Sequence record: MW741821.1
Direction: 5' to 3' (one strand)
DNA: 64,000 bases
DNA from: Escherichia phage vB_EcoP_DE5
In this document: positions 1 to 64,000 of the stretch, piece after piece
How the letters are laid out: the number at the start of each line of letters is the position of its first letter
Position numbering within the stretch: the first letter of the stretch is position 1
Position numbers and translations under genes: made by a program
Notes under the pieces: model-generated
Told to the model about the DNA's origin: nothing
Database searches by the model: none
Seen by the model: only the letters and a program-made list of their open reading frames with translations

Positions 1-368
1 CACTCAACCTCAATACTATATAGAGTTTTCAGTGTATCTTTAATCCAAGCCCGTCGTTTTGGATTCTTATGATGTGCCCCGTTTTCCCTATCTCTAAAAT
101 ATTGATCACATCCGAATGGGTATGTTGGGTCCAAAAACTTTTCTTGATTAAACATATCCTTCATGTCGTCAATATCTAAATGCTTTGTGAAATAGTAATA
201 CCTCTTATAACAGCGAAAGTTGAAGCATAATCCGTGATCTTCACTAAACCATTTTGGATAAATTCCAGTCTTAGCTATTTCATAATATTGGAGGAGGAAA
301 TCCTCCATCCCCCTCTCTTTAGCTAAACATCTCAATGTTCTGTAGATGATATTGGTTTCTTTCATCAC
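1..368 (-). CDS. hypothetical protein, partial (C-terminal part; gene continues beyond window start)
   Basis: Open minus-strand frame ending with ATG at 366-368 and running off the left edge; not in ORF track because incomplete. Confidence 0.35.
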   Translation of the reverse strand, partial: MMKETNIIYRTLRCLAKERGMEDFLLQYYEIAKTGIYPKWFSEDHGLCFNFRCYKRYYYFTKHLDIDDMKDMFNQEKFLDPTYPFGCDQYFRDRENGAHHKNPKRRAWIKDTLKTLYSIEVE

Positions 369-373
369 TCACC

Positions 374-2218
374 TTAGTGTGTATGCATCCAGTTAAGTCC
401 AATCTGACAATCAGATGCCAGAGGACATTCCATGTTCAGATACTCGCCAGCTTTCTTAACACAAAGCTCAGTGTGCTCTTTGAGTTTCTGTACATCATTA
501 CGGTTTACTGAGAATTGACCTTCATCGTGCATATCAATTACCTTAGCACAACGAACCTTATCTTTCTCAATCCACTTGTTAAGGAACATCATAGCATATT
601 TCATAACAACAGCACCAGCACATTGCAGGAGTGTGTTAAGGGCTTTATGAACCATAACCTTACCAGTGGCATCCCGTCTCATTGTAATCTTACGACCATC
701 GACACCAATCAAGTATCCTTGAGCAGCTTTCTCTGTCATACGATCAATGAGGATTGCAATACATGGGTTCTCTGCTAAGAAACGTGCTCGCATCACTGAA
801 CCTTCGTCAGCCCCACCACCTACAATTGAACCGAGCTTAGCATCACCAGCACCATAGTTGAATGCGTAGATAAATGTCTTAGCGTTGTCACGAGTAGGAA
901 GACCAGCAAGTTTCTGGTTGTGGGAGTGGATATCCCCTTCAAGGAGGATGTCACGATACATAATAGCAGAAGCTAAACCACGTTCTGCCAGAGCTTTCTT
1001 AGCTGGATTATTCTCTTCTATTGCTTCAGCAAGCATGTCCCTACACTCTTTAATGAGGTAGTGAGCGAGCATGCGAAGTTCAAGTCCAGAACCATCATAC
1101 CCTAAGAATACTTCTTTACCAGCGGGTATGTAATATTTGTAAGCACCTACAGGTTTGTCTTTCTTCCCCGGCTTACCCTTCTCGTAAATTACGTTAGTAC
1201 CTTTTCGTATATAACAACCATCAGGAACAACGTTAGTAATAATGAAAGGACGAGAATGATCACTGTCTGAGTTATAGTCAGACTCAAACAAACTGCGACA
1301 CTCGTGACCAAACAAACCACGGGAGGGAATATTAACCACGATACGATGTTTGAATCGAAAAGTTGGCGTAGCGCAGCTGTTAGCTTCTGCCGAAAGTTTA
1401 CCATCTTCGCGTTCCTTTGCTATAAGTCCACTGATAAGACCCAGCCTGTGAGCCGCTACAACGCGTCTCTTAAGCAAACTTCCGACACTCCCTAGCTCAC
1501 CCCCTAACCCTTCTTCAAGAGTCTCCTCGAGGTTTGTAGGAGCTGTAGGCCACTTGTTTGATGTGGCTAGTGCTTTCTTAATCTCATCAAACGTTACAGG
1601 ATTACGTCGATTAGGGTTTAATCCCAAACCAAATACGTAAGCCTTCATATAGTTCTTAGTTTTAAACCTAAAATGCTTTTCTAAGAACTTCTTAATATCA
1701 GCGTCAACCATCTTGGCTGTCTGTTTTTGCTTAGCATTACCTCGCATCCAAGCAGTATACCATGCTTGGTATGTTCCATACTTTCTCATATCTTTCTTAA
1801 TTTCGAAAGTATTCCAAGGCTTCTTAGATACGTTAAACTCTGGAGGAAGAAAGCCCTCATCCATAAGAGCTTCTTTAACTCGTGCATCTTTCGATGGGTC
1901 AAAGTCTACGTATTCGACACAGGTGAAAGCTCCACCAATATCTTCTCTCTTCAGCCCAACCCTATCACAATAGGCTTGAGGCCACTTCTGTAAAGCTCCA
2001 GACTTCTTAAACGGCTTCATATAAGTAGAGCCATCTAATCTCATCTTAGGTAAGAGAGGAATCAGTTCTTTGTCAATATTAACAATAATCTCTTTAAGGA
2101 GGTGAACATACCACCGAGCATTTCTTCGGTTGAAACTCACTCCGTGCTTTGCTTGCTTAGAGATTATATCAGCGACAGTCATCTCTGTCAAAAATGGAAG
2201 AGCGTCCGGGTTGCTCAC
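374..2218 (-). CDS. DNA polymerase, family A (polymerase domain only)
   Basis: 614 aa; Pol A motif A-like DGSGLELR, motif B-like RDNAKTFIYAFNYG, motif C HDE; no exonuclease domain in this ORF. Confidence 0.85.
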   Translation of the reverse strand: MSNPDALPFLTEMTVADIISKQAKHGVSFNRRNARWYVHLLKEIIVNIDKELIPLLPKMRLDGSTYMKPFKKSGALQKWPQAYCDRVGLKREDIGGAFTCVEYVDFDPSKDARVKEALMDEGFLPPEFNVSKKPWNTFEIKKDMRKYGTYQAWYTAWMRGNAKQKQTAKMVDADIKKFLEKHFRFKTKNYMKAYVFGLGLNPNRRNPVTFDEIKKALATSNKWPTAPTNLEETLEEGLGGELGSVGSLLKRRVVAAHRLGLISGLIAKEREDGKLSAEANSCATPTFRFKHRIVVNIPSRGLFGHECRSLFESDYNSDSDHSRPFIITNVVPDGCYIRKGTNVIYEKGKPGKKDKPVGAYKYYIPAGKEVFLGYDGSGLELRMLAHYLIKECRDMLAEAIEENNPAKKALAERGLASAIMYRDILLEGDIHSHNQKLAGLPTRDNAKTFIYAFNYGAGDAKLGSIVGGGADEGSVMRARFLAENPCIAILIDRMTEKAAQGYLIGVDGRKITMRRDATGKVMVHKALNTLLQCAGAVVMKYAMMFLNKWIEKDKVRCAKVIDMHDEGQFSVNRNDVQKLKEHTELCVKKAGEYLNMECPLASDCQIGLNWMHTH

Positions 2219-2234
2219 TTTATACTCCTTTAAA

Positions 2235-2657
2235 TTATTGGTAAAGTAAATCTGTAAATGCTTGGTTATCTTCTACTACATTCAGCATGGTTGCTTCATC
2301 ACTATAAGCCCTAACTGTCCCGTTGACAACTGTCCAAGGAGGGGGCGGAGGTGGTGTATGTGTAGCTCTGGCTTCACGAGGTTGTTCTCGTACCAGATGA
2401 GCCACAACCCTCTGATTAGCAACTTCTTCTCTTTCTCTAATAGCTCTCTGAATGTAGGCCAGCTTCATACCCCAAGCTTCTTCAAACTCTTGAGGGTGTT
2501 TATCACTGATAACCACATACTGACGTTCAGGAATACCAGAGCGAATCTCTGATAATAATTCATGGAACAAATCTAGTTCATGTTCAGTGAGATTCATTTC
2601 GATATCATCCCACTTTAGAACTAAGAAACGGTTTTGGTGTCTAGCTGGTAATGGCAT
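2235..2657 (-). CDS. hypothetical protein
   Basis: 140 aa ORF, operon context with polymerase. Confidence 0.45.
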   Translation of the reverse strand: MPLPARHQNRFLVLKWDDIEMNLTEHELDLFHELLSEIRSGIPERQYVVISDKHPQEFEEAWGMKLAYIQRAIREREEVANQRVVAHLVREQPREARATHTPPPPPPWTVVNGTVRAYSDEATMLNVVEDNQAFTDLLYQ

Positions 2658-2820
2658 CCTACTCCACCTCTACTTCAATGTAAGTTCTCTCGCCAACGTC
2701 GTCTTTTAAGACCCATGACTTGGCATCTTCTTCAGACTTAAAAGCTTTCACAACGCTGTATCCCCCTTCCCATTCATCACCGAACCAGCGCTGTCCTACG
2801 TAAATATATTCTTTCATTAC

Positions 2821-3105
2821 TCAACCTTTTGGGAATGGCATCAAAAATTCCATAGCAGATTTAATCTCATTATTGATTCGTGAATCACGATAAGAGATAA
2901 ACTTACCTTTGCTATCACGTAACATCACATGGGTTCTGGCTGTTTTGTGAGGGAGCAATGTGATACTAGTTGGAATAGCATCAACCCCTACAGCGTATTT
3001 GTCAATAGTCTTACTTTCAGCCAACAGATAAGACCAAGTACGCGGTTTCTGCTCCGGGCGGTTAGGGTATGTGTCCCGAATTTGAACCATAGCTAACTTA
3101 TTCAT
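2821..3105 (-). CDS. hypothetical protein (paralog pair with 3107-3361)
   Basis: 94 aa; shares KTARTxVxLR...GKFISY...PFPKG with neighbour. Confidence 0.5.
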   Translation of the reverse strand: MNKLAMVQIRDTYPNRPEQKPRTWSYLLAESKTIDKYAVGVDAIPTSITLLPHKTARTHVMLRDSKGKFISYRDSRINNEIKSAMEFLMPFPKG

Positions 3106-3106
3106 A

Positions 3107-3361
3107 TTAAACTCCTTTAGGGAATGGGATGAGATTTTCTACTGCAACACGGAAAGATTTTTCTACGTCTTTGTTTTTATAAGAAATGAATTTACCATCA
3201 GCACCACGAAGGATTACATTAGTGCGAGCTGTTTTTGGGTTAATCTCAATCATCCGTTCGATGATCTTGTTTGATTTGTTGTGGTGGTTAGTGAAAGTCC
3301 ACTTAACAATCTTGCCATCTCTGGTTACATCAAAAATATTTACGATTTTTACAATAGACAT
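3107..3361 (-). CDS. hypothetical protein (paralog pair with 2821-3105)
   Basis: 84 aa; same conserved motifs as neighbour. Confidence 0.5.
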   Translation of the reverse strand: MSIVKIVNIFDVTRDGKIVKWTFTNHHNKSNKIIERMIEINPKTARTNVILRGADGKFISYKNKDVEKSFRVAVENLIPFPKGV

Positions 3362-3393
3362 ATTTATTACCTAAGAAGTTTTAATTTGGTTTA

Positions 3394-3428
3394 TATAAAA
3401 GAAAAGGCCACCTGATTAGGCAGCCTTT
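3394..3428 (-). terminator. Rho-independent terminator (minus strand)
   Basis: Minus-strand RNA hairpin GGCUGCC-loop-GGUGGCC followed by U-rich tract; same hairpin type as 28770-28803. Confidence 0.55.
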
Positions 3429-3431
3429 GTT

Positions 3432-3725
3432 CTAGAGACGAAGCCAAGTTTGATAGTCAGCTTCAGTGTAATGATTGTTTCGAGAGTTGTTTTTCATTTC
3501 CTTGAGAGTGGCTCTCAGGTCGATGTTATGCTCTCTCCTTGTTCTATTCGGGTCTGTATCTTCTAATAGATGGGAGTGATCACTACAAGAGTAGTGCTTA
3601 TAGTGGTCCCTATATCCTCTACTTGGAGAATACTTGGTCATTAAAGTTGCAACTCTTTTTACACCCTCTGCTTTACAGAATTTACAATAAGTGTGAATTG
3701 TACATCTTTTTGTTTCTGCTGACAC
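3432..3725 (-). CDS. Cys/His-rich small protein (possible HNH-like nuclease)
   Basis: 97 aa with CKFCK and HYKHYSCSDHSH clusters. Confidence 0.35.
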   Translation of the reverse strand: MSAETKRCTIHTYCKFCKAEGVKRVATLMTKYSPSRGYRDHYKHYSCSDHSHLLEDTDPNRTRREHNIDLRATLKEMKNNSRNNHYTEADYQTWLRL

Positions 3726-3735
3726 TATAACCTCT

Positions 3736-4050
3736 TTATGAGCTTAAAGCTCCTTTGCGTGCTCCAGCTGCTTTTCCAGCTCGATCACCACTTTTGCCGC
3801 CGTTTGAACGGTTTGAGCTGACTGATTCAACACGTAAGTTGCTTGACGCATTAGAGCCTCCAGACTTGACAGCTCGTTTGTGTCCAACATCTTTACCTCT
3901 GACAGCAGCTTTTCCATCGCGCTTTTCAACGATGCGACGTGCACGGTGGCGCTGAGCATCTCCGCTCTTGCTCCCAACGCCTGTCTCACCACGGGCAATT
4001 GCGGTACGTCTTTCTTGTGCATAATCTCTCTTTCCTACATGATCTGCCAT
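3736..4050 (-). CDS. hypothetical basic Gly/Arg/Lys-rich protein
   Basis: 104 aa; strong AAGGAG SD 8 nt upstream of ATG; an alternative overlapping frame 3744-4022 cannot be excluded. Confidence 0.35.
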   Translation of the reverse strand: MADHVGKRDYAQERRTAIARGETGVGSKSGDAQRHRARRIVEKRDGKAAVRGKDVGHKRAVKSGGSNASSNLRVESVSSNRSNGGKSGDRAGKAAGARKGALSS

Positions 4051-4106
4051 TTAAAACTCCTTAATATATCAGTGTACACTAAGGAGTATACATTATAAGT
4101 TACTGT

Positions 4107-4844
4107 TTAAGCTTTCTTTTCCATTGCTTTAACAATCGCCTTACAGAAACCAGAACGAACAATATCATCTGATTCACCATCTACAATCTCAGCAAACTCA
4201 TACAGATCATGTTCATCAATAAAGTTAGTAGCCCAAGTAAGACCACTCTCACGACCACGCATATCATGCTGGTTAGTATCGCCCATGCAGAACAGCTGAG
4301 AGGTTTCTCCCAATCGAGTCATGATCGAGAAGGCTTCATCTTTAGTGGTGTTCTGGAACTCATCAACAATAACAATAGCATCATTGAAAGAACGACCACG
4401 GAGATATTCCAGAGGTACGAACTCAATGTTACTGTTACCGAGCTGGCATTCATAGAACCCCTTACCATATCGCTGAGTAATAACATCAATGATAGGCATC
4501 AGGTAAGGTTCAAACTTCTCGCGCATTCCTCCCGGAAGTAACCCAAGGGAGTTGCCCATGCCAACCGAAGGGCGACTCAGAATGATCTTCTGAATCTTAC
4601 CACTTTTCAGTGCATCAATAACCGTGGAAGTGATTACAAAGGTCTTACCACAGCCCGCAGGAGCGTCTGTGAACACAACTTGTTTAGTCTTAATAGCATT
4701 GAGTAGCTCAGACTGAAACTGGTTCTGAGGGACTACAGGCTTTGCTAAAACCACCTCTTCATACTCTCGCTTACCCTTACGAGTAACAAGAGCTTCCCGA
4801 CGAAGGTCTTTCCGTGATTCTTTCCGTGATTGACGACGACTCAT
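4107..4844 (-). CDS. phoH: PhoH-like ATPase
   Basis: 245 aa; Walker A-like APAGCGKTF, Walker B-like IVDEFQN; typical PhoH length. Confidence 0.85.
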   Translation of the reverse strand: MSRRQSRKESRKDLRREALVTRKGKREYEEVVLAKPVVPQNQFQSELLNAIKTKQVVFTDAPAGCGKTFVITSTVIDALKSGKIQKIILSRPSVGMGNSLGLLPGGMREKFEPYLMPIIDVITQRYGKGFYECQLGNSNIEFVPLEYLRGRSFNDAIVIVDEFQNTTKDEAFSIMTRLGETSQLFCMGDTNQHDMRGRESGLTWATNFIDEHDLYEFAEIVDGESDDIVRSGFCKAIVKAMEKKA

Positions 4845-5038
4845 TTACGCTCTCCAATTTCTTCGTAATGACACTCAGTAGTTAAGCAGTCTTTACAGAT
4901 TGCTGTATAAACCCTGACGTTAGTAAATCGTTTGTTCTTCCCTTTGGTTGGAGAGCCTTTGGCAAGCTCTCTGATAACCTTGTTACTTAAATGAAGGTTT
5001 GTTCCTTCACATTTAGAGCACTTCACCACAATGTCCAT
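4841..5038 (-). CDS. small zinc-ribbon protein
   Basis: 65 aa; CSKCEG...CKDC; start/stop overlap with phoH. Confidence 0.45.
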   Translation of the reverse strand: MDIVVKCSKCEGTNLHLSNKVIRELAKGSPTKGKNKRFTNVRVYTAICKDCLTTECHYEEIGERK

Positions 5039-5223
5039 TCAGTAAGAGACCACAGAGAGTCACCTATGTGGGCATTGTCATTCCTGATGAGGTCTTTGAT
5101 TTTATCAACATCAGTTAAGTGAGTCACATTCAAAATGTCCTCAACATCCGGGGCATATTTAAATATGGCAACAATACTGTTGCAATCTTCAGCGTATCTT
5201 TCTAGAACATAAACTACGCTCAT
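5023..5223 (-). CDS. hypothetical protein
   Basis: 66 aa ORF in operon. Confidence 0.4.
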   Translation of the reverse strand: MSVVYVLERYAEDCNSIVAIFKYAPDVEDILNVTHLTDVDKIKDLIRNDNAHIGDSLWSLTEWTLW

Positions 5224-5543
5224 GCGACGTTAACCTCTTTATGAAGTCTGTAAACAGCTGTCGCCATACAAGCAACAGCTTCGTTATGTGGGAGATGCAT
5301 ACCTGTAGAACCATCCCAATCTTTAAACTCGTTGTCAAAGACTCCAGTAGGTTCTGGATACAGAGCTTGCAGCTCCACTAGATCATTAGCAACTTGTTGC
5401 CATTTATCATCAGACCAGATAGGGTCATCCAACCAGTAATACAAATAGGAATGGATGATCAATTGCCTTCTATGCCGATTGATTACTTCAGCGGGACTTA
5501 TCTCACTTCCATTTGAAGTCCTAAATGTATTACTGTCAATCAT
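5220..5543 (-). CDS. small protein resembling the N-terminal Ia domain of NAD-dependent DNA ligase (LigA)
   Basis: 107 aa; HSYLYYWLDDPIWSDDKWQQV...ELQALYPE matches the LigA HxYxYxxxDxPxIxDxEYD...LE...P pattern (recalled from E. coli LigA). Confidence 0.5.
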   Translation of the reverse strand: MIDSNTFRTSNGSEISPAEVINRHRRQLIIHSYLYYWLDDPIWSDDKWQQVANDLVELQALYPEPTGVFDNEFKDWDGSTGMHLPHNEAVACMATAVYRLHKEVNVA

Positions 5544-5725
5544 TTCACAACCTTAAATTTGAATGTTGTTGGGTGATAATAATGCAATCTATTGATAGTG
5601 TGTTTTGTTTCAAGATATATCCTGCAAGAGTGGCACATGACATGGGTCAGACCAGTTACAGGATTAGGTTTAAAGTTGGCGACAGTCTTCTCTTTATTGC
5701 AGAAGCTACAGACTTTCTTTTCCAT
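5540..5725 (-). CDS. small zinc-ribbon protein
   Basis: Internal start MEKKVCSFCNKEK...CHSCR; track ORF 5540-5788 trimmed to this Met. Confidence 0.4.
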   Translation of the reverse strand: MEKKVCSFCNKEKTVANFKPNPVTGLTHVMCHSCRIYLETKHTINRLHYYHPTTFKFKVVK

Positions 5726-5939
5726 CTTTTCTCCAGTGGTCAACGAATTGCTGAAACACTTTACGATCAAATGTGAAATTACGAGCAATTCCGCATTCTC
5801 TAAAAGTGGCAGGCATATAATCTACATCACCTTCAGATGTATGACCATAGACTTGAATAAGATTCTTAATCTTATCCTTCTCTCTTCGAGGAAGCATTCT
5901 AAATGCCTCCTGAATATCTGTAATATGTTTTATCTTCAT
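5706..5939 (-). CDS. hypothetical protein
   Basis: 77 aa ORF. Confidence 0.4.
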   Translation of the reverse strand: MKIKHITDIQEAFRMLPRREKDKIKNLIQVYGHTSEGDVDYMPATFRECGIARNFTFDRKVFQQFVDHWRKDGKESL

Positions 5940-5951
5940 AAGGAATTCCTG

Positions 5952-6086
5952 CTAATCCTCTGAGTTGTGGGAACAGCAATATTCACATACTCCGCAACAT
6001 GGACAAATTTCTACACTTGGGTCATATGCATCATCAACTGTCATCCCACACTTGGTGCAGAACACATCGTCATCTTCTTCCAACAT
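5952..6086 (-). CDS. small Cys-rich protein
   Basis: 44 aa, four Cys pairs, GGAG SD; TAATG overlap with stop of upstream ORF; below track size cutoff. Confidence 0.4.
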   Translation of the reverse strand: MLEEDDDVFCTKCGMTVDDAYDPSVEICPCCGVCEYCCSHNSED

Positions 6087-6334
6087 TAATTCTCCAAACA
6101 AGAATCATTCATCAGTAGCTCCAAACTATCAAGTGTGTAGTAATAACCAAAGAATGGGGCTGTTGACTTGGAAACCTTTTTATCAAAAAGAGATTGAGAA
6201 AGATTTATTTCTACTCCAGCATCTTCAAGCTGTTGTTTTGTGGGGTATGTAATGAAAGAGCAAAGCACTTCTGTGTACTCCCCTCTGTCTGTCTCTTCAA
6301 CACGACTCAGAATCCAAATACTTTTACTAGCCAT
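6086..6334 (-). CDS. hypothetical protein
   Basis: 82 aa ORF. Confidence 0.45.
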   Translation of the reverse strand: MASKSIWILSRVEETDRGEYTEVLCSFITYPTKQQLEDAGVEINLSQSLFDKKVSKSTAPFFGYYYTLDSLELLMNDSCLEN

Positions 6335-6335
6335 T

Positions 6336-6992
6336 TTAACTCTCCAAAGTTTTCTTCAGAGCTGCCCATGAGATTGGGTAGAGTTTAGCCATCTCTTCAT
6401 CCAGAGATTGAGCAAACACTCGAACTTCATATTGAGCGTGAGAGGAGAGTCGCTGACGACACAACTCAAACCAGCCATACAAAGAACCAGTCCACACCCA
6501 CTCAGTGATCATCCCCTGAGGAAGAACAAATCGAGCTTGCTCCGGTGCAACAAATTCAATCAACTTGTCATATGCTGCTAGAGAAGCTTCATATGCATCG
6601 TTAATCAGCATTAATGCTTCAGCTCGCTCTCCGTCGATGAGTTGAATCCCTGAACCTGCATGGAGGTCCGAAGGTCTCGCAAAAATCTCTTTAGGGATGA
6701 AGACTTCAACTGCTCCATCTTTATACCGCCGGGACATTTCGTTCCACGAGAATCCAACCTGATGCTTGCCCAGCTGTCTCGCAATTGCGATAGGTGCTTT
6801 GCATCGGAAACTGACTTGCGGGTGTCGGAATGGGGTAACATGCTTCTCTCTTGCGAGGAAATTGATGAGACGTTCATCACGTTCATTTAAATCACCTTCA
6901 CGGGTTACGCCAAAGGAAACTCGAGCTGCGTTTACTACGCTACGATCACTTCCCATAGCTTCGATTAATGTTGCTTGTAGTTGTTCATTCAT
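6336..6992 (-). CDS. thyX: flavin-dependent thymidylate synthase ThyX
   Basis: 218 aa; FRHP...SRRY resembling the ThyX RHR...SxRY signature. Confidence 0.85.
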   Translation of the reverse strand: MNEQLQATLIEAMGSDRSVVNAARVSFGVTREGDLNERDERLINFLAREKHVTPFRHPQVSFRCKAPIAIARQLGKHQVGFSWNEMSRRYKDGAVEVFIPKEIFARPSDLHAGSGIQLIDGERAEALMLINDAYEASLAAYDKLIEFVAPEQARFVLPQGMITEWVWTGSLYGWFELCRQRLSSHAQYEVRVFAQSLDEEMAKLYPISWAALKKTLES

Positions 6993-7007
6993 CCGTGAAT
7001 ATCCTTA

Positions 7008-7283
7008 TTACTTATTGCTCAGGGCTGTGTCCAAAAATGCTTTCAGGTTTGCTTCAGTCTGCATACCGGAGAGACTGTAGTGTGCACCACTATTACGGTC
7101 AGGTACAACAAAAGCAGGGATGCTTCGTACACCATACTTAACAGCTTGTTCACGACCATCACCTTCAAGGATGTTAATCTCTTCCACTTCTACATCAAAC
7201 TCCTTAACAACCTTCTCAAAGGTAGGAGCCATTGCTTTACATGGAGCACACTGATCACTATAAAACTTAATTACTTTAGACAT
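7008..7283 (-). CDS. thioredoxin-like protein
   Basis: 91 aa with CAPC active-site-like motif. Confidence 0.7.
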   Translation of the reverse strand: MSKVIKFYSDQCAPCKAMAPTFEKVVKEFDVEVEEINILEGDGREQAVKYGVRSIPAFVVPDRNSGAHYSLSGMQTEANLKAFLDTALSNK

Positions 7284-7291
7284 GTAAATCC

Positions 7292-7471
7292 TTATGCAGT
7301 CAGGAGGTGAAGCAGGAATGGGATAACAACAGCTACGATAACCATGATGGTTGATGCTGTTTGAATCTCACCTTTCTTATCAGGAGTTTCTTCAATAAGC
7401 TTACCAGAAGCCCAATAAATACCACCACCAATAAAGATAGCCCAAATACCCCATACGATTGCTGATAACAT
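7292..7471 (-). CDS. small membrane protein
   Basis: 59 aa hand-translated (MLSAIVWGIWAIFIGGGIYW...), two hydrophobic segments; below track cutoff. Confidence 0.4.
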   Translation of the reverse strand: MLSAIVWGIWAIFIGGGIYWASGKLIEETPDKKGEIQTASTIMVIVAVVIPFLLHLLTA

Positions 7472-7532
7472 ATATCTATATCCTTATAAATAAGTTCGCC
7501 CCACCTCGGGTTAGGAGACAGGGCGGAGGTTT

Positions 7533-8144
7533 TTAGTAAGACACGTCACCACTTGAATGGGACATGTTGCTCTTGACGAAGTAGCAATACTTGCCAAGAC
7601 CTTCATTAATTTCTTGAAGCATACTCTGATCGACAGGGTAGGTGGCTAAATCACCATCAAACTCATCCATCTTCTCAATAATACACATCAAGGTCATGCA
7701 CATATCAGAGAGCATACCGTCCATGTCTAGATCAGCATTACCCTCTGAGAACCAAGCATGAGAGAGGTAGTTAGCTGCTGTAGCATCCACTTTAACACAG
7801 TGGTAACGCATACGTTCAGCAATACGATCTCCTACCTGTCGTGCGTAATCTTCCAGCTCATCAAACATACCATGAACACCCTGAAATCCTGCACCAGAGA
7901 CGTTCCAGTGGTAGTTTTTAGCTTTGATATGCAAGAGTTCCATGTTAGCTTGTAAGCAGCTCAGGATGTGTTCTAGGCTGTTTGCACTAATCATGCCTTG
8001 CATTGTTTCAAGGCGAGAGATTGAAAGCTCAGATCGGTCTAACATACTATAACTGTCACGACCAATCTCAGGTAAATCAAAGACATTCTTATGCATTTGG
8101 GTTTTCTCCATCAAGTTCAACTGAGTTAGCAACATTACGTGCAA
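7533..8144 (-). CDS. Dps/ferritin-like protein
   Basis: KAKNYHWNVSGAGFQGVHGMFDELEDYARQVGDRIAERMR resembles Dps KxxHWNxxGxxF..H...DE...D.IAER; true start may be internal. Confidence 0.55.
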   Translation of the reverse strand: MHVMLLTQLNLMEKTQMHKNVFDLPEIGRDSYSMLDRSELSISRLETMQGMISANSLEHILSCLQANMELLHIKAKNYHWNVSGAGFQGVHGMFDELEDYARQVGDRIAERMRYHCVKVDATAANYLSHAWFSEGNADLDMDGMLSDMCMTLMCIIEKMDEFDGDLATYPVDQSMLQEINEGLGKYCYFVKSNMSHSSGDVSY

Positions 8145-8418
8145 TATTATCCATTACCTGCTGGGTAATTACGATGCAGTTCTGTGGGTCTACTGACTTA
8201 GAACGCCCCATTTCAGGATCATACACCTTAACTCGCTTAGCAGTTGAACCTGTAACCTGAAGAACCTTCAACAGATATCCCTGATTACCAATAGACCAAG
8301 CAACAACATCACGATTCTTGATAAAGCGACCAAGCATATCACGATGATAAAACTGTTGCATCACCTTGGATTTTGTAATCTCTTCAGTGGGCGGGGCCAC
8401 TTTACTCAAATCTAACAT
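8089..8418 (-). CDS. hypothetical protein
   Basis: 109 aa; TAATGTATA-like motif about 40 nt upstream. Confidence 0.45.
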   Translation of the reverse strand: MLDLSKVAPPTEEITKSKVMQQFYHRDMLGRFIKNRDVVAWSIGNQGYLLKVLQVTGSTAKRVKVYDPEMGRSKSVDPQNCIVITQQVMDNIARNVANSVELDGENPNA

Positions 8419-8453
8419 AACTCTCTCCTGTAAAATACAAATTCTTATTGTAC

Positions 8454-8465
8454 TCTATATACATT
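8454..8465 (-). promoter_or_regulatory. putative phage-specific promoter element (AAATGTATATAG)
   Basis: Near-match to the TAATGTATATAGG motif recurring upstream of plus-strand genes. Confidence 0.35.
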
Positions 8466-8490
8466 TGAGAGTTATCATATCTACTACCAA

Positions 8491-8700
8491 TCAGTAGTAA
8501 ATTACTTTAGACATAAAAGAACCAGTGTTAGGGTCTTCATACCAGCGATGTATGTCAGCGCTTTTTACTATTGTGCCCAGAGTCTTCAACTGTTTCTTAG
8601 CAATACGAGCCTCTTTGCGAGTGTCAAACAATTTGATGTTATCTTTTCTCATGTGTTGCTCAAGATCCCAAACAACATGAATAGCCCACATCTTTTTCAT
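8491..8700 (-). CDS. hypothetical protein (paralog triplet member)
   Basis: 69 aa; tandem with two similar-sized ORFs, abutting start/stop, shared C-terminal Y(Y). Confidence 0.5.
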   Translation of the reverse strand: MKKMWAIHVVWDLEQHMRKDNIKLFDTRKEARIAKKQLKTLGTIVKSADIHRWYEDPNTGSFMSKVIYY

Positions 8701-8909
8701 TAGTAATGTACCTTTCCGCTGATATAAACACGACCAGAAGAATACTCTTTGGCCTTATGGATACTGATACTGTTGACCACGTCACCAGTAAGCATAGTCT
8801 TTTTAAAATCTCGAGCTTGTTGGCGAGTGGGTAGTGCAGTCATAGTCATACCGCCTGATGCCCACTTAATCTTTGCTAACCAAATTTTTCTCATAGTGAT
8901 TGGTCTCAT
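8700..8909 (-). CDS. hypothetical protein (paralog triplet member)
   Basis: 69 aa; same pattern. Confidence 0.5.
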   Translation of the reverse strand: MRPITMRKIWLAKIKWASGGMTMTALPTRQQARDFKKTMLTGDVVNSISIHKAKEYSSGRVYISGKVHY

Positions 8910-9106
8910 TAGTAATAAACCTTACTGTTGGCAAGAAAAGCACCTTCGCTATTCACAATAGCTTTCCCCAACGTAACCTTGCTGAGTCTAAAAGTAGACT
9001 TGTATTGGTTTTTGACCCTACGGGCGTGCTCTCGAGTATTAACAAAATCTACAGCTACTAACTCTCCAGTCGTGTTATCATGTACACGAACAATCCACTT
9101 TTTCAT
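8909..9106 (-). CDS. hypothetical protein (paralog triplet member)
   Basis: 65 aa; same pattern. Confidence 0.5.
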   Translation of the reverse strand: MKKWIVRVHDNTTGELVAVDFVNTREHARRVKNQYKSTFRLSKVTLGKAIVNSEGAFLANSKVYY

Positions 9107-19554: not shown

Positions 19555-20168
19555 AACGAATCCACCAACGTAATATTATAATTGCTAAGGTTTTCAGAGA
19601 TGTGATGAAAATGCTCCAGAAGTCGCATCGGTTGCTGACCGTAAGAGTCACGAGGTGCTTCCAGATCTACTTGTCCTACCAGTGCACCTTTATAATGCAC
19701 CTTACCATCCGTAGGGTTGATGTAAATGTAACGAGTAACCAATCCATCAAATTCAGGATTGAACAGACTGTAAACCATTTCACCAGAGATCGAACGACCA
19801 ATCCCAGGAGCGTTTCGAATCTTGTTACCCATCAAACCCTTCGCTCTCTGACGAACAGGGTTGATGTGAGTCCAGCTTACAGTGTTACCGTTATGGAACA
19901 GATAACCAACATCAGGCGATTCAAGAATCAAGGTTGGGTCGAACACTGGAATATTCATCGTAGTGTTTCGAAGATTCCCTTGCTCATTCTTGTACCACTG
20001 CTCTACAACAAAGTACAAAGCCTGTTCTGCTTCGTGAGAGAAGTCATCGCTGCGGAAGTTACCGCTCTGCTCAACACCAATCACAAAACACGGAAGGTTG
20101 ATATTGCCTGCCCGTTTAGCAATCCATGTACCATTATAGTAATGAGAAAAATCAGCTACTAAGCTCAC
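19551..20168 (-). CDS. hypothetical protein
   Basis: 205 aa; operon with amidoligase genes. Confidence 0.5.
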   Translation of the reverse strand: MSLVADFSHYYNGTWIAKRAGNINLPCFVIGVEQSGNFRSDDFSHEAEQALYFVVEQWYKNEQGNLRNTTMNIPVFDPTLILESPDVGYLFHNGNTVSWTHINPVRQRAKGLMGNKIRNAPGIGRSISGEMVYSLFNPEFDGLVTRYIYINPTDGKVHYKGALVGQVDLEAPRDSYGQQPMRLLEHFHHISENLSNYNITLVDSL

Positions 20169-20177
20169 GATAACCTC

Positions 20178-20984
20178 TTATGCTACCTGAAGGAGTTTGA
20201 TCTGCTGGTCAGCTTCTTTAACGTTGTTCCCGTTAATGATTTCATGAAGCTTCTCAATCGGAAGGCGAGAGTGCAATGCCATCAGAGTGGACATATCACA
20301 CTGCTGAACAACCTTGTCAACCTGATCGTAAACAAACTTACGGTTTTCACGATCACTAATCCAGAAGTTAGACAGAGAGCGATATTCAATACCATAGTCT
20401 TTATAACGGATTGCAGATGCTTTACCGTAGAGTTCTTTACGGCGAGTATCTTTGTCCATAATTACTGCTGGGAGAGACAGGAAGTAGTCACACAGCACAC
20501 CAAGCATCATCTGAGTTTGCAGAGTGATATCCAAAGCACCAACTACGCCAAGATGTACGTGACCACCGGCAGTACGAAGTCCCTTATTCTGAGAAGTCGG
20601 GGATGGGTTTTTCTGACCAGTGAAGGCGTTGAAATCAGGAGTGCACCCGAAGATGAACGCTGATTCATTAAAGGTCTTCATCTCTTCTTCAGTGAATATG
20701 TGAGAGCTAACACCTGGAGCTGTTTCCATGTCTAGTTTGTTCAGGACATTGTTAGTGAGATCGATACCACGTTGCATGTTATCGTTAAACGCTTCAAAAC
20801 CGCTCTGTGGGTCGATATCAAACTCAGCCAGTACGTTGTCCTCTTGAAGACGAACATCTTTAGCCAGAGCGATCTTATCGTCCTTAGAGCAGCCTAATAA
20901 ACCGGCTACAGAGGTGATGATACCGTTGCTAGTACGAACGAACATTTCAGGGTCAGAGCCGATGAGGAATTTGCGCTTAGTCAT
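20178..20984 (-). CDS. putative second amidoligase (GCS2-like)
   Basis: 268 aa; IGSDPEMF and GGHVHLG motifs. Confidence 0.4.
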   Translation of the reverse strand: MTKRKFLIGSDPEMFVRTSNGIITSVAGLLGCSKDDKIALAKDVRLQEDNVLAEFDIDPQSGFEAFNDNMQRGIDLTNNVLNKLDMETAPGVSSHIFTEEEMKTFNESAFIFGCTPDFNAFTGQKNPSPTSQNKGLRTAGGHVHLGVVGALDITLQTQMMLGVLCDYFLSLPAVIMDKDTRRKELYGKASAIRYKDYGIEYRSLSNFWISDRENRKFVYDQVDKVVQQCDMSTLMALHSRLPIEKLHEIINGNNVKEADQQIKLLQVA

Positions 20985-21948
20985 TGTAATACTCCACTAG
21001 TTCAGAAAAGAGAGATGAGATTGTGTTACCAACTTCTTCAAGAGTAAGACCGGAATCTGCTCCAGTTCTTTGAATCAGTCGGGATGTAAAGTTTTGTACT
21101 GTAATGTTTCCCAACTTGTCGTCTATTGATTCACGTTTGTGACCATAGCAGTTGGACCAGAGTCTTAACCACTCTGACATTGTTTCATACTCGTCCGGGT
21201 CTTGATCTTTAGCACGAGCAAATCTTCGTAAGGCATCTTGGTTATGGTTACGAACATAACCATTCTCGTTGTCGCCAACACCGAAGGGGTTTTGAACCCA
21301 TACTTGCTTCGTGTATTCATCAGAGTCTACAACCAAAGGAAGGAATGCTGCTGCTGACATATTGTTGTTGATAACAATAGAGGTGCTCTCGCTACTCCCA
21401 TTGGCTCTCCCTCGTTGAGACCATCCACCGAAGAAGTCACGACCCAACCCAGCTAACATTAGAGCGATGCCGATGCGTTTACGCTTCAGCCACTCTTCCC
21501 TGTCTTCAATTCCTTCTGCTAGGAAATCCATTCCACGATATTGCCCTTCCAGAATACTACGAAAGAGCATAAGTCCTGTGAAGATCTGATCTGCTGGATG
21601 CTCACGAAGGTTGACAGCAACACTATTCGCTGAAGTGATCGTAAATACGTCACGATAGCAAGACATGGAGTTCATAATGTCTGCTGTTTCAACCAAATTC
21701 TTTTCAATATCAGATGTAACATGACCATGAAAAGAGTGAGTCCAGTAATTCAACATCTCCAGTTGCAAGTTGATATCACGGTTGAAGCGACGATAGCGCC
21801 CTTCTTCCGTGATAACTTCACCATTAATGTCATTTACACACTGGCCTTGCATGTAGTTGTGGATACCGAAGCACCCACGACCTAAGAACTTCTGTTCCCC
21901 TAAATCCTGTTGAAGATTCAGAGGTACGATCGTTGTGGAGATTGACAT
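20977..21948 (-). CDS. hypothetical protein
   Basis: 323 aa ORF. Confidence 0.5.
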   Translation of the reverse strand: MSISTTIVPLNLQQDLGEQKFLGRGCFGIHNYMQGQCVNDINGEVITEEGRYRRFNRDINLQLEMLNYWTHSFHGHVTSDIEKNLVETADIMNSMSCYRDVFTITSANSVAVNLREHPADQIFTGLMLFRSILEGQYRGMDFLAEGIEDREEWLKRKRIGIALMLAGLGRDFFGGWSQRGRANGSSESTSIVINNNMSAAAFLPLVVDSDEYTKQVWVQNPFGVGDNENGYVRNHNQDALRRFARAKDQDPDEYETMSEWLRLWSNCYGHKRESIDDKLGNITVQNFTSRLIQRTGADSGLTLEEVGNTISSLFSELVEYYND

Positions 21949-21958
21949 AACTAACCTT

Positions 21959-23155
21959 TTATTTTCCTAAAAATAATCCGCTCATAACACCATCCCACTC
22001 AGAGGATGGAATCACTGAATACTCCGAACTTTGGTCCAGAGTCCCACTACTAAATCGCTGAACAATGTTGTAGATGTTGAACAGGTCTTTAGCCTCGGCA
22101 CGAATGCCGTAGATTAGCCTGTTAGCTGTTTTCTCATTTTTAGACACGCGACGGGTAAAGTTAACCAAAAGATTATCACCTTTAAGTATCTCTGACCCAT
22201 CTTTTACTAGATCGGGGTGCATCACTGGCAAGAACATTGAGTTGTTAACTCGTAATTCTGCTGTTTCATCATTCTCGTAATGAATCCACTTAAAGTCTTC
22301 ATCACGGAAGTGACCACACCCGTCTCTGTACGACTGCTGACGCCAAGGTACTTGAAATGCTTCAGCATACTTATCAGCCATGCCAACCGTAAATAGCGAC
22401 GCTGGGAAGATACAAGCGTCCCAATCGTTACCAACCAGAGTAGCTTTCGTTTCACCCAAGAGGTTAGTGTAGGTACTAACCATTCGTGAGTAAACGTAAG
22501 CCTGAAGGATTGTCCAGCCTTCAACCAACCATTTGTGGAGGAAGGTTTCAACTTGACTCTCTTCATCTTCACAATAGAAGGTTCGATCTAACATCAAATA
22601 GAATAGACAACGATCAGCAGGAACATTTTCAGTTGCTACCCCCATAAAACCTTTATCGTGCCAGCGTAAACAGGAGGGACGATCTTTGTCCACAAATGCT
22701 TCCATAGCTTCCAGTACAGCACGAGGTGTGGTTCGATGTTCAGGGTTTTTGTCGTTCCAACGTTCAATGTTATTCTTAGGGGGCGTGTCTTCATCTTCAT
22801 ACGAACACCAACTTAAAGCTTCAGCTACATGCTTTTCATCACGCCAACGTCTAAAGCCTAACATCTTCATATGAGTTCCAGAGTTCCAGATATGCTTGAT
22901 TTTACACATATCCATCTCTCGGCTTAACAGGAACTCTTCCCCATCAGCACTACGAACGTTAGCTTCTTCATGCCACACTCGAACGTGCATATTCCATCCA
23001 TGAGTGGCCTCATACATGTTAGGGTCGAAGTAGTCATCATCTTCGTCGTCTTCATCAACGCCGCCATTATAGTTGCGAAGTTGAAGGAATCCATAACAAG
23101 GAGGACTAACCGTTAAAACATTACCTTCAGTATCTTCTAATGTTACTGGAAACAT
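21959..23155 (-). CDS. hypothetical protein
   Basis: 398 aa ORF. Confidence 0.5.
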   Translation of the reverse strand: MFPVTLEDTEGNVLTVSPPCYGFLQLRNYNGGVDEDDEDDDYFDPNMYEATHGWNMHVRVWHEEANVRSADGEEFLLSREMDMCKIKHIWNSGTHMKMLGFRRWRDEKHVAEALSWCSYEDEDTPPKNNIERWNDKNPEHRTTPRAVLEAMEAFVDKDRPSCLRWHDKGFMGVATENVPADRCLFYLMLDRTFYCEDEESQVETFLHKWLVEGWTILQAYVYSRMVSTYTNLLGETKATLVGNDWDACIFPASLFTVGMADKYAEAFQVPWRQQSYRDGCGHFRDEDFKWIHYENDETAELRVNNSMFLPVMHPDLVKDGSEILKGDNLLVNFTRRVSKNEKTANRLIYGIRAEAKDLFNIYNIVQRFSSGTLDQSSEYSVIPSSEWDGVMSGLFLGK

Positions 23156-23166
23156 TATACCAACCT

Positions 23167-23529
23167 CTATTGGTTTTTAATCAACTCGATCGATTTACGG
23201 ATATAGAGAATATCTCGGAAGTTTCGATAGTTGTTCATAAATTGATGCTTCTGAAACTCTGCTTCAAGTAGGGCTTCTTTAGCACTTTCGTAGTTCTTAC
23301 GGGCAAGATGTACAACCCGCTCCGGTAACATATTTGCACGACGGATGATATACTTGTGAGCTTTCATGTTGCTTTGCTCACGAGTAATCTTACCTTTAGC
23401 AACTTTGATACCATTTGCAATCCAAGCAAGTTCTTGCTCAAGCTCATCGTTGGACATTCCACCGAGATTTGATGCAACCTTGTTCAGAGTTTCAATATTA
23501 ACGTTGCCCTTAATGGGACGTGTATTCAT
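23167..23529 (-). CDS. hypothetical protein
   Basis: 120 aa ORF. Confidence 0.5.
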   Translation of the reverse strand: MNTRPIKGNVNIETLNKVASNLGGMSNDELEQELAWIANGIKVAKGKITREQSNMKAHKYIIRRANMLPERVVHLARKNYESAKEALLEAEFQKHQFMNNYRNFRDILYIRKSIELIKNQ

Positions 23530-23531
23530 AC

Positions 23532-23684
23532 TTACTCCTGTTGTTTACACTCGTCAATAACCCACTGATAAGTGGATTGCCCAGAAAAGAAACACTGAAT
23601 AAATCCAGATGTTCTCTGCGTTACCAGTGCTAGTGCACAAATCACTACCGCTGCTGCTAGCAGTTTTAAATCTAATTTAGACAT
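23532..23684 (-). CDS. small membrane/secreted protein
   Basis: 50 aa hand-translated (MSKLDLKLLAAAVVICALALV...), hydrophobic N-terminus. Confidence 0.35.
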   Translation of the reverse strand: MSKLDLKLLAAAVVICALALVTQRTSGFIQCFFSGQSTYQWVIDECKQQE

Positions 23685-23701
23685 ATTTCCTCTCATTGAA
23701 T

Positions 23702-23728
23702 TTAAAAAAGGACTCTCCGAAAAGAGTC
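23702..23728 (-). terminator. Rho-independent terminator (minus strand)
   Basis: Hairpin GACUCU-UUUCGG-AGAGUC followed by CUUUUUU. Confidence 0.55.
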
Positions 23729-23920
23729 AAGCTTTAAATCCAAAAAAGATATTACCCAATATCTGTGGATAACCTGCTCTTAAAATATCTATCCGACGGA
23801 TGTTCGAGGAATATTCCTCTCTTTAGCATCGGCCCCATACGGGAAATATATTAAGATTAGGTTAGTTGAGTCAGAATAACTCACATAGCCCTCCGAAGAA
23901 GGCTATAGGCGTTACTACAA

Positions 23921-24139
23921 CTAAAAATCACCTGATTTTACAAAATCATCACTAAGAATTTCGTCAATCTCTTTGCCGGTCAAATCTTTCCTGAACCAGC
24001 AACAAGGAACATTCACCCATTGACCAGAGTTGTTCTCTACAGAGCATAGATTCCCTGTCTTACTCTTGCATTTATAAGATTTTCCTTTATCTAGGCGATA
24101 GTGTAATCTGTAAACTACAGACACAAGTGTTATCATCAC
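23921..24139 (-). CDS. hypothetical protein
   Basis: 72 aa ORF. Confidence 0.4.
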   Translation of the reverse strand: MMITLVSVVYRLHYRLDKGKSYKCKSKTGNLCSVENNSGQWVNVPCCWFRKDLTGKEIDEILSDDFVKSGDF

Positions 24140-24369
24140 TCACCTTTCTTAGCACGATCTTTGGCAGTTTTGCCAGTGCGGATGCGATGAGAAACGTTAA
24201 CCAGAGTGCCACCATCAACTACGGTAACGCTCTTATTTTTAGCCAGATCAAACACAGTCTTCTCTGTACCACCCAAGCGAATTTGCTTAGGTTCGCTGAA
24301 GGTTTGGGTTGATTTGGATTGGAACTGAAACGGTTGACGGATTGCATCGATTGCGCTTACTTTAGACAT
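24136..24369 (-). CDS. hypothetical protein
   Basis: 77 aa; AAGGAA SD. Confidence 0.45.
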   Translation of the reverse strand: MSKVSAIDAIRQPFQFQSKSTQTFSEPKQIRLGGTEKTVFDLAKNKSVTVVDGGTLVNVSHRIRTGKTAKDRAKKGE

Positions 24370-24383
24370 AGGGGAAATTCCTT

Positions 24384-24419
24384 AAAAAATTATGGCTGCG
24401 TAGAGGGAATTCCCTACGC
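24384..24419 (-). terminator. hairpin plus U-tract (terminator-like) after conserved element
   Basis: GCGUAGGGAAUUCCCUCUACGC hairpin then UUUUUU about 8 nt downstream. Confidence 0.4.
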
Positions 24420-24433
24420 AAATCGGGCCGCCC

Positions 24434-24462
24434 ACAGAGAGGCGTCATAGTACTAAAAGGAG
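24434..24462 (-). repeat. conserved 25-30 nt intergenic element (copy 1) containing TTTTAGTACTATGACGC
   Basis: Near-identical element at 31566-31597, each followed on the minus strand by a hairpin/U-tract. Confidence 0.5.
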
Positions 24463-24601
24463 GAGAGAAGAGGGCTTATTTAGCTACCTTTTTCTGTCCG
24501 TTTACGAACCAGATAATTGAACCGTCAGGCTGTCGTTGACCGAAGCCTTTCTGGTTAATCATATCGTCATAAGAATATGCTTTACGTCTCATTTGTTTTC
24601 C

Positions 24602-24856
24602 CTACGAAGTTAAGATGATTTCAGCCTTAATAAACTTCTCACCAACAACCATATCACCAGAGATGACACGTAGTTCTCCAGTGCCTAGGTTAACAGCTCC
24701 AGCAGGTTGACAACCCCTGCTTTTAGCTGTCATCATATAAACCTTTTGATTTTGGCACTCTTGGAGAGTGAACACATCTGACATATTTAGATCTCTGACG
24801 CGGAGGATTTTTTCCTCTTTGTCTTTAACTTTAATGTTAATAATGCTCATATGCAC
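24602..24856 (-). CDS. small protein, paralog family member
   Basis: 84 aa; tandem array, N-terminal K-rich segment followed by L..L..GDVF-like motif. Confidence 0.5.
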   Translation of the reverse strand: MHMSIINIKVKDKEEKILRVRDLNMSDVFTLQECQNQKVYMMTAKSRGCQPAGAVNLGTGELRVISGDMVVGEKFIKAEIILTS

Positions 24857-25101
24857 TACTCCTGAACCACTGACATACGAATCATTTCTACCTGATCATC
24901 AAGACCTTTAACAGATAACATACCTGTGGAAAGGTTTACCACAGGAACCCAACCACTGGCTATACGGATGTTACCAGAAGCATTTTCAACCCTCATGTAA
25001 TACTGAGGAGAGGCACTTCCGTTCTGAACCACGAAAGGGTTTCCGGGAATGATTGTTTCCAATCGTACCGTATTATCCTTTTTCTTTGGGATGATTTTCA
25101 T
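24856..25101 (-). CDS. small protein, paralog family member
   Basis: 81 aa; MKIIPKKKDNTVRLETIIPGNPF. Confidence 0.5.
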   Translation of the reverse strand: MKIIPKKKDNTVRLETIIPGNPFVVQNGSASPQYYMRVENASGNIRIASGWVPVVNLSTGMLSVKGLDDQVEMIRMSVVQE

Positions 25102-25349
25102 TGCGTATTATCCACCAAAAGTTCTGCTGATACAGGAACAACTCGGCACCAGATAGAAGGTGCTGTTACGTTACCATCGGATAGACGAAGAGTAATTGTT
25201 CGATCAGAGTTAACGGTTACATTAGGACTTTCAGACACAGACCCTTTAACATAGAGAGTAGCACTCTCAGGGAATTTAAACACTGCTCCGCTGGGGAGGG
25301 AGTTGAGATCAATCGTGGTCACTTCTTCTTTCTTGTGGGTAATCTTCAT
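25098..25349 (-). CDS. small protein, paralog family member
   Basis: 83 aa; MKITHKKEEVTTIDLNSLPSGAVF. Confidence 0.5.
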   Translation of the reverse strand: MKITHKKEEVTTIDLNSLPSGAVFKFPESATLYVKGSVSESPNVTVNSDRTITLRLSDGNVTAPSIWCRVVPVSAELLVDNTQ

Positions 25350-25600
25350 TTAGAATCCTTAATAACGTTAGCTTCAACCTTAACAGGAATAACAGAGATG
25401 CCCTCAACGGGGCCACTTAAGTGTCCATCTTCCAGTCTGACACACACGACTCGATCTCGTGCAACTTCTACCCAATTAGTAGATGCCGCAGTACAGACCA
25501 TATGAATTGGACCGTTCTCTTCCAGCCGGAAGGTATCGCCCTTCTTCAGAGTGTGGAGTTTCACAGTCTTGATAGTTTTGTTCAATTCGTTAACTTTCAT
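25346..25600 (-). CDS. small protein, paralog family member
   Basis: 84 aa; MKVNELNKTIKTVKLHTLKKGDTF. Confidence 0.5.
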   Translation of the reverse strand: MKVNELNKTIKTVKLHTLKKGDTFRLEENGPIHMVCTAASTNWVEVARDRVVCVRLEDGHLSGPVEGISVIPVKVEANVIKDSK

Positions 25601-25608
25601 ATTGATTC

Positions 25609-25920
25609 CTATTTAAGTTTGAGGCTAATGTTAAGGTGCATACATGCTCTGTTCTGTACAGCAGCATAACTTCTACCGAGCATGTCAGCCATTCTCTGAA
25701 TAGACATGAACCCAGCATTACGGATAAGGAACTGGTCCTCTTCTTCAGACCATTTAACTCGGATTGAAGCTCTTGATATGCCGAATTTAGTGCAAGCTGT
25801 GTTAACAGCATTCTCCGTTACATTCATAATCTGAGCTACTTCTTGAACCGAGTACTCTTTGATTAGTCTCCGAAGATTTTCAATCTGCATCGGAGTCCAT
25901 ATAGTTCTTCGTGCTTTCAT
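25609..25920 (-). CDS. DNA-binding protein with two tandem Myb/SANT-like helix-turn-helix repeats
   Basis: 103 aa; two W-[TS]-x-E-E-D...L repeats (RRTIWTPMQIENLRRL... and VKWSEEEDQFLIRNAG...). Confidence 0.5.
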   Translation of the reverse strand: MKARRTIWTPMQIENLRRLIKEYSVQEVAQIMNVTENAVNTACTKFGISRASIRVKWSEEEDQFLIRNAGFMSIQRMADMLGRSYAAVQNRACMHLNISLKLK

Positions 25921-26415
25921 ACATCCTCCAATTAATTGTTAAAACTATCAGGGGAGAACACTAGCTCTGGGCCACGCTGTAGATATTGGCCTACCTTCCA
26001 CAGCTAATCAGCTAATATACTCCCCTAATAGTTTATGAATAGGGGGAGGGGACGAATCCTCCCTTATCCTATTAGTTAATATTGCATGTAAGATCTAACA
26101 ATCGGTTGCCTTTGTAGGAATAAGCGTAAAGCCAATCCAGCACTAAACTCCCGCCCCCTTAGTGGGCTGGGTTATTAAAGGGTAACGCCCTTATGGGCTA
26201 GTTACATGAATGTTAGTTTGATAGGAGATCTGAAGTCCTATCTCAAAGGACTCTCGTAAGAATCCTTCACGATATTACTTATTCATCTCTCGTCGGCTAT
26301 CTCTCCAAGCCAACCAAGTGTAGGTTTTCAGTTCTTCAAAGTCTTCTGGAGAGAATAGATACTCTTTGAAGGTGTTCCCAAACCACTCTAAAAATTCTTC
26401 AGTCATAAGATTCTC

Positions 26416-26589
26416 TTAACAAGATTGGTCACACGGCTGATCACCACATGTTTTACAGATCACTGGTGAGTAACTACAGGCAGGATAAACAGACACCCCA
26501 TCAAACGTCTCACATCCACAATCAGGACATGTACCGTTGGATTCCATGTCATCATCGTCATCTACTTCACCGCCACCAAAACAACTCAT
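26416..26589 (-). CDS. small acidic Cys-rich protein
   Basis: 57 aa hand-translated (MSCFGGGEVDDDDDMESNGTCPDCGC...), AAGGAG SD; below track cutoff. Confidence 0.4.
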   Translation of the reverse strand: MSCFGGGEVDDDDDMESNGTCPDCGCETFDGVSVYPACSYSPVICKTCGDQPCDQSC

Positions 26590-26598
26590 ACAGGCTCC

Positions 26599-26820
26599 TT
26601 AGTAAACTAAACCTGTAGCCTTTGCATCAGGCTGAGGGACTACTTTTGCACTAGGGCGATAGCCATCCACTGAGCCGTTCCAAAGATTGACACAGGTGAT
26701 ATATCCATCGTCTATGATGTCTGTTTTAATCCAGAAGTGTTTATCATGACCAAAAATACTTCCGTTTGGCAGCGTGGACAATTCAACAGTTTTAAGTGAC
26801 TGCTTAGAGTCTAGTTTCAT
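26599..26820 (-). CDS. small protein, paralog family member
   Basis: 73 aa; MKLDSKQSLKTVELSTLPNGSIF. Confidence 0.5.
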   Translation of the reverse strand: MKLDSKQSLKTVELSTLPNGSIFGHDKHFWIKTDIIDDGYITCVNLWNGSVDGYRPSAKVVPQPDAKATGLVY

Positions 26821-26829
26821 ATAAGTTCC

Positions 26830-27027
26830 TTAATATACCAAACCATGTAAAAGAAACATCCTCTTTGTAAGCTCTGCTTTAGCTCTGTAATAAGCCTTAG
26901 AACCTAACAGGCGGCTCTTAACAAAGAACTTAATGTCATTGCTAACATCTTGTATTAAACGCTCCTGTACAGTTTCTGAGGAGTTATTAATCGAATCAAT
27001 TAACACCTTTGTAGATGTGTAATTCAT
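26830..27027 (-). CDS. hypothetical protein
   Basis: Track ORF 26830-27219 trimmed to internal Met with AAGGAG SD (65 aa). Confidence 0.4.
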   Translation of the reverse strand: MNYTSTKVLIDSINNSSETVQERLIQDVSNDIKFFVKSRLLGSKAYYRAKAELTKRMFLLHGLVY

Positions 27028-27028
27028 A

Positions 27029-27328
27029 TCACCACTCCTTACCGGTTGTAATCGTAGAGCCACCACACCACAATGCTGTATCAATAACAACATTATCCGG
27101 TGTAGACTTCTCTTCGTTGATAGAAGGGTTAGCATTAGAACAGGTTGCTCCGTTCCATCGCATATCAATTTCACCAGAAGGAATCTTCTCACCCTTATGC
27201 CAGCGAGAAACACAAACACCTTCCACTGCTACTGCACACCATCCATCAGGACGGCTCTGTACGCAGCCTGTAAGGGCTATGCAGACAAGGAAGATACAGA
27301 TTAAGGATATTACACCACCCCAACTCAT
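27029..27328 (-). CDS. predicted lipoprotein
   Basis: 99 aa; signal peptide with lipobox ALTGC; AGGAGGT SD. Confidence 0.6.
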   Translation of the reverse strand: MSWGGVISLICIFLVCIALTGCVQSRPDGWCAVAVEGVCVSRWHKGEKIPSGEIDMRWNGATCSNANPSINEEKSTPDNVVIDTALWCGGSTITTGKEW

Positions 27329-27348
27329 AATTACCTCCTATTAGATTT

Positions 27349-27440
27349 GGTGGACTATCTGGAATCGAACCAGAAGCTCACTAAGAAAGTAATTCCCACT
27401 GTTATAAAAGCACTTGCCTCAACAGGGATACACTAACTCT
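27349..27440 (-). other. tRNA-like element (T-arm present; full cloverleaf not resolved)
   Basis: Minus-strand UCUGG-UUCGAUU-CCAGA T-arm followed by UAGUCCA-CCA, but no matching 5' acceptor strand found by hand. Confidence 0.3.
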
Positions 27441-27468
27441 GGTGCCGCACCCATACTAGCCCTAAATG

Positions 27469-27544
27469 TGGTGCGCCCTACAGGACTCGAACCTGTAACC
27501 AATAGCTTAGAAGGCTACTGCTCTATCCATTGAGCTAAGAGCGC
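27469..27544 (-). tRNA. tRNA-Arg (anticodon TCT)
   Basis: Hand-folded: acceptor GCGCTCT/AGGGCGC, D-arm GCTC-AATGGATA-GAGC, anticodon stem GTAGC/GCTAT with loop CTTCTAA, T-arm ACAGG-TTCGAGT-CCTGT, discriminator A, encoded CCA. Confidence 0.85.
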
Positions 27545-27719
27545 AGAATTATTTAGATCATATCTCGCTTGGTGATATGACCACATGTTTTACATCGAAG
27601 TATATAACGAGTACCTGTGTCTTCTATTTGACCAATCTCATTATATATGTGTAAACGAACTTCTTTTATTGTCTCCCAATCATGCAGATGGAATAGACGT
27701 TTAAACCACTTGAACATAA

Positions 27720-27953
27720 TTACACCACCTCAACGAGAGATGTTTTCCATGCAAACAGAGGTCCATTATCGTTAAGATAAACAGCTCCTCCCGTCTCGAA
27801 CGGAGTCCCATAAGGAAGTGCCCAAGCATACCCACGAATTTCTGGCTTATGGGTAAACCCATATACCTCGCCGTTGCTATCAGTTGCTAAATATCTTATA
27901 GAGCTGTCCACTTTAACAACTTCGCCAAAATATTTAACCTCTTTTCCTTTCAT
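27720..27953 (-). CDS. hypothetical protein
   Basis: Track ORF trimmed to MKGKEVKYF Met with GAGG SD. Confidence 0.45.
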   Translation of the reverse strand: MKGKEVKYFGEVVKVDSSIRYLATDSNGEVYGFTHKPEIRGYAWALPYGTPFETGGAVYLNDNGPLFAWKTSLVEVV

Positions 27954-27960
27954 ATTAACC

Positions 27961-28212
27961 TCAAGCACAAGCAGGGAGTGTGATGATTTTATGCTTACCA
28001 TCAAATTCTCCAAATAAACCTAAGAATGTGGGACTGTAAGTTCCAGTACAAACAAACTCATCAAACAATGCGTTATAACTAGGCTTGATCTTCCAAGCCC
28101 ATACATAACCCATCTTGTCAATTGCAATGTAACGAGTGTTCAGAGGAACAGTCATCATTATACCATCAACTTCGATCACTTTAGTGATTGGTGCAGCTTG
28201 GAAGTTTTTCAT
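27961..28212 (-). CDS. hypothetical protein
   Basis: 83 aa ORF. Confidence 0.45.
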   Translation of the reverse strand: MKNFQAAPITKVIEVDGIMMTVPLNTRYIAIDKMGYVWAWKIKPSYNALFDEFVCTGTYSPTFLGLFGEFDGKHKIITLPACA

Positions 28213-28385
28213 ACTTTACCTTTGATAAAAATGTCATTACCACAGACACAGCATGAACGAACAACAGTAGCGCCACGCTGAACAATACGAACCTCTTCCT
28301 TAACCAGACTAATACGAGCACCGCAGCAAGGAGAGTTGACATAAGAGTAACCAGCTTGCGTATGTTTGATTATTTGCTTAGACAT
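28209..28385 (-). CDS. small zinc-ribbon protein
   Basis: 58 aa hand-translated (…SPCCGAR…SCCVCGN…); ATGA overlap with downstream gene. Confidence 0.4.
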   Translation of the reverse strand: MSKQIIKHTQAGYSYVNSPCCGARISLVKEEVRIVQRGATVVRSCCVCGNDIFIKGKV

Positions 28386-28731
28386 TTGATTCTAGATCTC
28401 TTAGTTGTTCAGCCAATTGTTCGCATTCATTAACGCAGAACTCTTCTGTTCTTGGTATCCCGTTAGGGTTGAACCGTGTCTTATCACCTGCATGGGCACA
28501 ATCAAATCCGATTGTATCTAAACCACCCATCTCTTCAAGGGTGTCTTGCCATGTGACACCACCATGAACACTTACATAACAAACCTCTTCCTTTCCGTTA
28601 TATCCGGTGAAGTTTTTATGTTTTAAGCTGTCTGGTAGCTCTACATATCCACAAAAATGGGAGTCGTTCATGTGCATAATCACAGCACGAAGACCTGATT
28701 TAGTGACCCAATCTTTAACCATGCGTCTCAT
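28378..28731 (-). CDS. hypothetical protein
   Basis: Track ORF trimmed to MRRMVKDW Met with GGTG SD (117 aa). Confidence 0.45.
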   Translation of the reverse strand: MRRMVKDWVTKSGLRAVIMHMNDSHFCGYVELPDSLKHKNFTGYNGKEEVCYVSVHGGVTWQDTLEEMGGLDTIGFDCAHAGDKTRFNPNGIPRTEEFCVNECEQLAEQLRDLESNV

Positions 28732-28769
28732 ATAAGCACCTCTTGTTAGTTTAAGTAAGAGTTGTCCCT

Positions 28770-28803
28770 TAATTAAAACAACAAAGGCCACCCGAAGGCA
28801 GCC
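28770..28803 (-). terminator. Rho-independent terminator (possibly bidirectional)
   Basis: Hairpin GGCUGCC-UUCG-GGUGGCC with U-rich tracts on both sides. Confidence 0.55.
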
Positions 28804-29311
28804 TTTTATTTATTAACTGTTATACGTCCAATTACCTTGCTTGTTACGGATGGCTGACATTGCATGAATCCAAAAGCCTTCCAGTTTCAGAGCACCATTA
28901 GCTACTGCATCCATACGTTCAGGGCGGTTCATACGTTTGGTTGATACTTTCATACCTATCTCTCTTTGTTAGTGGAGGCATTATTGCCAGTTGATATAAG
29001 GGATAGCCCTAGTCAGTAGACTAACCCTGACCGCGTACTCATTGCCGACCTTCTCTGCCTAAGAGTTCAGGTTCTAGAGCTATCTCTTATTCCAACTGGT
29101 GAAGACTCCCTACCCCTAGGAAGTCTCCTGAATCCCAAACCAATACGTACCCCTACATATCGGAAAGTCTTTCGAAAATTAACAGGTTTTAGTCTAACAC
29201 CGGATGTTCGAGCAAGCTCTCCCTAGCGGTGTGGCATATGCCTGAATTAATAAGTTAATGAGGAACACCCTCACATAGCCCTCTGATAAACACAAGGGCT
29301 ATAAGTCGGTG

Positions 29312-29530
29312 TTACTTTTGGGATAAACACAGATCAGGTCGTGGCATAACAGTGGTTGATAGACCGAAGACTTCAACAGAACCACTGCTCAAGTTAGCAG
29401 CCTTACACAAACCATCAGGGGTTTTATCTTCTAGCATCAGCCAGAAACGTTTATCATAAGAGAAAACATCACCACCTTTAACGTCCTCTGCATTTGCATA
29501 TTTAGGATAATCAACTACTTTAATTTCCAT
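29312..29530 (-). CDS. small protein, paralog family member
   Basis: 72 aa; ...AEDVKGGDVFSYDKRFW. Confidence 0.5.
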   Translation of the reverse strand: MEIKVVDYPKYANAEDVKGGDVFSYDKRFWLMLEDKTPDGLCKAANLSSGSVEVFGLSTTVMPRPDLCLSQK

Positions 29531-29540
29531 CTAATTGCCC

Positions 29541-29759
29541 TTATTGATATATAGAAAGGTGGATAAGTTTATTAACATGAGCGAAGTTAGGAAGGATTTG
29601 CATCTCATTGTTGAAGATATTAAAACAACGAACCCCGCCCTCTACAGCATAAGCAGATTTCTGAAACAGACTGCCTCCCCACACAAATACATCATGTGTT
29701 TCAAGAGATCGTAACTGAACAGCCTCGTCAACAACCTTCTTTTCAATGTTCATATTCAC
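29541..29759 (-). CDS. small protein, paralog family member
   Basis: 72 aa; ...LRSLETHDVF. Confidence 0.5.
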   Translation of the reverse strand: MNMNIEKKVVDEAVQLRSLETHDVFVWGGSLFQKSAYAVEGGVRCFNIFNNEMQILPNFAHVNKLIHLSIYQ

Positions 29760-30007
29760 TTCCGATTGGTAATTACTGCATCATGGATAACTGAAACAGG
29801 TAAGTTTGAATCTAGCTTCATTACTTGATTGGTGCTTAAACTGAGCACTACACAACCATTCCGAAGATCAGTCTCTGACACATGTGGTGTATATAACTGA
29901 ACGATCATGTAATAATCAATACATGTTGCCTTAACTTGGAATACATCACCAAGTTTCAAATCACCCACACACAATTCTTTAGCTTTCATCTCAAGATCAA
30001 TCTTCAT
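29756..30007 (-). CDS. small protein, paralog family member
   Basis: 83 aa; ...VGDLKLGDVFQV. Confidence 0.5.
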   Translation of the reverse strand: MKIDLEMKAKELCVGDLKLGDVFQVKATCIDYYMIVQLYTPHVSETDLRNGCVVLSLSTNQVMKLDSNLPVSVIHDAVITNRK

Positions 30008-30233
30008 CTTTAGCCTCTATGTTGGTTATGTGAAGATCACTACGTACTTGGCAGACTTCATCCCGTTTAAAAGGCATGAGCTTTCCAGTTACCACATCAA
30101 CACAGTTGACATAATTGTCTGCGTACAATGTGTCGGTTCTGATGTAAAGGGATTCTTTACGCTCAAACAGAACCCCCGGCTTCATGTTATTTAAGCGAAG
30201 CATTGTACGATCGGATTTAATATTAACTTTCAT
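29997..30233 (-). CDS. small protein, paralog family member
   Basis: 78 aa; ...LNNMKPGVLFER. Confidence 0.5.
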   Translation of the reverse strand: MKVNIKSDRTMLRLNNMKPGVLFERKESLYIRTDTLYADNYVNCVDVVTGKLMPFKRDEVCQVRSDLHITNIEAKDED

Positions 30234-30235
30234 CT

Positions 30236-30493
30236 TTAATCCACCTTATTGGTAAGTCGAGCATTATCAACTACCTGAACAACAGTATCTTTTCTCAACA
30301 TTGTTATTCTATCCGAAGTGAGATCTACTACTACTCTTTCGTCAGGCTTCCAACTAGCTGAATAAACGGTTGAGGAATCTAGCTTTACTGTAAGATATAT
30401 TTTATTTTTAGGTGGAACAGTTTCAAAAACACTCCCCACCTTCAGGTCTTTCAGTTGCTTGACTACAGGGGCTGTATTAATATCATGCTTCAT
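30236..30493 (-). CDS. small protein, paralog family member
   Basis: Trimmed to MKHDINT Met with AGGAG SD; ...LKDLKVGSVFETV. Confidence 0.5.
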   Translation of the reverse strand: MKHDINTAPVVKQLKDLKVGSVFETVPPKNKIYLTVKLDSSTVYSASWKPDERVVVDLTSDRITMLRKDTVVQVVDNARLTNKVD

Positions 30494-30779
30494 TGTTAAT
30501 CTCCTGCTGTTTAGCAATAGCCACTCGCAAGTCTTCATTAGCACGAGCAAGGCGTAACACTTCGTGGTTGAGGTTCTGAAGACGCTTGTTTCTGTCCTCT
30601 ACTTGCATAATAAGATCATTAAGTGTTACTTTAACTTTCTCATTATACATCTCATCCACTCGAACTAGGGATTTATACATTCTCTCCCAGCTTGCTGCTT
30701 TGTTTCTGAGAATAATAAATCCTAGAACGCTGATAGTTAAACAGCTTACAAAAAGGAATTTATATACTTCTAAAGTCAT
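30483..30779 (-). CDS. membrane-anchored coiled-coil protein
   Basis: 98 aa; N-terminal hydrophobic helix then heptad-like charged region. Confidence 0.45.
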   Translation of the reverse strand: MTLEVYKFLFVSCLTISVLGFIILRNKAASWERMYKSLVRVDEMYNEKVKVTLNDLIMQVEDRNKRLQNLNHEVLRLARANEDLRVAIAKQQEINNEA

Positions 30780-30978
30780 ATTATTTACCCTTTATCAGAG
30801 ATTAAAAGTAATATTATTTAAGTAAGTTATATTTAGTAAACTTATTTTCTAAGAAATTTTCAAAGGGTCTATATACAGAGCATTACCCATAGTCCCAGAA
30901 TACTGCCATCTTTTTCAATAAATTTACTAAGTGGTTGGTTTATAAAGGAATTTAGTTTGTCAAATCTGGCACTAGTGA

Positions 30979-31368
30979 TTATTCCCTAGAGCTATTATCG
31001 AACACTAAATCACCACAATACATAGGATTGGCATACCATTTTGGCACCCCTTCGCTCTTACTCTGAAAGTAAGTCCCACTGTACAGCGGAACATAATTCT
31101 TCTTAAGGGCACGTTTAGCTAGCCTCTCGCTTTCTCCAATGGCTTGCTTAGTCATCGGATTTTTATCACGAATCAGCTTTACATAACGTTTATAAGGTTT
31201 CTCCTGTTTTAATAGTACCGGAATCCACTCAAACTGGTTCTTTTGTCTTATCACCTGTTCAGCGGTCAGTTTTCGTTGGGCCATTCTATTTATCACGGTA
31301 TCCGCAACTAAAGCCTTACATGCGGTTGGCTGATTCCCTGCCTCATAATAAATAGTCAATGTCAACAT
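30979..31368 (-). CDS. cell wall hydrolase (SleB-like)
   Basis: 129 aa; EAGNQPTACKALVADTVINR resembles the conserved N-terminal block of SleB-type hydrolases. Confidence 0.55.
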   Translation of the reverse strand: MLTLTIYYEAGNQPTACKALVADTVINRMAQRKLTAEQVIRQKNQFEWIPVLLKQEKPYKRYVKLIRDKNPMTKQAIGESERLAKRALKKNYVPLYSGTYFQSKSEGVPKWYANPMYCGDLVFDNSSRE

Positions 31369-31502
31369 TAGCTGTGCCGTTGTTATCAGAACTTGATACC
31401 TCCTGTTTTACGGGCATAAAAAAGCCCCAGCCGTAGCCGGGGCAAACCTGAAAGCAACACATGACCGTTGCTATAAATACACTCGCAAATGCACTTACAG
31501 CA

Positions 31503-31528
31503 ACGCAAAAAGCCGCTCAAAGGCGGCT
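31503..31528 (-). terminator. Rho-independent terminator (minus strand)
   Basis: Hairpin AGCCGCC-UUUGA-GCGGCU followed by UUUUUG. Confidence 0.55.
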
Positions 31529-31565
31529 ATGCGGAAGCTTCAAATGGGGAGAGGGCACGACGCGA

Positions 31566-31597
31566 CAGAAAGAGCGTCATAGTACTAAAAAGAGAGG
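31566..31597 (-). repeat. conserved 25-30 nt intergenic element (copy 2) containing TTTTAGTACTATGACGC
   Basis: Matches 24434-24462 with a few transitions; followed on the minus strand by terminator 31503-31528. Confidence 0.5.
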
Positions 31598-31758
31598 CTA
31601 TTGGAGAGGTTACTTATTGCCTTCCTTAATGCCTTGTTTTCTTGTTTAACCAATTCGTTTTCTTCTTGCAAGGATGCTACCAGATGGACCAGAACATCAA
31701 CTACTGCATCACCTTGCCGCATCTCTCTGACTTTATTTAGAATCTCTGAATAAATCAT
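31585..31758 (-). CDS. small hypothetical protein
   Basis: 57 aa hand-translated (MIYSEILNKVREMRQ...); ATGA overlap with upstream gene stop. Confidence 0.35.
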   Translation of the reverse strand: MIYSEILNKVREMRQGDAVVDVLVHLVASLQEENELVKQENKALRKAISNLSNSLSF

Positions 31759-32198
31759 TTTACCCTCGCCTCTTTGATGGGGTCGATGTATTTCTCAACG
31801 CCCCACTTGTGTTTACTATCTGCGTAGAAAACATCAGGTGCACATTGGCTTGTTTTAGGGAAGGCTTGCGGGTCTTTCGTGCTCCCCTTAAACTTCTGTT
31901 TACCTCGAGTGCGACCATTACAGAAGATTTCTAACTTCTTCTCCTCTTCTGTTTTAGCTCCCCCGCTCTGTAACAAAGAACGTTTATGATCAGCTAACAA
32001 CAACGCATCAGCCCGATGGACACGATGGCCTACACGTTTTGCCACACTGGAAGGAACATGGGATTCAGCCTCAGCCTTTGCAGCACGACGTTTTAAACTA
32101 CGCTTACTAACGTGATTAGTTGCCTTCGGTTTCTCTTTCTCCAGTTCAGAGATAGAAAAACAACGCCCGCCCTTCATGCTGATTTTTGATTTAGCCAC
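31755..32198 (-). CDS. basic hypothetical protein
   Basis: 147 aa, Lys/Arg-rich. Confidence 0.5.
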   Translation of the reverse strand: MAKSKISMKGGRCFSISELEKEKPKATNHVSKRSLKRRAAKAEAESHVPSSVAKRVGHRVHRADALLLADHKRSLLQSGGAKTEEEKKLEIFCNGRTRGKQKFKGSTKDPQAFPKTSQCAPDVFYADSKHKWGVEKYIDPIKEARVK

Positions 32199-32267
32199 AA
32201 TCTTATTCCTTTCAGTGATAAGTTATATCGGGCAAGCCCATCAAGTCGATAGGCTTGAACAAATAAC

Positions 32268-32477
32268 TTAATCAAGTAAACTAAATGACTTCCAACTGCG
32301 TAGCAGGATTGTACCATCATCCATAACTACACTTAATTGCAATAGTTTTTTGTTGCAACTACTCACCGTTGTAATTCGTCCGGTTGTACTTTTACCTTTA
32401 TTGCTGTAAAGATATACAACACGACGGCCTAACAAGCGGGAAGGTGCTTTCTTAAATGCTGAAATGTTAGTGATCAT
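32268..32477 (-). CDS. hypothetical protein
   Basis: 69 aa; ATGA coupling with upstream ORF. Confidence 0.4.
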   Translation of the reverse strand: MITNISAFKKAPSRLLGRRVVYLYSNKGKSTTGRITTVSSCNKKLLQLSVVMDDGTILLRSWKSFSLLD

Positions 32478-32698
32478 AATGCTTGATACCTTTGAATGTG
32501 TTCAATACGGGTGGATTGAGCAAATGACGCTTTAACAGCCATTTTCCTAACTTCTTCTTTACGCTGGTTAGTGTGTACAGTATCCCAATGATTGTTATCA
32601 CGTTGGCGCTGTAATATCTTACTACATTTGCGATGGTTTCCCGTGCTGCGATGTTTCTCACAAATAGGACACTTGCCAAAATTACTACTGAATATCAT
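32474..32698 (-). CDS. small zinc-finger protein
   Basis: 74 aa; CPICEKH...HRKC. Confidence 0.4.
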   Translation of the reverse strand: MIFSSNFGKCPICEKHRSTGNHRKCSKILQRQRDNNHWDTVHTNQRKEEVRKMAVKASFAQSTRIEHIQRYQAL

Positions 32699-32922
32699 TT
32701 TCTCAATCCCAGCTTTCTTAAGATACGGCCTAACGTTGTTTCTTGCGTGATAATATAGCTGATCGCTTCACGTTCCAATGTTTCAATCTTCATTGGCGAC
32801 GGATACCATTCACCGGTAATAACACATTTACATTCAACGCCATACTTTTTAGATAGGCGGTAATGTTGACCGTTGACAAGATTTCTATAAATCGTGGTAT
32901 GTGTAATTAACATGATCGTCAC
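32695..32922 (-). CDS. hypothetical protein
   Basis: 75 aa ORF. Confidence 0.4.
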   Translation of the reverse strand: MTIMLITHTTIYRNLVNGQHYRLSKKYGVECKCVITGEWYPSPMKIETLEREAISYIITQETTLGRILRKLGLRK

Positions 32923-32965
32923 CTTTGATTAGATTCTTTGATTAATGCACTGAATCAATGCACTG

Positions 32966-33000
32966 ATAAAAGAAAAGGCGCTACCCGTTAAGATAGCGCC
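32966..33000 (-). terminator. Rho-independent terminator (minus strand)
   Basis: Hairpin GGCGCUA-loop-UAGCGCC followed by UUUUCUUUUAU. Confidence 0.55.
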
Positions 33001-33024
33001 TTATGTTTATTCAAATTGTCTTAC

Positions 33025-33933
33025 TTATGCCGCCTGACGTGCCGCCATAATTTCAGCCGCTTTACGCAACACTTCTTCCTCTTCTGCTTTCGCCGCTTGT
33101 TCGGTACGGGTAGCAACCGTTGAAGAGATACGACCGCGCAGACTTTCTAACTTCTCCTGCATAGCTGCAACAGTCTTTTCCATTTCATCAGCGTATGAAT
33201 CGAGTGATTCTAATTCCTTGCTTGATGCGTTCATCAGATAATCATCCGAGATCGCTACCGTTGAGGCCGTGACTTTCTTGATGAGTGAATCAAAGGACTT
33301 TTTAACCTTCCCAACTTCTTCACTCAGGGCGATAGTGTTATCGCTAGTTGCGCCGTTGCGCTCATCAGCCAGTAATTTGGCTTCAATACGGATTGCATTC
33401 AAGCGTTCAACTAAAGCGTAAATATCCTGATTAAAATCTTCCTTGTTTTTCGCCGGAATTTGCAGGTGTGCCGCCACGTTGTCATTACAACCCTTGTAAA
33501 AGTTAGGGTTATCAACTTCAATTTCACGGCCTAAAGCAAAGTTTTCGAAAGCGTTTGACCAGCGAGCGCGGTTTTGTTCCATTTTGGCCTTAATTTGTGC
33601 TTCTTTCGCGTCTTCTTTAGCTTTCGCCTCACCTTCCAGATTAATCCACTTTTTACGACCATTTGCCGCATCGGTGTTAAACTTGATAGGAGTTAAGAAA
33701 GTAATTGCAGTGGCAATCACATCCATATCACGAAAACGTTCAGTTAACAAGAAGTCAACCGCCGTCTGCAATACGTCCAGCTTTTTACCGTTACTGCGGA
33801 AGTGCTGCAAGTGCCCTAACAGGAAGTTAGAAACATCTTGTTTGATCGCCGCGTTATTGCTACGAATGTTGTTAGCCAGTGCGTTAAAACCAGATTCTTT
33901 TACCAGATTAAAGATTTTAGCCATGATATTCAC
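33025..33933 (-). CDS. hypothetical protein (first gene of the minus-strand arm)
   Basis: 302 aa ORF adjacent to the central ORF-free region. Confidence 0.55.
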   Translation of the reverse strand: MNIMAKIFNLVKESGFNALANNIRSNNAAIKQDVSNFLLGHLQHFRSNGKKLDVLQTAVDFLLTERFRDMDVIATAITFLTPIKFNTDAANGRKKWINLEGEAKAKEDAKEAQIKAKMEQNRARWSNAFENFALGREIEVDNPNFYKGCNDNVAAHLQIPAKNKEDFNQDIYALVERLNAIRIEAKLLADERNGATSDNTIALSEEVGKVKKSFDSLIKKVTASTVAISDDYLMNASSKELESLDSYADEMEKTVAAMQEKLESLRGRISSTVATRTEQAAKAEEEEVLRKAAEIMAARQAA

Positions 33934-34747
33934 CTTTCAATTGTAAGGGCGCTATTGCCCCGCTCTCTATGAGCTTGTTTAAGTCACTATTAACTTAACT
34001 ATAACCGCTAACTATTCAGTAGTTATAGGTAAGTGGGGCGGTCTTATCAGGAGTTAACCTTGCCGCCCCCTTATCCGTGATGTTTCATCTGGTATCTTTA
34101 ATTAGTCGCTATAAACGAAGCCGACCTGATAGCGATGATCAATCATCACAATAAGGCAGTGCGTCCGACTCTAATTAGTTACGTTATTGTAACCGTCGGC
34201 AATATCGTTTACTTTGCTTTCGCTCTCGCCTATCCTTTTATATCAACTCTCAATCGCTAGTCATCGCCCACTACGGGATACTATTGCGAAAGAGTCATTG
34301 ACCGTCTAATGTTCCGACGTTTTATATCTTTCGGCAAGTTTACTACATAAACCGACTATGTACTTTCATCATAAGATGAATCTCAAGCCGTTCACATCGT
34401 AAACGTTCACACTAAACCTTATTGTTAAATAGCAATTTGCCACTTTTTAACCACTCCCCGCCGCTCTCAATTGAGCGTTAATTCGTCGGGATTGCCTACC
34501 CTGATTAACTTCTTTCACCGTAGCACCATGTTAGCGATGACCGCCGCTACCCTTAACCGTGGGCGATTAGCTTAAGCCTTTGCGTGTACTCGATGAATCT
34601 GTTTATCAGTGGTGACGTTTCCAGTAAGGGAATGTAAAACTGTTTACCCTGATAATTTAGGGAGTTTTACGCCGTTTTATCTGGTATGTTATCCGATGGT
34701 TATTATCATCTAACATATTCAACCGATATAGGAGAATGTTTAAATTA

Positions 34748-35372
34748 TTAAAGAGCGGTAAATCTATCAGTGTGCTTTCTCACACTATGCAACTGTTAGC
34801 CGTTGTTACGCTTTTCACTGAAGCGATGATTTGCTTAGTGAGTGCTCATTATGAATCATGTTGTTTTCGCTGTCAACCGCTTTTTAATCTTTTTTCGTCG
34901 TTCCCGCTATTGGGAGGATATATCAATCAGCTTTATTTGATTGAAGATTAAGCGGTGAGGCTTAACTTATGACTCATATTGTTAAAGAGCGTTTAGCCTT
35001 TTAAAGTGTCTGCTAATCACTGTCACATTGAAGGCTTACTGATTCATTAACAGGCCGCCTACACCTGAACTAATCGCTGCACTATGTGCCACCTTTCCCG
35101 CGATACGTTGATTTGGGAACTAGTTAGCGATGTTTTGCTAACTTGTGGTTAGTATGGACTACTTTAACCACGTTTGCAACTCTTTTTATCATCTTCTTTT
35201 AATTCCTTTCCCTTATCTCGCGTGAATCTATGCGAAAGGGCAAGATGATAAGTTTTTAAAGAGCGGGATTTTTTAAGTCATCGCTGACTATGCTCACTAT
35301 ATATCAGGCTTTTTCTGGTGTCAATACTCTTTTTAAGTATTTTCACTTTCTAGCCTGATTTTTAAAGAGCGG
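34748..35372. repeat. four dispersed copies of TTAAAGAGCG(G) within an ORF-free region
   Basis: Copies at 34748-34758, 34982-34991, 35246-35256, 35362-35372; no ORF of 60 aa or more between 33950 and 35700 except one short frame. Confidence 0.55.
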
Positions 35373-35603
35373 GGCAAGTTTCCTTGCCTTGTATGTTTTT
35401 CATCGTACCCGATGAATTGAAGTATACGCCAACCAATGTGTAATGCAATAGGGTAAAGCAAATTATTTTAAACTTTTTCATAGTGGGATAGGTAAAAGAA
35501 CGCGCACGCGTGATACATCATAGAAAATAGCTTGTAAAGCATTATTTAACGGCCTGTAACGCATCACAACGAGCTAAAGGAGGGTAAGGAATACAATCAC
35601 CTT

Positions 35604-35632
35604 AGAAATGAGAAAAGCCTCACTAGGAGGCT
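35604..35632 (-). terminator. Rho-independent terminator (minus strand)
   Basis: Hairpin AGCCUC-CUAGUG-AGGCU followed by UUUCUCAUUUCU. Confidence 0.5.
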
Positions 35633-35709
35633 TACAGGAAGGATTTAAAGCAACAGATACAGTAGGACCATAGGCATGACTACGGCACAATATAGGAGAA
35701 AGATTAAGC

Positions 35710-36087
35710 CTATGGATTTACACATTGACCTAAACCGGACTCAATTTCATTCATGGACTCATCAAAGAGCGTCAACGATGAGCGCATCAAGTGATCTATC
35801 GTGATTTGTTTACCGGTAGTTTCATTTACCAGCAGAATAGCTTTGTTATCTGATTGCACATGATCAAAATCATTTACATGCAAAATAATAACTTTAGGTG
35901 ACTGTTTACCAGTTTCATAGTTTTCTATCAAATAGGTGCACTGTAAACTGTCAACCGTAGCAGGGGAGAACATTGCAGCCTTAACACTACCCATAGACGA
36001 TAGGAGAACGCCCAGCAGGAGAACGACAAGGAAGAAGCCCACGAATACTTTTACTACAAATTTGATAATACCCATGATAATAATCAC
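35710..36087 (-). CDS. membrane protein
   Basis: 125 aa; N-terminal transmembrane segment. Confidence 0.5.
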   Translation of the reverse strand: MIIIMGIIKFVVKVFVGFFLVVLLLGVLLSSMGSVKAAMFSPATVDSLQCTYLIENYETGKQSPKVIILHVNDFDHVQSDNKAILLVNETTGKQITIDHLMRSSLTLFDESMNEIESGLGQCVNP

Positions 36088-36172
36088 CTATAGTTAGAGA
36101 ATATAAGAATAAAGCATATCAGCGACGAATAACGCCACTGTAACGACGAACAAGCAACGCCAAAAATAATCA

Positions 36173-36448
36173 CTATTCATCGTTGCTATTCTCGCCAAAA
36201 AATGCTACGCTAATCTGTTCCACTTCTTCCAGCGACAGGAGAATCCCGCGTTGGGCTAAATACTTCCCAACAGTTAGATAATCTTGCACTAAACAGACAA
36301 TAGGAAAGCGTATATTTTGAATCTCACCTTTGGAAAGAAAAGACAAATATCCAACGTCGATTGATTCATCAAAGGACAATGTAACGCCACCGTAATTATG
36401 CGTATCAATTAACGCAATAGTTTCATTTCCCATTGGTATCATCCCCAA
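36173..36448 (-). CDS. hypothetical protein
   Basis: 91 aa ORF. Confidence 0.45.
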   Translation of the reverse strand: MGMIPMGNETIALIDTHNYGGVTLSFDESIDVGYLSFLSKGEIQNIRFPIVCLVQDYLTVGKYLAQRGILLSLEEVEQISVAFFGENSNDE

Positions 36449-36689
36449 TCAGACCATGATTAAGCAGGTTAGCCAGCGACAAATCACCGTCAATATAGAT
36501 TGATCTGAAATCATCGCGGGTAATTTCGAAATCAGCAAAGGCTAGCCAGTCTTTAAGAGGCTGATATTCCATCCTGCAAAAAGTGATAACAGGCAAGATT
36601 ATCTGACCATCAAGTGTATTAAACATGATAGAGCTTCCACCAACAAAACAAGAAAAACCGTTAGATAATTTAACTTCTTTAATAGCCAT
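36423..36689 (-). CDS. hypothetical protein
   Basis: 88 aa ORF. Confidence 0.45.
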   Translation of the reverse strand: MAIKEVKLSNGFSCFVGGSSIMFNTLDGQIILPVITFCRMEYQPLKDWLAFADFEITRDDFRSIYIDGDLSLANLLNHGLIGDDTNGK

Positions 36690-36715
36690 TTTTTACACTC
36701 CCAAAAATAGATTAT

Positions 36716-37207
36716 TTACTTACTAGCCTTAATACAGTTGGCTAAATTAACGTGAACAGTATAAACAGCATTATCAGCATTATTGTAAACAGTGGTGGCG
36801 ATCATCGACTCATTAACTGGGCCATAACTCACTAGATTGGTTACAGCTTTAACATCTTCGTAACGTTGTACAGTGCCATAAGTCACCATATCCGCATCGT
36901 TATCAGTACGCTTGAGAACTAGATCACTGTTAGGCTGATTATCTAACGTTTTAGATTGAAAGAGAACGCCATCATTAGTAACGTTGCTAAATTTCATCTT
37001 TAGCACGGTATTATTGCCGTCACTATCCGCACCGTTGCAAATCATCCAACCCTTATTGATGGAACTAGAGAAGACACTAGCCGCATCAGTTGCAGGAGCA
37101 GGACTAGCGATAGCCTTATCAGAAAGAGATGTGACCAGTGCACTAACACCGATAGCTGCAACCAGTGCATAACTTGCCAGATTAACTACCTGCATTGCTT
37201 TAGCCAT
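36716..37207 (-). CDS. secreted protein with N-terminal signal peptide
   Basis: 163 aa; hydrophobic h-region then Ser/Ala-rich stretch; two Cys that could form a disulfide. Confidence 0.55.
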   Translation of the reverse strand: MAKAMQVVNLASYALVAAIGVSALVTSLSDKAIASPAPATDAASVFSSSINKGWMICNGADSDGNNTVLKMKFSNVTNDGVLFQSKTLDNQPNSDLVLKRTDNDADMVTYGTVQRYEDVKAVTNLVSYGPVNESMIATTVYNNADNAVYTVHVNLANCIKASK

Positions 37208-37421
37208 TTCGTTATTCCTTAGATAGATTCAATCAACTGTCATCAACTATATAATAAAGGAAAAGGCTGTCAACCATCTATTTTCTAACTTTCTTGCATC
37301 CTCCTGAAAACTAAAGGAATTTAATTTGCTAAACTTTCCATACTCAGAGAATCAGCTTACTTCTTATTGTTACTTTATAACACTACGGGTAACAGACCAA
37401 CAGACCAGGACAAACGGGGAT

Positions 37422-37812
37422 ACAACAACCGCAGGACAGACCACGGGGAAACATAGCAAGATAGTGCGGTAATAATATACCACTTAAATAATCATCAACT
37501 CATAAAAGAAAAGACCATTCGCTACGCTCATAAAGGCACGCTGAAAAAGAAAAGATTAAAAGAAATACAATCATCCACTTAATTAATACATACATCATTA
37601 TTGCACTCATAATCATTACTATTGAAACTATTTACATTCAAACTATGGGGGATGTGGGCTATTACTTATGGGTATTATTAGCCTCTTATGGTAGTGCCTG
37701 TACAGTGCTAGCCTTTCTCTCACTCTCTAAAGGGGAACTAAATAAACGGGTAGCTAATGAATAGGATGGTATACACGGGGAAAGAATAACGGGGAGTAGG
37801 CACGGGGAAACG
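37422..37812. repeat. five copies of (C)ACGGGGA(AA) in two clusters
   Basis: Copies near 37423, 37443, 37775, 37790, 37803; ACGGGGAAAC exact twice; track ORF 37686-37910 here is probably spurious. Confidence 0.45.
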
Positions 37813-37953
37813 CTGGAACGTGGAAGGAGGTGTAAAGGCATTGCCAATAACCCTTTTTTAAATGAGGACTCCCCCCTTTTAGGAAACGCGCGGGAAGCGC
37901 CTAGCCCCACTCGGTCAAATCAGAATTTTAAACTCTTATATATAAGGTTAAGT

Positions 37954-38127
37954 ATGAATCTAATTAAAGTATTTAGACGGATGAAGTGTAAGCACAATTA
38001 CTATCTTCTTCGTAAAGCTTACGGGGATGAAAGAATACATGGTCTCTACCTATCAACATGGAAGTGTAAGGAATGTGGTAAGTTGAGATTCAGTACATGG
38101 GTTGACAGACCAGTCAGTAGGCCTTAA
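37954..38127 (+). CDS. small zinc-ribbon protein
   Basis: 57 aa hand-translated (MNLIKVFRRMKCKHNYY...WKCKECGKL...); first plus-strand gene of right arm. Confidence 0.4.
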   Translation: MNLIKVFRRMKCKHNYYLLRKAYGDERIHGLYLSTWKCKECGKLRFSTWVDRPVSRP

Positions 38128-38434
38128 TGGAAATAATCTTTTGGTTAGTAATAGTCTTCTGTTTATTCATCTGCTTCTCTATAGCAAGATGTATCAAGTA
38201 TGACTAATGACATGGCCTTTATGAAGTCCCCTTTATGACATGCCCTTTACTTCAGCGTACACGGGTTGTTGGTATGAGGTGGCCTTTACGGGTTGGATAT
38301 GACTAGCCCTTTATACTTTTATTCAGAGGATAGAATATGAGGTTTTTAAAAGAACTACACTCCTTGATTTATAAGGACATAGTGTACTCAGTATCCCGCA
38401 ATGCATGGTTCTACCAAAAAGGTGGCAACGGTGA

Positions 38435-38725
38435 ATGGGTAGATTGAATCTTATTCAGAGGAGAAGGATTATGAATTTAATATTAGACTTTTTATCAGAG
38501 ATGGTGCCTCGGTTTAGAACGGAGACATACGCTTTCGTAATCAACAGTGACTCTGAAGATGGGATGGAAGCTACGTGCCTAGGGCGTCTTGTTGATTTAG
38601 ATGATGAAACAGATTTCGATATTACAATTGATGTGAGTAGCTTAGGTTGGCTCTTCTTCAGAGCATTCCGCACTTACAAAGTAGAAACATATAAAGATTA
38701 CAGCAAGGGAGAGACAGATGAATAA
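38435..38725 (+). CDS. acidic hypothetical protein
   Basis: 96 aa; alternative start at 38471 also has an SD. Confidence 0.45.
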   Translation: MGRLNLIQRRRIMNLILDFLSEMVPRFRTETYAFVINSDSEDGMEATCLGRLVDLDDETDFDITIDVSSLGWLFFRAFRTYKVETYKDYSKGETDE

Positions 38726-39287
38726 TTTAATCAAAGCGATGGACCTTAACGAGTATAATTCACAGCTGTGTCGCTCTGGCTGTAGTTTACAGCATTTAGA
38801 AACTATGGGAAACATCTCAGGACTAGCTGTACAAGATTTGTATAGTGGAAGTATTCTTAAACCAAATATTACGGAGAACAAAAACATGTTAGATTTGATT
38901 CATACTACTCGCCCTGATTCTAAAACTAAAACACAACCATCTACTCTGGAAGTAGTTGAATATGAATCTACTAAACATGATCACCTCCCTGACTATGCTC
39001 GTGCAATGATTGAGATGATCGAAGAAGCTGAATATGAAATGCTCCATGATTACATTACCTCCAAAGATGAATGGCATCGTGATGTTCGCATCGAAGAGGA
39101 TGGTACAGAAACAATTACGTGGATTCACAAGAGTGAGTTAGTAGACGACGCACTGCGAGACTACGAAAAATTTTTGGTCGATGGCTCTATTCTTTTAGAG
39201 GAAGAGAAGGGTGTAGAACTTCCGTGGGAGGGTGAGATAGTTACTTTAGGTAAGATGTTTAACCTGTCCGTCAGTAATTGTAAGTAA
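38718..39287 (+). CDS. hypothetical protein
   Basis: 189 aa acidic ORF. Confidence 0.5.
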   Translation: MNNLIKAMDLNEYNSQLCRSGCSLQHLETMGNISGLAVQDLYSGSILKPNITENKNMLDLIHTTRPDSKTKTQPSTLEVVEYESTKHDHLPDYARAMIEMIEEAEYEMLHDYITSKDEWHRDVRIEEDGTETITWIHKSELVDDALRDYEKFLVDGSILLEEEKGVELPWEGEIVTLGKMFNLSVSNCK

Positions 39288-39292
39288 TGTTT

Positions 39293-39316
39293 GCCTCCCT
39301 TGGGAGGCTTTTTGTG
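39293..39316 (+). terminator. Rho-independent terminator
   Basis: Hairpin GCCUCCC-UU-GGGAGGC followed by UUUUUGUG. Confidence 0.55.
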
Positions 39317-39343
39317 TTGTTGATAATGTAGAAGGAGTATAAA

Positions 39344-39817
39344 ATGTTTGGAGAAAACGGAGAACTCACGCCTGCACAGGTAGCTGAGATTACAGGAAGA
39401 TTACCCGGAGTAACGGAAGAACTTGAAGGCCGTGGTATGAACCCAAGCAATGGGAAGTTTCAAAAGGGAAATAAATTCGGACGACCCAAAGGTAGTAGAG
39501 GTAAACTGACACAATTAATGTTGGACCGTGTTGCTGCAAGTCATTTGTCTCCTGATGAAGTGTTAATTCAAATTTACGAAGATCCTAATATTCCACCTGA
39601 TCTTAGATTCAAGGCTGCATCAAAAGTTGCAGATCTGGTATATCCTAAGGCGGCCTCTGTTGAAGTTAAGATTGAGGAAGAGAATGTAATCAACGAAGAA
39701 TCATTGAATGCACAAATCAAGGACTTCTTGACTGGAGCACTTGGTATCGATGTTATGCCTCCAGAAGAAGACAACTCTGAGGACGCTGAAAAGGGGGAGG
39801 AAGCGGACGAGAGTTAA
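39344..39817 (+). CDS. putative terminase small subunit (by position)
   Basis: 157 aa immediately upstream of terminase large subunit; no diagnostic motif. Confidence 0.4.
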   Translation: MFGENGELTPAQVAEITGRLPGVTEELEGRGMNPSNGKFQKGNKFGRPKGSRGKLTQLMLDRVAASHLSPDEVLIQIYEDPNIPPDLRFKAASKVADLVYPKAASVEVKIEEENVINEESLNAQIKDFLTGALGIDVMPPEEDNSEDAEKGEEADES

Positions 39818-39912
39818 TTAAAGGAAGACAGGATAGCGTATTCTGTAAGATGAGAGGGGGAGGTTCTTTGACGAAGGGACTTTCCCTTTTCTATTTTTAA
39901 ACTGGAGGAAGT

Positions 39913-41454
39913 ATGTCATTAGATAAACAAATTTATGAAGCTCTAACTGGTAACAACCTTAGTGTAGACGAAAAGAAAGCACTATTGAATATGTTGAAAG
40001 AGCGTGACCAATGGAGGAAGTATAATAGGATTTTGTCTTTCAAGGCGTATGACTTCCAAAAGAAATTTTATGCAGCAGGATTGAAGCATCGCTTTAGGTT
40101 CTTGTGTGCAGCGAACCGTGTTGGTAAATCTTATAGCGAGGCATACGAGTTTGCTTGTCATGTCACAGGTCGCTACCCAACTTGGTGGACAGGATATAAA
40201 TTTAAAAGACCTATCTTAGCATGGGCAGTTGGTATTACAGGGGATTCCACAAGGAAGGTATTGCAAAAGGAATTGTTTGGTACACCTATCGGAAAGGATA
40301 CAAATTTATTAGGGACAGGTGTCATTCCTCGTGATGCTATCGTCATTGATACGATAGAACGAGATGGTAACAAACTTCAAATCGTACAAATCAAACATCA
40401 AAATGAGAGAGGAGAGTTTGACGGTTTAAGTACATTAGAATTCCGTTCAACCCAACAGGGTGAACACACATTGATGGGTGCAACAGTTGACTACATTTGG
40501 TTAGACGAAGAAGATCCATACGAGTCTATGGCTATATTCGCACAGTGCGTCACACGTACACTCACAACTAAAGGTCTAGTTACAATTACAGCTACACCAG
40601 AGAACGGTTTAACTGAACTGGTAGATAAATTTATGAAAGGTGAAGGAGATGAGAGCACAGGTTCTCTATATTTCCAGAATGCCTCTTGGTGGGATGCTCA
40701 TGCAGACCTAGGTGGACATATCACTGACCAAGATATAAAAGATATGACTGAAGGTATTCCAGCGTGGCAGTTAGAGATGCGTTCGAAAGGTATGCCATTG
40801 TTAGGAAGTGGTTTGATTTATGATGTATCGGATGACACAATTAAATGTGAACCATTCGAAATTCCTGATACGTGGAAACGTGTCTGTGCAATTGATATTG
40901 GTATTGATCACCCAACTGCTGCTGTTTGGACAGCTTACGATGCAAACACGGATACTATCTATGTTTACGACTCATATAAAGAAGGTGGCTTTACTCCAGT
41001 GTATCATGCTCCAGCTATTAATGGTCGTGGTCAGTGGATTCCTGTCATCCTACCGCACGATGCGGACAATATTGAGAAAGGTAGCGGTTCATCTGTTGCT
41101 CAATTCTATAAGAATGCAGGAGTTAACGTACAGAGTGAGACCTTCTACAACAAAATTGGAATGGATGGTAAAAAGAACTTCTTTGTAGAACCGGGAATCA
41201 CAGATATCCGAGAAAGAATGATGAGTGGACGCTTTAAAGTCTTTAACACAGCCGCTAACGCTAAGCTATTCGAAGAGAAAGCTAGATATCACCGTAAGGT
41301 TGGTAAGATTATTAAAGAACATGATGACTTAATGGATGCAATGCGCTATTCAGCGTGCTCTGTTACACATCGTGGTCGCTCTAAGCATGACGTTAGCTAC
41401 GGAAGTGCTTCTTTGTATGAGGCAAACGTAAGCAGATGGAATCAGAGTTACTAA
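39913..41454 (+). CDS. terminase large subunit
   Basis: 513 aa; Walker A-like AANRVGKS, acidic nuclease-type residues downstream, precedes portal. Confidence 0.8.
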   Translation: MSLDKQIYEALTGNNLSVDEKKALLNMLKERDQWRKYNRILSFKAYDFQKKFYAAGLKHRFRFLCAANRVGKSYSEAYEFACHVTGRYPTWWTGYKFKRPILAWAVGITGDSTRKVLQKELFGTPIGKDTNLLGTGVIPRDAIVIDTIERDGNKLQIVQIKHQNERGEFDGLSTLEFRSTQQGEHTLMGATVDYIWLDEEDPYESMAIFAQCVTRTLTTKGLVTITATPENGLTELVDKFMKGEGDESTGSLYFQNASWWDAHADLGGHITDQDIKDMTEGIPAWQLEMRSKGMPLLGSGLIYDVSDDTIKCEPFEIPDTWKRVCAIDIGIDHPTAAVWTAYDANTDTIYVYDSYKEGGFTPVYHAPAINGRGQWIPVILPHDADNIEKGSGSSVAQFYKNAGVNVQSETFYNKIGMDGKKNFFVEPGITDIRERMMSGRFKVFNTAANAKLFEEKARYHRKVGKIIKEHDDLMDAMRYSACSVTHRGRSKHDVSYGSASLYEANVSRWNQSY

Positions 41455-41459
41455 AGTAA

Positions 41460-41489
41460 GGGGGAGGTTTGTCCTCCCTTCTTTTATTT
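41460..41489 (+). terminator. Rho-independent terminator
   Basis: Hairpin GGGAGG-UUUGU-CCUCCC followed by UUCUUUUAUUU. Confidence 0.5.
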
Positions 41490-41515
41490 AAGCTATCAAC
41501 CGAGGGAGAGAATAG

Positions 41516-43759
41516 ATGGCTAAGCAAAAATATAGTGAAGAGGTGTTGGACGAGTTACGTGTTGACCTTCAACGTCGTTTTAATTACGCTCAAGGTTACG
41601 TGGACATGGCTGTTAAGGGCTATGCTCGTGAAGCTTGGGAATATTTCTATGGTAACTTACCTGCACCAGTAACTGCTGGCAGCTCTAGTTGGGTAGATCG
41701 TACTGTTTGGGAATCTGTTAACGGTACATTGCAAGATATTATTAACGTATTCTGTTCTGGTGATGAAGCAGTTACTTTCGTAGCTGACAACCAACAGGAT
41801 TCTGATGCTGCTGATGTAGCAACTAAATTAGTTAACCAAATTCTTCTGCGTGATAATCCGGGATACAATATTATCTCTTCTGCTGCACAAGAATGTCTAG
41901 TTACTCGTAACTCTTTTATCAAGTATTATTGGGATGAACAAACTTCTACTCAAACTGAAGAAGCTGAAGGTGTACCACCGGAAGCATTGGCTGCATATGT
42001 TCAGGGATTAGAAGCTGGTGGACTCAAGAATCTGGAAGTCTTCACTGAAGAAAATGAAGACGGTACAGTAGATGTTAAAGTTACTTACGAACAAACTGTT
42101 AAACGTGTGAAAGTTGAATATGTTCCTTCAGAGCAAATCTTTGTTGACGAACATGCTACCTCTTTTGCAGATGCACAATACTTCTGTCATCGTGTACGTC
42201 GTTCTAAAGAAGATCTGGTTGCTATGGGCTTCCCTAAAGATGAGATTGAAGCATTCAACGACTGGACAGACACGATGGATACCACTCAATCTACAGTTGC
42301 TTGGTCTCGTACTGACTGGCGTCAGGACATTGATGCTGATATTGGTACAGATACCGAAGATATCGCTTCTATGGTTTGGGTTTATGAGCACTACATCCGT
42401 ACTGGTGTTCTAGATAAGAATAAAGAGTCTAAACTCTATCAGGTTATTCAAGCTGGTGAGCATATCCTTCACACTGAAGAAGTAACTCACATTCCGTTTG
42501 TAACTTTTTGCCCGTATCCTATTCCGGGTTCCTTCTATGGTCAATCGGTCTATGACATTACGAAAGATATTCAAGATTTACGTACCGCGTTAGTTCGTGG
42601 TTATATTGATAACGTCAACAATGCTAACTATGGTCGATACAAAGCCCTTGTTGGTGCATACGATCGTCGCTCTCTGCTTGATAACCGTCCCGGTGGAGTG
42701 GTTGAAATGGAACGTCAGGACGCTATTGACCTGTTCCCATACCATAACCTACCTCAAGGTATTGATGGCCTCCTAGGCATGTCTGAGGAGCTTAAAGAGA
42801 CACGTACAGGTGTAACCAAACTAGGCATGGGTATCAACCCTGATGTGTTTAAGAATGATAACGCTTATGCAACCGTAGGCTTGATGATGAATGCTGCACA
42901 GAACCGCCTCCGTATGGTATGTCGTAACATTGCTCACAATGGTATGGTTGAATTGATGCGTGGTATTTACAGCCTTATCAGAGAAAATGGTGAAGTTCCT
43001 ATCGAGGTACAAACCCCTCGTGGTATGATTCAGGTAAACCCAAAACAATTACCAGCTCGTCACAACCTCCAAGTTGTTGTAGCTATCTCTCCTAATGAGA
43101 AAGCAGAACGTGCACAGAAACTGATTAGCTTGAAACAGCTGATTGCAGCAGATGCACAGTTAGCGCCTCTCTTTGGTTTGGAGCAAGATCGTTACATGAC
43201 TGCACAGATCTTTGAGTTGATGGGCATTAAGGACACACATAAATACCTTCTGCCTCTGGAACAGTATCAGCCTCCAGAACCTTCTCCGATGGAAATCCTC
43301 CAGCTCGAGATGACTAAAGCACAGGTTGAGAACGTACAGGCTTCTTCTCAGAAGATGATTGCTGATGCATTCGACCAACGTGAACGTACTACATTCGAAC
43401 AGCAGAAAGCTGCGGATGAATTAAGTCTACGTCAGGAAGAGTTGCAATTCAAGCAAGAAAATGCAGCAGATGCAATGACTCTGGAAAACCGTAAAGAAGA
43501 TAACAATGCTACTCTGGAACAAGCTAAGCACAAGTTAGCTCTTATGCAACAGCAGGTCCGTCAGTATGAATCTGTACTGAAAGAATTGCAGATGGTTATG
43601 TCTCATCAGGTAGACCAAGAGAAGATTGTTCAGCAAGCTCGTGTTCAGGACAAAACTTTGGAACTCCAAAAGAAAGAAGCTAATGTAACTAAGAAAGAGC
43701 AACAAGCTTCTCTCAAAGATTCACGGATTCCAGGCAAACGTCTTGGAAGTAAAAACTAA
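41516..43759 (+). CDS. portal protein
   Basis: 747 aa, between terminase and scaffold/capsid; coiled-coil C-terminus. Confidence 0.65.
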   Translation: MAKQKYSEEVLDELRVDLQRRFNYAQGYVDMAVKGYAREAWEYFYGNLPAPVTAGSSSWVDRTVWESVNGTLQDIINVFCSGDEAVTFVADNQQDSDAADVATKLVNQILLRDNPGYNIISSAAQECLVTRNSFIKYYWDEQTSTQTEEAEGVPPEALAAYVQGLEAGGLKNLEVFTEENEDGTVDVKVTYEQTVKRVKVEYVPSEQIFVDEHATSFADAQYFCHRVRRSKEDLVAMGFPKDEIEAFNDWTDTMDTTQSTVAWSRTDWRQDIDADIGTDTEDIASMVWVYEHYIRTGVLDKNKESKLYQVIQAGEHILHTEEVTHIPFVTFCPYPIPGSFYGQSVYDITKDIQDLRTALVRGYIDNVNNANYGRYKALVGAYDRRSLLDNRPGGVVEMERQDAIDLFPYHNLPQGIDGLLGMSEELKETRTGVTKLGMGINPDVFKNDNAYATVGLMMNAAQNRLRMVCRNIAHNGMVELMRGIYSLIRENGEVPIEVQTPRGMIQVNPKQLPARHNLQVVVAISPNEKAERAQKLISLKQLIAADAQLAPLFGLEQDRYMTAQIFELMGIKDTHKYLLPLEQYQPPEPSPMEILQLEMTKAQVENVQASSQKMIADAFDQRERTTFEQQKAADELSLRQEELQFKQENAADAMTLENRKEDNNATLEQAKHKLALMQQQVRQYESVLKELQMVMSHQVDQEKIVQQARVQDKTLELQKKEANVTKKEQQASLKDSRIPGKRLGSKN

Positions 43760-43768
43760 GGACGTCGA

Positions 43769-44005
43769 ATGAACATTAGACATCAATTTAATAAAGAGCA
43801 CGCCGCCGCTTTGGCGGCTCTCAACCTTAACGGCAGTCTTGACGCAGCATTAGAGGCATTGAAAGAAAGACTCATGACAGAGATAGTTCAAACAGAACCT
43901 CATGAGAATAAGAAACGCGAAGATTGTTATCAAAAGTATAAAATGGTTGGTAGCTTAAAAGAGGTCATAAAAGCTGCTATCAATAGTGCAGGAGATGTTT
44001 CATAA
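43769..44005 (+). CDS. hypothetical protein
   Basis: 78 aa ORF. Confidence 0.45.
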   Translation: MNIRHQFNKEHAAALAALNLNGSLDAALEALKERLMTEIVQTEPHENKKREDCYQKYKMVGSLKEVIKAAINSAGDVS

Positions 44006-45090
44006 TGCCACAAGATAATTATATTGACCCGAACGATTTTAAATCTTTCCTCCAACTGGATGACCTGAAAGGTTCTTTCAAAGAAGAACTCGGTCGATTA
44101 GAATCTGAACAAGAACCAGAAGTGGACATTGACGATGAGTTCCCGGAAAAAGACGGTGACGATTTCGACTTTGATACCGACCTTCTCGGTGAAAGCGATG
44201 TGCTTAAGTTCGAAGATGAAGATGGTTGGGAAGATCATGATGAGGAAGGCGAAGTCGAAGAAGACGAGGACGACTCTGATGAAGGTGCTGAAGACACTGA
44301 AGTAGAAGAGGAAGACTCAAGCGATGCAGGATATGAAGATGATTCTGCTGACGGCGATGGTGAAGTCTTTGATGTAGACTACGAAACCGTTATCACCCTT
44401 CCTGATGGACGTGAGATGACTATTGAAGAACTCTCCAATGGCTATCTTACTGGTGCTGATATGACAGAACGAGAAACTACTCTTCAGCGTCATATGGAAG
44501 CATTCGAGGAACGTGTAGTAGGTTTGAAGGATGTATTAGAACTAGCGTCTTTAGAAGCAGACCGAGTAATTGAAGATTATAACGGTTTTGATTGGGACAA
44601 GCTTGCAGTAGAAGATCCTCAAGCATATGTTGAAAACAAACGTTTCCTAGAGAAGTACACAGCTCGCCGTCAACAGCTTGAACAGGCTCAGGTCCGTATT
44701 AAGCAGGAAGCAGCAGCTAAAGAGCAGGAAGCTTTCCAAGCCAAGAGTATTGAATGTGTTAATATTCTGAAACGTGAGATTCCAAATTGGGATGAAAACT
44801 TATATCAAAACTTAATGCAATACGCAATTGACTTAGGTGCTACTGAAGAAGAAGTATTGAAGGAAAACCGTCCGTCTATTTTCCTAGCTCTCCATAAAGC
44901 ATACCAATTTGATAAAGGTAAGCAACAGGTGATGGCTAAGATTAAACGTCCCGGTGCTCCACGTAAGGTTGTGAAGTCTGATGCTGCAAAGTCTCGCACT
45001 TCCAATAAGCCCGACAACGCTAAGGTTGCCAAGGCATTCGCAGAGGGTCGCGTTAGTCACGAAGACGCATTCAAATTCCTCGTAGATTAA
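44005..45090 (+). CDS. putative scaffolding protein
   Basis: 361 aa, highly acidic (long D/E runs), helical, immediately upstream of capsid gene. Confidence 0.5.
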   Translation: MPQDNYIDPNDFKSFLQLDDLKGSFKEELGRLESEQEPEVDIDDEFPEKDGDDFDFDTDLLGESDVLKFEDEDGWEDHDEEGEVEEDEDDSDEGAEDTEVEEEDSSDAGYEDDSADGDGEVFDVDYETVITLPDGREMTIEELSNGYLTGADMTERETTLQRHMEAFEERVVGLKDVLELASLEADRVIEDYNGFDWDKLAVEDPQAYVENKRFLEKYTARRQQLEQAQVRIKQEAAAKEQEAFQAKSIECVNILKREIPNWDENLYQNLMQYAIDLGATEEEVLKENRPSIFLALHKAYQFDKGKQQVMAKIKRPGAPRKVVKSDAAKSRTSNKPDNAKVAKAFAEGRVSHEDAFKFLVD

Positions 45091-45130
45091 TCGACAAATT
45101 AATTATTAATAGTATAGGAGCTAACATAAC

Positions 45131-46189
45131 ATGGCTAATCCAACTTTATTTGTATCGTATGACCAGAATGGTAAAAAACTTTCTTTTGCTAACTGGATTT
45201 CTGTTCTGTCCCCTCAGGATACCCCGTTCGTATCTATGACCGGTAAAGAGTCTATCAACCAGACTATCTTTAGCTGGCAGACCGATGCACTGGCAAGCGT
45301 TGACGGTAATAACGCACACGTCGAAGGCTCTCGTGCTGAAGACGGCGAAATGAAACCGACCGTTATCAAATCCAACGTTACTCAGATTCTGCGTAAGGTT
45401 GTTCGTGTTTCTGATACTGCTAACACCACCGCTAACTACGGTCGTGGTCGTGAACTGATGTATCAGCTGGAGAAGAAAGGTAAAGAGATCAAGCGTGACC
45501 TCGAGAAAATCCTTCTGTCCGGTCAGGCTCGTACCGACGTTCTGGCTGACCAGTATCTGACTAACTCTGCAACTGATCCTGCTGTTGTTGGTCTGAATGA
45601 CACCCATGCAGCTCGTAAGACTGGTGCATTCCAGTTCCTGTGTGCTCACGGTGGTCTGGCTGGTGGCGTTGTTGACAAGACCAAGAATGGTCCTGCTGAC
45701 CCGGACACTGGTGCAGTAACTGTTAAAGTTGCACAGAATGCTTCTAACCCGACCACTAACATTGGTTTCGACGAAGCTGATATCTTTGATATGACTCTGC
45801 AACTGTATACCGCTGGTTCTGAAGCAGATATCATCATGATTAACCCGGCTCATGCTAAGATCTTTGCTGGTCTGCAAGAAAATACTCAGGGTTCACGTAA
45901 GCGTATCTTTGAGAACACCAAGCAGTTCATCTACGAAGTTAACAGCATCACTGACCCGCTGGGCCAGAGCTACAAAATCATCGTTAACCGTTGGATGCCT
46001 ACCGATGCAGTTTACTTCTTCCGTAGCGCTGACTGGACTCAGATGGTTCTGCGTGCTCCGAAACGTACTGAACTGGCTAAAGACGGTTCTTACGAGAAGT
46101 GGATGATTGAAATGGAAGTTGGTCTGCGTCACCGCAACCCGTATGCTTCCGGCGTTCTGTTCACTGCTGCGGGAAAGGTGGTGGCGTAA
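45131..46189 (+). CDS. major capsid protein
   Basis: 352 aa; position after scaffold, codon usage typical of a highly expressed gene, strong terminator downstream of the extension ORF. Confidence 0.7.
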   Translation: MANPTLFVSYDQNGKKLSFANWISVLSPQDTPFVSMTGKESINQTIFSWQTDALASVDGNNAHVEGSRAEDGEMKPTVIKSNVTQILRKVVRVSDTANTTANYGRGRELMYQLEKKGKEIKRDLEKILLSGQARTDVLADQYLTNSATDPAVVGLNDTHAARKTGAFQFLCAHGGLAGGVVDKTKNGPADPDTGAVTVKVAQNASNPTTNIGFDEADIFDMTLQLYTAGSEADIIMINPAHAKIFAGLQENTQGSRKRIFENTKQFIYEVNSITDPLGQSYKIIVNRWMPTDAVYFFRSADWTQMVLRAPKRTELAKDGSYEKWMIEMEVGLRHRNPYASGVLFTAAGKVVA

Positions 46190-46713
46190 CAGTAGACAGT
46201 GTGACTGTTAGCCCTGCGTCTTTAGCAAGTCTAGAGACAGGGGCTACTCGGCAGTTCACTGCAAGCGCGGAGAAAAGTGATGGTTCTACCGAAACAACTG
46301 GCTTTACTTGGTCAGTGACAGGAGGTGGTTCTATCACTCAGTCGGGTTTGTATACTGCTCCGAGTGCGTCTCAATCCACTGATGTATCCATTACTGCAAC
46401 TTTAGAAGGTGTTTCTGGTACAGCAACCATTTCTGAAATTGTTGCTCCTGCTCCTACTATTGTGAGTCGTGGGCCAATTACAGGTAAAGTAGGTGGTACT
46501 ACCACTAACTTCAACACCATGTTTACTGTAACTAATTCTATTGCTGATGATTACACACTTGTTGTAACTCCCGCAGAAGCTGGTACAATAAGCGCTAATA
46601 ATTCGTTAAAATTAGATGCTGCTGCAAGTGGCGAAGTTACTGTTCAAGCAAGTTTGACAGCTGACCCATCCATCAATGCAACATGCACTTTTACTGGTGT
46701 AACACCTGCTTAA
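46111..46713 (+). CDS. Ig-like (Big_2) C-terminal extension ORF, probably expressed as capsid fusion by -1 frameshift
   Basis: Frame open from 46111, overlapping capsid gene end; slippery heptamer G_GGA_AAG at 46171-46177; hairpin ACAGU-GUG-ACUGU at 46196-46208; Big_2-like VTVSPASLASLETGATRQFTA...FTWSVTGGGSIT. Confidence 0.5.
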   Translation, partial: NGSWSASPQPVCFRRSVHCCGKGGGVTVDSVTVSPASLASLETGATRQFTASAEKSDGSTETTGFTWSVTGGGSITQSGLYTAPSASQSTDVSITATLEGVSGTATISEIVAPAPTIVSRGPITGKVGGTTTNFNTMFTVTNSIADDYTLVVTPAEAGTISANNSLKLDAAASGEVTVQASLTADPSINATCTFTGVTPA

Positions 46714-46720
46714 AACTAGA

Positions 46721-46750
46721 CCCTGCCTTCGGGCGGGGTTTTTTCGTTTT
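46721..46750 (+). terminator. Rho-independent terminator
   Basis: Hairpin CCCUGCC-UUCG-GGCGGGG followed by UUUUUUCGUUUU. Confidence 0.7.
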
Positions 46751-46772
46751 AAGACCTATACAAGCCAGTGTG

Positions 46773-46781
46773 TAATGTATA
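46773..46781 (+). promoter_or_regulatory. putative phage-specific promoter element TAATGTATA
   Basis: Exact 9-mer about 42 nt upstream of ATG at 46815; same 9-mer at 63844-63852. Confidence 0.45.
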
Positions 46782-46814
46782 TTCTTTGTCTACATATAAC
46801 AAGGAGGACAACCT

Positions 46815-47567
46815 ATGGCAATGCCAGATGTTCAATACCCCATCAATACCTATGGGTGGCTAAAGAAGGCCGTGGCCCTCTGGGCAGATAGGGACGATGA
46901 CGAATTTGTTAATCAAATTCCAAACTTTATTAACTTTGCAGAGAAAGAGATTTATCGTAACTTACGTATCCCTCCTCTGGAAAAAGAAGTGTATTTAGAT
47001 ATTAAAGATGGAGTAGCTTACATTCCTCCTGATTACTTAGAAGCTCAATGGATGATGAGAGCCAAAGATGGTACAATCTTCCAAGTAACATCTCCTGAAG
47101 AGATTAGCTATCGTAGACAGCATGGAACAATTAACCCATCTCATTGGAATAACCAACCTGTTAATTTTGCTCGTTTCGGTAGTCGTTTCATTTTCTACCC
47201 TAGCATTGAAGCAGATACTCCTGTTTATCCTGATGATGGAAGTCCTTTGATTCCAGCAGAAAACTCAGTAATTCTTAGCTATTATGCAGATCCACCGGAA
47301 TTCCATGAAGATACAGATACTAGTACTATTCTCACTATCGCACCAGAGCTTCTTCTGTATTTCACCCTACGTCATGCTTGTCTGTTTGTTCAAGATGATA
47401 ATGGAGTTCAGAAATGGTCCGCATTAGGAAAAGCTATCCTTGATGAAATGGTAGAGCAGAATAAGAAACAAGAGTACTCAGGTTCACCTATCGCAATTCC
47501 GAATAACATGACTCGACTTCAGAGCAGCTTGCCTGATATTTATGGTATTCGTACTTCTCGTGTATAA
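46815..47567 (+). CDS. virion structural protein (function unassigned)
   Basis: 250 aa between capsid and tail-fibre genes. Confidence 0.45.
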   Translation: MAMPDVQYPINTYGWLKKAVALWADRDDDEFVNQIPNFINFAEKEIYRNLRIPPLEKEVYLDIKDGVAYIPPDYLEAQWMMRAKDGTIFQVTSPEEISYRRQHGTINPSHWNNQPVNFARFGSRFIFYPSIEADTPVYPDDGSPLIPAENSVILSYYADPPEFHEDTDTSTILTIAPELLLYFTLRHACLFVQDDNGVQKWSALGKAILDEMVEQNKKQEYSGSPIAIPNNMTRLQSSLPDIYGIRTSRV

Positions 47568-47576
47568 GGAGATAAT

Positions 47577-50354
47577 ATGATCGTTTATAATAACCAAGCA
47601 CCTGATGCAGTGAATAACGTTGGGCAGTTTGGTGCTACTGAAGGCTCTATCGGAGCTTACAAGCAAGCGGCAGAATATGCAGCTGACTCTAAATATTGGG
47701 CACTGTTAGCAGAATCTAAGTTTGGTACAATTGATGATTTAATTGCTGAAGTAGAACGTCTGTATCAACAGGGTGTTCTGATGAAGCAAGACATTGAAGA
47801 TCTTAAGCAGGACTTTAAAGATCAAGATGCTCGTCTGATGAGCTTGATTGCTCAGACTAATGCGGCAGTATCTGATGCAAATAACGCAGTCGCCCTGATT
47901 AACCAAAAACTCATTGAAGTCCAGAAGCAGCTTGATGTTCTGTTAGGAATGTCTGTTGATGTAACAACCCTCCCTCCGGGAACTCCGGCTACTGGTTCTT
48001 TTAATCCTAACACTGGTGTAATCTCTTTAGGTATTCCAGAAGGTGATCCCGGAAAAGATGGTTCTGTTAAGGATTTGGATACAGCACCTACTGGTGTTCC
48101 AGAGCTAGGTGATTTAGGTTTCTATGTTGACAAAGATGACAACACCGTCCACAAAACTACTCTAGATAACATTGCTAACTTAATCCCATCTGTTCGTTCT
48201 GTATCTATTAACGGAGGTCCAGCTCTTGATGGAGAGGTTGCTCTAACACTTAACAAAGAGACGGTAGGTTTAGGAAATGTTCTGAACGTTGCTCAGTACA
48301 GTCGTCAAGAGATTAATGACAAATTTGACAAAACTACCAAGACATACCAATCAAAAGCAGAAGCTGATGCTGATGCTCAGTATCGTCAAGTAGGTGAGAA
48401 AGTTTTAGTTTGGGAAGCTACTAAGTATGAATTCTATACTGTTGCTGCTAACAAGACATTAACTCCTGTTAAAACTGAAGGTAGAATCCTTACTGTTAAC
48501 TCTCGTTCTCCAGACTCAAGTGGTAACATTGATATCACGATTCCAACAGGAAACCCGTCTCTGTATCTTGGTGAGATGGTGATGTTCCCTTATGACCCAG
48601 CTAAGAATATCTCATATCCGGGGGTTCTCCCTGCTGATGGTCGTCTGGTATCAAAAGAGTCTGCTCTAGATTTAGGTCCATCACTTGTTAGTGGTCAGCT
48701 TCCTGTGGTCTCTGAAACAGAGTGGCAGGCTGGTGCTCGTCAGTATTTCTCTTGGGGTAAGTTAGCAGATGGAGTCACTGATGCAGATTCTACTAACTTT
48801 ATAAGTATCCGACTCCCTGACTGGACTGGTGGTGAAGCTATCAGATCTCCTGATTCAGATAAGGATGCTAATTACAAGGGTCGTGTTCAATCTCAGATTC
48901 CTTACATTGTAACCGTAAACGGAAAAGCTCCTGATGATGCTAATGGTAACGTAGTTCTCACAGCTGCTAATGTTGGTGCAGCAGCGTCCGGAGCAAATTC
49001 AGATATCACCTCACTCAGTGGACTAACTACTCCCTTATCTGTCACTCAGGGTGGTACAGGTGTTACTGATATAGGAGGTTTGCGTAGAGCGGCATTGGTT
49101 CAGGGTGTAGAATGTAATGACCAAACAGGACCAGATAGCTACAACAGTTTCCACTCCCCTAATACTCAATATGCATGGAAGATAACCAACTCTGGTGTGG
49201 CTCAAACAATTAAAGTTTCCGATGGGTCTGCTGTTCCTATACCTATAGGTTCTGGGGGTACAGGGGCTACCTCTGCTTACGATGCTCGTATTTCTTTAGG
49301 TTTGGGCAGATTCCGGGAAGAGGGTGTGGAAACTAAAACCTACTCCCCTGATTTTGGAACGTACATATACATCAATGATACATCTTGGGGTTGCTATAAC
49401 ACGACGAGAGGTACAGTACCTTTAGGAACTGTTCAAGGGGGTACTGGAGCAATAACAGAAGCTGGGGCTCGTGTTAATCTGAAAGTAGATAAACTTGTTC
49501 AGAGTTCAACTGACACTAAACTTTTAGATGGTTCAGGAGATCACACATTCTTTATAGCTGGGGATGATTGGGGGTATTTCAATAATTCAGATTCTTCCAG
49601 AATTGCCCTACCGGTAATAAGTGGTGGTACAGGAGGGAAGACTCCAGAAGAAGGCTGTGAAAAGTTAGCGGCAATGCATTATCAGCATAGTCAATCAACA
49701 TACTATGGTAGTGATGCTTTGCCGACCGGTATTGGGTTCTACAGTCAAGACACTTCACCATTCCCTGGCGGTAACGGAGGCCCTTACTCATATGCAGAAA
49801 TAATGACTATTGCTGAAGGTGGTCGTGGAGGTAACTGGTCTCAAATAGGTTTCTCTACTATTACGAACCAAGCCCCTCGTTATAGACAAAGGACTAGTGA
49901 CCCTTCTTTAATCACAAACTGGCGTGACTTCTTAATAAGAGATTTGAACACTACCGTAGATGTTAATGGTTTTGTTAAGATTGCATCACCTATAGTCAAA
50001 CTAAAATCTGATGGTTCTTCTGAAGTTAATGACCAAGCCCAAGGAGTAACAACCGAAAGGCTAGATGTTGGTGTTTACAAGATATCTGGGACTTTAGGGT
50101 TTAACTCGGATGCATCTTGGGGTGGTATCGAAGGTGGTTTTTCTATTCCACAAAACTCCAATGGTTTACCTCTTCTTTGGGTTGACTTTGAAGTTGATGA
50201 AGAAGGTGATATTACTCTGAAAACTTACCATCGGACTCATGAGGGAGTTCCTTCTTTTGCTAGTAATGTAATAGAGGGTGTGGCAGATGGGGAACCTATC
50301 GATATCCCTGTTGGAAGATGGATTGATCTTCGTGTTGAAATGCCTTCTAAATGA
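47577..50354 (+). CDS. tail fibre/tail protein with repeated GGTG motifs
   Basis: 925 aa; repeated QGGTGV/SGGTGA/QGGTGA/SGGTGG segments typical of fibre shafts. Confidence 0.55.
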   Translation: MIVYNNQAPDAVNNVGQFGATEGSIGAYKQAAEYAADSKYWALLAESKFGTIDDLIAEVERLYQQGVLMKQDIEDLKQDFKDQDARLMSLIAQTNAAVSDANNAVALINQKLIEVQKQLDVLLGMSVDVTTLPPGTPATGSFNPNTGVISLGIPEGDPGKDGSVKDLDTAPTGVPELGDLGFYVDKDDNTVHKTTLDNIANLIPSVRSVSINGGPALDGEVALTLNKETVGLGNVLNVAQYSRQEINDKFDKTTKTYQSKAEADADAQYRQVGEKVLVWEATKYEFYTVAANKTLTPVKTEGRILTVNSRSPDSSGNIDITIPTGNPSLYLGEMVMFPYDPAKNISYPGVLPADGRLVSKESALDLGPSLVSGQLPVVSETEWQAGARQYFSWGKLADGVTDADSTNFISIRLPDWTGGEAIRSPDSDKDANYKGRVQSQIPYIVTVNGKAPDDANGNVVLTAANVGAAASGANSDITSLSGLTTPLSVTQGGTGVTDIGGLRRAALVQGVECNDQTGPDSYNSFHSPNTQYAWKITNSGVAQTIKVSDGSAVPIPIGSGGTGATSAYDARISLGLGRFREEGVETKTYSPDFGTYIYINDTSWGCYNTTRGTVPLGTVQGGTGAITEAGARVNLKVDKLVQSSTDTKLLDGSGDHTFFIAGDDWGYFNNSDSSRIALPVISGGTGGKTPEEGCEKLAAMHYQHSQSTYYGSDALPTGIGFYSQDTSPFPGGNGGPYSYAEIMTIAEGGRGGNWSQIGFSTITNQAPRYRQRTSDPSLITNWRDFLIRDLNTTVDVNGFVKIASPIVKLKSDGSSEVNDQAQGVTTERLDVGVYKISGTLGFNSDASWGGIEGGFSIPQNSNGLPLLWVDFEVDEEGDITLKTYHRTHEGVPSFASNVIEGVADGEPIDIPVGRWIDLRVEMPSK

Positions 50355-50394
50355 AACAAGAATGCTCCCTTCGGGGAGCTTTAAGGAGAAATAA

Positions 50395-52587
50395 ATGTCT
50401 AGAGAATTAATGCCCAAATCTGGCATAATGATGCCTCACGTAGTTGTGACCAGAGATGCGGCTGTTGTTGGTGTTTCTACAGTAGATGGACAGGCCGGGG
50501 CTATTGACCTCACTGGAAAGTATTTACAGAAAACCGATGCGGCTGCTACATATCAGACTAAAACAGAGGGAGCATCTAAAGACTACGTATTAGATTCAAT
50601 TCAACCTCTTATGTCTAGTGCTCTGTTCCGAGAAGATCCTTGGGTTGTGAACGACACACCTTTCCGCTCTACTGGAGCTAACGGTGTAGAGTCAGTGGAT
50701 ATGATGAAGGTCACTCCTGATAACTCAATTAAGATTGGTAGTTATGCTTCTTCCGTTCAAGGTGTAGAGATTCACTCTGCTGGTCGTCTTCAGGTTGTTG
50801 ACCAGAATGATTCTGGAGTAGAAACTAAGTATCCAGTTTATTCTAAACGCTACCGCCCAGAGATTGAAGATTTACCTTTTGCTGCGATTGGTTCTTATGT
50901 TAAAGACTCCAAAGGTCGTACTGTTGGGGTTACTCGTACAGGGATTAACTCTGATATCAAACAGCTCACGCAGAAGGTGACTTTCACTCAACCAGTTACT
51001 GTTCCTGATGCAGTTGGAGACTATGATGCAGTTACTTTGAGACAGCTTCGTAATAGTGGTGGTGGTTCTGGTGGTCCTGGTGGTCCTACAATGAGTGGCA
51101 TTTCTAACTTTGGGATTGGGGATTTTCATTTACGTGATAGTCGTGCTTTCATCCCAGCTTTTGAGGTGGTGTCTGATGGTCAACTCCTTGAGCGTGCTGC
51201 CTATCCTGACTTATGGGCGTACGCTCAACTTCTTACACCCATCTCTGATTCAGAGTGGCTTGCTAATGTAGAAAATAGGGGTAAATATTCTACAGGTGAT
51301 GGTTCTACGACCTTCCGTGTCCCAGACCGAAATGGTGTTCAGAGTGGGTCTGTTCCGGGACTGTTTGGTCGCGGTGACGGTGGGGATAGTGCTCTAAATG
51401 GGATAGTGCGTAGCAACGCCGCGCCGAACATTACTGGTGCTCTGGGTGCATCCATGACTACCCTGTACGATGCTCCAGATACAACAGGTACGGGTGCAAT
51501 AGTTCCAGCCCCTATAGTTATAACCGAATATAAATTAGATAGTACGGGTACTGCAAGACTAAACTACAGGCTCAACCTTAATATTGATGCCAGCCTATCC
51601 AATGCGGCATACGGTCGTGACGGCACCGCAGAGGTCCGACCCAATGCTTTCACCGGGGTCTGGACTATTCGTGCTCATGGTGGATTTGTTGCTGCTAATA
51701 CTTCTTGGTCTGTTATCAATAGTGACACCGCCCGGCCTTCGAATGGAACGAAAGTTTCCAGTGGGTCGGTTGTCTCTGAGTATAGAATCGGTTCAGAGGT
51801 GGAAGCTTCTACTACCCTCAAAACTGATGCCTACATCAACGGAGCTTACTATGGAATCATTGACGTCTACAATAAAACTAAAGGAGTTACCAAGCAGTTA
51901 GCTTTCGACGATTCTGGTACACTGAATTCTGATAGGTATGTTGCTAGATTTGGCACTTTGATGTCTTGGAGTGAAACAGGAGCTAGGAAAGGAACATTCT
52001 CTATGGATAACCAAGGGATAGGGTCTAACTACTCATTCAACTCTATACTAAGTGCATCACAAGCATCCAATGGAGGGTACAAGACTACAACTCACGTTGG
52101 TATGATTCACAATGACGCCGGAACTTTTGCCGACTCTTGCTGGCACGTTGCAGGGGATGAAAATAACCAATATGGTTGTCGTCTAACCCTTCGACCAAAC
52201 AGGAATGAGATTTTCTATTATACTTGGCAACCCAGCTCTACTGGAACATACACTCTTGCTCTGAATCCTGTGTCAGATGAAAGATTAAAACATGATATCC
52301 AAGATGTATCTCCTGAGAAAGCTATCAAGGCTATCAAAGGGTTGGATTTCAAATCATTTGTGTATAACAACGATGAACAAGGAAGAACTCGTCGTGGTAT
52401 TATCGCACAGCAAGCAGAAAAGGTAGAACCTCTTTATGTTAAGACTCGTAGGTTCCATGACAACGATGGTGTAGAGCAAGAACAGAAAGAGCTAGACTCA
52501 GCTCCTATGCTCCTTGATACTATGCAGGTTGTTCAAGACCTTCTGAAACGTATTGAAGTTCTGGAATCGAAGTTAGCAGAGAAGTAA
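50395..52587 (+). CDS. tail fibre/spike with C-terminal intramolecular chaperone (peptidase S74-like) domain
   Basis: 730 aa; C-terminus DERLKHDIQDV...KAIKGLDFKSF...RRGIIAQQAEKVEPLYV. Confidence 0.65.
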   Translation: MSRELMPKSGIMMPHVVVTRDAAVVGVSTVDGQAGAIDLTGKYLQKTDAAATYQTKTEGASKDYVLDSIQPLMSSALFREDPWVVNDTPFRSTGANGVESVDMMKVTPDNSIKIGSYASSVQGVEIHSAGRLQVVDQNDSGVETKYPVYSKRYRPEIEDLPFAAIGSYVKDSKGRTVGVTRTGINSDIKQLTQKVTFTQPVTVPDAVGDYDAVTLRQLRNSGGGSGGPGGPTMSGISNFGIGDFHLRDSRAFIPAFEVVSDGQLLERAAYPDLWAYAQLLTPISDSEWLANVENRGKYSTGDGSTTFRVPDRNGVQSGSVPGLFGRGDGGDSALNGIVRSNAAPNITGALGASMTTLYDAPDTTGTGAIVPAPIVITEYKLDSTGTARLNYRLNLNIDASLSNAAYGRDGTAEVRPNAFTGVWTIRAHGGFVAANTSWSVINSDTARPSNGTKVSSGSVVSEYRIGSEVEASTTLKTDAYINGAYYGIIDVYNKTKGVTKQLAFDDSGTLNSDRYVARFGTLMSWSETGARKGTFSMDNQGIGSNYSFNSILSASQASNGGYKTTTHVGMIHNDAGTFADSCWHVAGDENNQYGCRLTLRPNRNEIFYYTWQPSSTGTYTLALNPVSDERLKHDIQDVSPEKAIKAIKGLDFKSFVYNNDEQGRTRRGIIAQQAEKVEPLYVKTRRFHDNDGVEQEQKELDSAPMLLDTMQVVQDLLKRIEVLESKLAEK

Positions 52588-52656
52588 GATAAGCCCCTTC
52601 GGGGGCTTTAGTAGTAAGTACCCTTAGTAAGTAATGAAACTAATATATCCCAAGAG

Positions 52657-52668
52657 GTTAATATATAG
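52657..52668 (+). promoter_or_regulatory. TAATGTATA-like element (TTAATATATAGG)
   Basis: One-mismatch variant immediately upstream of 52680 ORF. Confidence 0.3.
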
Positions 52669-52679
52669 GAGACACTCAA

Positions 52680-52898
52680 ATGAAAATGATGAAACAAGCT
52701 GCATATGGTTTAATATGTTTAGGCGCAGGTGTTGTGGTATCCACCGCAGTTCCTGTAGGCGCAGTTCATCCATTAGTAACTGTCCCTGCTCCAGTAGAGA
52801 AGCTCAGCTCTCAATGTAAGCAGAGAACAATTCAAAATAACTTAGTTGTTATTTGCCCTGATGCTGAATCTAACGCTCTGAGAAAGATACTACCTTAA
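52680..52898 (+). CDS. small membrane protein, lysis-associated candidate (holin/spanin-like)
   Basis: 72 aa with N-terminal hydrophobic segment, directly upstream of lysozyme. Confidence 0.4.
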   Translation: MKMMKQAAYGLICLGAGVVVSTAVPVGAVHPLVTVPAPVEKLSSQCKQRTIQNNLVVICPDAESNALRKILP

Positions 52899-52926
52899 TT
52901 TAAAGGGACTACAAAGGAGGTTAGAA

Positions 52927-53418
52927 ATGGATAACGTCGCATTGCCACCTGTACAACTAAACTTAAGCCCAGCTGGAATGGAATTCATCATGAAGCATGA
53001 GGGTATGAGAACAAAGGCTTATAAAGATTCCGCAGGTATCTGGACTATATGTGTAGGGGCTACGCGCGATATGAATGGTTATCCGGTTAGACAAGGATTA
53101 ACGTATTCTATAGAGGATTGTCTAGCTCTGCTAGATAGAGACACACAAGACTCTGTTCGTGCTACTCAGAAGAACATAAAGGTTCCTTTACTAGTTCATG
53201 AGTTTGATGCCCTCACTTCTTTCAACTTCAATGTTGGCAGTGGGGCTTTGAGCACATCTAAGTTAAGGAAGGTAATCAATGGAGATGTTAAGGGGGATGT
53301 TTATTCCGAATTTCTTCGTTGGGATAAAATAACGGTCAAGGGAGAGAAGCAGAGAAGTCAGGGTCTTCATAATAGAAGAGTTGCAGAAGCTAATCTTTAC
53401 ACCGAAGGTAAATATTAA
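52927..53418 (+). CDS. lysozyme (GH24, T4-lysozyme-like), probable endolysin
   Basis: 163 aa; FIMKHEGMRTKAYKDSAGIWTICVGAT matches the GH24 catalytic block. Confidence 0.75.
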   Translation: MDNVALPPVQLNLSPAGMEFIMKHEGMRTKAYKDSAGIWTICVGATRDMNGYPVRQGLTYSIEDCLALLDRDTQDSVRATQKNIKVPLLVHEFDALTSFNFNVGSGALSTSKLRKVINGDVKGDVYSEFLRWDKITVKGEKQRSQGLHNRRVAEANLYTEGKY

Positions 53419-53430
53419 TGGAGGTGCCTT

Positions 53431-54234
53431 TTGGCTATCGAAACTAATGCGGTAGTTATTACCGACTTAAACCCGCTCTATCCTAGAGACAGGGATTACA
53501 TCTACGAAGGGGCGGCTCAAATCCGCCTCATTAAACAAACGTTACAGAACACATTCCCCAATGTCACAGAACCAGTTGATATTGATTCTGACACTTTTAA
53601 GATTATGTCAGAGAAGCTTAAGTTTACTGGTGATGCAATGGATGTTGGCGGTCTAATGATTAAGAACGTCACTCCGGGAACTGGTGACAAAGATGTTGTT
53701 ACTAAAGGTCAGATGGAAGCGTTCATGAAGAACTGGATGGAGAATAAAGTATTCCGTATCGGCGCTTACTATATCACTGAAGAAGATATTAACCCCGGTG
53801 ATTCCATCTCCTTAGGGTTTGGCTCTTGGGCTAAAGTGACTGGTGTTATCATGGGTACTGGTGTAGTAAACCCTGATGGTTCTGTCCCTAATGCTCAGAG
53901 AGTTGAGTTCCAAGCAGGTGGTACTGGTGGTCGTGTCTTCAATACTATTCGAACTGAGAACGTACCTTTGATGACAGTTAATGGCTCCAGCTTCTCTCTA
54001 TCCAGTAATACTCACAGTCACAACATGGTATTTGGTCGTGGAGATGCTAGTGGTCATAACAGCTCGCCAAACTGGTATAGTCCGGGTGGTGGATACAGTC
54101 AGAGAACTGATAATGATACTCACACTCATACAATCTCTGGTAGTGTAAGTCTTGGTCGTGATGATATCTCTCGTCAACCTATTAACACTTTGCCACCATT
54201 CAGAGCAGCTCACATTTGGAGACGTATTAGCTAA
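53431..54234 (+). CDS. virion structural protein
   Basis: 267 aa in structural operon. Confidence 0.45.
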   Translation: MAIETNAVVITDLNPLYPRDRDYIYEGAAQIRLIKQTLQNTFPNVTEPVDIDSDTFKIMSEKLKFTGDAMDVGGLMIKNVTPGTGDKDVVTKGQMEAFMKNWMENKVFRIGAYYITEEDINPGDSISLGFGSWAKVTGVIMGTGVVNPDGSVPNAQRVEFQAGGTGGRVFNTIRTENVPLMTVNGSSFSLSSNTHSHNMVFGRGDASGHNSSPNWYSPGGGYSQRTDNDTHTHTISGSVSLGRDDISRQPINTLPPFRAAHIWRRIS

Positions 54235-54243
54235 GGAGGAATT

Positions 54244-57200
54244 ATGGCGCTGTATCCAATAAAGTCGCTAGGTGCTGTAGGCGTTATCGCTGATCAGGCT
54301 CCGACAGACTTAGCTCCTAATGCTTTCACTAATGCTATAAATGCTCGATTTGTTGAGCAGAGAGTCTTTAAGACGGGGGGCAATGCCCCTCTTTCTTATG
54401 TAGATGAAGATAAGGATTTAACCCCTCTGTCTTTCGTTTCTATGCCTTTCGATTATTATAGCGCAGGTAATAGCTTTCTTGTTGTAGGTACAAATAAGAA
54501 GTTATATAAACTGACAGATGAAAGCTTGACTGATATTAGCCGTAAGGTTGCTACAGTCACTAAGAAGGCTTCTGCCTCAATTAAGATTTATCCAGTTGTT
54601 TCTCAGATCGTTCCTAAAGAATCAACTATCTCAATGAACTTCAATCAGACCAAGAATCTAGAGGTTTCTCTTCTCCCTGCTGATGCTAATAATACTGATC
54701 TTATTTGGGAGGTTAGTAACTCAGCCTATGGAAGTATTACGGTAGACCCTAGTGACTCTAAACTTGCTACTCTAACATCTTTTGAGAAAGAGGGTAATCT
54801 TGTAGTAACTATCTCTACTGCCAATGAATCCGTAGTGGCTCAGATTGCTGTTAATATCATAGATGGTGATTCAGGCATCTTCTTGAGTCAAGATACTGTT
54901 ACAATTCGTAAGGGAGGGACTACTACTCTCACGGCTGTTACTGGCAAGACTCCTGTAACTTGGTCCAGCAGTAACGCTTCTATTGTATCCGTAACTCCTA
55001 ACGCCAACTCTTTAACTGCTGTCATTACAGCGAATGGAGAAGGTAATGTAACAATCACTGCTGACAACGGAACTAAGACTGCTTCTTGTGAGATTGTTTC
55101 TATCCCTCAGATTGATAGTATCTCTTTAAGCCAGTCAGATGTTACTGTGAGTAGAGGTTCTCAGTATATCTTAACTGCTACCCTTTCTCCTGCTAACGCC
55201 CCTAATCAAAATATTACTTGGACCTCTTCTAATCCAAATATTGCAACAGTATCAGGGACTAGCACACAAGGGACGATCAACGCTCTACTTGCTGGTTTTA
55301 CTGAGATTACAGCTACCACTGAAGAAGGTAACAGAGTTGCTGTCTGTACTGTACGTGTGGACTTAGCTGGAAGGACAATGAGAACAAGTGCTATGGCATT
55401 TGCCGCTCCTGTATCAGAGTCAGTAGAAACTCAAGAGGAAGAAGTAGTAACTCCTCCTGAAAGTGAAGAGACGGTTTATTTTGCTGAGCCTACATCCGGT
55501 ATTGATACGTCAGGGATGTACGAAGGTAATAACTTCTATGACTACTCTAACGTGAATGACATTGAAGGTTTTGCAAGAGCTTCTTTACTGGCAACCCCTT
55601 TGTCATCTGTAACCTTAGATGTTGTCAGCGCCTCACTTGATGTTGGTGAAGAGATTGTTATCACAGCTACAGCTTCTCCAGAAGGTGATTATTCTTATCA
55701 GTGGTCTGTTGATAAGACTGGTTATGTTTCTACAACTTCAGTCACTGGTAAATCTATCAAACTGGTTGCTCTTCGTAAAGGAGAGATTAACGTAACATGT
55801 ACTGTCAGTCAGATGACTCAGAAGGATTACGATGCTTTTGATGATTATCCTTGGTATCACGCTGTTATCTCTAACTGTGCAGTTGCTACAACTCACTATG
55901 AAACTCCTCAGGTAAAAGAATTCGAATCAGAATACTTTGTAGATCTTCCGGGATGGGGTGAGCAAACAGTTGTCGATAATGACGGGAACCCTTCAGTCAA
56001 GAAGTTTAACTGGAAATGTGAAAGAGTAAGATCTTTTAACAACCGTCTTTTTGCTCTAAACATGAGAGAGGCTAACGCTTCTGGTGTTACCACTAACTAC
56101 CCGCTTCGTCTTCGTTGGTCTAACTTTGCCAATGAGAATAAGGCTCCTACACTGTGGGATGACTTTGCCTATGATCGAGTTGTGTCTTCGGACTTAGCTT
56201 CTAACATCGTAGGGCAGACTCAGGCTCTAGAGAATGGATATGCTGGTTACATTGACCTAGCCGATTCTAATGGTAGCTTGATTGATATCCTACCTCTTAA
56301 AGACTACTTGTTCGTTTATACAGAGTTTGAAACGTATATTGGTTCTCCGACTAATAACACGTACCAACCTCTAATGTTCAAGAAGCTCTTTAACGACTCT
56401 GGTATCCTCGCTCCCGAGTGTGTGGTTGAAGTAGAAGGTAGTCACTTCGTAGTTACTCAGAACGATGTAATCTTACACAATGGTGCAACCAAGAAGTCAA
56501 TTGCATCTAACCGTGTTAAGAACATGCTGATTAATGAGGTGTGTCTGGTTAACCCTCTAGCAACTCGAGTACACTTGCATCAGGATAAGAAAGAAGTTTG
56601 GGTTCTGTACGTAGGTCCGGGAGAACCAAAAGAAAGCTTCGCTTGTACTAAAGCTGCTGTATGGAATTATGAGTTTGATACTTGGTCTTTCCGTACTATC
56701 CCATATGCTCAGTGTATTGGTCTGGTTGATCCTCCTGTTTTAGAAAGAGGTCCAATCTGGTCTGACTTCCAAGAAATCACTTGGGATGACCCATCTATTA
56801 AAGAACTCGTTTGGAGAAAGGATGCAACAAACTTTAGACAGAGGGTTACGATAGTAGGTTCATTCTTGAAGGGATTCTATCAAGTGGATGTAGGTGCTCT
56901 TGATTACTTCTATGACAGGCTAAATGATGTTGTTATAGAGAAGCCTCTGGAAATGAGGTTAGAGAGGACTGGTATAGATTTTGATAATGTGACGAATGAG
57001 TGGAATCAGAAGCATATTAACAGATTCCGACCTCAGACAACTGGCTCGGGTACTTACATATTTGAAGCTGGTGGTAGTCAATTCTCAAATGAATATGGAC
57101 ACCCACACACATCTAAGACATATACGATCGGTGTTGACAGGCACGTCTCGGTGAGACTGAACCATCCATACCTTTTCTATAATGTTATAGATAATGATGT

Positions 57201-57261
57201 TAACAGTAATGCTGCTATCAATGGTTTAACGATAGAGTTTGCTGTTGGCGGGCGGAGATAA
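54244..57261 (+). CDS. large structural protein with tandem Ig-like (Big_2) domains
   Basis: 1005 aa; several repeats of the ...TxTATxxPxxATNxxxxWxSSNxxIATV... pattern. Confidence 0.55.
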   Translation: MALYPIKSLGAVGVIADQAPTDLAPNAFTNAINARFVEQRVFKTGGNAPLSYVDEDKDLTPLSFVSMPFDYYSAGNSFLVVGTNKKLYKLTDESLTDISRKVATVTKKASASIKIYPVVSQIVPKESTISMNFNQTKNLEVSLLPADANNTDLIWEVSNSAYGSITVDPSDSKLATLTSFEKEGNLVVTISTANESVVAQIAVNIIDGDSGIFLSQDTVTIRKGGTTTLTAVTGKTPVTWSSSNASIVSVTPNANSLTAVITANGEGNVTITADNGTKTASCEIVSIPQIDSISLSQSDVTVSRGSQYILTATLSPANAPNQNITWTSSNPNIATVSGTSTQGTINALLAGFTEITATTEEGNRVAVCTVRVDLAGRTMRTSAMAFAAPVSESVETQEEEVVTPPESEETVYFAEPTSGIDTSGMYEGNNFYDYSNVNDIEGFARASLLATPLSSVTLDVVSASLDVGEEIVITATASPEGDYSYQWSVDKTGYVSTTSVTGKSIKLVALRKGEINVTCTVSQMTQKDYDAFDDYPWYHAVISNCAVATTHYETPQVKEFESEYFVDLPGWGEQTVVDNDGNPSVKKFNWKCERVRSFNNRLFALNMREANASGVTTNYPLRLRWSNFANENKAPTLWDDFAYDRVVSSDLASNIVGQTQALENGYAGYIDLADSNGSLIDILPLKDYLFVYTEFETYIGSPTNNTYQPLMFKKLFNDSGILAPECVVEVEGSHFVVTQNDVILHNGATKKSIASNRVKNMLINEVCLVNPLATRVHLHQDKKEVWVLYVGPGEPKESFACTKAAVWNYEFDTWSFRTIPYAQCIGLVDPPVLERGPIWSDFQEITWDDPSIKELVWRKDATNFRQRVTIVGSFLKGFYQVDVGALDYFYDRLNDVVIEKPLEMRLERTGIDFDNVTNEWNQKHINRFRPQTTGSGTYIFEAGGSQFSNEYGHPHTSKTYTIGVDRHVSVRLNHPYLFYNVIDNDVNSNAAINGLTIEFAVGGRR

Positions 57262-57267
57262 CAACAA

Positions 57268-57294
57268 GGGGCTTCGTGCCCCTTTTATTGTTTT
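57268..57294 (+). terminator. Rho-independent terminator
   Basis: Hairpin GGGGC-UUCGU-GCCCC followed by UUUUAUUGUUUU. Confidence 0.6.
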
Positions 57295-57304
57295 GGAGGA
57301 ACTT

Positions 57305-58273
57305 ATGGGTGCAGGTGGTTTTCGTAAGAACACTGGTCGCAACAACACCACACTCCCGTACAACGTTGGGTTTCTCAATAATGTACAGGACACAGAAACA
57401 TATAACGTAGCAGTGTATGATGAATTACAAAAAGTTAGCACAGCTACTAACCAAATGTTCCAAGCTATAGATGAAATTCACGAAGAGATTGATGTTCGTA
57501 TTAAAGCTCTTAATGCAATGAATCTTCAATTTGATGAGCTTGAGAATAGAATTACTACAGAGATAGAAACAGCTATTGCAGATATCCAAACCCAGATGGG
57601 GAACCTGTCCACTGAGGACATTTGGGATAATTCTGTTCAACCCCCTGTGAAGCTAGAAAGCACTGTATCTGGTTTTAAGACCAGCATCGAAGGTAACACA
57701 ACTAAAATTCAGACAGTAGAAGGTATTGTTAACGATCAAGGTCAAGAGATTGCTCTTGTTCAGACAGAACTGCAAAATATCAACGGAAGCCTTTCTCAGT
57801 ATATGAAACTCTCTGAGTATGAAGCTACGTGGGGTGTTAACTCTACAGTCAACGGAAGATATGCTGGGGTCAAGTTAACTAACAACGGAACAAACAGTCA
57901 ATTCCAAGTAACAGCTAACAAATTTATTGTTGGTGATGGCAGCTCTGGGAATACCCCCTTCGTATTTGAGGGTGGGCGAGCTAGGATGGAATTCGCTGAC
58001 ATAAAGAACGTCAACATCACAACTGCTCAGATTGCCAACGCTAGGATCCAATGGGCACAGATTGATAACGTATCTATCTCCAATGCTCAGATTCAGAACT
58101 TATCAGCGGATAAAATCACTGCTGGTTCTATGTGGGGTTCTAACTGGAGACTTACTGTTGGTGGTGATTTTGTTATGGGTGGTACAGGTGGTTCTCAGTT
58201 GTGGATGAATGGTAATAGAATAGATTTTTATGATGGGAGTGGAACTCTTCGCATAAGAATAGGGAGTTGGTAA
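57305..58273 (+). CDS. tail fibre-like protein
   Basis: Track ORF trimmed to MGAGGF Met with GGAGGAA SD; ITTAQIANARIQWAQIDNVSISNAQIQNLSADKITAG repeats. Confidence 0.5.
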   Translation: MGAGGFRKNTGRNNTTLPYNVGFLNNVQDTETYNVAVYDELQKVSTATNQMFQAIDEIHEEIDVRIKALNAMNLQFDELENRITTEIETAIADIQTQMGNLSTEDIWDNSVQPPVKLESTVSGFKTSIEGNTTKIQTVEGIVNDQGQEIALVQTELQNINGSLSQYMKLSEYEATWGVNSTVNGRYAGVKLTNNGTNSQFQVTANKFIVGDGSSGNTPFVFEGGRARMEFADIKNVNITTAQIANARIQWAQIDNVSISNAQIQNLSADKITAGSMWGSNWRLTVGGDFVMGGTGGSQLWMNGNRIDFYDGSGTLRIRIGSW

Positions 58274-58274
58274 C

Positions 58275-59309
58275 ATGGCATATGGAATATGGACACGCCC
58301 GGTTGGTCCGGGTCCAGCGGCACCTGCTGATATTTACATCGATAGTGGTAGCACATTCCCTCAACTCAGAAATAGAGTCAGTGGGAATTTCTCTTTTAGT
58401 GGAAATACCTGTGACTTGCCTATAAGTGGTTGGGATGGTAGTGGTCAGATAGTTGTAGTTCCAACAGGGTCTGTTGTTTGGGAGAGATACATACCTCCTA
58501 ACGTAACGTCTGATGTGTATTGGATAACGGATATATCTGTTATTAATAACTCAACCTTCAGAGTTACTATGGACTATAATGTAAACGGTTGGGTATTTGA
58601 TATGGCTTTTAATGTGTATCAAATATGGCCTAGAGCTAACAGGAATTATGGAATCACATTCTCCAACTCTGCTGACTATTTCTCAATATCTGATTCTGGG
58701 GTTGTTGGTCAATGTATTTGGGCTTGGGAGGGTGACATAAATGGTTCTCTTCAAATACCAGATATTGGTGGTTTTGATATGAGCCGAGCAACTGTCTACG
58801 CGAATTGGAGTAACGGTGGAGCAGGGCTGCTATACAATCCATCCAATAGGGTTGTTTATGTGTACCAGAACAGGTCTCATGATAATGGTAACACAAACCA
58901 AACAGGATACATTGGTGGTGTTAGAATTGCCGTCTTCTGTGATGGTTCTGGAGTACCAACCCACAATGGTGGTTTAAATATCTTCTCTCCAAATGGGTCT
59001 CAGTGTGTATTTTCTACATATAGAACCCCTTTTAGTGTTGAGGGATTTATGCCTATGAGTGGCGGTAACACATCTCTGGCCTATCCAATGATACCACTAT
59101 CTTACGGAGCAGGAGCAATAAGAGGCAAGGCTAGTGGTTGGTATTTTCAACACACAAGATCTCACATGATGAATGGCTCTTCTTTCGGTACAGGTTTCGG
59201 AAGGATGATTTACTCTTGGAGTAGTCAATATGATTTAGGAGGGGGTGGTGCCCTCGGGTTAAGTATTCCAATATTAGATGCTAGAAAGATATTCAGGAGT
59301 ATACAATAA
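58275..59309 (+). CDS. virion structural protein
   Basis: 344 aa in structural operon. Confidence 0.45.
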   Translation: MAYGIWTRPVGPGPAAPADIYIDSGSTFPQLRNRVSGNFSFSGNTCDLPISGWDGSGQIVVVPTGSVVWERYIPPNVTSDVYWITDISVINNSTFRVTMDYNVNGWVFDMAFNVYQIWPRANRNYGITFSNSADYFSISDSGVVGQCIWAWEGDINGSLQIPDIGGFDMSRATVYANWSNGGAGLLYNPSNRVVYVYQNRSHDNGNTNQTGYIGGVRIAVFCDGSGVPTHNGGLNIFSPNGSQCVFSTYRTPFSVEGFMPMSGGNTSLAYPMIPLSYGAGAIRGKASGWYFQHTRSHMMNGSSFGTGFGRMIYSWSSQYDLGGGGALGLSIPILDARKIFRSIQ

Positions 59310-59318
59310 GGAGATATT

Positions 59319-60101
59319 ATGGCAATCAGAATGGGTATCGAAGAACTAGACCCAATGGTACAGCAAGCTTCAAAGAAGTATGGGATTCCTGCTGCTTTGA
59401 TTCATGCTGTCATCCAAAGAGAGTCCAGTGGTCGTCCTACAGTGGCCTCTGGAACTGGTCCTGTAGGTTTAATGCAGATCAGTAAAGGGTTGGCTAAAGA
59501 TTACGGTTACAAACTAGAAGATAGACTTGACCCAGCAAAGAATATTGATATGGGCGCTCGTTACATAAGAGATAACTTAAAAGCTTTTAATGGTGATGTT
59601 AAGAAAGCAATGGTTGGTTATTCAGAAGGTATCGGTGGAGCTAAGCAAATGTTCGCTGGTAAAAAGGGGTTTACTCCACAAGCTCTTGACTCCATGAACA
59701 ATAAACACTTTCTTCCTTTCTATGGTGATGCAGCTTCTCAGATTGCTAACCCTGTTGGAGCTTTGCAAGCTGTTCAACCAGTCAATCAGTTTAGTCCTGA
59801 CTTGTTAGATAGAGAGAAGGCCGCACAAGCTCCAACTCAGGCAGAGATTGCTGCTTCTAAGACAGGTGCTTTAGGTGGAAATCCAGTAGAGTTTTACTCT
59901 GATGAAGTGCAGGAAGGCGAAAATCAGAAACCTCAACAGAACTTTGGTAATGCAGTATTAGGGGTAGCTGCTATGCTTGCTGGTAAACCTCCCACTTCTC
60001 AAACAGTTCAGAGGGCAAGTGCACCACATGCAGCAGGTTCTCAGTACAGTCCACAAACACAAGCAGTGCTCAGACGTCTGGCTAGCATTGGTGTAAAGTA
60101 A
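59319..60101 (+). CDS. lytic transglycosylase (SLT domain), probably virion-associated
   Basis: 260 aa; IQRESSGRP (catalytic E-S), GLMQI motifs. Confidence 0.7.
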   Translation: MAIRMGIEELDPMVQQASKKYGIPAALIHAVIQRESSGRPTVASGTGPVGLMQISKGLAKDYGYKLEDRLDPAKNIDMGARYIRDNLKAFNGDVKKAMVGYSEGIGGAKQMFAGKKGFTPQALDSMNNKHFLPFYGDAASQIANPVGALQAVQPVNQFSPDLLDREKAAQAPTQAEIAASKTGALGGNPVEFYSDEVQEGENQKPQQNFGNAVLGVAAMLAGKPPTSQTVQRASAPHAAGSQYSPQTQAVLRRLASIGVK

Positions 60102-60120
60102 TAATCTTTAAGGAGGACTT

Positions 60121-61173
60121 ATGTCTTTATTTGGAAAATCAGCTTCTAGCAAAACCACAGTGGCCCCTTCCTCTCAGGTTGATGCCCTGCTGAAGCAGAT
60201 TGTTGCTAATGCTCAGAATATGCAGAACAACGATCCGGGATTCATCTCCCAACAACTGGCTGGGTTTAATGGCAACCAACAGGGTGCTCTGAACAACTTA
60301 GCAGCTTCTACTACTCAGAAGCAATTGGCTGATATGTACACGCCTCGTACACAGCAAGGGTTGGACCAATTAAACTCTCTTGCACAGCAGTATCAGAATA
60401 TTGTCAATGGTGGTGGTCTAACTGCTGATGGTGTTAATAACTTTAGTAAAGGATTGAATAACTCAGCTCTTGCTCAAGCGACTAGTAAGGCAGCTTCCAA
60501 TGTATCCCTCGGAAATGGTTCTGATTCAGGCTCTCTCCGTAGAGCTGCTGCTCAAGGTGCTGCTCTGAACAGTGCTAATACAAACTTAGCTCGTACTATC
60601 AGTGGCAAGAATATGGGAATCAGTGCTCTTCAACAAGACCAAAACTTCCAGAGGGGCTTACTTGGTGCTCAGTCAGGATTGGCTGGACAGAATCTCAATC
60701 TTGGTGCTCAAGGTGTTCAGGCAACTCAACAAGCTATCCAGAATCAACTCATGGCTGGTAATCTACAACAGCAACAAGCCCAAGCTCAAGCTGATATTAA
60801 TTGGCAGAACGCTATTGGCTCTCAACAGTATGGGTGGAATCAGCTTAACAACCAACTTAATGTATTAAATAGTGTAAGCCCAATGGCTGGGTACACGATT
60901 AAGAATGCTGCTCCGGGGGTTAATACTGGACAACAGCTCCTAGGTGCTGGTATCACTGGATTAGGTATTGCAGGTCGTATGGGTGCTTTCTCTCCTAATC
61001 AACAGACTCAGAATGCTTGGAGTTCCTATAACAACTCAGGTGGGCAATCTGGAATGGCTGGTCCTATGATTGGTGGTTCTAATCTTTCTCAACAGAAAGG
61101 TCAGTCTAACTGGTTATCCACAGCAGGTAGTAATATCTTAGGTGGTGTCTTAGGGGCATTTGGAGCAAACTAA
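60121..61173 (+). CDS. Gln/Asn/Gly-rich internal virion protein (paralog of 61186-62154)
   Basis: 350 aa; shared N-terminal F.GNQ..ALNNLA.S and Gly-rich hydrophobic C-terminus. Confidence 0.5.
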   Translation: MSLFGKSASSKTTVAPSSQVDALLKQIVANAQNMQNNDPGFISQQLAGFNGNQQGALNNLAASTTQKQLADMYTPRTQQGLDQLNSLAQQYQNIVNGGGLTADGVNNFSKGLNNSALAQATSKAASNVSLGNGSDSGSLRRAAAQGAALNSANTNLARTISGKNMGISALQQDQNFQRGLLGAQSGLAGQNLNLGAQGVQATQQAIQNQLMAGNLQQQQAQAQADINWQNAIGSQQYGWNQLNNQLNVLNSVSPMAGYTIKNAAPGVNTGQQLLGAGITGLGIAGRMGAFSPNQQTQNAWSSYNNSGGQSGMAGPMIGGSNLSQQKGQSNWLSTAGSNILGGVLGAFGAN

Positions 61174-61185
61174 AGGAGATTTGAT

Positions 61186-62154
61186 ATGGGACTTTTCGGA
61201 GGCGGGGGTAGTAAAACTACTTCCCAAATGATTCGCCCTGAATACATTCAACAGTATATTGACCAGCTTAACCAACAGATTGGTAATACTAGTTCAGGGG
61301 ATTATGTTTATCGTGACAATGTAGGGTTTAATAACAATCAGACAGAGGCACTTAACAACCTAGCACAATCTGGCGCTCTAGGTACTCTCTCACAGCAGTA
61401 TATGGATGCAGCAGGTCAAGGCTTGGGTTATCTAGATAATGCCTATAAAGGTTATCAGAGCCTCTCTGGACAAGGTGGGATTACTGGAGAGCAGATTGGT
61501 GCTCTCGCTGGTCAACTGTATGATGATGACGCTGTGCAAGCAGCCATTACAGCTAATAATGAACAGGTTCAACAGAACTTGGCACGTAATGCTCTTCCTC
61601 AGTTAGCTCAACAGTTTGCTGGTCAACAAGGTTCAGGTGCTCGTATGGCTAAGTCTTTTGCCCAAGGTGATGCTCTGAATCAGATGCAAGGCCAAGCAAC
61701 AGATATTACCAATAGTGCCTATAACTCGGCTATTAGCCAAGCTGAAAGCATCCTCTCTGGTAATAGACAGAATCAGGCAGCTGCTCTCTCTGGTCTTTCT
61801 AATATTGGTTCTAACCTTTCTAACCTAGGTCAGCAGGGTGCTAATTTGTCTCAACAGCAAATAATGAATCAATGGAATGCAGGGTTGCAGCAACAACAGC
61901 AACAACAGAATGAATATGATAATGCCTACCAGAATGCTCAGAACGCAGCTAATTGGGGATGGCAAGATATCAATAACCAACTCGGTGCAGCAGGTGTACT
62001 TAACGGTGCTCTCGGACAAACTACAACTACTAAAACATCTGGTGGCAAAGGTGGTTTCCTTGGTGGAGCTATGAGTGGTGCAGCAGCTGGCTCTTCCTTT
62101 GGACCTTGGGGTGCATTAGCTGGGGGTGTAATCGGTGGGTTGGCTAGTACTTAA
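61186..62154 (+). CDS. Gln/Asn/Gly-rich internal virion protein (paralog of 60121-61173)
   Basis: 322 aa; same architecture. Confidence 0.5.
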   Translation: MGLFGGGGSKTTSQMIRPEYIQQYIDQLNQQIGNTSSGDYVYRDNVGFNNNQTEALNNLAQSGALGTLSQQYMDAAGQGLGYLDNAYKGYQSLSGQGGITGEQIGALAGQLYDDDAVQAAITANNEQVQQNLARNALPQLAQQFAGQQGSGARMAKSFAQGDALNQMQGQATDITNSAYNSAISQAESILSGNRQNQAAALSGLSNIGSNLSNLGQQGANLSQQQIMNQWNAGLQQQQQQQNEYDNAYQNAQNAANWGWQDINNQLGAAGVLNGALGQTTTTKTSGGKGGFLGGAMSGAAAGSSFGPWGALAGGVIGGLAST

Positions 62155-62167
62155 TTAGGAGATAAAT

Positions 62168-63823
62168 ATGCAACAGACAACTTACGCTCAGGTCAGAAGT
62201 CGTGACCCGAGAAATACTTTCTATGGTGTTAATCCGGGAGCGGCTTCGGCCTCTCCTTATATGGCTAGACCAACTCAGACAGCAGATATTTCTATGTATC
62301 AACGTCCTGCTGTACCTTCATCTCTTGCGGGTCTTGTCTCTCAGGCAGAAGAAGATCAGAATGCTATGGTTAATCCGGGATTCCAGCAACGTCTTATGGA
62401 ACAGCAGAATCAAGGGACTCCTACCAGTCTTCAGGGTATTGATATTGGAGCACCGGCCCCTGTAGCGTCTAACCCTAACCTATCCACTGATCAAGGTTTA
62501 CAGGATGCTGGGCTTATGCCTAGTGACCCTCTTCCGGTAACACCTCCTACTAAACCGTTAGAAGCTGGTCCTATGGAGTTTACTCCTTCTCAGGTGGAAC
62601 AGGCACAAGGTGTGATTAATACTCTTGCTCAAGGACAAGATACTGGTGATGGAATGGCTGCTGCTACTCGTGCTAAAGATCAGGAACGTGTTAACAATGA
62701 TATCTTGCAAGTTGCTAAAGCTAAAGACCCTTCAGAAGCTTGGAACAAATTACAGAAAGAACCGTTCTATCAGAACTCTAGTTTCTACACAGGTTTGATG
62801 GGTGTAGGTCTTTCCATTATGTCAGGTAAGTCTCCTATTGAAGCTTTCCAGATTGGTCAGGGAATGGCTAATCAAGATGAGACTAAGAAGCAACTGGAAG
62901 CTAACCGTGATGCTCTGATTGAACAAGGCTTCTCTCAAGACTCGATTGCAGCTGCTATTGCTAACGGAGACCCATCTCTACTGAAGATGAGAGCTGTAGA
63001 CCCTGCTCAGAAAGAAGCGTTGTATGCTGCTCGTGAAGAACGACAAAATGCTGAATGGGATAGACGTCAACAGATTCAAGAGCAAACTATGCGTGAGCGT
63101 GCTGATGAAACTCGTCGTGCCGCTGAAGAAAGAGCTAACATGAACTTTGAACGTCAGAAAGAGTTGATTGGTTATCGTGATAAGGTTAAGGCTGAACGTG
63201 CTGAACAAGCTGCTCAGAGTTTTAACTTTAACCCGAAAGAAGTTCGTCTTGCTCAGAATACAGCTGAAGGTACGGTTGCTAAGCAGTGGGCAGAGAAAGG
63301 TGGCCTGTTTAACCAGTCTAACAAAGACTTGGATTTGGCTGATAAGGCTGTTAAGGATAAAGACTATCAGACAGCTCGTTCTGCTTACATGCAGGCTATC
63401 ATGAACTCCGCAAGGGCTGAAATCGGTGCTACTCGTTCTCTTACCGAAGAAGACTTGGGGCACTTTGCAGAAGACCCATCAATCTTCATTCGTGTTGGCA
63501 ACAAGTTTGCACTGAAATCTGGATGGCGTCCTACTGATTCTGCTCTTGCTTATGCTCGTAAGCAAGCTAACGTTGGTCACACCTCTGCAATGAAAGGTGT
63601 TGCTGATGCTAAGAGAGCTACGATTGAAGCTTACATCGGTTCTGGTATGGATAAGAAGAGAGCTACTGCATTGGTTAACCGTGCAATCCCTTCTGGTGGT
63701 TTCTATGACCCTCTAGGTGTTTTCTCTGAACAAGCAGAAGAAGCAGTTGGTGGTGCAGCAACCAATCCTAAGCTCAATGGTGCTTTATCAGCTGTCGAAG
63801 ACACTAGCTGGTTTACTCAATAA
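62168..63823 (+). CDS. virion protein (function unassigned)
   Basis: 551 aa in structural operon. Confidence 0.5.
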   Translation: MQQTTYAQVRSRDPRNTFYGVNPGAASASPYMARPTQTADISMYQRPAVPSSLAGLVSQAEEDQNAMVNPGFQQRLMEQQNQGTPTSLQGIDIGAPAPVASNPNLSTDQGLQDAGLMPSDPLPVTPPTKPLEAGPMEFTPSQVEQAQGVINTLAQGQDTGDGMAAATRAKDQERVNNDILQVAKAKDPSEAWNKLQKEPFYQNSSFYTGLMGVGLSIMSGKSPIEAFQIGQGMANQDETKKQLEANRDALIEQGFSQDSIAAAIANGDPSLLKMRAVDPAQKEALYAAREERQNAEWDRRQQIQEQTMRERADETRRAAEERANMNFERQKELIGYRDKVKAERAEQAAQSFNFNPKEVRLAQNTAEGTVAKQWAEKGGLFNQSNKDLDLADKAVKDKDYQTARSAYMQAIMNSARAEIGATRSLTEEDLGHFAEDPSIFIRVGNKFALKSGWRPTDSALAYARKQANVGHTSAMKGVADAKRATIEAYIGSGMDKKRATALVNRAIPSGGFYDPLGVFSEQAEEAVGGAATNPKLNGALSAVEDTSWFTQ

Positions 63824-63830
63824 GACCTAA

Positions 63831-63875
63831 GTCCTGCCTTCTATAATGTATATAGGGGGTAGGACATTTTTATTT
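63831..63875 (+). terminator. terminator-like long-loop hairpin with U-tract
   Basis: Stem GUCCUGCC/GGUAGGAC with a 19-nt loop that contains TAATGTATA, followed by AUUUUUAUUU. Confidence 0.35.
63844..63852 (+). promoter_or_regulatory. putative phage-specific promoter element TAATGTATA
   Basis: Exact 9-mer about 39 nt upstream of ATG at 63891. Confidence 0.45.
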
Positions 63876-63890
63876 ATAAAAGGAGACGTT

Positions 63891-64000
63891 ATGGCTAACA
63901 TTAAACCGTGGGAAGAAGCTTCCAAAGCTCCTGCGTATCTGAATGCCTCTCCGGAGCAACAAGCTCAAATGAGAGAACAATATAAGGCAGCAGGTGGCTC
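63891..64000 (+). CDS. hypothetical protein, partial (N-terminal part; continues beyond window end)
   Basis: ATG with AAGGAG SD; MANIKPWEEASKAPAYLNASPEQQAQMREQYKAAGG... Confidence 0.4.
   Translation, partial: MANIKPWEEASKAPAYLNASPEQQAQMREQYKAAGG

Follow-up and report, generated by a model that had tools for sequence, protein, structure and literature searches.

Results

The locus contains a Kuravirus genome terminus

The locus lies in a 64-kb window, by which we mean the whole stretch of DNA that was analyzed, and matches ∼100 Escherichia and Shigella phages of the genus Kuravirus (phiEco32-like, Gordonclarkvirinae) at 74–92% identity. To its left are early genes of the right genome end, encoded on the minus strand, and to its right are the genes of the left end, followed by those for the putative small terminase subunit (TerS) and the large terminase subunit (TerL) (Table 1). 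No conserved ORF is present between 37208 and 37953. An early promoter equivalent to the sigma-70-type promoter listed in Table 1 has been described for SU10 and phiEco32 (PMC4281155). In the window, the start of cluster A, the leftmost of the repeat clusters described below, is 112 bp upstream of the −35 hexamer of this promoter.

The phiEco32 record is linear and its first 193 bases recur at its end. Base 1 of this record (AGCCTTTCTCTCAC...) aligns to 37710 and its last base (...GCGAGCGGCT) to 37902, and the annotated 193-bp direct terminal repeat (DTR) of YF01 has the same boundaries. DTRs of 193 bp have been mapped in phiEco32, YF01, and Paul, and those of YF01 were seen directly on nanopore reads (PMC9965538). 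Since 37710–37902 aligns with the phiEco32 and YF01 repeats, the window is, by homology, a circularly collapsed Kuravirus genome in which a single DTR copy is left; on the same grounds, the left and right edges of this copy are the left and right genome ends, respectively. The homology to an experimentally mapped DTR is full length with matching boundaries and, judging from the ORF map and annotated relatives, the repeat has the position expected of a Kuravirus DTR: on one side are the minus-strand early genes of the right end, and on the other are the plus-strand genes of the left end, upstream of TerS and TerL.

An earlier note on this DNA had placed the non-coding stretch before the first plus-strand gene upstream of a plus-strand late arm. 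Judged by this homology, the stretch is instead where the genome physically ends: the DTR contains cluster B, whose first copy is a constant 37 bp from the left end, and the genes just to the right have been described as early (PMC4281155). The suspicion that the minus-strand ORF at 37686–37910 is not real was borne out, as stop codons are present in 7 of the 10 relatives compared and, because the ORF spans both DTR boundaries, it is interrupted in virion DNA.

Both boundaries, of which the right one was placed by homology to the ends of the phiEco32, YF01, and NC-B records, share the local pattern ..AGnGnCT/RGSC.., where the slash marks the boundary. The bases GCCT-TC at DTR columns 2–8 are invariant. 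The most conserved block of the DTR, at 37851–37893, may be the core element that the terminase, itself equally conserved, recognizes. Conservation of DTR nucleotides ∼130–170 has been reported (PMC9965538), as has a CCCTTTTTTA-N10-CCCTTTTTTA repeat within the DTR (PMC4281155).

The top strand of the DTR is purine-rich, with a GC skew of +0.51 and an AT skew of +0.37 over 37750–37849. When treated as single-stranded DNA, the DTR folds less well than any of 200 shuffled sequences (z = +2.64), and a hairpin or cruciform in the repeat was accordingly rejected. A G-quadruplex, which would also lack conservation, was rejected by inspection, as the G-tracts of class I phages (classes are defined below) are 9–26 nt apart and the only GGG tracts of class III phages are 25–28 nt apart. 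A structured RNA was also set aside, since no Rfam match at E ≤ 1 was found within 36000–40000. A scan of metagenomes with a 15-mer from the DTR yielded mostly chance matches and only two Kuravirus contigs.

Table 1. Features at and near the genome terminus (positions in the window; a slash marks a DTR boundary)
Feature	Position	Strand	Description
Early promoter, sigma-70 type	37246–37273	−	TTGACA-N16-TATAGT; serves first minus-strand gene
Cluster A	37385–37449	+	ACGGGTA at 37385, ACGGGGA at 37414 and 37443; in unique right-end DNA
Mechanical ORF, 74 aa	37686–37910	−	Not a gene
Left DTR boundary	37703–37717	+	CAGTGCT/AGCCTTTC; presumed cleavage site making left genome end
DTR, 193 bp	37710–37902	+	End-to-end homology to phiEco32 and YF01 ends
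Cluster B	37746–37808	+	Within DTR; ACGGGTA at 37746, ACGGGGA at 37775, 37789, and 37802
Most conserved DTR block	37851–37893	+	CCCTTTTTTAAATGAGGACTCCCCCCTTTTAGGAAACGCGC; near-identical in all lineages
Right DTR boundary	37895–37910	+	AAGCGCCT/AGCCCCAC; presumed cleavage site making right genome end
Sixth ACGGGGA	38021–38027	+	Inside 57-aa Zn-ribbon-like gene (37954–38127)
Cluster C	38206–38313	+	Right of DTR, past first small gene; five TATGACATGCCCTTTA-like units, 14-bp period
Putative TerS	39344–39817	+	Candidate array reader; YF01 assignment and weak DUF5681 match
TerL	39913–41454	+	99–100% identical to annotated Kuravirus TerL; ∼40% to LUZ24 TerL

A short oriented motif is clustered at the terminus

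The heptamer ACGGGGA occurs six times in the window, with copies starting at 37414, 37443, 37775, 37789, 37802, and 38021. All are on the plus strand and fall within 37414–38027; scanning both strands revealed none elsewhere in the window and none on the minus strand. As a count for the whole window, six is unremarkable (2.79 expected; at least six in 3 of 100 shuffles). Within the 1.1 kb from 37208 to 38336, where the rest of the window would predict ∼0.01 copies, there are these six, and the core ACGGG is found 10 times where 0.40 are expected (Poisson p ∼2 × 10−11). The clustering is not chance, an origin that these local counts rule out. Weaker copies widen the set, namely ACGGGTA at 37385 and 37746 and ACGGGTT at 38261 and 38288.

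The earlier note had reported repeats of this heptamer in two clusters within the non-coding stretch and had suggested a comparison with chance frequency. The repeats are real and, although the whole-window count alone is not remarkable, their local density is well beyond chance. Its positions were right with the exception of the copy given as about 37423, which starts 9 bp away at 37414 and is cut off by the span of 37422–37812 assigned to the feature. The exact duplication of CACGGGGAAAC that it described is found at 37442–37452 and 37801–37811.

In the window, the copies of cluster A are spaced 29 and 29 bp apart, and ACAGACC(A) repeats are interleaved with them. The cluster is separated by 266 bp from the DTR to its right. 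Cluster B contains, in addition to the copies in Table 1, a degenerate copy near 37762–37768; in DTR coordinates, its YGGG cores start at +38, (+54), +67, +81, and +94. The ACGGGTT pair at 38261 and 38288 falls within the range of cluster C. The copy at 38021 reads as the codons Tyr-Gly-Asp of a small conserved gene and, since the class III relatives, which form the most divergent lineage, have AGAGGTGAT at this position instead, it is probably coincidental.

The core, the lattice, and the distance to the left end are conserved

A search for the motif in related phages, as the earlier note had recommended, revealed that the array is conserved, with a core of A-Y-GGG in 17 genomes or contigs. 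These fall into four classes by their usual motif. Class I (the window, phiEco32, SGF2, YF01, Ptacy1479, and others) has DTRs of 192–193 bp and the motif ACGGGGA. Class Ib (Bas92 and Bas93) has a DTR of 193 bp and ACGGGA or ACGGGGC, and class II (4E8, EP335, and KBNP1711) has DTRs of 205–206 bp and ACGGGG followed by any base. In class III (NC-B, MLP3, 101114BS3, TH42, PAS59, and L039), the DTRs are 249–280 bp, with an annotated repeat of 275 bp that is incompletely read in PAS59, and the motif is A[CT]GGGTA[GA]. The base before the pyrimidine is A in 36 of 37 distinct copies and, as this base was outside the search pattern, A-Y-G-G-G emerges as the invariant core. The core is usually followed by G or T and then by A.

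Copies in clusters A and B are arranged on a lattice with a period of ∼14.5 bp, with spacings often of 29 bp. Pooled over the relatives, the YGGG cores of the DTR start at +38, (+52/54), +67/68, +81–84, +94–98, +110, +126–128, and +141. Cluster B always has four to six copies, with spacings of 29, 14, and 13 bp in class I, 14, 16, 16, 12, and 31–32 bp in class II, and 29, 28, and 15 bp in class III. Cluster A is present in nearly all relatives, with one to six copies spaced 14–16 or 27–31 bp apart (29 and 29 bp in class I; 30, 27, and 14–15 bp in class II; 28, 30, and 30 or 15, 13, 30, and 30 bp in class III). In Bas92 and Bas93 it is mostly lost, with one or two copies left, which indicates that cluster A, at least, is dispensable. 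From one DTR length class to another, the difference is roughly a whole number of repeat units and, in TH42, a 31-bp insertion carries one extra CATGGGTA.

The array is in fixed register with the left genome end. The first YGGG of the DTR starts at +38 in 17 of 17 genomes, in all four classes and at DTR lengths from 192 to 280 bp, and the next strong copy starts at +67 (+68 in class II). The first copy is thus always 37 bp from the left boundary, a fixed spacing of the kind that a terminase recognition site would have. DTR nucleotides 1–37 are only 54–59% identical between classes. Among 15 distinct sequences, the ACGGG at DTR columns 37–41 forms an island of invariance: the mean fraction of the most frequent base is 0.96 over columns 33–41, versus 0.71 and 0.68 in the flanks, and these five columns and the cut-site bases at columns 2–8 are the main invariant islands in the first 66 columns. 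The right side has no fixed register, since the last copy can be anywhere from 78 to 139 bp away from the right boundary and the promoter downstream.

The flavor of the motif shifts in concert. ACGGGGA in class I, ACGGGA in Bas92 and Bas93, and A[CT]GGGTA in class III appear together in clusters A and B and in the ACGGGTT pair of cluster C, and the C-to-T change of class III is present in cluster C as well.

Candidate proteins that could read the array

A Myb-like protein encoded on the minus strand at 25609–25920, which has two helix-turn-helix motifs, had been put forward as a possible binder. Its sequence does not co-vary with the motif in the comparison of phiEco32 and KBNP1711: phiEco32 has an identical motif and a Myb-like protein that is only 64% identical, and KBNP1711 has the class II flavor and a Myb-like protein that is 98% identical.

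TerS is nearly invariant over the motif classes. It could therefore read the invariant AYGGG core and cannot explain the class flavors; for the same reason, co-variation is uninformative as a test of whether TerS is the reader. It is also possible that the terminase reads the near-invariant DTR block described above rather than the array. TerS was assigned in YF01 by profile similarity to the TerS of PaP3 (PMC9965538), and our assignment follows from that published similarity only; our own match was a weak one to DUF5681. A single-sequence AlphaFold model of the protein was poor (pLDDT 59), and a search of the PDB with its sequence gave no match. The reader is not one that can be named from sequence alone.

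Discussion

The feature at this locus is a conserved, phased repeat array associated with a terminal repeat, of a kind that is known. How might it be used? The explanation we favor, tentatively and with somewhat less than even confidence, is that the array is a phased lattice on which a protein docks where genome copies meet, in order that the DNA be processed and packaged there. In replicating DNA, the copies are joined head to tail in concatemers through a single DTR, so that clusters A and B flank the site that is cut to make the left genome end. The lattice may then serve as a multivalent platform for an oligomeric DNA-binding protein. The leading candidate is a small terminase ring, and the alternative is some other phage end-binding factor. 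Once bound, the protein would mark the junction and direct the cut that makes the left end to a point 37 bp upstream of the first site, thereby taking part in DTR processing and packaging. The array would work alongside the cut-site motif that the two boundaries share.

The sequences show the repeats themselves, their lattice and conservation, their location in the DTR, and their register to the genome end; a bound protein, its candidate identity, and packaging as the process are what we infer. What favors a phased docking platform is that the register to the left end is fixed, the lattice is conserved despite drift of the spacers, and the copies are oriented and confined to the junction. As the motif is found only here in 64 kb and on one strand, a general role as a promoter, primase, or regulatory word can be discounted. 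Sites of the Chi or primase type were also considered and rejected, because the word does not recur elsewhere in the genome and does not resemble Chi. A gp36-dependent middle or late promoter was likewise set aside, as AYGGG is unrelated to the gp36 consensus tAATGTAtA (PMC4281155); the only nearby match to that consensus, at 37755 with one mismatch, reflects a chance frequency of such matches (19 versus 20.8 expected). The near-invariance of TerS fits a reader of the invariant AYGGG core. The change of DTR length by repeat units and the concerted flavors also count toward the docking platform; the flavors could, on the other hand, come from homogenization of the repeats without any protein.

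A bolder version of the favored explanation, which we consider unlikely, is that the AYGGG lattice is a molecular ruler: a ring- or filament-forming phage protein, either TerS or another end-binding factor, on sites phased at 14.5 bp would set the DTR cut 37 bp from the first site, and the flavors would reflect co-evolution with a specificity determinant. If so, this determinant would govern which relatives package each other's DNA, and the same logic would explain the T7 arrays described below and similar arrays in other short-DTR phages.

Several other explanations can be envisioned. The arrays may be sites for a phage or host factor that activates or shuts off early transcription from the promoters at the two ends. 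After injection, each linear end would have an array 100–180 bp upstream of an inward-facing early promoter, cluster A being paired with the minus-strand promoter at 37273–37246 and cluster B with a promoter-like site at 37912–37946 on the plus strand. In support, the start of cluster A is 112–125 bp from the −35 hexamer in most relatives, cluster B is 102–166 bp upstream of a conserved GGTCAAAT...TATATA element just right of the DTR, and early sigma-70 promoters at both ends have been described for SU10 and phiEco32 (PMC4281155). However, it is the left DTR edge to which cluster B is anchored, with the distance to the right boundary free to vary over 78–139 bp, and the two arrays are oppositely oriented relative to their promoters. 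Moreover, Bas92 and Bas93 retain one or two copies of cluster A despite replacement of the neighboring promoter region, the constant distance from cluster A to its promoter is explained by plain conservation of the spacer sequence, and the Myb-like protein, which was the one candidate regulator tested, shows no co-variation with the motif. We therefore regard control of the early promoters as distinctly unlikely.

Less probable again, in our estimation, is that the repeats are origin iterons, with an initiator bound to clusters A and B that melts the AT-rich 200 bp between them. The two arrays are direct repeats in the same orientation, as at the lambda origin and in iteron plasmids, and they flank an AT-rich trough (GC 0.24 at 37550–37649) where the minimum of the cumulative GC skew is also located. 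That minimum is uninformative, as it coincides with the switch in gene strand and with the physical ends. Typical origin iterons are 17–22 bp and are near an initiator gene. Here the core is 5–7 bp with variable spacers, no initiator-like family was recognized among the eight flanking proteins, and DnaA boxes are not enriched, the single match having two mismatches. Such an origin would also be split in virion DNA, with cluster B at both ends and cluster A at the right end only, and the invariant 37-bp register that locks the array to the genome end would have no role. Of the earlier suggestion that this is a binding-site array for a regulator or replication initiator, what stands is that the repeats are real, conserved, oriented, non-coding, and of a protein-binding kind; in repeat length, and in the lack of a recognized initiator gene nearby or of enriched DnaA boxes, the array is not typical of origin iterons.

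It is also conceivable that no protein reads the sequence and that the array is a degenerate tandem repeat, kept by a need for a strand-asymmetric, purine-rich, hairpin-free DTR whose 3′ single-stranded tails anneal into concatemers, with the flavors changing by slippage and gene conversion. The poor folding of the single-stranded repeat, its GC and AT skews, and the variation of DTR length by repeat units would be consistent with this idea. Against it, the AYGGG core does not vary at its fixed positions even though the spacers drift, a pattern that points to selection for the word itself rather than for composition, and cluster A, 266 bp away from the DTR, shows the same word and lattice in a place where annealing of ends is irrelevant; we consider it doubtful indeed. 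Finally, the copies might form an array of transcription pauses that stalls polymerase where one genome copy meets the next. For E. coli RNA polymerase, the consensus elemental pause has a YG step with G-rich DNA 10–11 nt upstream, which the motif resembles, and pausing of T7 RNA polymerase at the junction aids T7 packaging. The Y-G step of the motif is invariant, the 13-bp spacing puts a G at −10/−11 of the next copy (37775–37808), and phages of classes II and III have a TATAATGTA(A/T)G element, resembling a gp36 promoter, just after cluster A and facing the DTR. But class I, the window included, lacks this element, matches to the gp36 consensus at one mismatch are, as noted, at chance frequency, the spacings of class III are mostly 28–30 bp and do not supply the −10 G, and we found no evidence that the DTR is transcribed. 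Pausing is, in our view, the least probable of these explanations and very improbable.

Returning to the phased docking lattice that we favor, its closest analog, by likeness of architecture only, is the CCTAAAG array of T7. The 160-bp terminal repeat of T7 contains CCTAAAG at 17, 41, and 60, and at 175–332 there are 12 further copies, which form a strict lattice of 13 bp. Of 20 CCTAAAG-like matches, 19 are on the top strand only, the exception being the palindromic CCTATAG at 478–479, which reads on both. The adjacent arrays of short repeats are reportedly those named SRL and SRR by Dunn and Studier in 1983. To our knowledge, the function of the T7 terminal heptamer arrays was never established, so the analogy carries over architecture and not mechanism. 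As in T7, the word here is ∼7 bp and on one strand, all copies being on the plus strand; the lattice is regular, at 13 bp in T7 and at 13, 14, and 29 bp in the window (12–16 or 27–32 bp in relatives); and copies are present both in the terminal repeat and in flanking unique DNA, with cluster B inside and clusters A and C outside. T7 and Kuravirus have both been described as packaging from concatemers joined via one copy of the repeat (PMC9965538). The two systems differ in the word itself (CCTAAAG versus AYGGGKA), with no sign of sequence relatedness or common descent, and in layout, since the main array of T7 abuts the repeat whereas the main array here is inside it, with the outer cluster ∼270 bp away. 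Their terminases are also not close relatives.

Other packaging systems offer partial parallels. At the pac site of P1, clusters of a TGATCA/G hexamer (four and three copies) flank the cut and are recognized collectively by terminase. The likeness to our array is that clusters of a short word, present in several copies, are found on either side of a packaging cut; the differences are that P1 packages by headful, its hexamers are Dam methylation sites, and it has neither duplication of a terminal repeat nor a fixed lattice. In the R sites of lambda cosB and in pacL and pacR of SPP1, repeated sites beside the cut bind an oligomeric small terminase, through which the large subunit is placed at a defined distance. 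General background is available elsewhere (PMC7672466). The lambda and SPP1 sites are longer (∼16 bp in lambda), fewer, and off a 14.5-bp lattice, and binding here is putative. The DTR of LUZ24 was considered as a second analog and gives a weak analogy, as its CCYWGGGG-type words are quasi-palindromic and on both strands. Salmonella phage pSal-SNUABM-01, which has ACGTGTGG-like repeats in a long non-coding region at its start, was set aside because its ends are unmapped.

The Kuravirus DTR was already known. The AYGGG lattice is apparently new relative to the two reports that we consulted, as we found no description of the lattice, the +38 register, or the class flavors in either (PMC9965538; PMC4281155). 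The primary phiEco32 papers (Savalia 2008; Pavlova 2012) were outside our search, and a prior description there is possible. Literature searches on the T7 arrays and on the motif string returned nothing relevant.

At a practical level, the physical ends of this genome can be placed at 37710 and 37902, a spurious ORF can be removed, and sequences are marked that should be preserved when therapeutic Kuravirus genomes are engineered or rebooted. More generally, phages with short DTRs, such as the T7-like, LUZ24-like, and Kuravirus phages, have to recognize where genome copies join, make two cuts at a set distance from each other, and duplicate the DTR, and the DNA signals that direct this processing are poorly defined outside T3 and T7. 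Kuravirus offers natural variation that T7 lacks, with three to four flavors of the motif, DTRs that vary from 192 to 280 bp by whole units, and an invariant 37-bp offset, and this variation makes the role of such arrays directly testable.

A common pattern at both ends of the terminal repeat

Both boundaries of the direct terminal repeat (DTR) display the same local pattern, ..AGnGnCT/RGSC.. (the slash marks the boundary), which is kept in 12 relatives. Since this conserved pattern recurs at the two boundaries, their sequences suggest that a single terminase cleavage motif may be used twice, 193 bp apart. DTR lengths fall into classes of 192–193, 205–206, 249–250 and 280 bp (relatives' genomes L030 (TH42), L031, L032, L026, L024, L029 and L008), and the steps between classes correspond roughly to whole repeat units of 14–15 bp. 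In TH42, a 31-bp insertion carries one extra CATGGGTA copy.

As single-stranded DNA, the DTR folds poorly: 200 of 200 dinucleotide shuffles fold better than window 37690–37925 (z = +2.64). The top strand at 37750–37849 is also strongly purine-rich, with a GC skew of +0.51 and an AT skew of +0.37. Together, these properties match a segment that must undergo single-strand annealing during concatemer formation.

Features in and around the DTR (a slash marks a DTR boundary)
Feature	Window position	Strand	Location or conservation
TAAAGG	37255, 37311, 37531, 37729, 37834	+	left of and inside DTR
ACAGACC(A), four copies	37392, 37400, 37436, 38104		
A-rich block GCTGAAAAAGAAAAGATTAAAAGAAA	37539-37565		AT-rich spacer
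Conserved element ...ATTGAAACTATTTACATTCAAACTATGGGGG...	37600-37680		64 bp left of DTR
Left DTR boundary, CAGTGCT/AGCCTTTC	37703-37717		
Right DTR boundary, AAGCGCCT/AGCCCCAC	37895-37910		
GGTCAAATCAGAATTTTAAACTCTTATATATAAGG	37912-37946		directly right of DTR; kept in every class
57-aa CxxH...CxxC (Zn-ribbon-like) gene	37954-38127		adjoins DTR
CCTTTA (complement of TAAAGG)	38206-38313		right of DTR

Repeats and conserved elements beside the DTR

A second repeat family changes direction across the DTR. Its members read TAAAGG to the left of and inside the DTR and CCTTTA to the right, where they lie within five TATGACATGCCCTTTA-like units that recur every 14 bp; the repeat orientation therefore flips at the right DTR boundary. 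In the phiEco32-like relative SU10, a gp36-type late promoter is said to sit between CDS 3 and 4, which is the same region as the CCTTTA cluster.

Several non-coding elements are shared by all motif classes. The A-rich block is kept in every class and is present as a tandem duplicate in Bas92 (L027), and the ATTGAAACTATTTACATTCAAACTATGGGGG element is found throughout, at a distance from the DTR that varies from 64 to 123 bp. With a −35-like GTCAAA, a 17-nt spacer and TATATA, GGTCAAATCAGAATTTTAAACTCTTATATATAAGG is probably the left-end early promoter; a promoter consensus scan gave no call across this element. Further afield, Salmonella phage pSal-SNUABM-01 (L034), whose TerL is 61% identical, has a non-coding start region of 1.7 kb with the repeated words ACGTGTGG / CCGTGTGGAAAC at 880–1000. 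These words, from a phage with unmapped genome ends, are reminiscent of CACGGGGAAAC.

Neighboring genes

The 57-aa Zn-ribbon-like gene exists as two alleles, with ~94–96% versus ~54–65% identity to the window copy. Which of the two a genome carries does not track the motif class of its DTR, and this indicates mosaic exchange at the very edge of the DTR. Two database names in the vicinity look spurious: "terminase" (PHROGs and phiEco32) for a 125-aa protein with a hydrophobic, membrane-like N terminus (35710–36087, minus strand), and "ABC transporter" for a 189-aa, very acidic protein whose gene precedes that of TerS (38718–39287, plus strand), a name without Pfam support.

A possible late promoter facing the DTR

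The ACGGG-type copies left of the DTR (cluster A) are interleaved with ACAGACC(A), such that AGACCA immediately precedes ACGGGG, and class III relatives also retain the AGACCAACGGG junction. In class II and III relatives (L029 (EP335), L024 (4E8), L025 (PAS59) and L030–L032), cluster A is followed directly by TATAATGTA(A/T)G, which points toward the DTR and closely resembles the gp36-dependent promoter consensus tAATGTAtA; the element is absent from the window and class I. If active, this class II/III element would recall the promoter that T7 has upstream of its right-end repeat, and it would drive late transcription across the junction between genome copies.

Follow-up and report, generated by a model that had tools for sequence, protein, structure and literature searches.

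The reading frame that follows the major capsid protein gene in this phage raises the question of how it is translated: from a start codon of its own, or as a C-terminal extension of the capsid protein. The window (the whole stretch of DNA that was analysed, 64,000 nucleotides) comes from a Kuravirus (phiEco32/SU10/ES17-like) podophage of E. coli, with nucleotide identities of 96-99% to Kuravirus genomes; over the capsid/extension region the identity is 97% with phiEco32 and 99% with ES17 and FS2B. The capsid protein matches the SU10 capsid structure (7z45, E 2e-235), and portal, scaffold and adaptor genes of the SU10 type flank its gene (PF17236, PF23899, PF24175). Our analyses indicate that a -1 programmed ribosomal frameshift at G_GGA_AAG in the Kuravirus capsid gene very probably gives rise to a minority capsid protein with two tandem Ig-like domains. 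The frameshift reading is already known, having been described for phiEco32 (2008), SU10 (2014), Privateer (2021) and YF01 (2023). Its basis here is the slippage signal, its conservation, the lack of an independent start, the predicted fold and purifying selection, while the long protein in virions comes from papers on relatives. The features are collected in Table 1.

Table 1. Positions of the features discussed, numbered from the first nucleotide of the window
Feature	Position	Strand	Details
Shine-Dalgarno AGGAG of the capsid gene	45116..45120	+	sole ribosome-binding site for both products
Major capsid protein gene, zero frame	45131..46189	+	352 aa, 38.7 kDa; PF17236 SU10_MCP, E 9e-77
Slippery heptamer G_GGA_AAG	46171..46177	+	X_XXY_YYZ register; capsid frame GCG GGA AAG
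-1-frame extension, read only after a slip	46177..46713	+	178 codons + stop; PHROG 13745 'Ig domain containing protein', 2e-75
Candidate 3' stimulator hairpin 1	46178..46217	+	core 7-bp stem UAACAGU/ACUGUUA
Ig-like domain 1, Big_2-type	46186..46440	+	extension residues ~4-88; sub-threshold Pfam Big_2, AlphaFold2 model, LigA 8gyr match
Small hairpin ACAGU-GUG-ACUGU	46196..46208	+	18 nt 3' of the heptamer; -4.5 kcal/mol
Alternative long irregular hairpin	46197..46261	+	-34.5 kcal/mol, z -2.7; RNAalifold consensus
GTG taken as 'Ig domain protein' start by GenBank annotators	46201..46203	+	extension residue 9
Apical stem-loop common to both fold models	46218..46238	+	compensatory changes
Ig-like domain 2	46450..46710	+	extension residues ~92-178; beta-sandwich, no Pfam family; PHROG 33551
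Intrinsic terminator at the end of the capsid transcription unit, 3' of the extension	46718..46751	+	10-bp stem, 6 G-C pairs, T run

The slippery heptamer and the frame behind it

From 46111, the -1 frame stays open up to 46713, overlapping the last 26 capsid codons and continuing for 174 codons past the capsid stop. The sequence-only reading had reported this overlap and the in-frame heptamer within it, both of which we confirmed, and had proposed a -1 programmed frameshift that fuses about 180 residues to the capsid protein; 178 residues were computed, and the proposal is supported by every sequence test run and by the literature on near-identical phages. The heptamer ends 9 nt 5' of the capsid stop and is the sole in-frame X_XXY_YYZ heptamer in the capsid gene. 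In 4.3% of shuffles of the capsid codons, any such heptamer fell within the last 26, and in 0.5% one of the form X_XXA_AAG did. The Gly and Ala codons of G_GGA_AAG are the least used in this gene, GGA being the only one of its kind among 26 Gly codons and GCG accounting for two of 35 Ala codons, and given the gene's own codon usage the probability of this codon choice is ~0.001.

Among Kuravirus isolates and metagenomes, GGGAAAG is invariant across 22 distinct sequences. Two phages with a capsid protein identity of 57%, Cronobacter phage 009 and Proteus phage Privateer, also have it at the end of the capsid gene, and the -1 register of the extension relative to the capsid gene is kept across genera together with the heptamer. 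All heptamer-bearing relatives carry the extension in the -1 frame, with lengths ranging from 178 to 545 aa, and the frame is open in every relative examined except SU10. In Vibrio phage Vp_R1 and Aeromonas phage APT65, no extension was found after the capsid gene copy examined, which in APT65 is the third of three capsid paralogues. For efficiency in E. coli, G_GG.A_AA.G ranks in the top three of the -1 motifs (PMC4066793). The window has one further X_XXA_AAG motif, A_AAA_AAG (minus strand, 16584), which is followed by a -1 frame that is shut after 4 codons, with no programmed product apparent.

For the majority of ribosomes, the capsid gene would end as GCG GGA AAG GTG GTG GCG TAA, giving the 352-aa capsid protein, whereas a minority would slip one base back at the heptamer, the Gly tRNA re-pairing on GGG and the Lys tRNA on AAA. 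The slipped ribosomes would translate 178 more codons in the -1 frame, yielding a capsid protein of 527 aa with C-terminal Ig domains (extension GGGVTVDS...TPA) and a predicted mass of 55.9 kDa, as compared with 38.7 kDa for the short form. The long form would co-assemble with the short form, and some capsid subunits would therefore bear a surface Ig module. The capsid gene and the extension belong to one transcription unit: there is no terminator between the capsid stop and the extension, and a terminator is annotated in SU10 and Paul in the place equivalent to the one that closes the unit here.

The long form could also be produced by RNA polymerase slipping on the G3A3 tract instead of by ribosomal slippage, with an identical protein outcome, which is the only point in its favour, as nothing specific speaks for it. 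Productive transcriptional slippage needs homopolymer runs of approximately seven or more A or T; however, the site has just GGG and AAA, and the conserved exact X_XXY_YYZ register matters only for tRNA re-pairing. We give this explanation almost no credence.

Translation and fold of the extension

Most GenBank records, and RefSeq records as well, show a separate 'Ig domain containing protein' at this locus. If the frame were indeed a separate gene, it would be translated from its own start, at the GTG at 46201 or a later codon, into a free protein of ~17 kDa, bound to the capsid or not. This was assumed in the cryo-EM paper on SU10, in which gp10 was discussed as a possible low-affinity minor capsid protein (PMC9509320), and the extension weakly matches a PHROG for Hoc-like head decoration (E 6.5e-4), which points the same way. 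However, the first 57 extension codons contain no ATG, and no Shine-Dalgarno sequence was found 5-12 nt upstream of the GTG, although the neighbouring genes all have AGGAG or AAGGAG 6-10 nt 5' of their ATG. The GTG is not conserved either, being GTA or ATA in 11 of the 16 distinct relatives and a TCT codon in SU10, where it follows a 1-nt insertion, and the starts chosen by gene callers in the relatives are scattered over at least seven different places inside the domain. In the AlphaFold2 model the GTG sits within the first beta-strand of the domain (extension residues 6-12), so that this strand starts 5' of it, and remote bacterial Big_2 homologues likewise begin upstream. The conservation of the -1 register and the heptamer across genera also argues against a separate gene. 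The GTG, a start that the sequence-only reading had raised against its own proposal, is thus disfavoured and is probably not a real start, and we regard an independent gene as quite unlikely. Trypsin would release from the predicted long form the peptide GGGVTVDSVTVSPASLASLETGATR, the first eight residues of which come from codons 5' of the GTG.

A further alternative to the frameshift treats both the heptamer and the openness of the -1 frame as incidental, and the Ig frame as an untranslated remnant of a recombined module. In the SU10 sequence, a 1-nt insertion shuts the -1 frame after 11 codons, and this line lost the open frame without apparent harm, which favours a remnant and suggests that the extension is dispensable in culture; the Ig module is likely dispensable in the laboratory. 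Against a remnant, the extension is under purifying selection at the protein level (-1-frame dN/dS 0.14-0.29), the frame has stayed open in all relatives examined but SU10, the heptamer is made up of rare codons and the structure model is of high confidence. In addition, the long capsid form has been detected in virions of Privateer, as two capsid bands on SDS-PAGE and by mass spectrometry (PMC7881722). An untranslated remnant is, in our view, hardly credible.

For SU10 itself, a -1 frameshift has been published, with phiEco32 (Savalia 2008) cited as the precedent, and mass spectrometry was reported to cover the long form with 22 peptides (50.3% coverage) and the short form with 23 peptides (78.1%) (PMC4281155). 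These figures are as would be expected from the shared capsid peptides alone, and they would not constitute independent proof. In the cryo-EM study of SU10, neither Ig density nor a long band was seen (PMC9509320); however, SU10 is the phage whose -1 frame is shut early by the 1-nt insertion. The claim of a long protein in SU10 is doubtful.

The sequence-only reading had also assigned a Big_2-like Ig domain to the extension, and this assignment held at the level of the fold, whereas the Pfam match stays below threshold and two domains are predicted instead of one. A Pfam search at E <= 0.01 with the translation from 46111 gave no match. In a relaxed search with the extension from 46177, Big_2 (PF02368) was matched over residues 6-83 and profile positions 2-75 of 79 with 16.7 bits (E 0.007), short of the gathering threshold of 22.8 bits, while the homologous domain of phage Paul exceeds this threshold with 23.4 bits. 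As the Pfam search and a sequence search of solved structures (E 0.09) were both marginal, structure prediction was needed. The AlphaFold2 model of the extension has a pLDDT of 96.4, and its top match among solved structures is the tandem Big_2 domains of Leptospira LigA (8gyr, E 2.7e-11); further fold matches are LigB (2mog), a Big_2-CBM56 protein (7r3t) and gp8 in the phi29 prohead (6qvk). The model supports the predicted fold of the extension, a tandem of two Ig-like domains of the Big_2 type.

Candidate stimulatory RNA elements

The small hairpin ACAGU-GUG-ACUGU, which had been proposed to accompany the slippery site, is present where it was placed. Its low stability, its excessive distance from the heptamer and its lack of conservation make it an unlikely stimulator, the 5' arm reading AUACC, AGUCC, AUUCC or ACACU in 8 of the 16 distinct relatives; it is probably not a functional element. 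No canonical strong stimulator was found 5-9 nt 3' of the heptamer, nor was a Shine-Dalgarno-like element seen upstream of it. For SU10, a stem-loop that encloses the heptamer has been proposed, CUGCUGC...GGUGGUGG. It was rejected, as its folding energy of -7.4 kcal/mol (z -1.4) does not stand out from shuffles, 19 of 200 being as good, and it would already be melted by any ribosome decoding the heptamer.

Two other structures are better candidates than the small hairpin. The first is the 7-bp stem UAACAGU/ACUGUUA, which pairs 46187-46193 with 46204-46210 and lies 9 nt 3' of the heptamer, a distance that is raised to 12 nt in those relatives that have a 3-nt insert. In a 63-nt context, the hairpin that contains it folds with -23.8 kcal/mol (z -3.0). 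The 7-bp stem is invariant in the 16 distinct sequences, and the codons of both its arms show zero synonymous variation while the flanking codons vary; over the first 29 extension codons, there is no region-wide suppression at synonymous sites (0.29 vs 0.31), and only single stem codons are frozen. The second is the long irregular hairpin, which begins 19 nt 3' of the heptamer and is more stable than, and mutually exclusive with, the first hairpin. Its cells are paired in 98.8% of cases, as compared with 28-49% when the partners are slid. Compensatory changes are confined to the apical stem that the two models share, where columns 55/69 hold GC in 7 sequences, UA in 6 and AU in 3, and columns 56/68 hold GC in 11 and UG in 5, with no broken cells.

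Tentatively, the slip may be driven not by the small hairpin or the SU10 stem but by the conserved element at 46187-46261 with its two exclusive folds (the 7-bp stem at canonical spacing or the long hairpin), the balance of which could set the fraction of Ig-bearing subunits, and these subunits could add to the mucin adherence of ES17; this composite idea is speculative, and we consider it rather unlikely. The mucin adherence of ES17 has been ascribed wholly to the tail fibre; the paper describes this fibre as having no Ig-like fold, and the capsid extension is unmentioned.

Related capsid systems

The closest known systems are those of phiEco32, Paul and YF01. In phiEco32 (gp11/gp12), papers citing Savalia 2008 describe a capsid frameshift at the same heptamer and report its protein product, and such a frameshift is also described for YF01 (PMC9965538). 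The RefSeq record of Paul has a join annotation with the note 'Frameshift at GGGAAAG', and that of Privateer is likewise annotated as a join. The three phages share with the present one the capsid family, GGGAAAG at the same codons, a homologous first Ig domain and a terminator 3' of the extension. They differ only in the length and composition of the extension, which is 178 aa here and in phiEco32 and ~540 aa in Paul and YF01, and none differs in kind. Privateer resembles them in that its capsid gene, likewise of the SU10 type, has G_GGA_AAG at its end and is followed in the -1 frame by an extension that carries Ig domains (I-set and Big_2). However, its heptamer abuts the stop codon (GGGAAAGTAA) instead of preceding it by 9 nt, its capsid protein is 57% identical and its downstream RNA is different.

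The capsid frameshift described here works like the 10A/10B system of T7 and T3 but is not a member of it. In common are a podophage capsid in two forms, a -1 frameshift near the 3' end and a minor long form in the capsids (PMC5009743), and the gene 10 extension of T3 is Ig-like, as is the one here (PMC5009743; PMC9965538), whereas that of T7 is not. T7 uses the slip site G_GUU_UUC, in contrast to G_GGA_AAG, with a stimulator >200 nt downstream that involves the terminator (PMC5009743). The capsid proteins of T7 and T3 belong to another sequence family, while the capsid protein here matches only SU10_MCP.

A Big_2-type domain at the C-terminus of an HK97-fold capsid protein is also found in phi29 gp8 and in the second capsid paralogue of Salmonella phage 7-11, in which SU10_MCP and Big_2 lie in one frame. 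These fusions need no recoding, so that every copy bears the domain, unlike the minority proposed here. Hoc-like head decoration of the T4 type likewise displays Ig-like domains on the capsid. However, T4 Hoc is encoded by a gene of its own and attaches to the capsid after assembly, whereas the domains here would be a covalent part of the capsid subunit, and the extension, with no start codon and ribosome-binding site of its own, falls outside the Hoc-like class. Weak adherence to glycans or mucus has been proposed for Ig-like head decoration (bacteriophage-adherence-to-mucus model, as described in PMC7885116). The Ig domains of the long form presumably face outward on the capsid, and weak glycan or surface binding is their likely role.

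The capsid frameshift finding opens no new question, and its chief value is for annotation, as most Kuravirus records in GenBank/RefSeq list an 'Ig domain containing protein' on its own, with starts that are arbitrary, whereas the literature describes a capsid fusion. The right annotation bears on the interpretation of virion proteomics and cryo-EM maps, and it would allow coliphages that are therapeutic candidates to be recognised as bearing surface Ig modules, which is relevant to mucus adherence. The frameshift site could also be used as a natural position for display on the capsid.

The slip site at the capsid gene's end

Over 45131-46760, the window shares 96-99% identity with some 40 Escherichia phages, all belonging to Kuravirus (FS2B, 99.1%; ES17, 98.8%; phiEco32, 96.9%; SU10, 96.6%). 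Among solved structures, the SU10 capsid protein (7z45) is matched by that of the window with an E value of 2e-235. The sequence-only reading had placed a slippery heptamer within an open -1 frame over the end of this gene, and both were confirmed. The capsid frame ends in ...GCT GCG GGA AAG GTG GTG GCG TAA, with G_GGA_AAG in the X_XXY_YYZ register at 46171-46177, and between 46111 and 46713 no stop interrupts the -1 frame. Reading after a slip would continue as GGT GGT GGC GTA ACA..., giving ...FTAAGK-GGGVTVDSVTVSP..., an extension of 178 residues and a fusion of 527 aa (55.9 kDa), compared with 352 aa (38.7 kDa) for the capsid protein.

Features of the capsid region, in window coordinates
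Feature	Position	Remarks
SU10-type portal	41516-43759	
Scaffold gene and SU10-type adaptor gene		Also around the capsid gene
SU10-type major capsid protein	45131-46189	PF17236, E 9e-77
Hairpin 1	46178-46217	Core 7-bp stem UAACAGU/ACUGUUA, 9 nt after the heptamer
Long irregular hairpin	46197-46261	-34.5 kcal/mol, z -2.7; RNAalifold consensus
Apical stem	46218-46238	Common to hairpin 1 and the long hairpin; compensatory changes
Strong intrinsic terminator	46718-46741 and T run	After the extension stop

No other X_XXY_YYZ heptamer lies in frame within the capsid gene. Shuffling of the capsid codons put any such heptamer among the final 26 codons in 4.3% of trials; for an X_XXA_AAG heptamer, the figure was 0.5%. 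In addition, the codons of the heptamer are rare in this gene (GGA, one of 26 Gly codons; GCG, two of 35 Ala codons), and given the gene's own codon usage the encoding of Ala-Gly-Lys as GCG-GGA-AAG has a P of ~0.001. In E. coli, G_GG.A_AA.G ranks in the top three -1 motifs for efficiency; by itself it gives ~0.3% frameshifting, and a stimulator raises this greatly (PMC4066793). Within the long ORFs of the window, X_XXA_AAG occurs just once more, as A_AAA_AAG with GGAGG immediately after it, on the minus strand at 16578-16584 (ORF 16341..18032, minus strand); a slip there would meet a -1 frame shut after 4 codons and merely shorten a 563-aa protein by 79 residues.

The site was sampled at 31 loci from isolates, IMG/VR and metagenomes, yielding 22 distinct sequences. 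GGGAAAG is unchanged in all 22, while neighbouring synonymous positions vary. It also stands at the extreme end of the capsid gene (GGGAAAGTAA) in two phages whose capsid proteins are only 57% identical to that of the window, Proteus phage Privateer and Cronobacter phage 009. The ORF 3' of the heptamer is always in the -1 frame, with lengths of 178 to 545 codons, and SU10 is the sole exception. A 1-nt insertion in SU10 (KM044272, 2560-2582, corresponding to window 46190-46212) gives ACACTGTCTACTG, where every other Kuravirus shows ACAGTGTGACTG or a variant equal to it in length, and closes the -1 frame 11 codons past the heptamer, as the YF01 paper also points out (PMC9965538). The insertion may have arisen as a genuine mutation in the laboratory or as an error of sequencing; the closed frame accounts for the lack of Ig density in the cryo-EM study of SU10.

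The capsid frameshift is already published for this phage genus. In the SU10 genome paper, slippage on GGGAAAG is said to join Ig-like CDS10 onto the major head protein, 'as in phage phiEco32' (PMC4281155). The Privateer paper reported the same signal, two capsid bands and detection by mass spectrometry; by its account, phiEco32 and SU10 had also been seen to make the frameshifted product (PMC7881722). The YF01 paper extended the description to the entire Kuravirus-like group and explained the SU10 exception (PMC9965538), and joined CDSs are present in the RefSeq records of Paul and Privateer. In the 2014 mass spectrometry of SU10, the long form ('9+10') was covered by 22 peptides (50.3%, ~265 residues) and the short form by 23 peptides (78.1%, ~275 residues); we infer that the long-form identification may come from shared capsid peptides alone.

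Translation and fold of the extension

In the -1 frame, dN/dS of the extension is 0.14-0.29 in divergent pairs, and it is therefore a protein under selection. It might be translated independently from its own start, as implied by the annotation of a separate 'Ig domain protein' beginning at GTG 46201, the only early start-like codon. However, the first 57 extension codons contain no ATG, and the closest purine-rich sequence to this GTG lies 16-24 nt upstream; in every neighbouring gene, by contrast, AGGAG or AAGGAG precedes the ATG by 6-10 nt. In 11 of 16 distinct relatives the codon reads GTA or ATA instead, SU10 lacks the GTG as well, and gene callers have started the homologous ORF at at least seven different codons, mostly within the domain. 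Alignments with remote bacterial Big_2 proteins begin at SVTVSPA, upstream of the GTG, and the first predicted beta-strand comprises extension residues 6-12; as the GTG is residue 9, the strand begins upstream of it. No terminator or promoter was found between the capsid stop and the extension, and the strong intrinsic terminator follows the extension stop. Taken together, the dN/dS values, the missing start signals, the unconserved GTG, the domain start and the terminator position favour translation from the capsid gene's ribosome-binding site through a frameshift over independent initiation. The proposed fusion is supported by the heptamer, its conservation and the lack of independent start signals. 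The optimal-codon fraction, calculated with our own list of E. coli preferred codons, is 0.78 in the strongly codon-optimised capsid gene and 0.59 in the extension, the latter being similar to other structural genes.

The sequence-only reading had assigned a single Big_2-like Ig domain to the extension. The Ig fold was upheld, but two domains are predicted, and the Pfam Big_2 match is sub-threshold (16.7 bits against a cut-off of 22.8; residues 6-83, profile positions 2-75 of 79). A confident AlphaFold2 model built with 25 homologues (pLDDT 96.4) contains two beta-sandwich domains, at residues ~4-88 and 92-178. Of the solved structures, Leptospira LigA (8gyr, E 2.7e-11) matches it best, through its tandem Big_2 segment; other matches include LigB, a Big_2-CBM56 protein, the SU10 nozzle protein (its Ig domains) and the phi29 capsid protein gp8 with its Big_2 domain. 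In PHROGs, the extension hit 'Ig domain containing protein' (2e-75) and, weakly, a Hoc-like entry, and the homologous first domain of phage Paul, at 23.4 bits, is above the Pfam threshold.

RNA structure downstream of the heptamer

The hairpin ACAGU-GUG-ACUGU (46196-46208) that had been noted earlier is present 18 nt downstream of the heptamer, but it is a poor stimulator candidate, being weak (-4.5 kcal/mol), distant and without its 5' arm in half of the distinct relatives. The stem-loop of the SU10 paper, with the heptamer in its loop, was no better than shuffles (z -1.4) and would be unwound before the slip.

Two other structures are listed in the table. The stem of hairpin 1 is invariant; it lies 12 nt from the heptamer in relatives with a 3-nt insert. 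Synonymous variation is zero in its codons (extension codons 4-6 and 11-12), compared with 0.4-0.56 in flanking codons. Both hairpin 1 and the long hairpin use the ACUGUUAGCC segment and are therefore mutually exclusive; either of them, if any, is a candidate slip stimulator. In the apical stem, one pair occurs as GC (7 sequences), UA (6) or AU (3) and the pair next to it as GC (11) or UG (5); neither is broken in any sequence. These changes couple a synonymous Ser position with a non-synonymous position 14 nt off, which coding alone does not explain. As no more than four or five lineages stand behind these sequences, the compensatory changes are suggestive of an RNA element rather than proof of one. 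This conserved downstream element is a small new point.

Possible role and other routes to Ig-bearing capsids

Given the frameshift efficiency of G_GG.A_AA.G, a minority of ribosomes would slip and produce the long form, which most likely co-assembles with the short form, by analogy with T7 and T3 10B and as found in Privateer virions; the Ig domains would then probably face outward on the capsid. Frameshift-added Ig-like C-terminal coat extensions are known in T3, Lactobacillus phage A2 and Listeria A118, A500 and PSA (reviewed in PMC5009743). The frame loss in SU10 and its clean capsid map suggest that the module is dispensable in culture. ES17 (MN508615) is 98.8-99.1% identical over 46171-46713. 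Its mucin and heparan-sulfate binding was ascribed to the tail fibre and contrasted with Ig/Hoc-mediated mucus adherence (mBio 2021; PMC7885116); that study did not consider the phage's own capsid Ig extension, a small new point.

Evolution of the extension is much faster than that of the capsid protein (66-90% versus 93-100% amino-acid identity). Its length is 178-180 aa in phiEco32/NJ01 types and 372-545 aa in others. In the extension ORFs compared (Paul, EP335, Bas87, Bas88 and Bas86; L022, L024-L027), the first Ig domain is kept, with further modules appended after it. In Bas86, an HNH endonuclease gene lies immediately downstream.

Relatives achieve the same Ig attachment by differing routes. 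Kuravirus and Privateervirus have the G_GGA_AAG heptamer and a -1 extension. Without a strict heptamer, the capsid genes of three IMG/VR contigs (L010-L012, 3913-3945) and of Aeromonas-type phages (L013 and L020, Aeromonas phage 4_4572; 3913-4190) end in GUA_AAG_GCG_UAA, with the A_AAG tetramer only; among -1 sites that involve a single tRNA, this tetramer works best in E. coli. In the contigs, a GC-rich hairpin (GCGCCCcuacGGGCGU) follows 6 nt on (75-nt fold, z -4.9), and Big_2 is matched strongly twice in the -1 ORF (E 8e-35). In the Aeromonas phages, the extension is shorter, with an I-set Ig domain, and there is no marked hairpin; the 4_4572 record annotates the extension as a separate 'tail protein'. 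These sites probably represent an unannotated frameshift of a different type. The capsid gene of IMG/VR contig L015 (3300033688_000038, 3921-4055) ends in A_AAA_AAG_GCG_UAA, a dnaX-type heptamer, with a 42-aa extension lacking a Pfam match.

Two or three tandem capsid paralogues occur in Salmonella phage 7-11 (L019, 1982-4758), Cronobacter phage A24 (L028, 1800-3904) and Aeromonas phage APT65 (L021, 1069-3927). The second copy in 7-11 (585 aa) carries an above-threshold Big_2 domain fused in frame, so in 7-11, at least, duplication and not recoding would provide the minority decorated subunit. The second copy in A24 (361 aa) has only a short in-frame C-terminal tail, which matches part of Big_2 below threshold. 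No extension follows the capsid gene copy examined in Vibrio phage Vp_R1 or in APT65 (there, the third of three). This variety fits the published idea that Ig modules recombine in and are expressed as the landing frame allows (PMC5009743).

Follow-up and report, generated by a model that had tools for sequence, protein, structure and literature searches.

The promoters read by the phage-encoded sigma factor gp36 of phiEco32 share the consensus tAATGTAtA, and six of them, P6, P13, P26, P40, P58 and P68, have been mapped (PMC8948821, PMC4331800, PMC12276001). Transcription starts 6-8 nucleotides (nt) downstream of this 9-mer (PMC8948821; 2012 work as summarised there). The open complex, which was solved by cryo-EM on P68, and mutagenesis tie individual bases to gp36 contacts, and a second phage protein, gp79, blocks the sigma-70 holoenzyme and activates the gp36 holoenzyme, with 4-fold activation of P26 in vitro (PMC12276001).

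The DNA analysed here (a stretch of 64,000 nt, hereafter the window) contains a 9-mer of this kind, TAATGTATA, and the first-pass annotation suggested that it serves a phage sigma factor of the phiEco32 type. The literature cited above confirms that such a factor and element exist, and the window comes from a phiEco32 relative. We consider it nearly certain, from sequence and orthology, that in this phiEco32-like phage the element forms the -10-like core of the promoters for middle and late genes. The first-pass observation was thus partly confirmed and its interpretation supported, its errors being in detail only.

The window phage and its five promoter orthologues

Sequence comparison gave 92-97% identity of the window to known Kuravirus phages, and by this measure the window is a phiEco32-like Kuravirus. 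It is collinear with phiEco32 39160..77554 followed by 1..26170, the phiEco32 segment 26171-39159 having no counterpart, and about 13 kb of the genome lies outside the window. P40 and the sigma gene would fall in this outer part. In phiEco32 the gp36 gene (34166-34810) is within the segment that the window lacks, and tblastn with gp36 found no match in the window, in accordance with the first-pass remark that no sigma gene was seen there. In EK5, the closest relative, a 100% identical gp36 is encoded in the equivalent segment. Because no sigma gene is in the window, we infer the presence of gp36 in this phage from its relatives. The gene for a gp79 homologue of 82 aa is at 14449-14697 on the minus strand (tblastn, 100% identity to phiEco32 gp79 over 82 aa). 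IMG/VR contained only six relatives, and a metagenome scan gave 14 more. The "promoter" features annotated in SU7 were disregarded, since they are software predictions of sigma-70 type, many of them over ribosome-binding sites, and do not mark gp36 elements. No relevant Kuravirus transcriptome or 5′-end data were found in a search of the literature.

Five sites in the window are orthologous to phiEco32 1677, 9101, 26014, 42937(-) and 46862(-), with near-identical flanks. Their 9-mers are exactly the variants of Table S3 in PMC8948821, namely TAATGTAgA, three copies of TAATGTATA, and aAATGTATA; the sites are kept in SU7, a phage of another genus whose DNA is about 80% identical, and a purine is found at the predicted +1 in all of them.

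Three are late promoters on the plus strand. P13 (46750..46781) consists of TAAGACC at 46750-46756, a 16-nt spacer and TAATGTATA at 46773-46781, and is identical to phiEco32 9078-9109; the predicted start at about 46788 gives a 27-nt leader before the ATG at 46815. Footprinting of P13 by conservation was uninformative because 11 further Kuravirus-like sequences hardly vary between about -42 and +25, where they show a few substitutions in the spacer and leader, while the terminator upstream of this block does vary. P26 (63821..63852) carries TAAGACC at 63821-63827, whose TAA doubles as the stop codon of gene 25, then a 16-nt spacer and TAATGTATA at 63844-63852; the predicted start is about 63859, the gene 26 ATG is at 63891, and the core is identical to phiEco32 25991-26022 and SU7 25913-25944. 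P6 (39301..39332), which the first-pass annotation had listed rightly as a variant upstream of 39344, is composed of TGGGAGG, a 16-nt spacer and TAATGTAGA at 39324-39332, the last ending 11 nt ahead of the ATG at 39344. Its heptamer is the 3′ arm of a terminator hairpin (39293-39308), and its predicted start, about 39339, leaves only 5 nt to the ATG and lies past the AGGAG ribosome-binding site. The stretch 39301-39332 is identical to phiEco32 1654-1685, a single hairpin-loop base differing in the flank, and P6 is conserved in relatives.

The other two are middle promoters on the minus strand. P68 (8458..8489), also correctly picked out at first as a variant upstream of 8418, has TGGTAGT at 8483-8489, a 16-nt spacer and AAATGTATA at 8458-8466, which ends 39 nt ahead of the ATG at 8418; the predicted start is about 8451 and the sequence is identical to phiEco32 46862-46893(-). 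P58 (4087..4118) has AAGAAAG at 4112-4118, within the 3′ end of phoH, and TAATGTATA at 4087-4095, with a predicted start at about 4080 and the ATG at 4050. Its 9-mer and downstream sequence match phiEco32 42937(-), and its upstream region is unlike that of phiEco32 because gene 59 is absent from the window; this junction without gene 59 is the common one (63 records).

The mechanism is established in phiEco32 and is carried over to the window phage by orthology. The E. coli RNA polymerase core would carry gp36, a phage sigma-like protein, whose N-terminal, sigma-2-like domain would read -14A, -13A, -12T and -11G, with DNA opening from -11; the consensus 9-mer would thus span -15 to -7, and RNA would start 6-8 nt past it. 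The C-terminal, sigma-4-like domain would contact the -35 region at -37 and -34. By displacing sigma-70 region 4 from the polymerase, gp79 would turn off host and early transcription, and by bracing the C-terminal domain of gp36 it would raise transcription from gp36 promoters 3- to 4-fold. Transcription of the window phage is accordingly expected, with gp36 encoded outside the window, to start at all five sites, P68 and P58 serving middle genes on the minus strand and P6, P13 and P26 the late structural genes on the plus strand.

The sites might instead be host sigma-70 promoters, or be used by both sigma-70 and the phage sigma factor, a dual use proposed in the SU10 genome paper for the middle promoters and, downstream of P6, for CDSs 4-10 (PMC4281155). 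Weak 9/12 matches do lie over P6 (39300-39327, TTGGGA-16-GATAAT) and P68 (8501-8474, TTTACT-16-TATGAT). However, P13, P26 and P58 have no TTGACA-N16-18-TATAAT-like match, shuffled sequence contained more 9/12 matches for each region scanned, and the three strong sigma-70 promoters (11/12) are away from these sites, at the start of the early cluster. In addition, gp79 inhibits the sigma-70 holoenzyme and yet activates P26 and P68 (PMC12276001). We therefore regard a sigma-70 role at these sites as very unlikely.

Placement of the 9-mer and the hairpin at P26

The two plus-strand copies of TAATGTATA at 46773-46781 and 63844-63852 were present as first described, and the window scan added a third, overlooked copy at 4087-4095 on the minus strand, which is that of P58. 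Three exact copies compare with 0.74 expected, and 2 of 100 shuffles reached three; one-mismatch copies were not enriched in the window (19 versus 20.8 expected). The raw count is therefore only marginally above chance, a weak result. A different picture was obtained from placement. The pattern [TA]AATGTA[TG]A has six matches in the window, five of which are wholly intergenic (binomial P = 8e-5, intergenic DNA being 10.7% of the window), and all five are co-oriented with a gene whose start codon is 11-39 nt downstream; the sixth, at 51264, is within the tail-fibre ORF. The signal above chance thus comes from where the motif lies, not from its number.

These numbers bear on the view that the copies are functionless, AT-rich 9-mers arising by chance in AT-rich leaders next to ribosome-binding sites. 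Besides the one-mismatch and exact counts, two of the variants first listed speak for this view, as both are mere ribosome-binding-site neighbourhoods. The one upstream of the holin gene at 52680, TTAATATATAGG at 52658-52669(+), has A in place of the essential -11G, lies over an AGGAG ribosome-binding site 12 nt ahead of the ATG, and in relatives gives way to AATACACATAGG, TTAAATAATAGG or AAAATGAAAGG. The one upstream of the capsid gene at 45131, TTAATAGTATAGG at 45106-45118(+), contains an inserted base, lacks the AATG[T/A]A core and a heptamer at -38 to -32, and sits over the ribosome-binding site. Both were rejected as promoter elements. As an account of the five sites, however, chance is extremely improbable: in addition to their intergenic, co-oriented placement, each corresponds to an orthologous promoter mapped by experiment, the sites are kept in another genus, and -34A and a purine at -37 recur in them at a constant distance.

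The P26 element is enclosed in a hairpin (63831..63865, plus strand) of 15 bp with the loop AUGUA, followed by AUUUUUAUUU. The terminator scan and folding gave -22.8 kcal/mol (z = -5.3) for the RNA, and the SU7 orthologue gave -21.2 (z = -5.7) with different stem bases and the pairing kept. TAG directly follows the 9-mer at P26 and P68 alone, and at P26 it is part of the stem; the TAGG extension that had been attached to the element is thus not general. The hairpin looks like a terminator for RNA reading through from gene 25, and the late promoters lie at, or just past, terminator-like hairpins of the preceding unit; RNA initiated at P26 would be without the 5′ arm of the hairpin. That the element acts as a terminator or processing structure in RNA or DNA and not as a promoter can be given hardly any weight. 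In its favour, the P26 9-mer lies partly in the loop and partly in the stem of a strong and conserved hairpin with a U-run after it, and P6, P13 and the lysis-gene candidate described below directly follow hairpins. Against it, the 9-mer is outside any predicted hairpin at P13, P58 and P68, stays constant where hairpin sequences vary, and contains bases tied to gp36 contacts by published mutagenesis; the P26 hairpin is better read as a terminator overlapping the promoter.

An upstream heptamer and two candidate promoters

A -35-like heptamer (T-R-R-N-A at -38 to -34) was found across the sites exactly 16 nt upstream of the 9-mers, in a poor version (AAGAAAG) at P58. The bases contacted by gp36, AATG at -14 to -11 and -34A, are present at 5/5 sites; position -37 is occupied by G at P68 and P6, and by A, likewise an N7-bearing purine, at P13, P26 and P58. 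In the register used, the -37G and -34A contacts at P68 are the G and A of TGGTA. When all seven paralogous sites were considered, -34A and the -37 purine were each kept in 7/7, in agreement with the published gp36 contacts. TAAGACC, which P13 and P26 share, was considered as a late-specific upstream element and downgraded, since the late P6 is without it; as a distant clade has TAGCACC in the same place, TAAGACC appears to be one form of the general heptamer.

We tentatively propose, as a serious possibility, that gp36 promoters are bipartite (T-R-R-N-A-S-N at -38 to -32, N16, nAATG), that the 3′ half of the -10 element may be degenerate if the heptamer is strong, and that at least one promoter has gone unreported. 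The best heptamers under this model are TGGTAGT and TAGTAGT. The pattern T[AG]G.A[GC]T-N16-nAATG has four matches in the window versus 0.6 expected; a separate, relaxed bipartite pattern was fitted once the sites had been seen, and its 6/6 specificity is descriptive and not a test. One match, 43744-43771, is probably due to chance, being made up of the portal stop codon and the start codon of gene 9.

Another of the four matches is a candidate seventh promoter before the holin and lysis genes (P16cand, 52609..52640, plus strand), with TAGTAGT at 52609-52615, a 16-nt spacer and TAATGAAAC at 52632-52640. It directly follows a hairpin (52591-52608), has a predicted start at about 52647 ahead of the ATG at 52680, and retains 6/6 bases with described gp36 contacts. 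TAG[T/C/G/A]AGT-N16-TAATGAA was kept without change in 18 phages and contigs that differ from one another in the spacer, in the sequence downstream and even in the hairpin upstream. An ORF at 52634..52819, whose ATG is inside TAATGAAAC, was rejected as the cause of this conservation, as it runs for only 9 codons in SU7 and 4 codons in 1-6af before a stop. The candidate is absent from the six published promoters, and our literature search gave no indication of a promoter ahead of gene 16, Pavlova 2012 and Savalia 2008 being covered via PMC8948821, PMC4331800, PMC4281155 and PMC12276001.

A weaker candidate (P116cand, 30877..30908, minus strand) is in the early-gene region. For the gene starting with the ATG at 30779, a site had been listed at first; we found no AATGTA upstream of it, and the one-mismatch match at 30674 is inside the ORF. 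The intergenic region upstream of this ORF contains instead a conserved TGGCAGT-N16-TAATGCTCTGTATATAG, with TGGCAGT at 30902-30908, a 16-nt spacer, TAATGCTCT at 30877-30885 and a conserved CTGTATATAGACC after it. TGG[C/T/A]AG[T/C]-N16-TAATG is kept in seven phages from three genera, among which a 1-nt indel follows TAATG, and the candidate is off consensus at -10 and -9.

If these candidates are true, the holin/endolysin cassette and genes 16-25 would be transcribed from TAGnAGT-N16-TAATGAA at 52609-52640, the late region would consist of four terminator-bounded units (P6, P13, P16 and P26), and TGGnAGT-N16-TAATG at 30877-30908(-) would possibly be a promoter inside the "early" gene block.

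Comparison with known systems

The core finding is already known and repeats work of 2012-2025, and the additions are modest. The window resembles phiEco32 in its identical 9-mers at orthologous positions, near-identical flanks, the same gp79 and the same genome layout, and differs from it in the -35 region of P58, the absence of gene 59, and in that P40 and the sigma gene would be beyond the window. Whereas the phiEco32 promoters were described as "single-element", a heptamer at -38 to -32 with a fixed 16-nt spacing was found here at all sites, a modest addition to the published descriptions consulted, and two extra conserved candidates with a degenerate -10 are proposed beside the six of phiEco32. 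The five promoters, their predicted starts and the early/middle/late layout should be transferable to the window phage with high confidence, and such annotation helps the choice of payload insertion sites in therapeutic Kuravirus phages. The heptamer, the lysis-cassette candidate and the terminator hairpin enclosing the P26 -10 element would refine the single-element picture, and could explain the expression of genes 16-25 and of gene 26 as separate units.

The same bipartite layout and spacing were found in four relatives from soil and plant metagenomes (L008 and L021-L023), whose gp13 is 51-55% identical. Upstream of the gp13 homologue and after a terminator, they carry TAGCAC[C/T]-N16-[T/C]AATGAATA, with the AATGAA variant as in P16cand; they differ in an extended -10 (AATGAATATAAACTAGAC) and are known from sequence alone.

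The late promoters of Salmonella phage 7-11, GTAAtg-N16-aCTA, depend on gp47 (PMC8948821). As here, a distant phage-encoded sigma factor serves late genes from similar promoter positions; one of these promoters precedes the block homologous to phi32_18/19, and another precedes the capsid gene. Unlike here, phage 7-11 is without gp79 and a middle class, and both the consensus and the sigma factor differ (15% identity). The gp36- and gp47-type motifs were mutually exclusive between subgroups in the published search (PMC8948821), and by inspection GTAAtg-N16-aCTA at the required spacing was absent from the flanks of our five sites and of P16cand.

The arrangement also resembles the T4 middle promoters (AsiA/MotA), an analogy drawn by the authors of PMC12276001, in that a small protein disables sigma-70 region 4 and a second protein supplies specificity. 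There is no sequence relationship between the two systems, and whereas T4 retains and remodels sigma-70, here the phage sigma factor would replace it.

Orthologues of the phiEco32 gp36 promoters

phiEco32's middle and late promoters are read by host RNA polymerase with the phage sigma gp36 and share the element tAATGTAtA, with transcription starting 6-8 nt downstream; six were mapped, before genes 6, 13, 26, 40, 58 and 68 (P6 to P68) (PMC8948821; PMC4331800; PMC4281155). Their 9-mer is TAATGTAgA at P6, TAATGTATA at P13, P26, P40 and P58, and aAATGTATA at P68 (PMC8948821, Table S3). Exactly these variants were found in the window at the orthologous positions, with flanks near-identical to those of phiEco32: P6 at 39324(+) (phiEco32 1677), P13 at 46773(+) (9101), P26 at 63844(+) (26014), P58 at 4087(-) (42937(-)) and P68 at 8458(-) (46862(-)); P40 lies outside the window. 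Since these five sites are orthologues of mapped gp36 promoters, the first-pass annotation, which proposed a promoter element of a phiEco32-type phage sigma factor, was right in its interpretation. SU7, of a different genus, retains orthologues of P6, P13, P26, P68 and also P40, while no P58 was found immediately upstream of its gene 58 homologue, a place occupied by an insertion of other sequence.

The window holds three exact copies of TAATGTATA (46773(+), 63844(+) and 4087(-)) against 0.74 expected, and at least three copies appeared in 2 of 100 shuffles; the first two copies had been noticed earlier and the third overlooked. One-mismatch matches number 19 versus 20.8 expected, so that close variants are uninformative on their own. 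The signal resides in placement: in the motif scan that had been suggested as a check, carried out over the window, 5 of 6 matches to [TA]AATGTA[TG]A were wholly intergenic (P = 8e-5; intergenic DNA is 10.7% of the window), and each of the five faces a start codon at a distance of 11-39 nt. The remaining match, at 51264, is within a tail-fibre ORF.

Other parts of the first-pass proposal did not hold. TAG follows the 9-mer only at P26 and P68, and therefore the suggested (TAGG) extension is not part of the element. The variant before 52680, TTAATATATAGG (52658-52669), has A at the -11G position, overlaps the ribosome-binding site (AGGAG) 12 nt before the ATG of the holin gene, and is replaced by unrelated sequence in relatives; that before 45131, TTAATAGTATAGG (45106-45118), has an extra base inserted, lacks the AATG core and an upstream partner, and also overlaps a ribosome-binding site.

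The upstream heptamer and candidate promoters

The five window promoters, phiEco32 P40 and a plus-strand phiEco32 site at 36681-36712 were aligned on the 9-mer (-15 to -7). A is present at -34 and a purine at -37 in 7/7 sites, and T at -38 in 6/7. The heptamer at -38 to -32 is TGGTAGT at P68 and the 36681-36712 site, TAGTACT at P40, TGGGAGG at P6, TAAGACC at P13 and P26, and AAGAAAG at P58 (TAGCAGA at phiEco32 P58), and its distance to the 9-mer is exactly 16 nt at every site. This register is independently validated because the published -37G and -34A of P68 are the G and A of TGGTA; both are contacted by the sigma-4-like C-terminal domain of gp36, and their mutation abolishes activity (PMC12276001). 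Papers from 2012-2022 termed phiEco32-type promoters single-element; the 2025 structure paper reports the contacts, and an upstream consensus was not found in the portion of its text available (PMC12276001).

The bipartite pattern T[AG]G.A[GC]T-N16-nAATG gave 4 window matches versus 0.6 expected: P68, a site before the lysis genes, 30881-30908(-), and the portal-stop/gene-9-start junction, the last of which is probably chance at a stop/start codon junction. The lysis-gene site, TAGTAGT-N16-TAATGAAAC at 52609-52640(+), immediately follows a hairpin (52591-52608) and lies 25 nt upstream of TTAATATATAGG. TAG[T/C/G/A]AGT-N16-TAATGAA is invariant in 18 phages and contigs, among which all four bases occur at heptamer position 4. 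In 1-6af and the relative L012, the spacer and downstream sequence are unrelated to those of the window; in XT18 and the relative L014, the spacer and upstream hairpin differ and the sequence after the 9-mer is close. All bases with described gp36 contacts are retained, and -10 is A, not T. An ORF starting from the ATG inside the element was considered as the cause of conservation and rejected, as that ORF is unconserved. In phage 7-11, a late promoter preceding the homologous block of genes has been verified (PMC8948821). We regard this site as a probable seventh promoter, an unproven candidate.

The region upstream of the minus-strand ORF 30779, also listed in the first-pass annotation, has no AATGTA, but TGG[C/T/A]AG[T/C]-N16-TAATG is present there and conserved across seven phages belonging to three genera, followed by conserved CTGTATATAGACC with a 1-nt indel between. 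Being off consensus at -10 and -9, surrounded by early genes and preceded by two strong terminators, it is a weak candidate promoter. In the same intergenic region (30780-30978), GTGCCA..TTGACAAACTAAATTyCyTTATAAA at 30945-30975(-) is strongly conserved in three genera and resembles TTGACA + TATAAA with a spacing of only ~13 nt.

Further sites were seen. Outside the window, the phiEco32 site at 36681-36712(+) has full TGGTAGT-N16-TAATGTATA. It is directed away from P40, opposite in strand to the middle genes around it, and has a conserved counterpart in SU7 (35761-35792); possibly this is a divergent or antisense gp36 promoter that has gone unreported. TGGAATC-N16-TAATGTATT at 60835-60866(+), inside gene 23 and coding WNQLNNQLNVLN, keeps AATGTAT unchanged in SU7 despite synonymous changes nearby, and may reflect either an internal promoter or a chance match. 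Four soil/plant metagenome relatives (L008, L021-L023; gp13 51-55% identical) carry, around 9930-9985, between a terminator and the gp13 homologue, TAGCAC[C/T]-N16-[T/C]AATGAATA (TAGCAC[C/T]-N16-[T/C]AATGAATATAAACTAGAC); a sister clade that is unstudied probably uses promoters of this type.

Genome layout, terminators and sigma-70 promoters

Megablast of window 44000-64000 matched 127 GenBank phage records, the best being Escherichia phages EK5, YW01, MN03, SU10 and phiEco32 (identity 92-97%, query coverage 85-97%). The whole window is collinear with phiEco32 39160..77554, then 1..26170, with early and middle genes on the minus strand (1-37.9 kb) and late genes on the plus strand (38.4-64 kb). 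The 193-bp terminal direct repeat, found at both phiEco32 record ends, is present once (~37710-37902), indicating a permuted or circularly assembled genome. The sole tRNA, tRNA-Arg(TCT) at 27469-27544(-), is typical of the group. Two tail-fibre genes (49060-52532(+)) show 80% identity or no match to phiEco32 between flanks 93-96% identical; a host-range module seems to have been exchanged here. Relatives regain homology to the window at several differing points before the holin gene; in XT18 that point is precisely the candidate -10 element. At its start the holin gene reads ATGAAAATG (Met-Lys-Met; 52680-52688(+)), a dual-start pattern frequent in holin/antiholin pairs.

P6 overlaps the 3' arm of a terminator hairpin (39293-39308), P13 is downstream of a terminator (46718-46741), and the lysis-gene candidate adjoins its hairpin. 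The P26 -10 element is within a 15-bp hairpin (63831-63865(+); loop AUGUA, -22.8 kcal/mol, z = -5.3) with the U-run AUUUUUAUUU directly 3', kept in SU7 with base changes that preserve pairing. It looks like a terminator for gene 25 read-through RNA overlapping the gene 26 promoter; the 5' arm would be missing from RNA initiated at P26.

From the P6 9-mer to the gene 6 ATG is 11 nt (39324-39346, +), as in phiEco32. A start 7 nt past the 9-mer (~39339) leaves a 5-nt leader, and the transcript would begin downstream of the AGGAG ribosome-binding site; with this predicted start gene 6 would be nearly leaderless on P6 RNA. At P58, the phoH stop codon falls in the spacer because phiEco32 gene 59 is absent (4096-4113, -); it is just downstream of the -35 heptamer, itself within the last phoH codons. 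The junction commonly takes this form (63 phage records), and the phiEco32 insertion is the rarer one.

Three near-consensus sigma-70 promoters (11/12; TTGACA-16/17-TATAGT or CATAAT) at 37273-37246, 35324-35296 and 34876-34848, all minus strand, agree with published early promoters located where the early gene cluster begins; two are in a long gene-free stretch (33934-35332).

gp36, gp79 and comparison with phiEco32

In agreement with the first-pass annotation, which saw no sigma gene in the window, tblastn with phiEco32 gp36 gave zero matches there. The phiEco32 gene (34166-34810) is within the segment 26171-39159, which the window does not cover, and the closest relative, EK5, has a 100% identical, unannotated copy at 14356-14997. 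The gene of the co-regulator gp79 is at 14449-14697(-), 100% identical.

That gp36 promoters carry this element is already published, and what is added here is modest. According to the structure paper, AATGTA occupies -14 to -9, the sigma-2-like N-terminal domain of gp36 recognises -14A, -13A, -12T and -11G, and opening of the transcription bubble begins at -11 (PMC12276001). At the window promoters this domain would read AATG at -14 to -11, with the DNA opened from -11, and the C-terminal domain would touch -37/-34. gp79 is clamp-bound and displaces sigma-70 region 4 by its N-terminus; when gp36 is present it braces the gp36 C-terminal domain instead, and P26 rises 4-fold and P68 3-fold (PMC12276001). 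In the present phage gp79 would displace region 4 and, with gp36 present, brace the gp36 C-terminal domain instead, boosting P26 and P68. This mechanism is established for phiEco32, and we infer it for vB_EcoP_DE5 by sequence identity.
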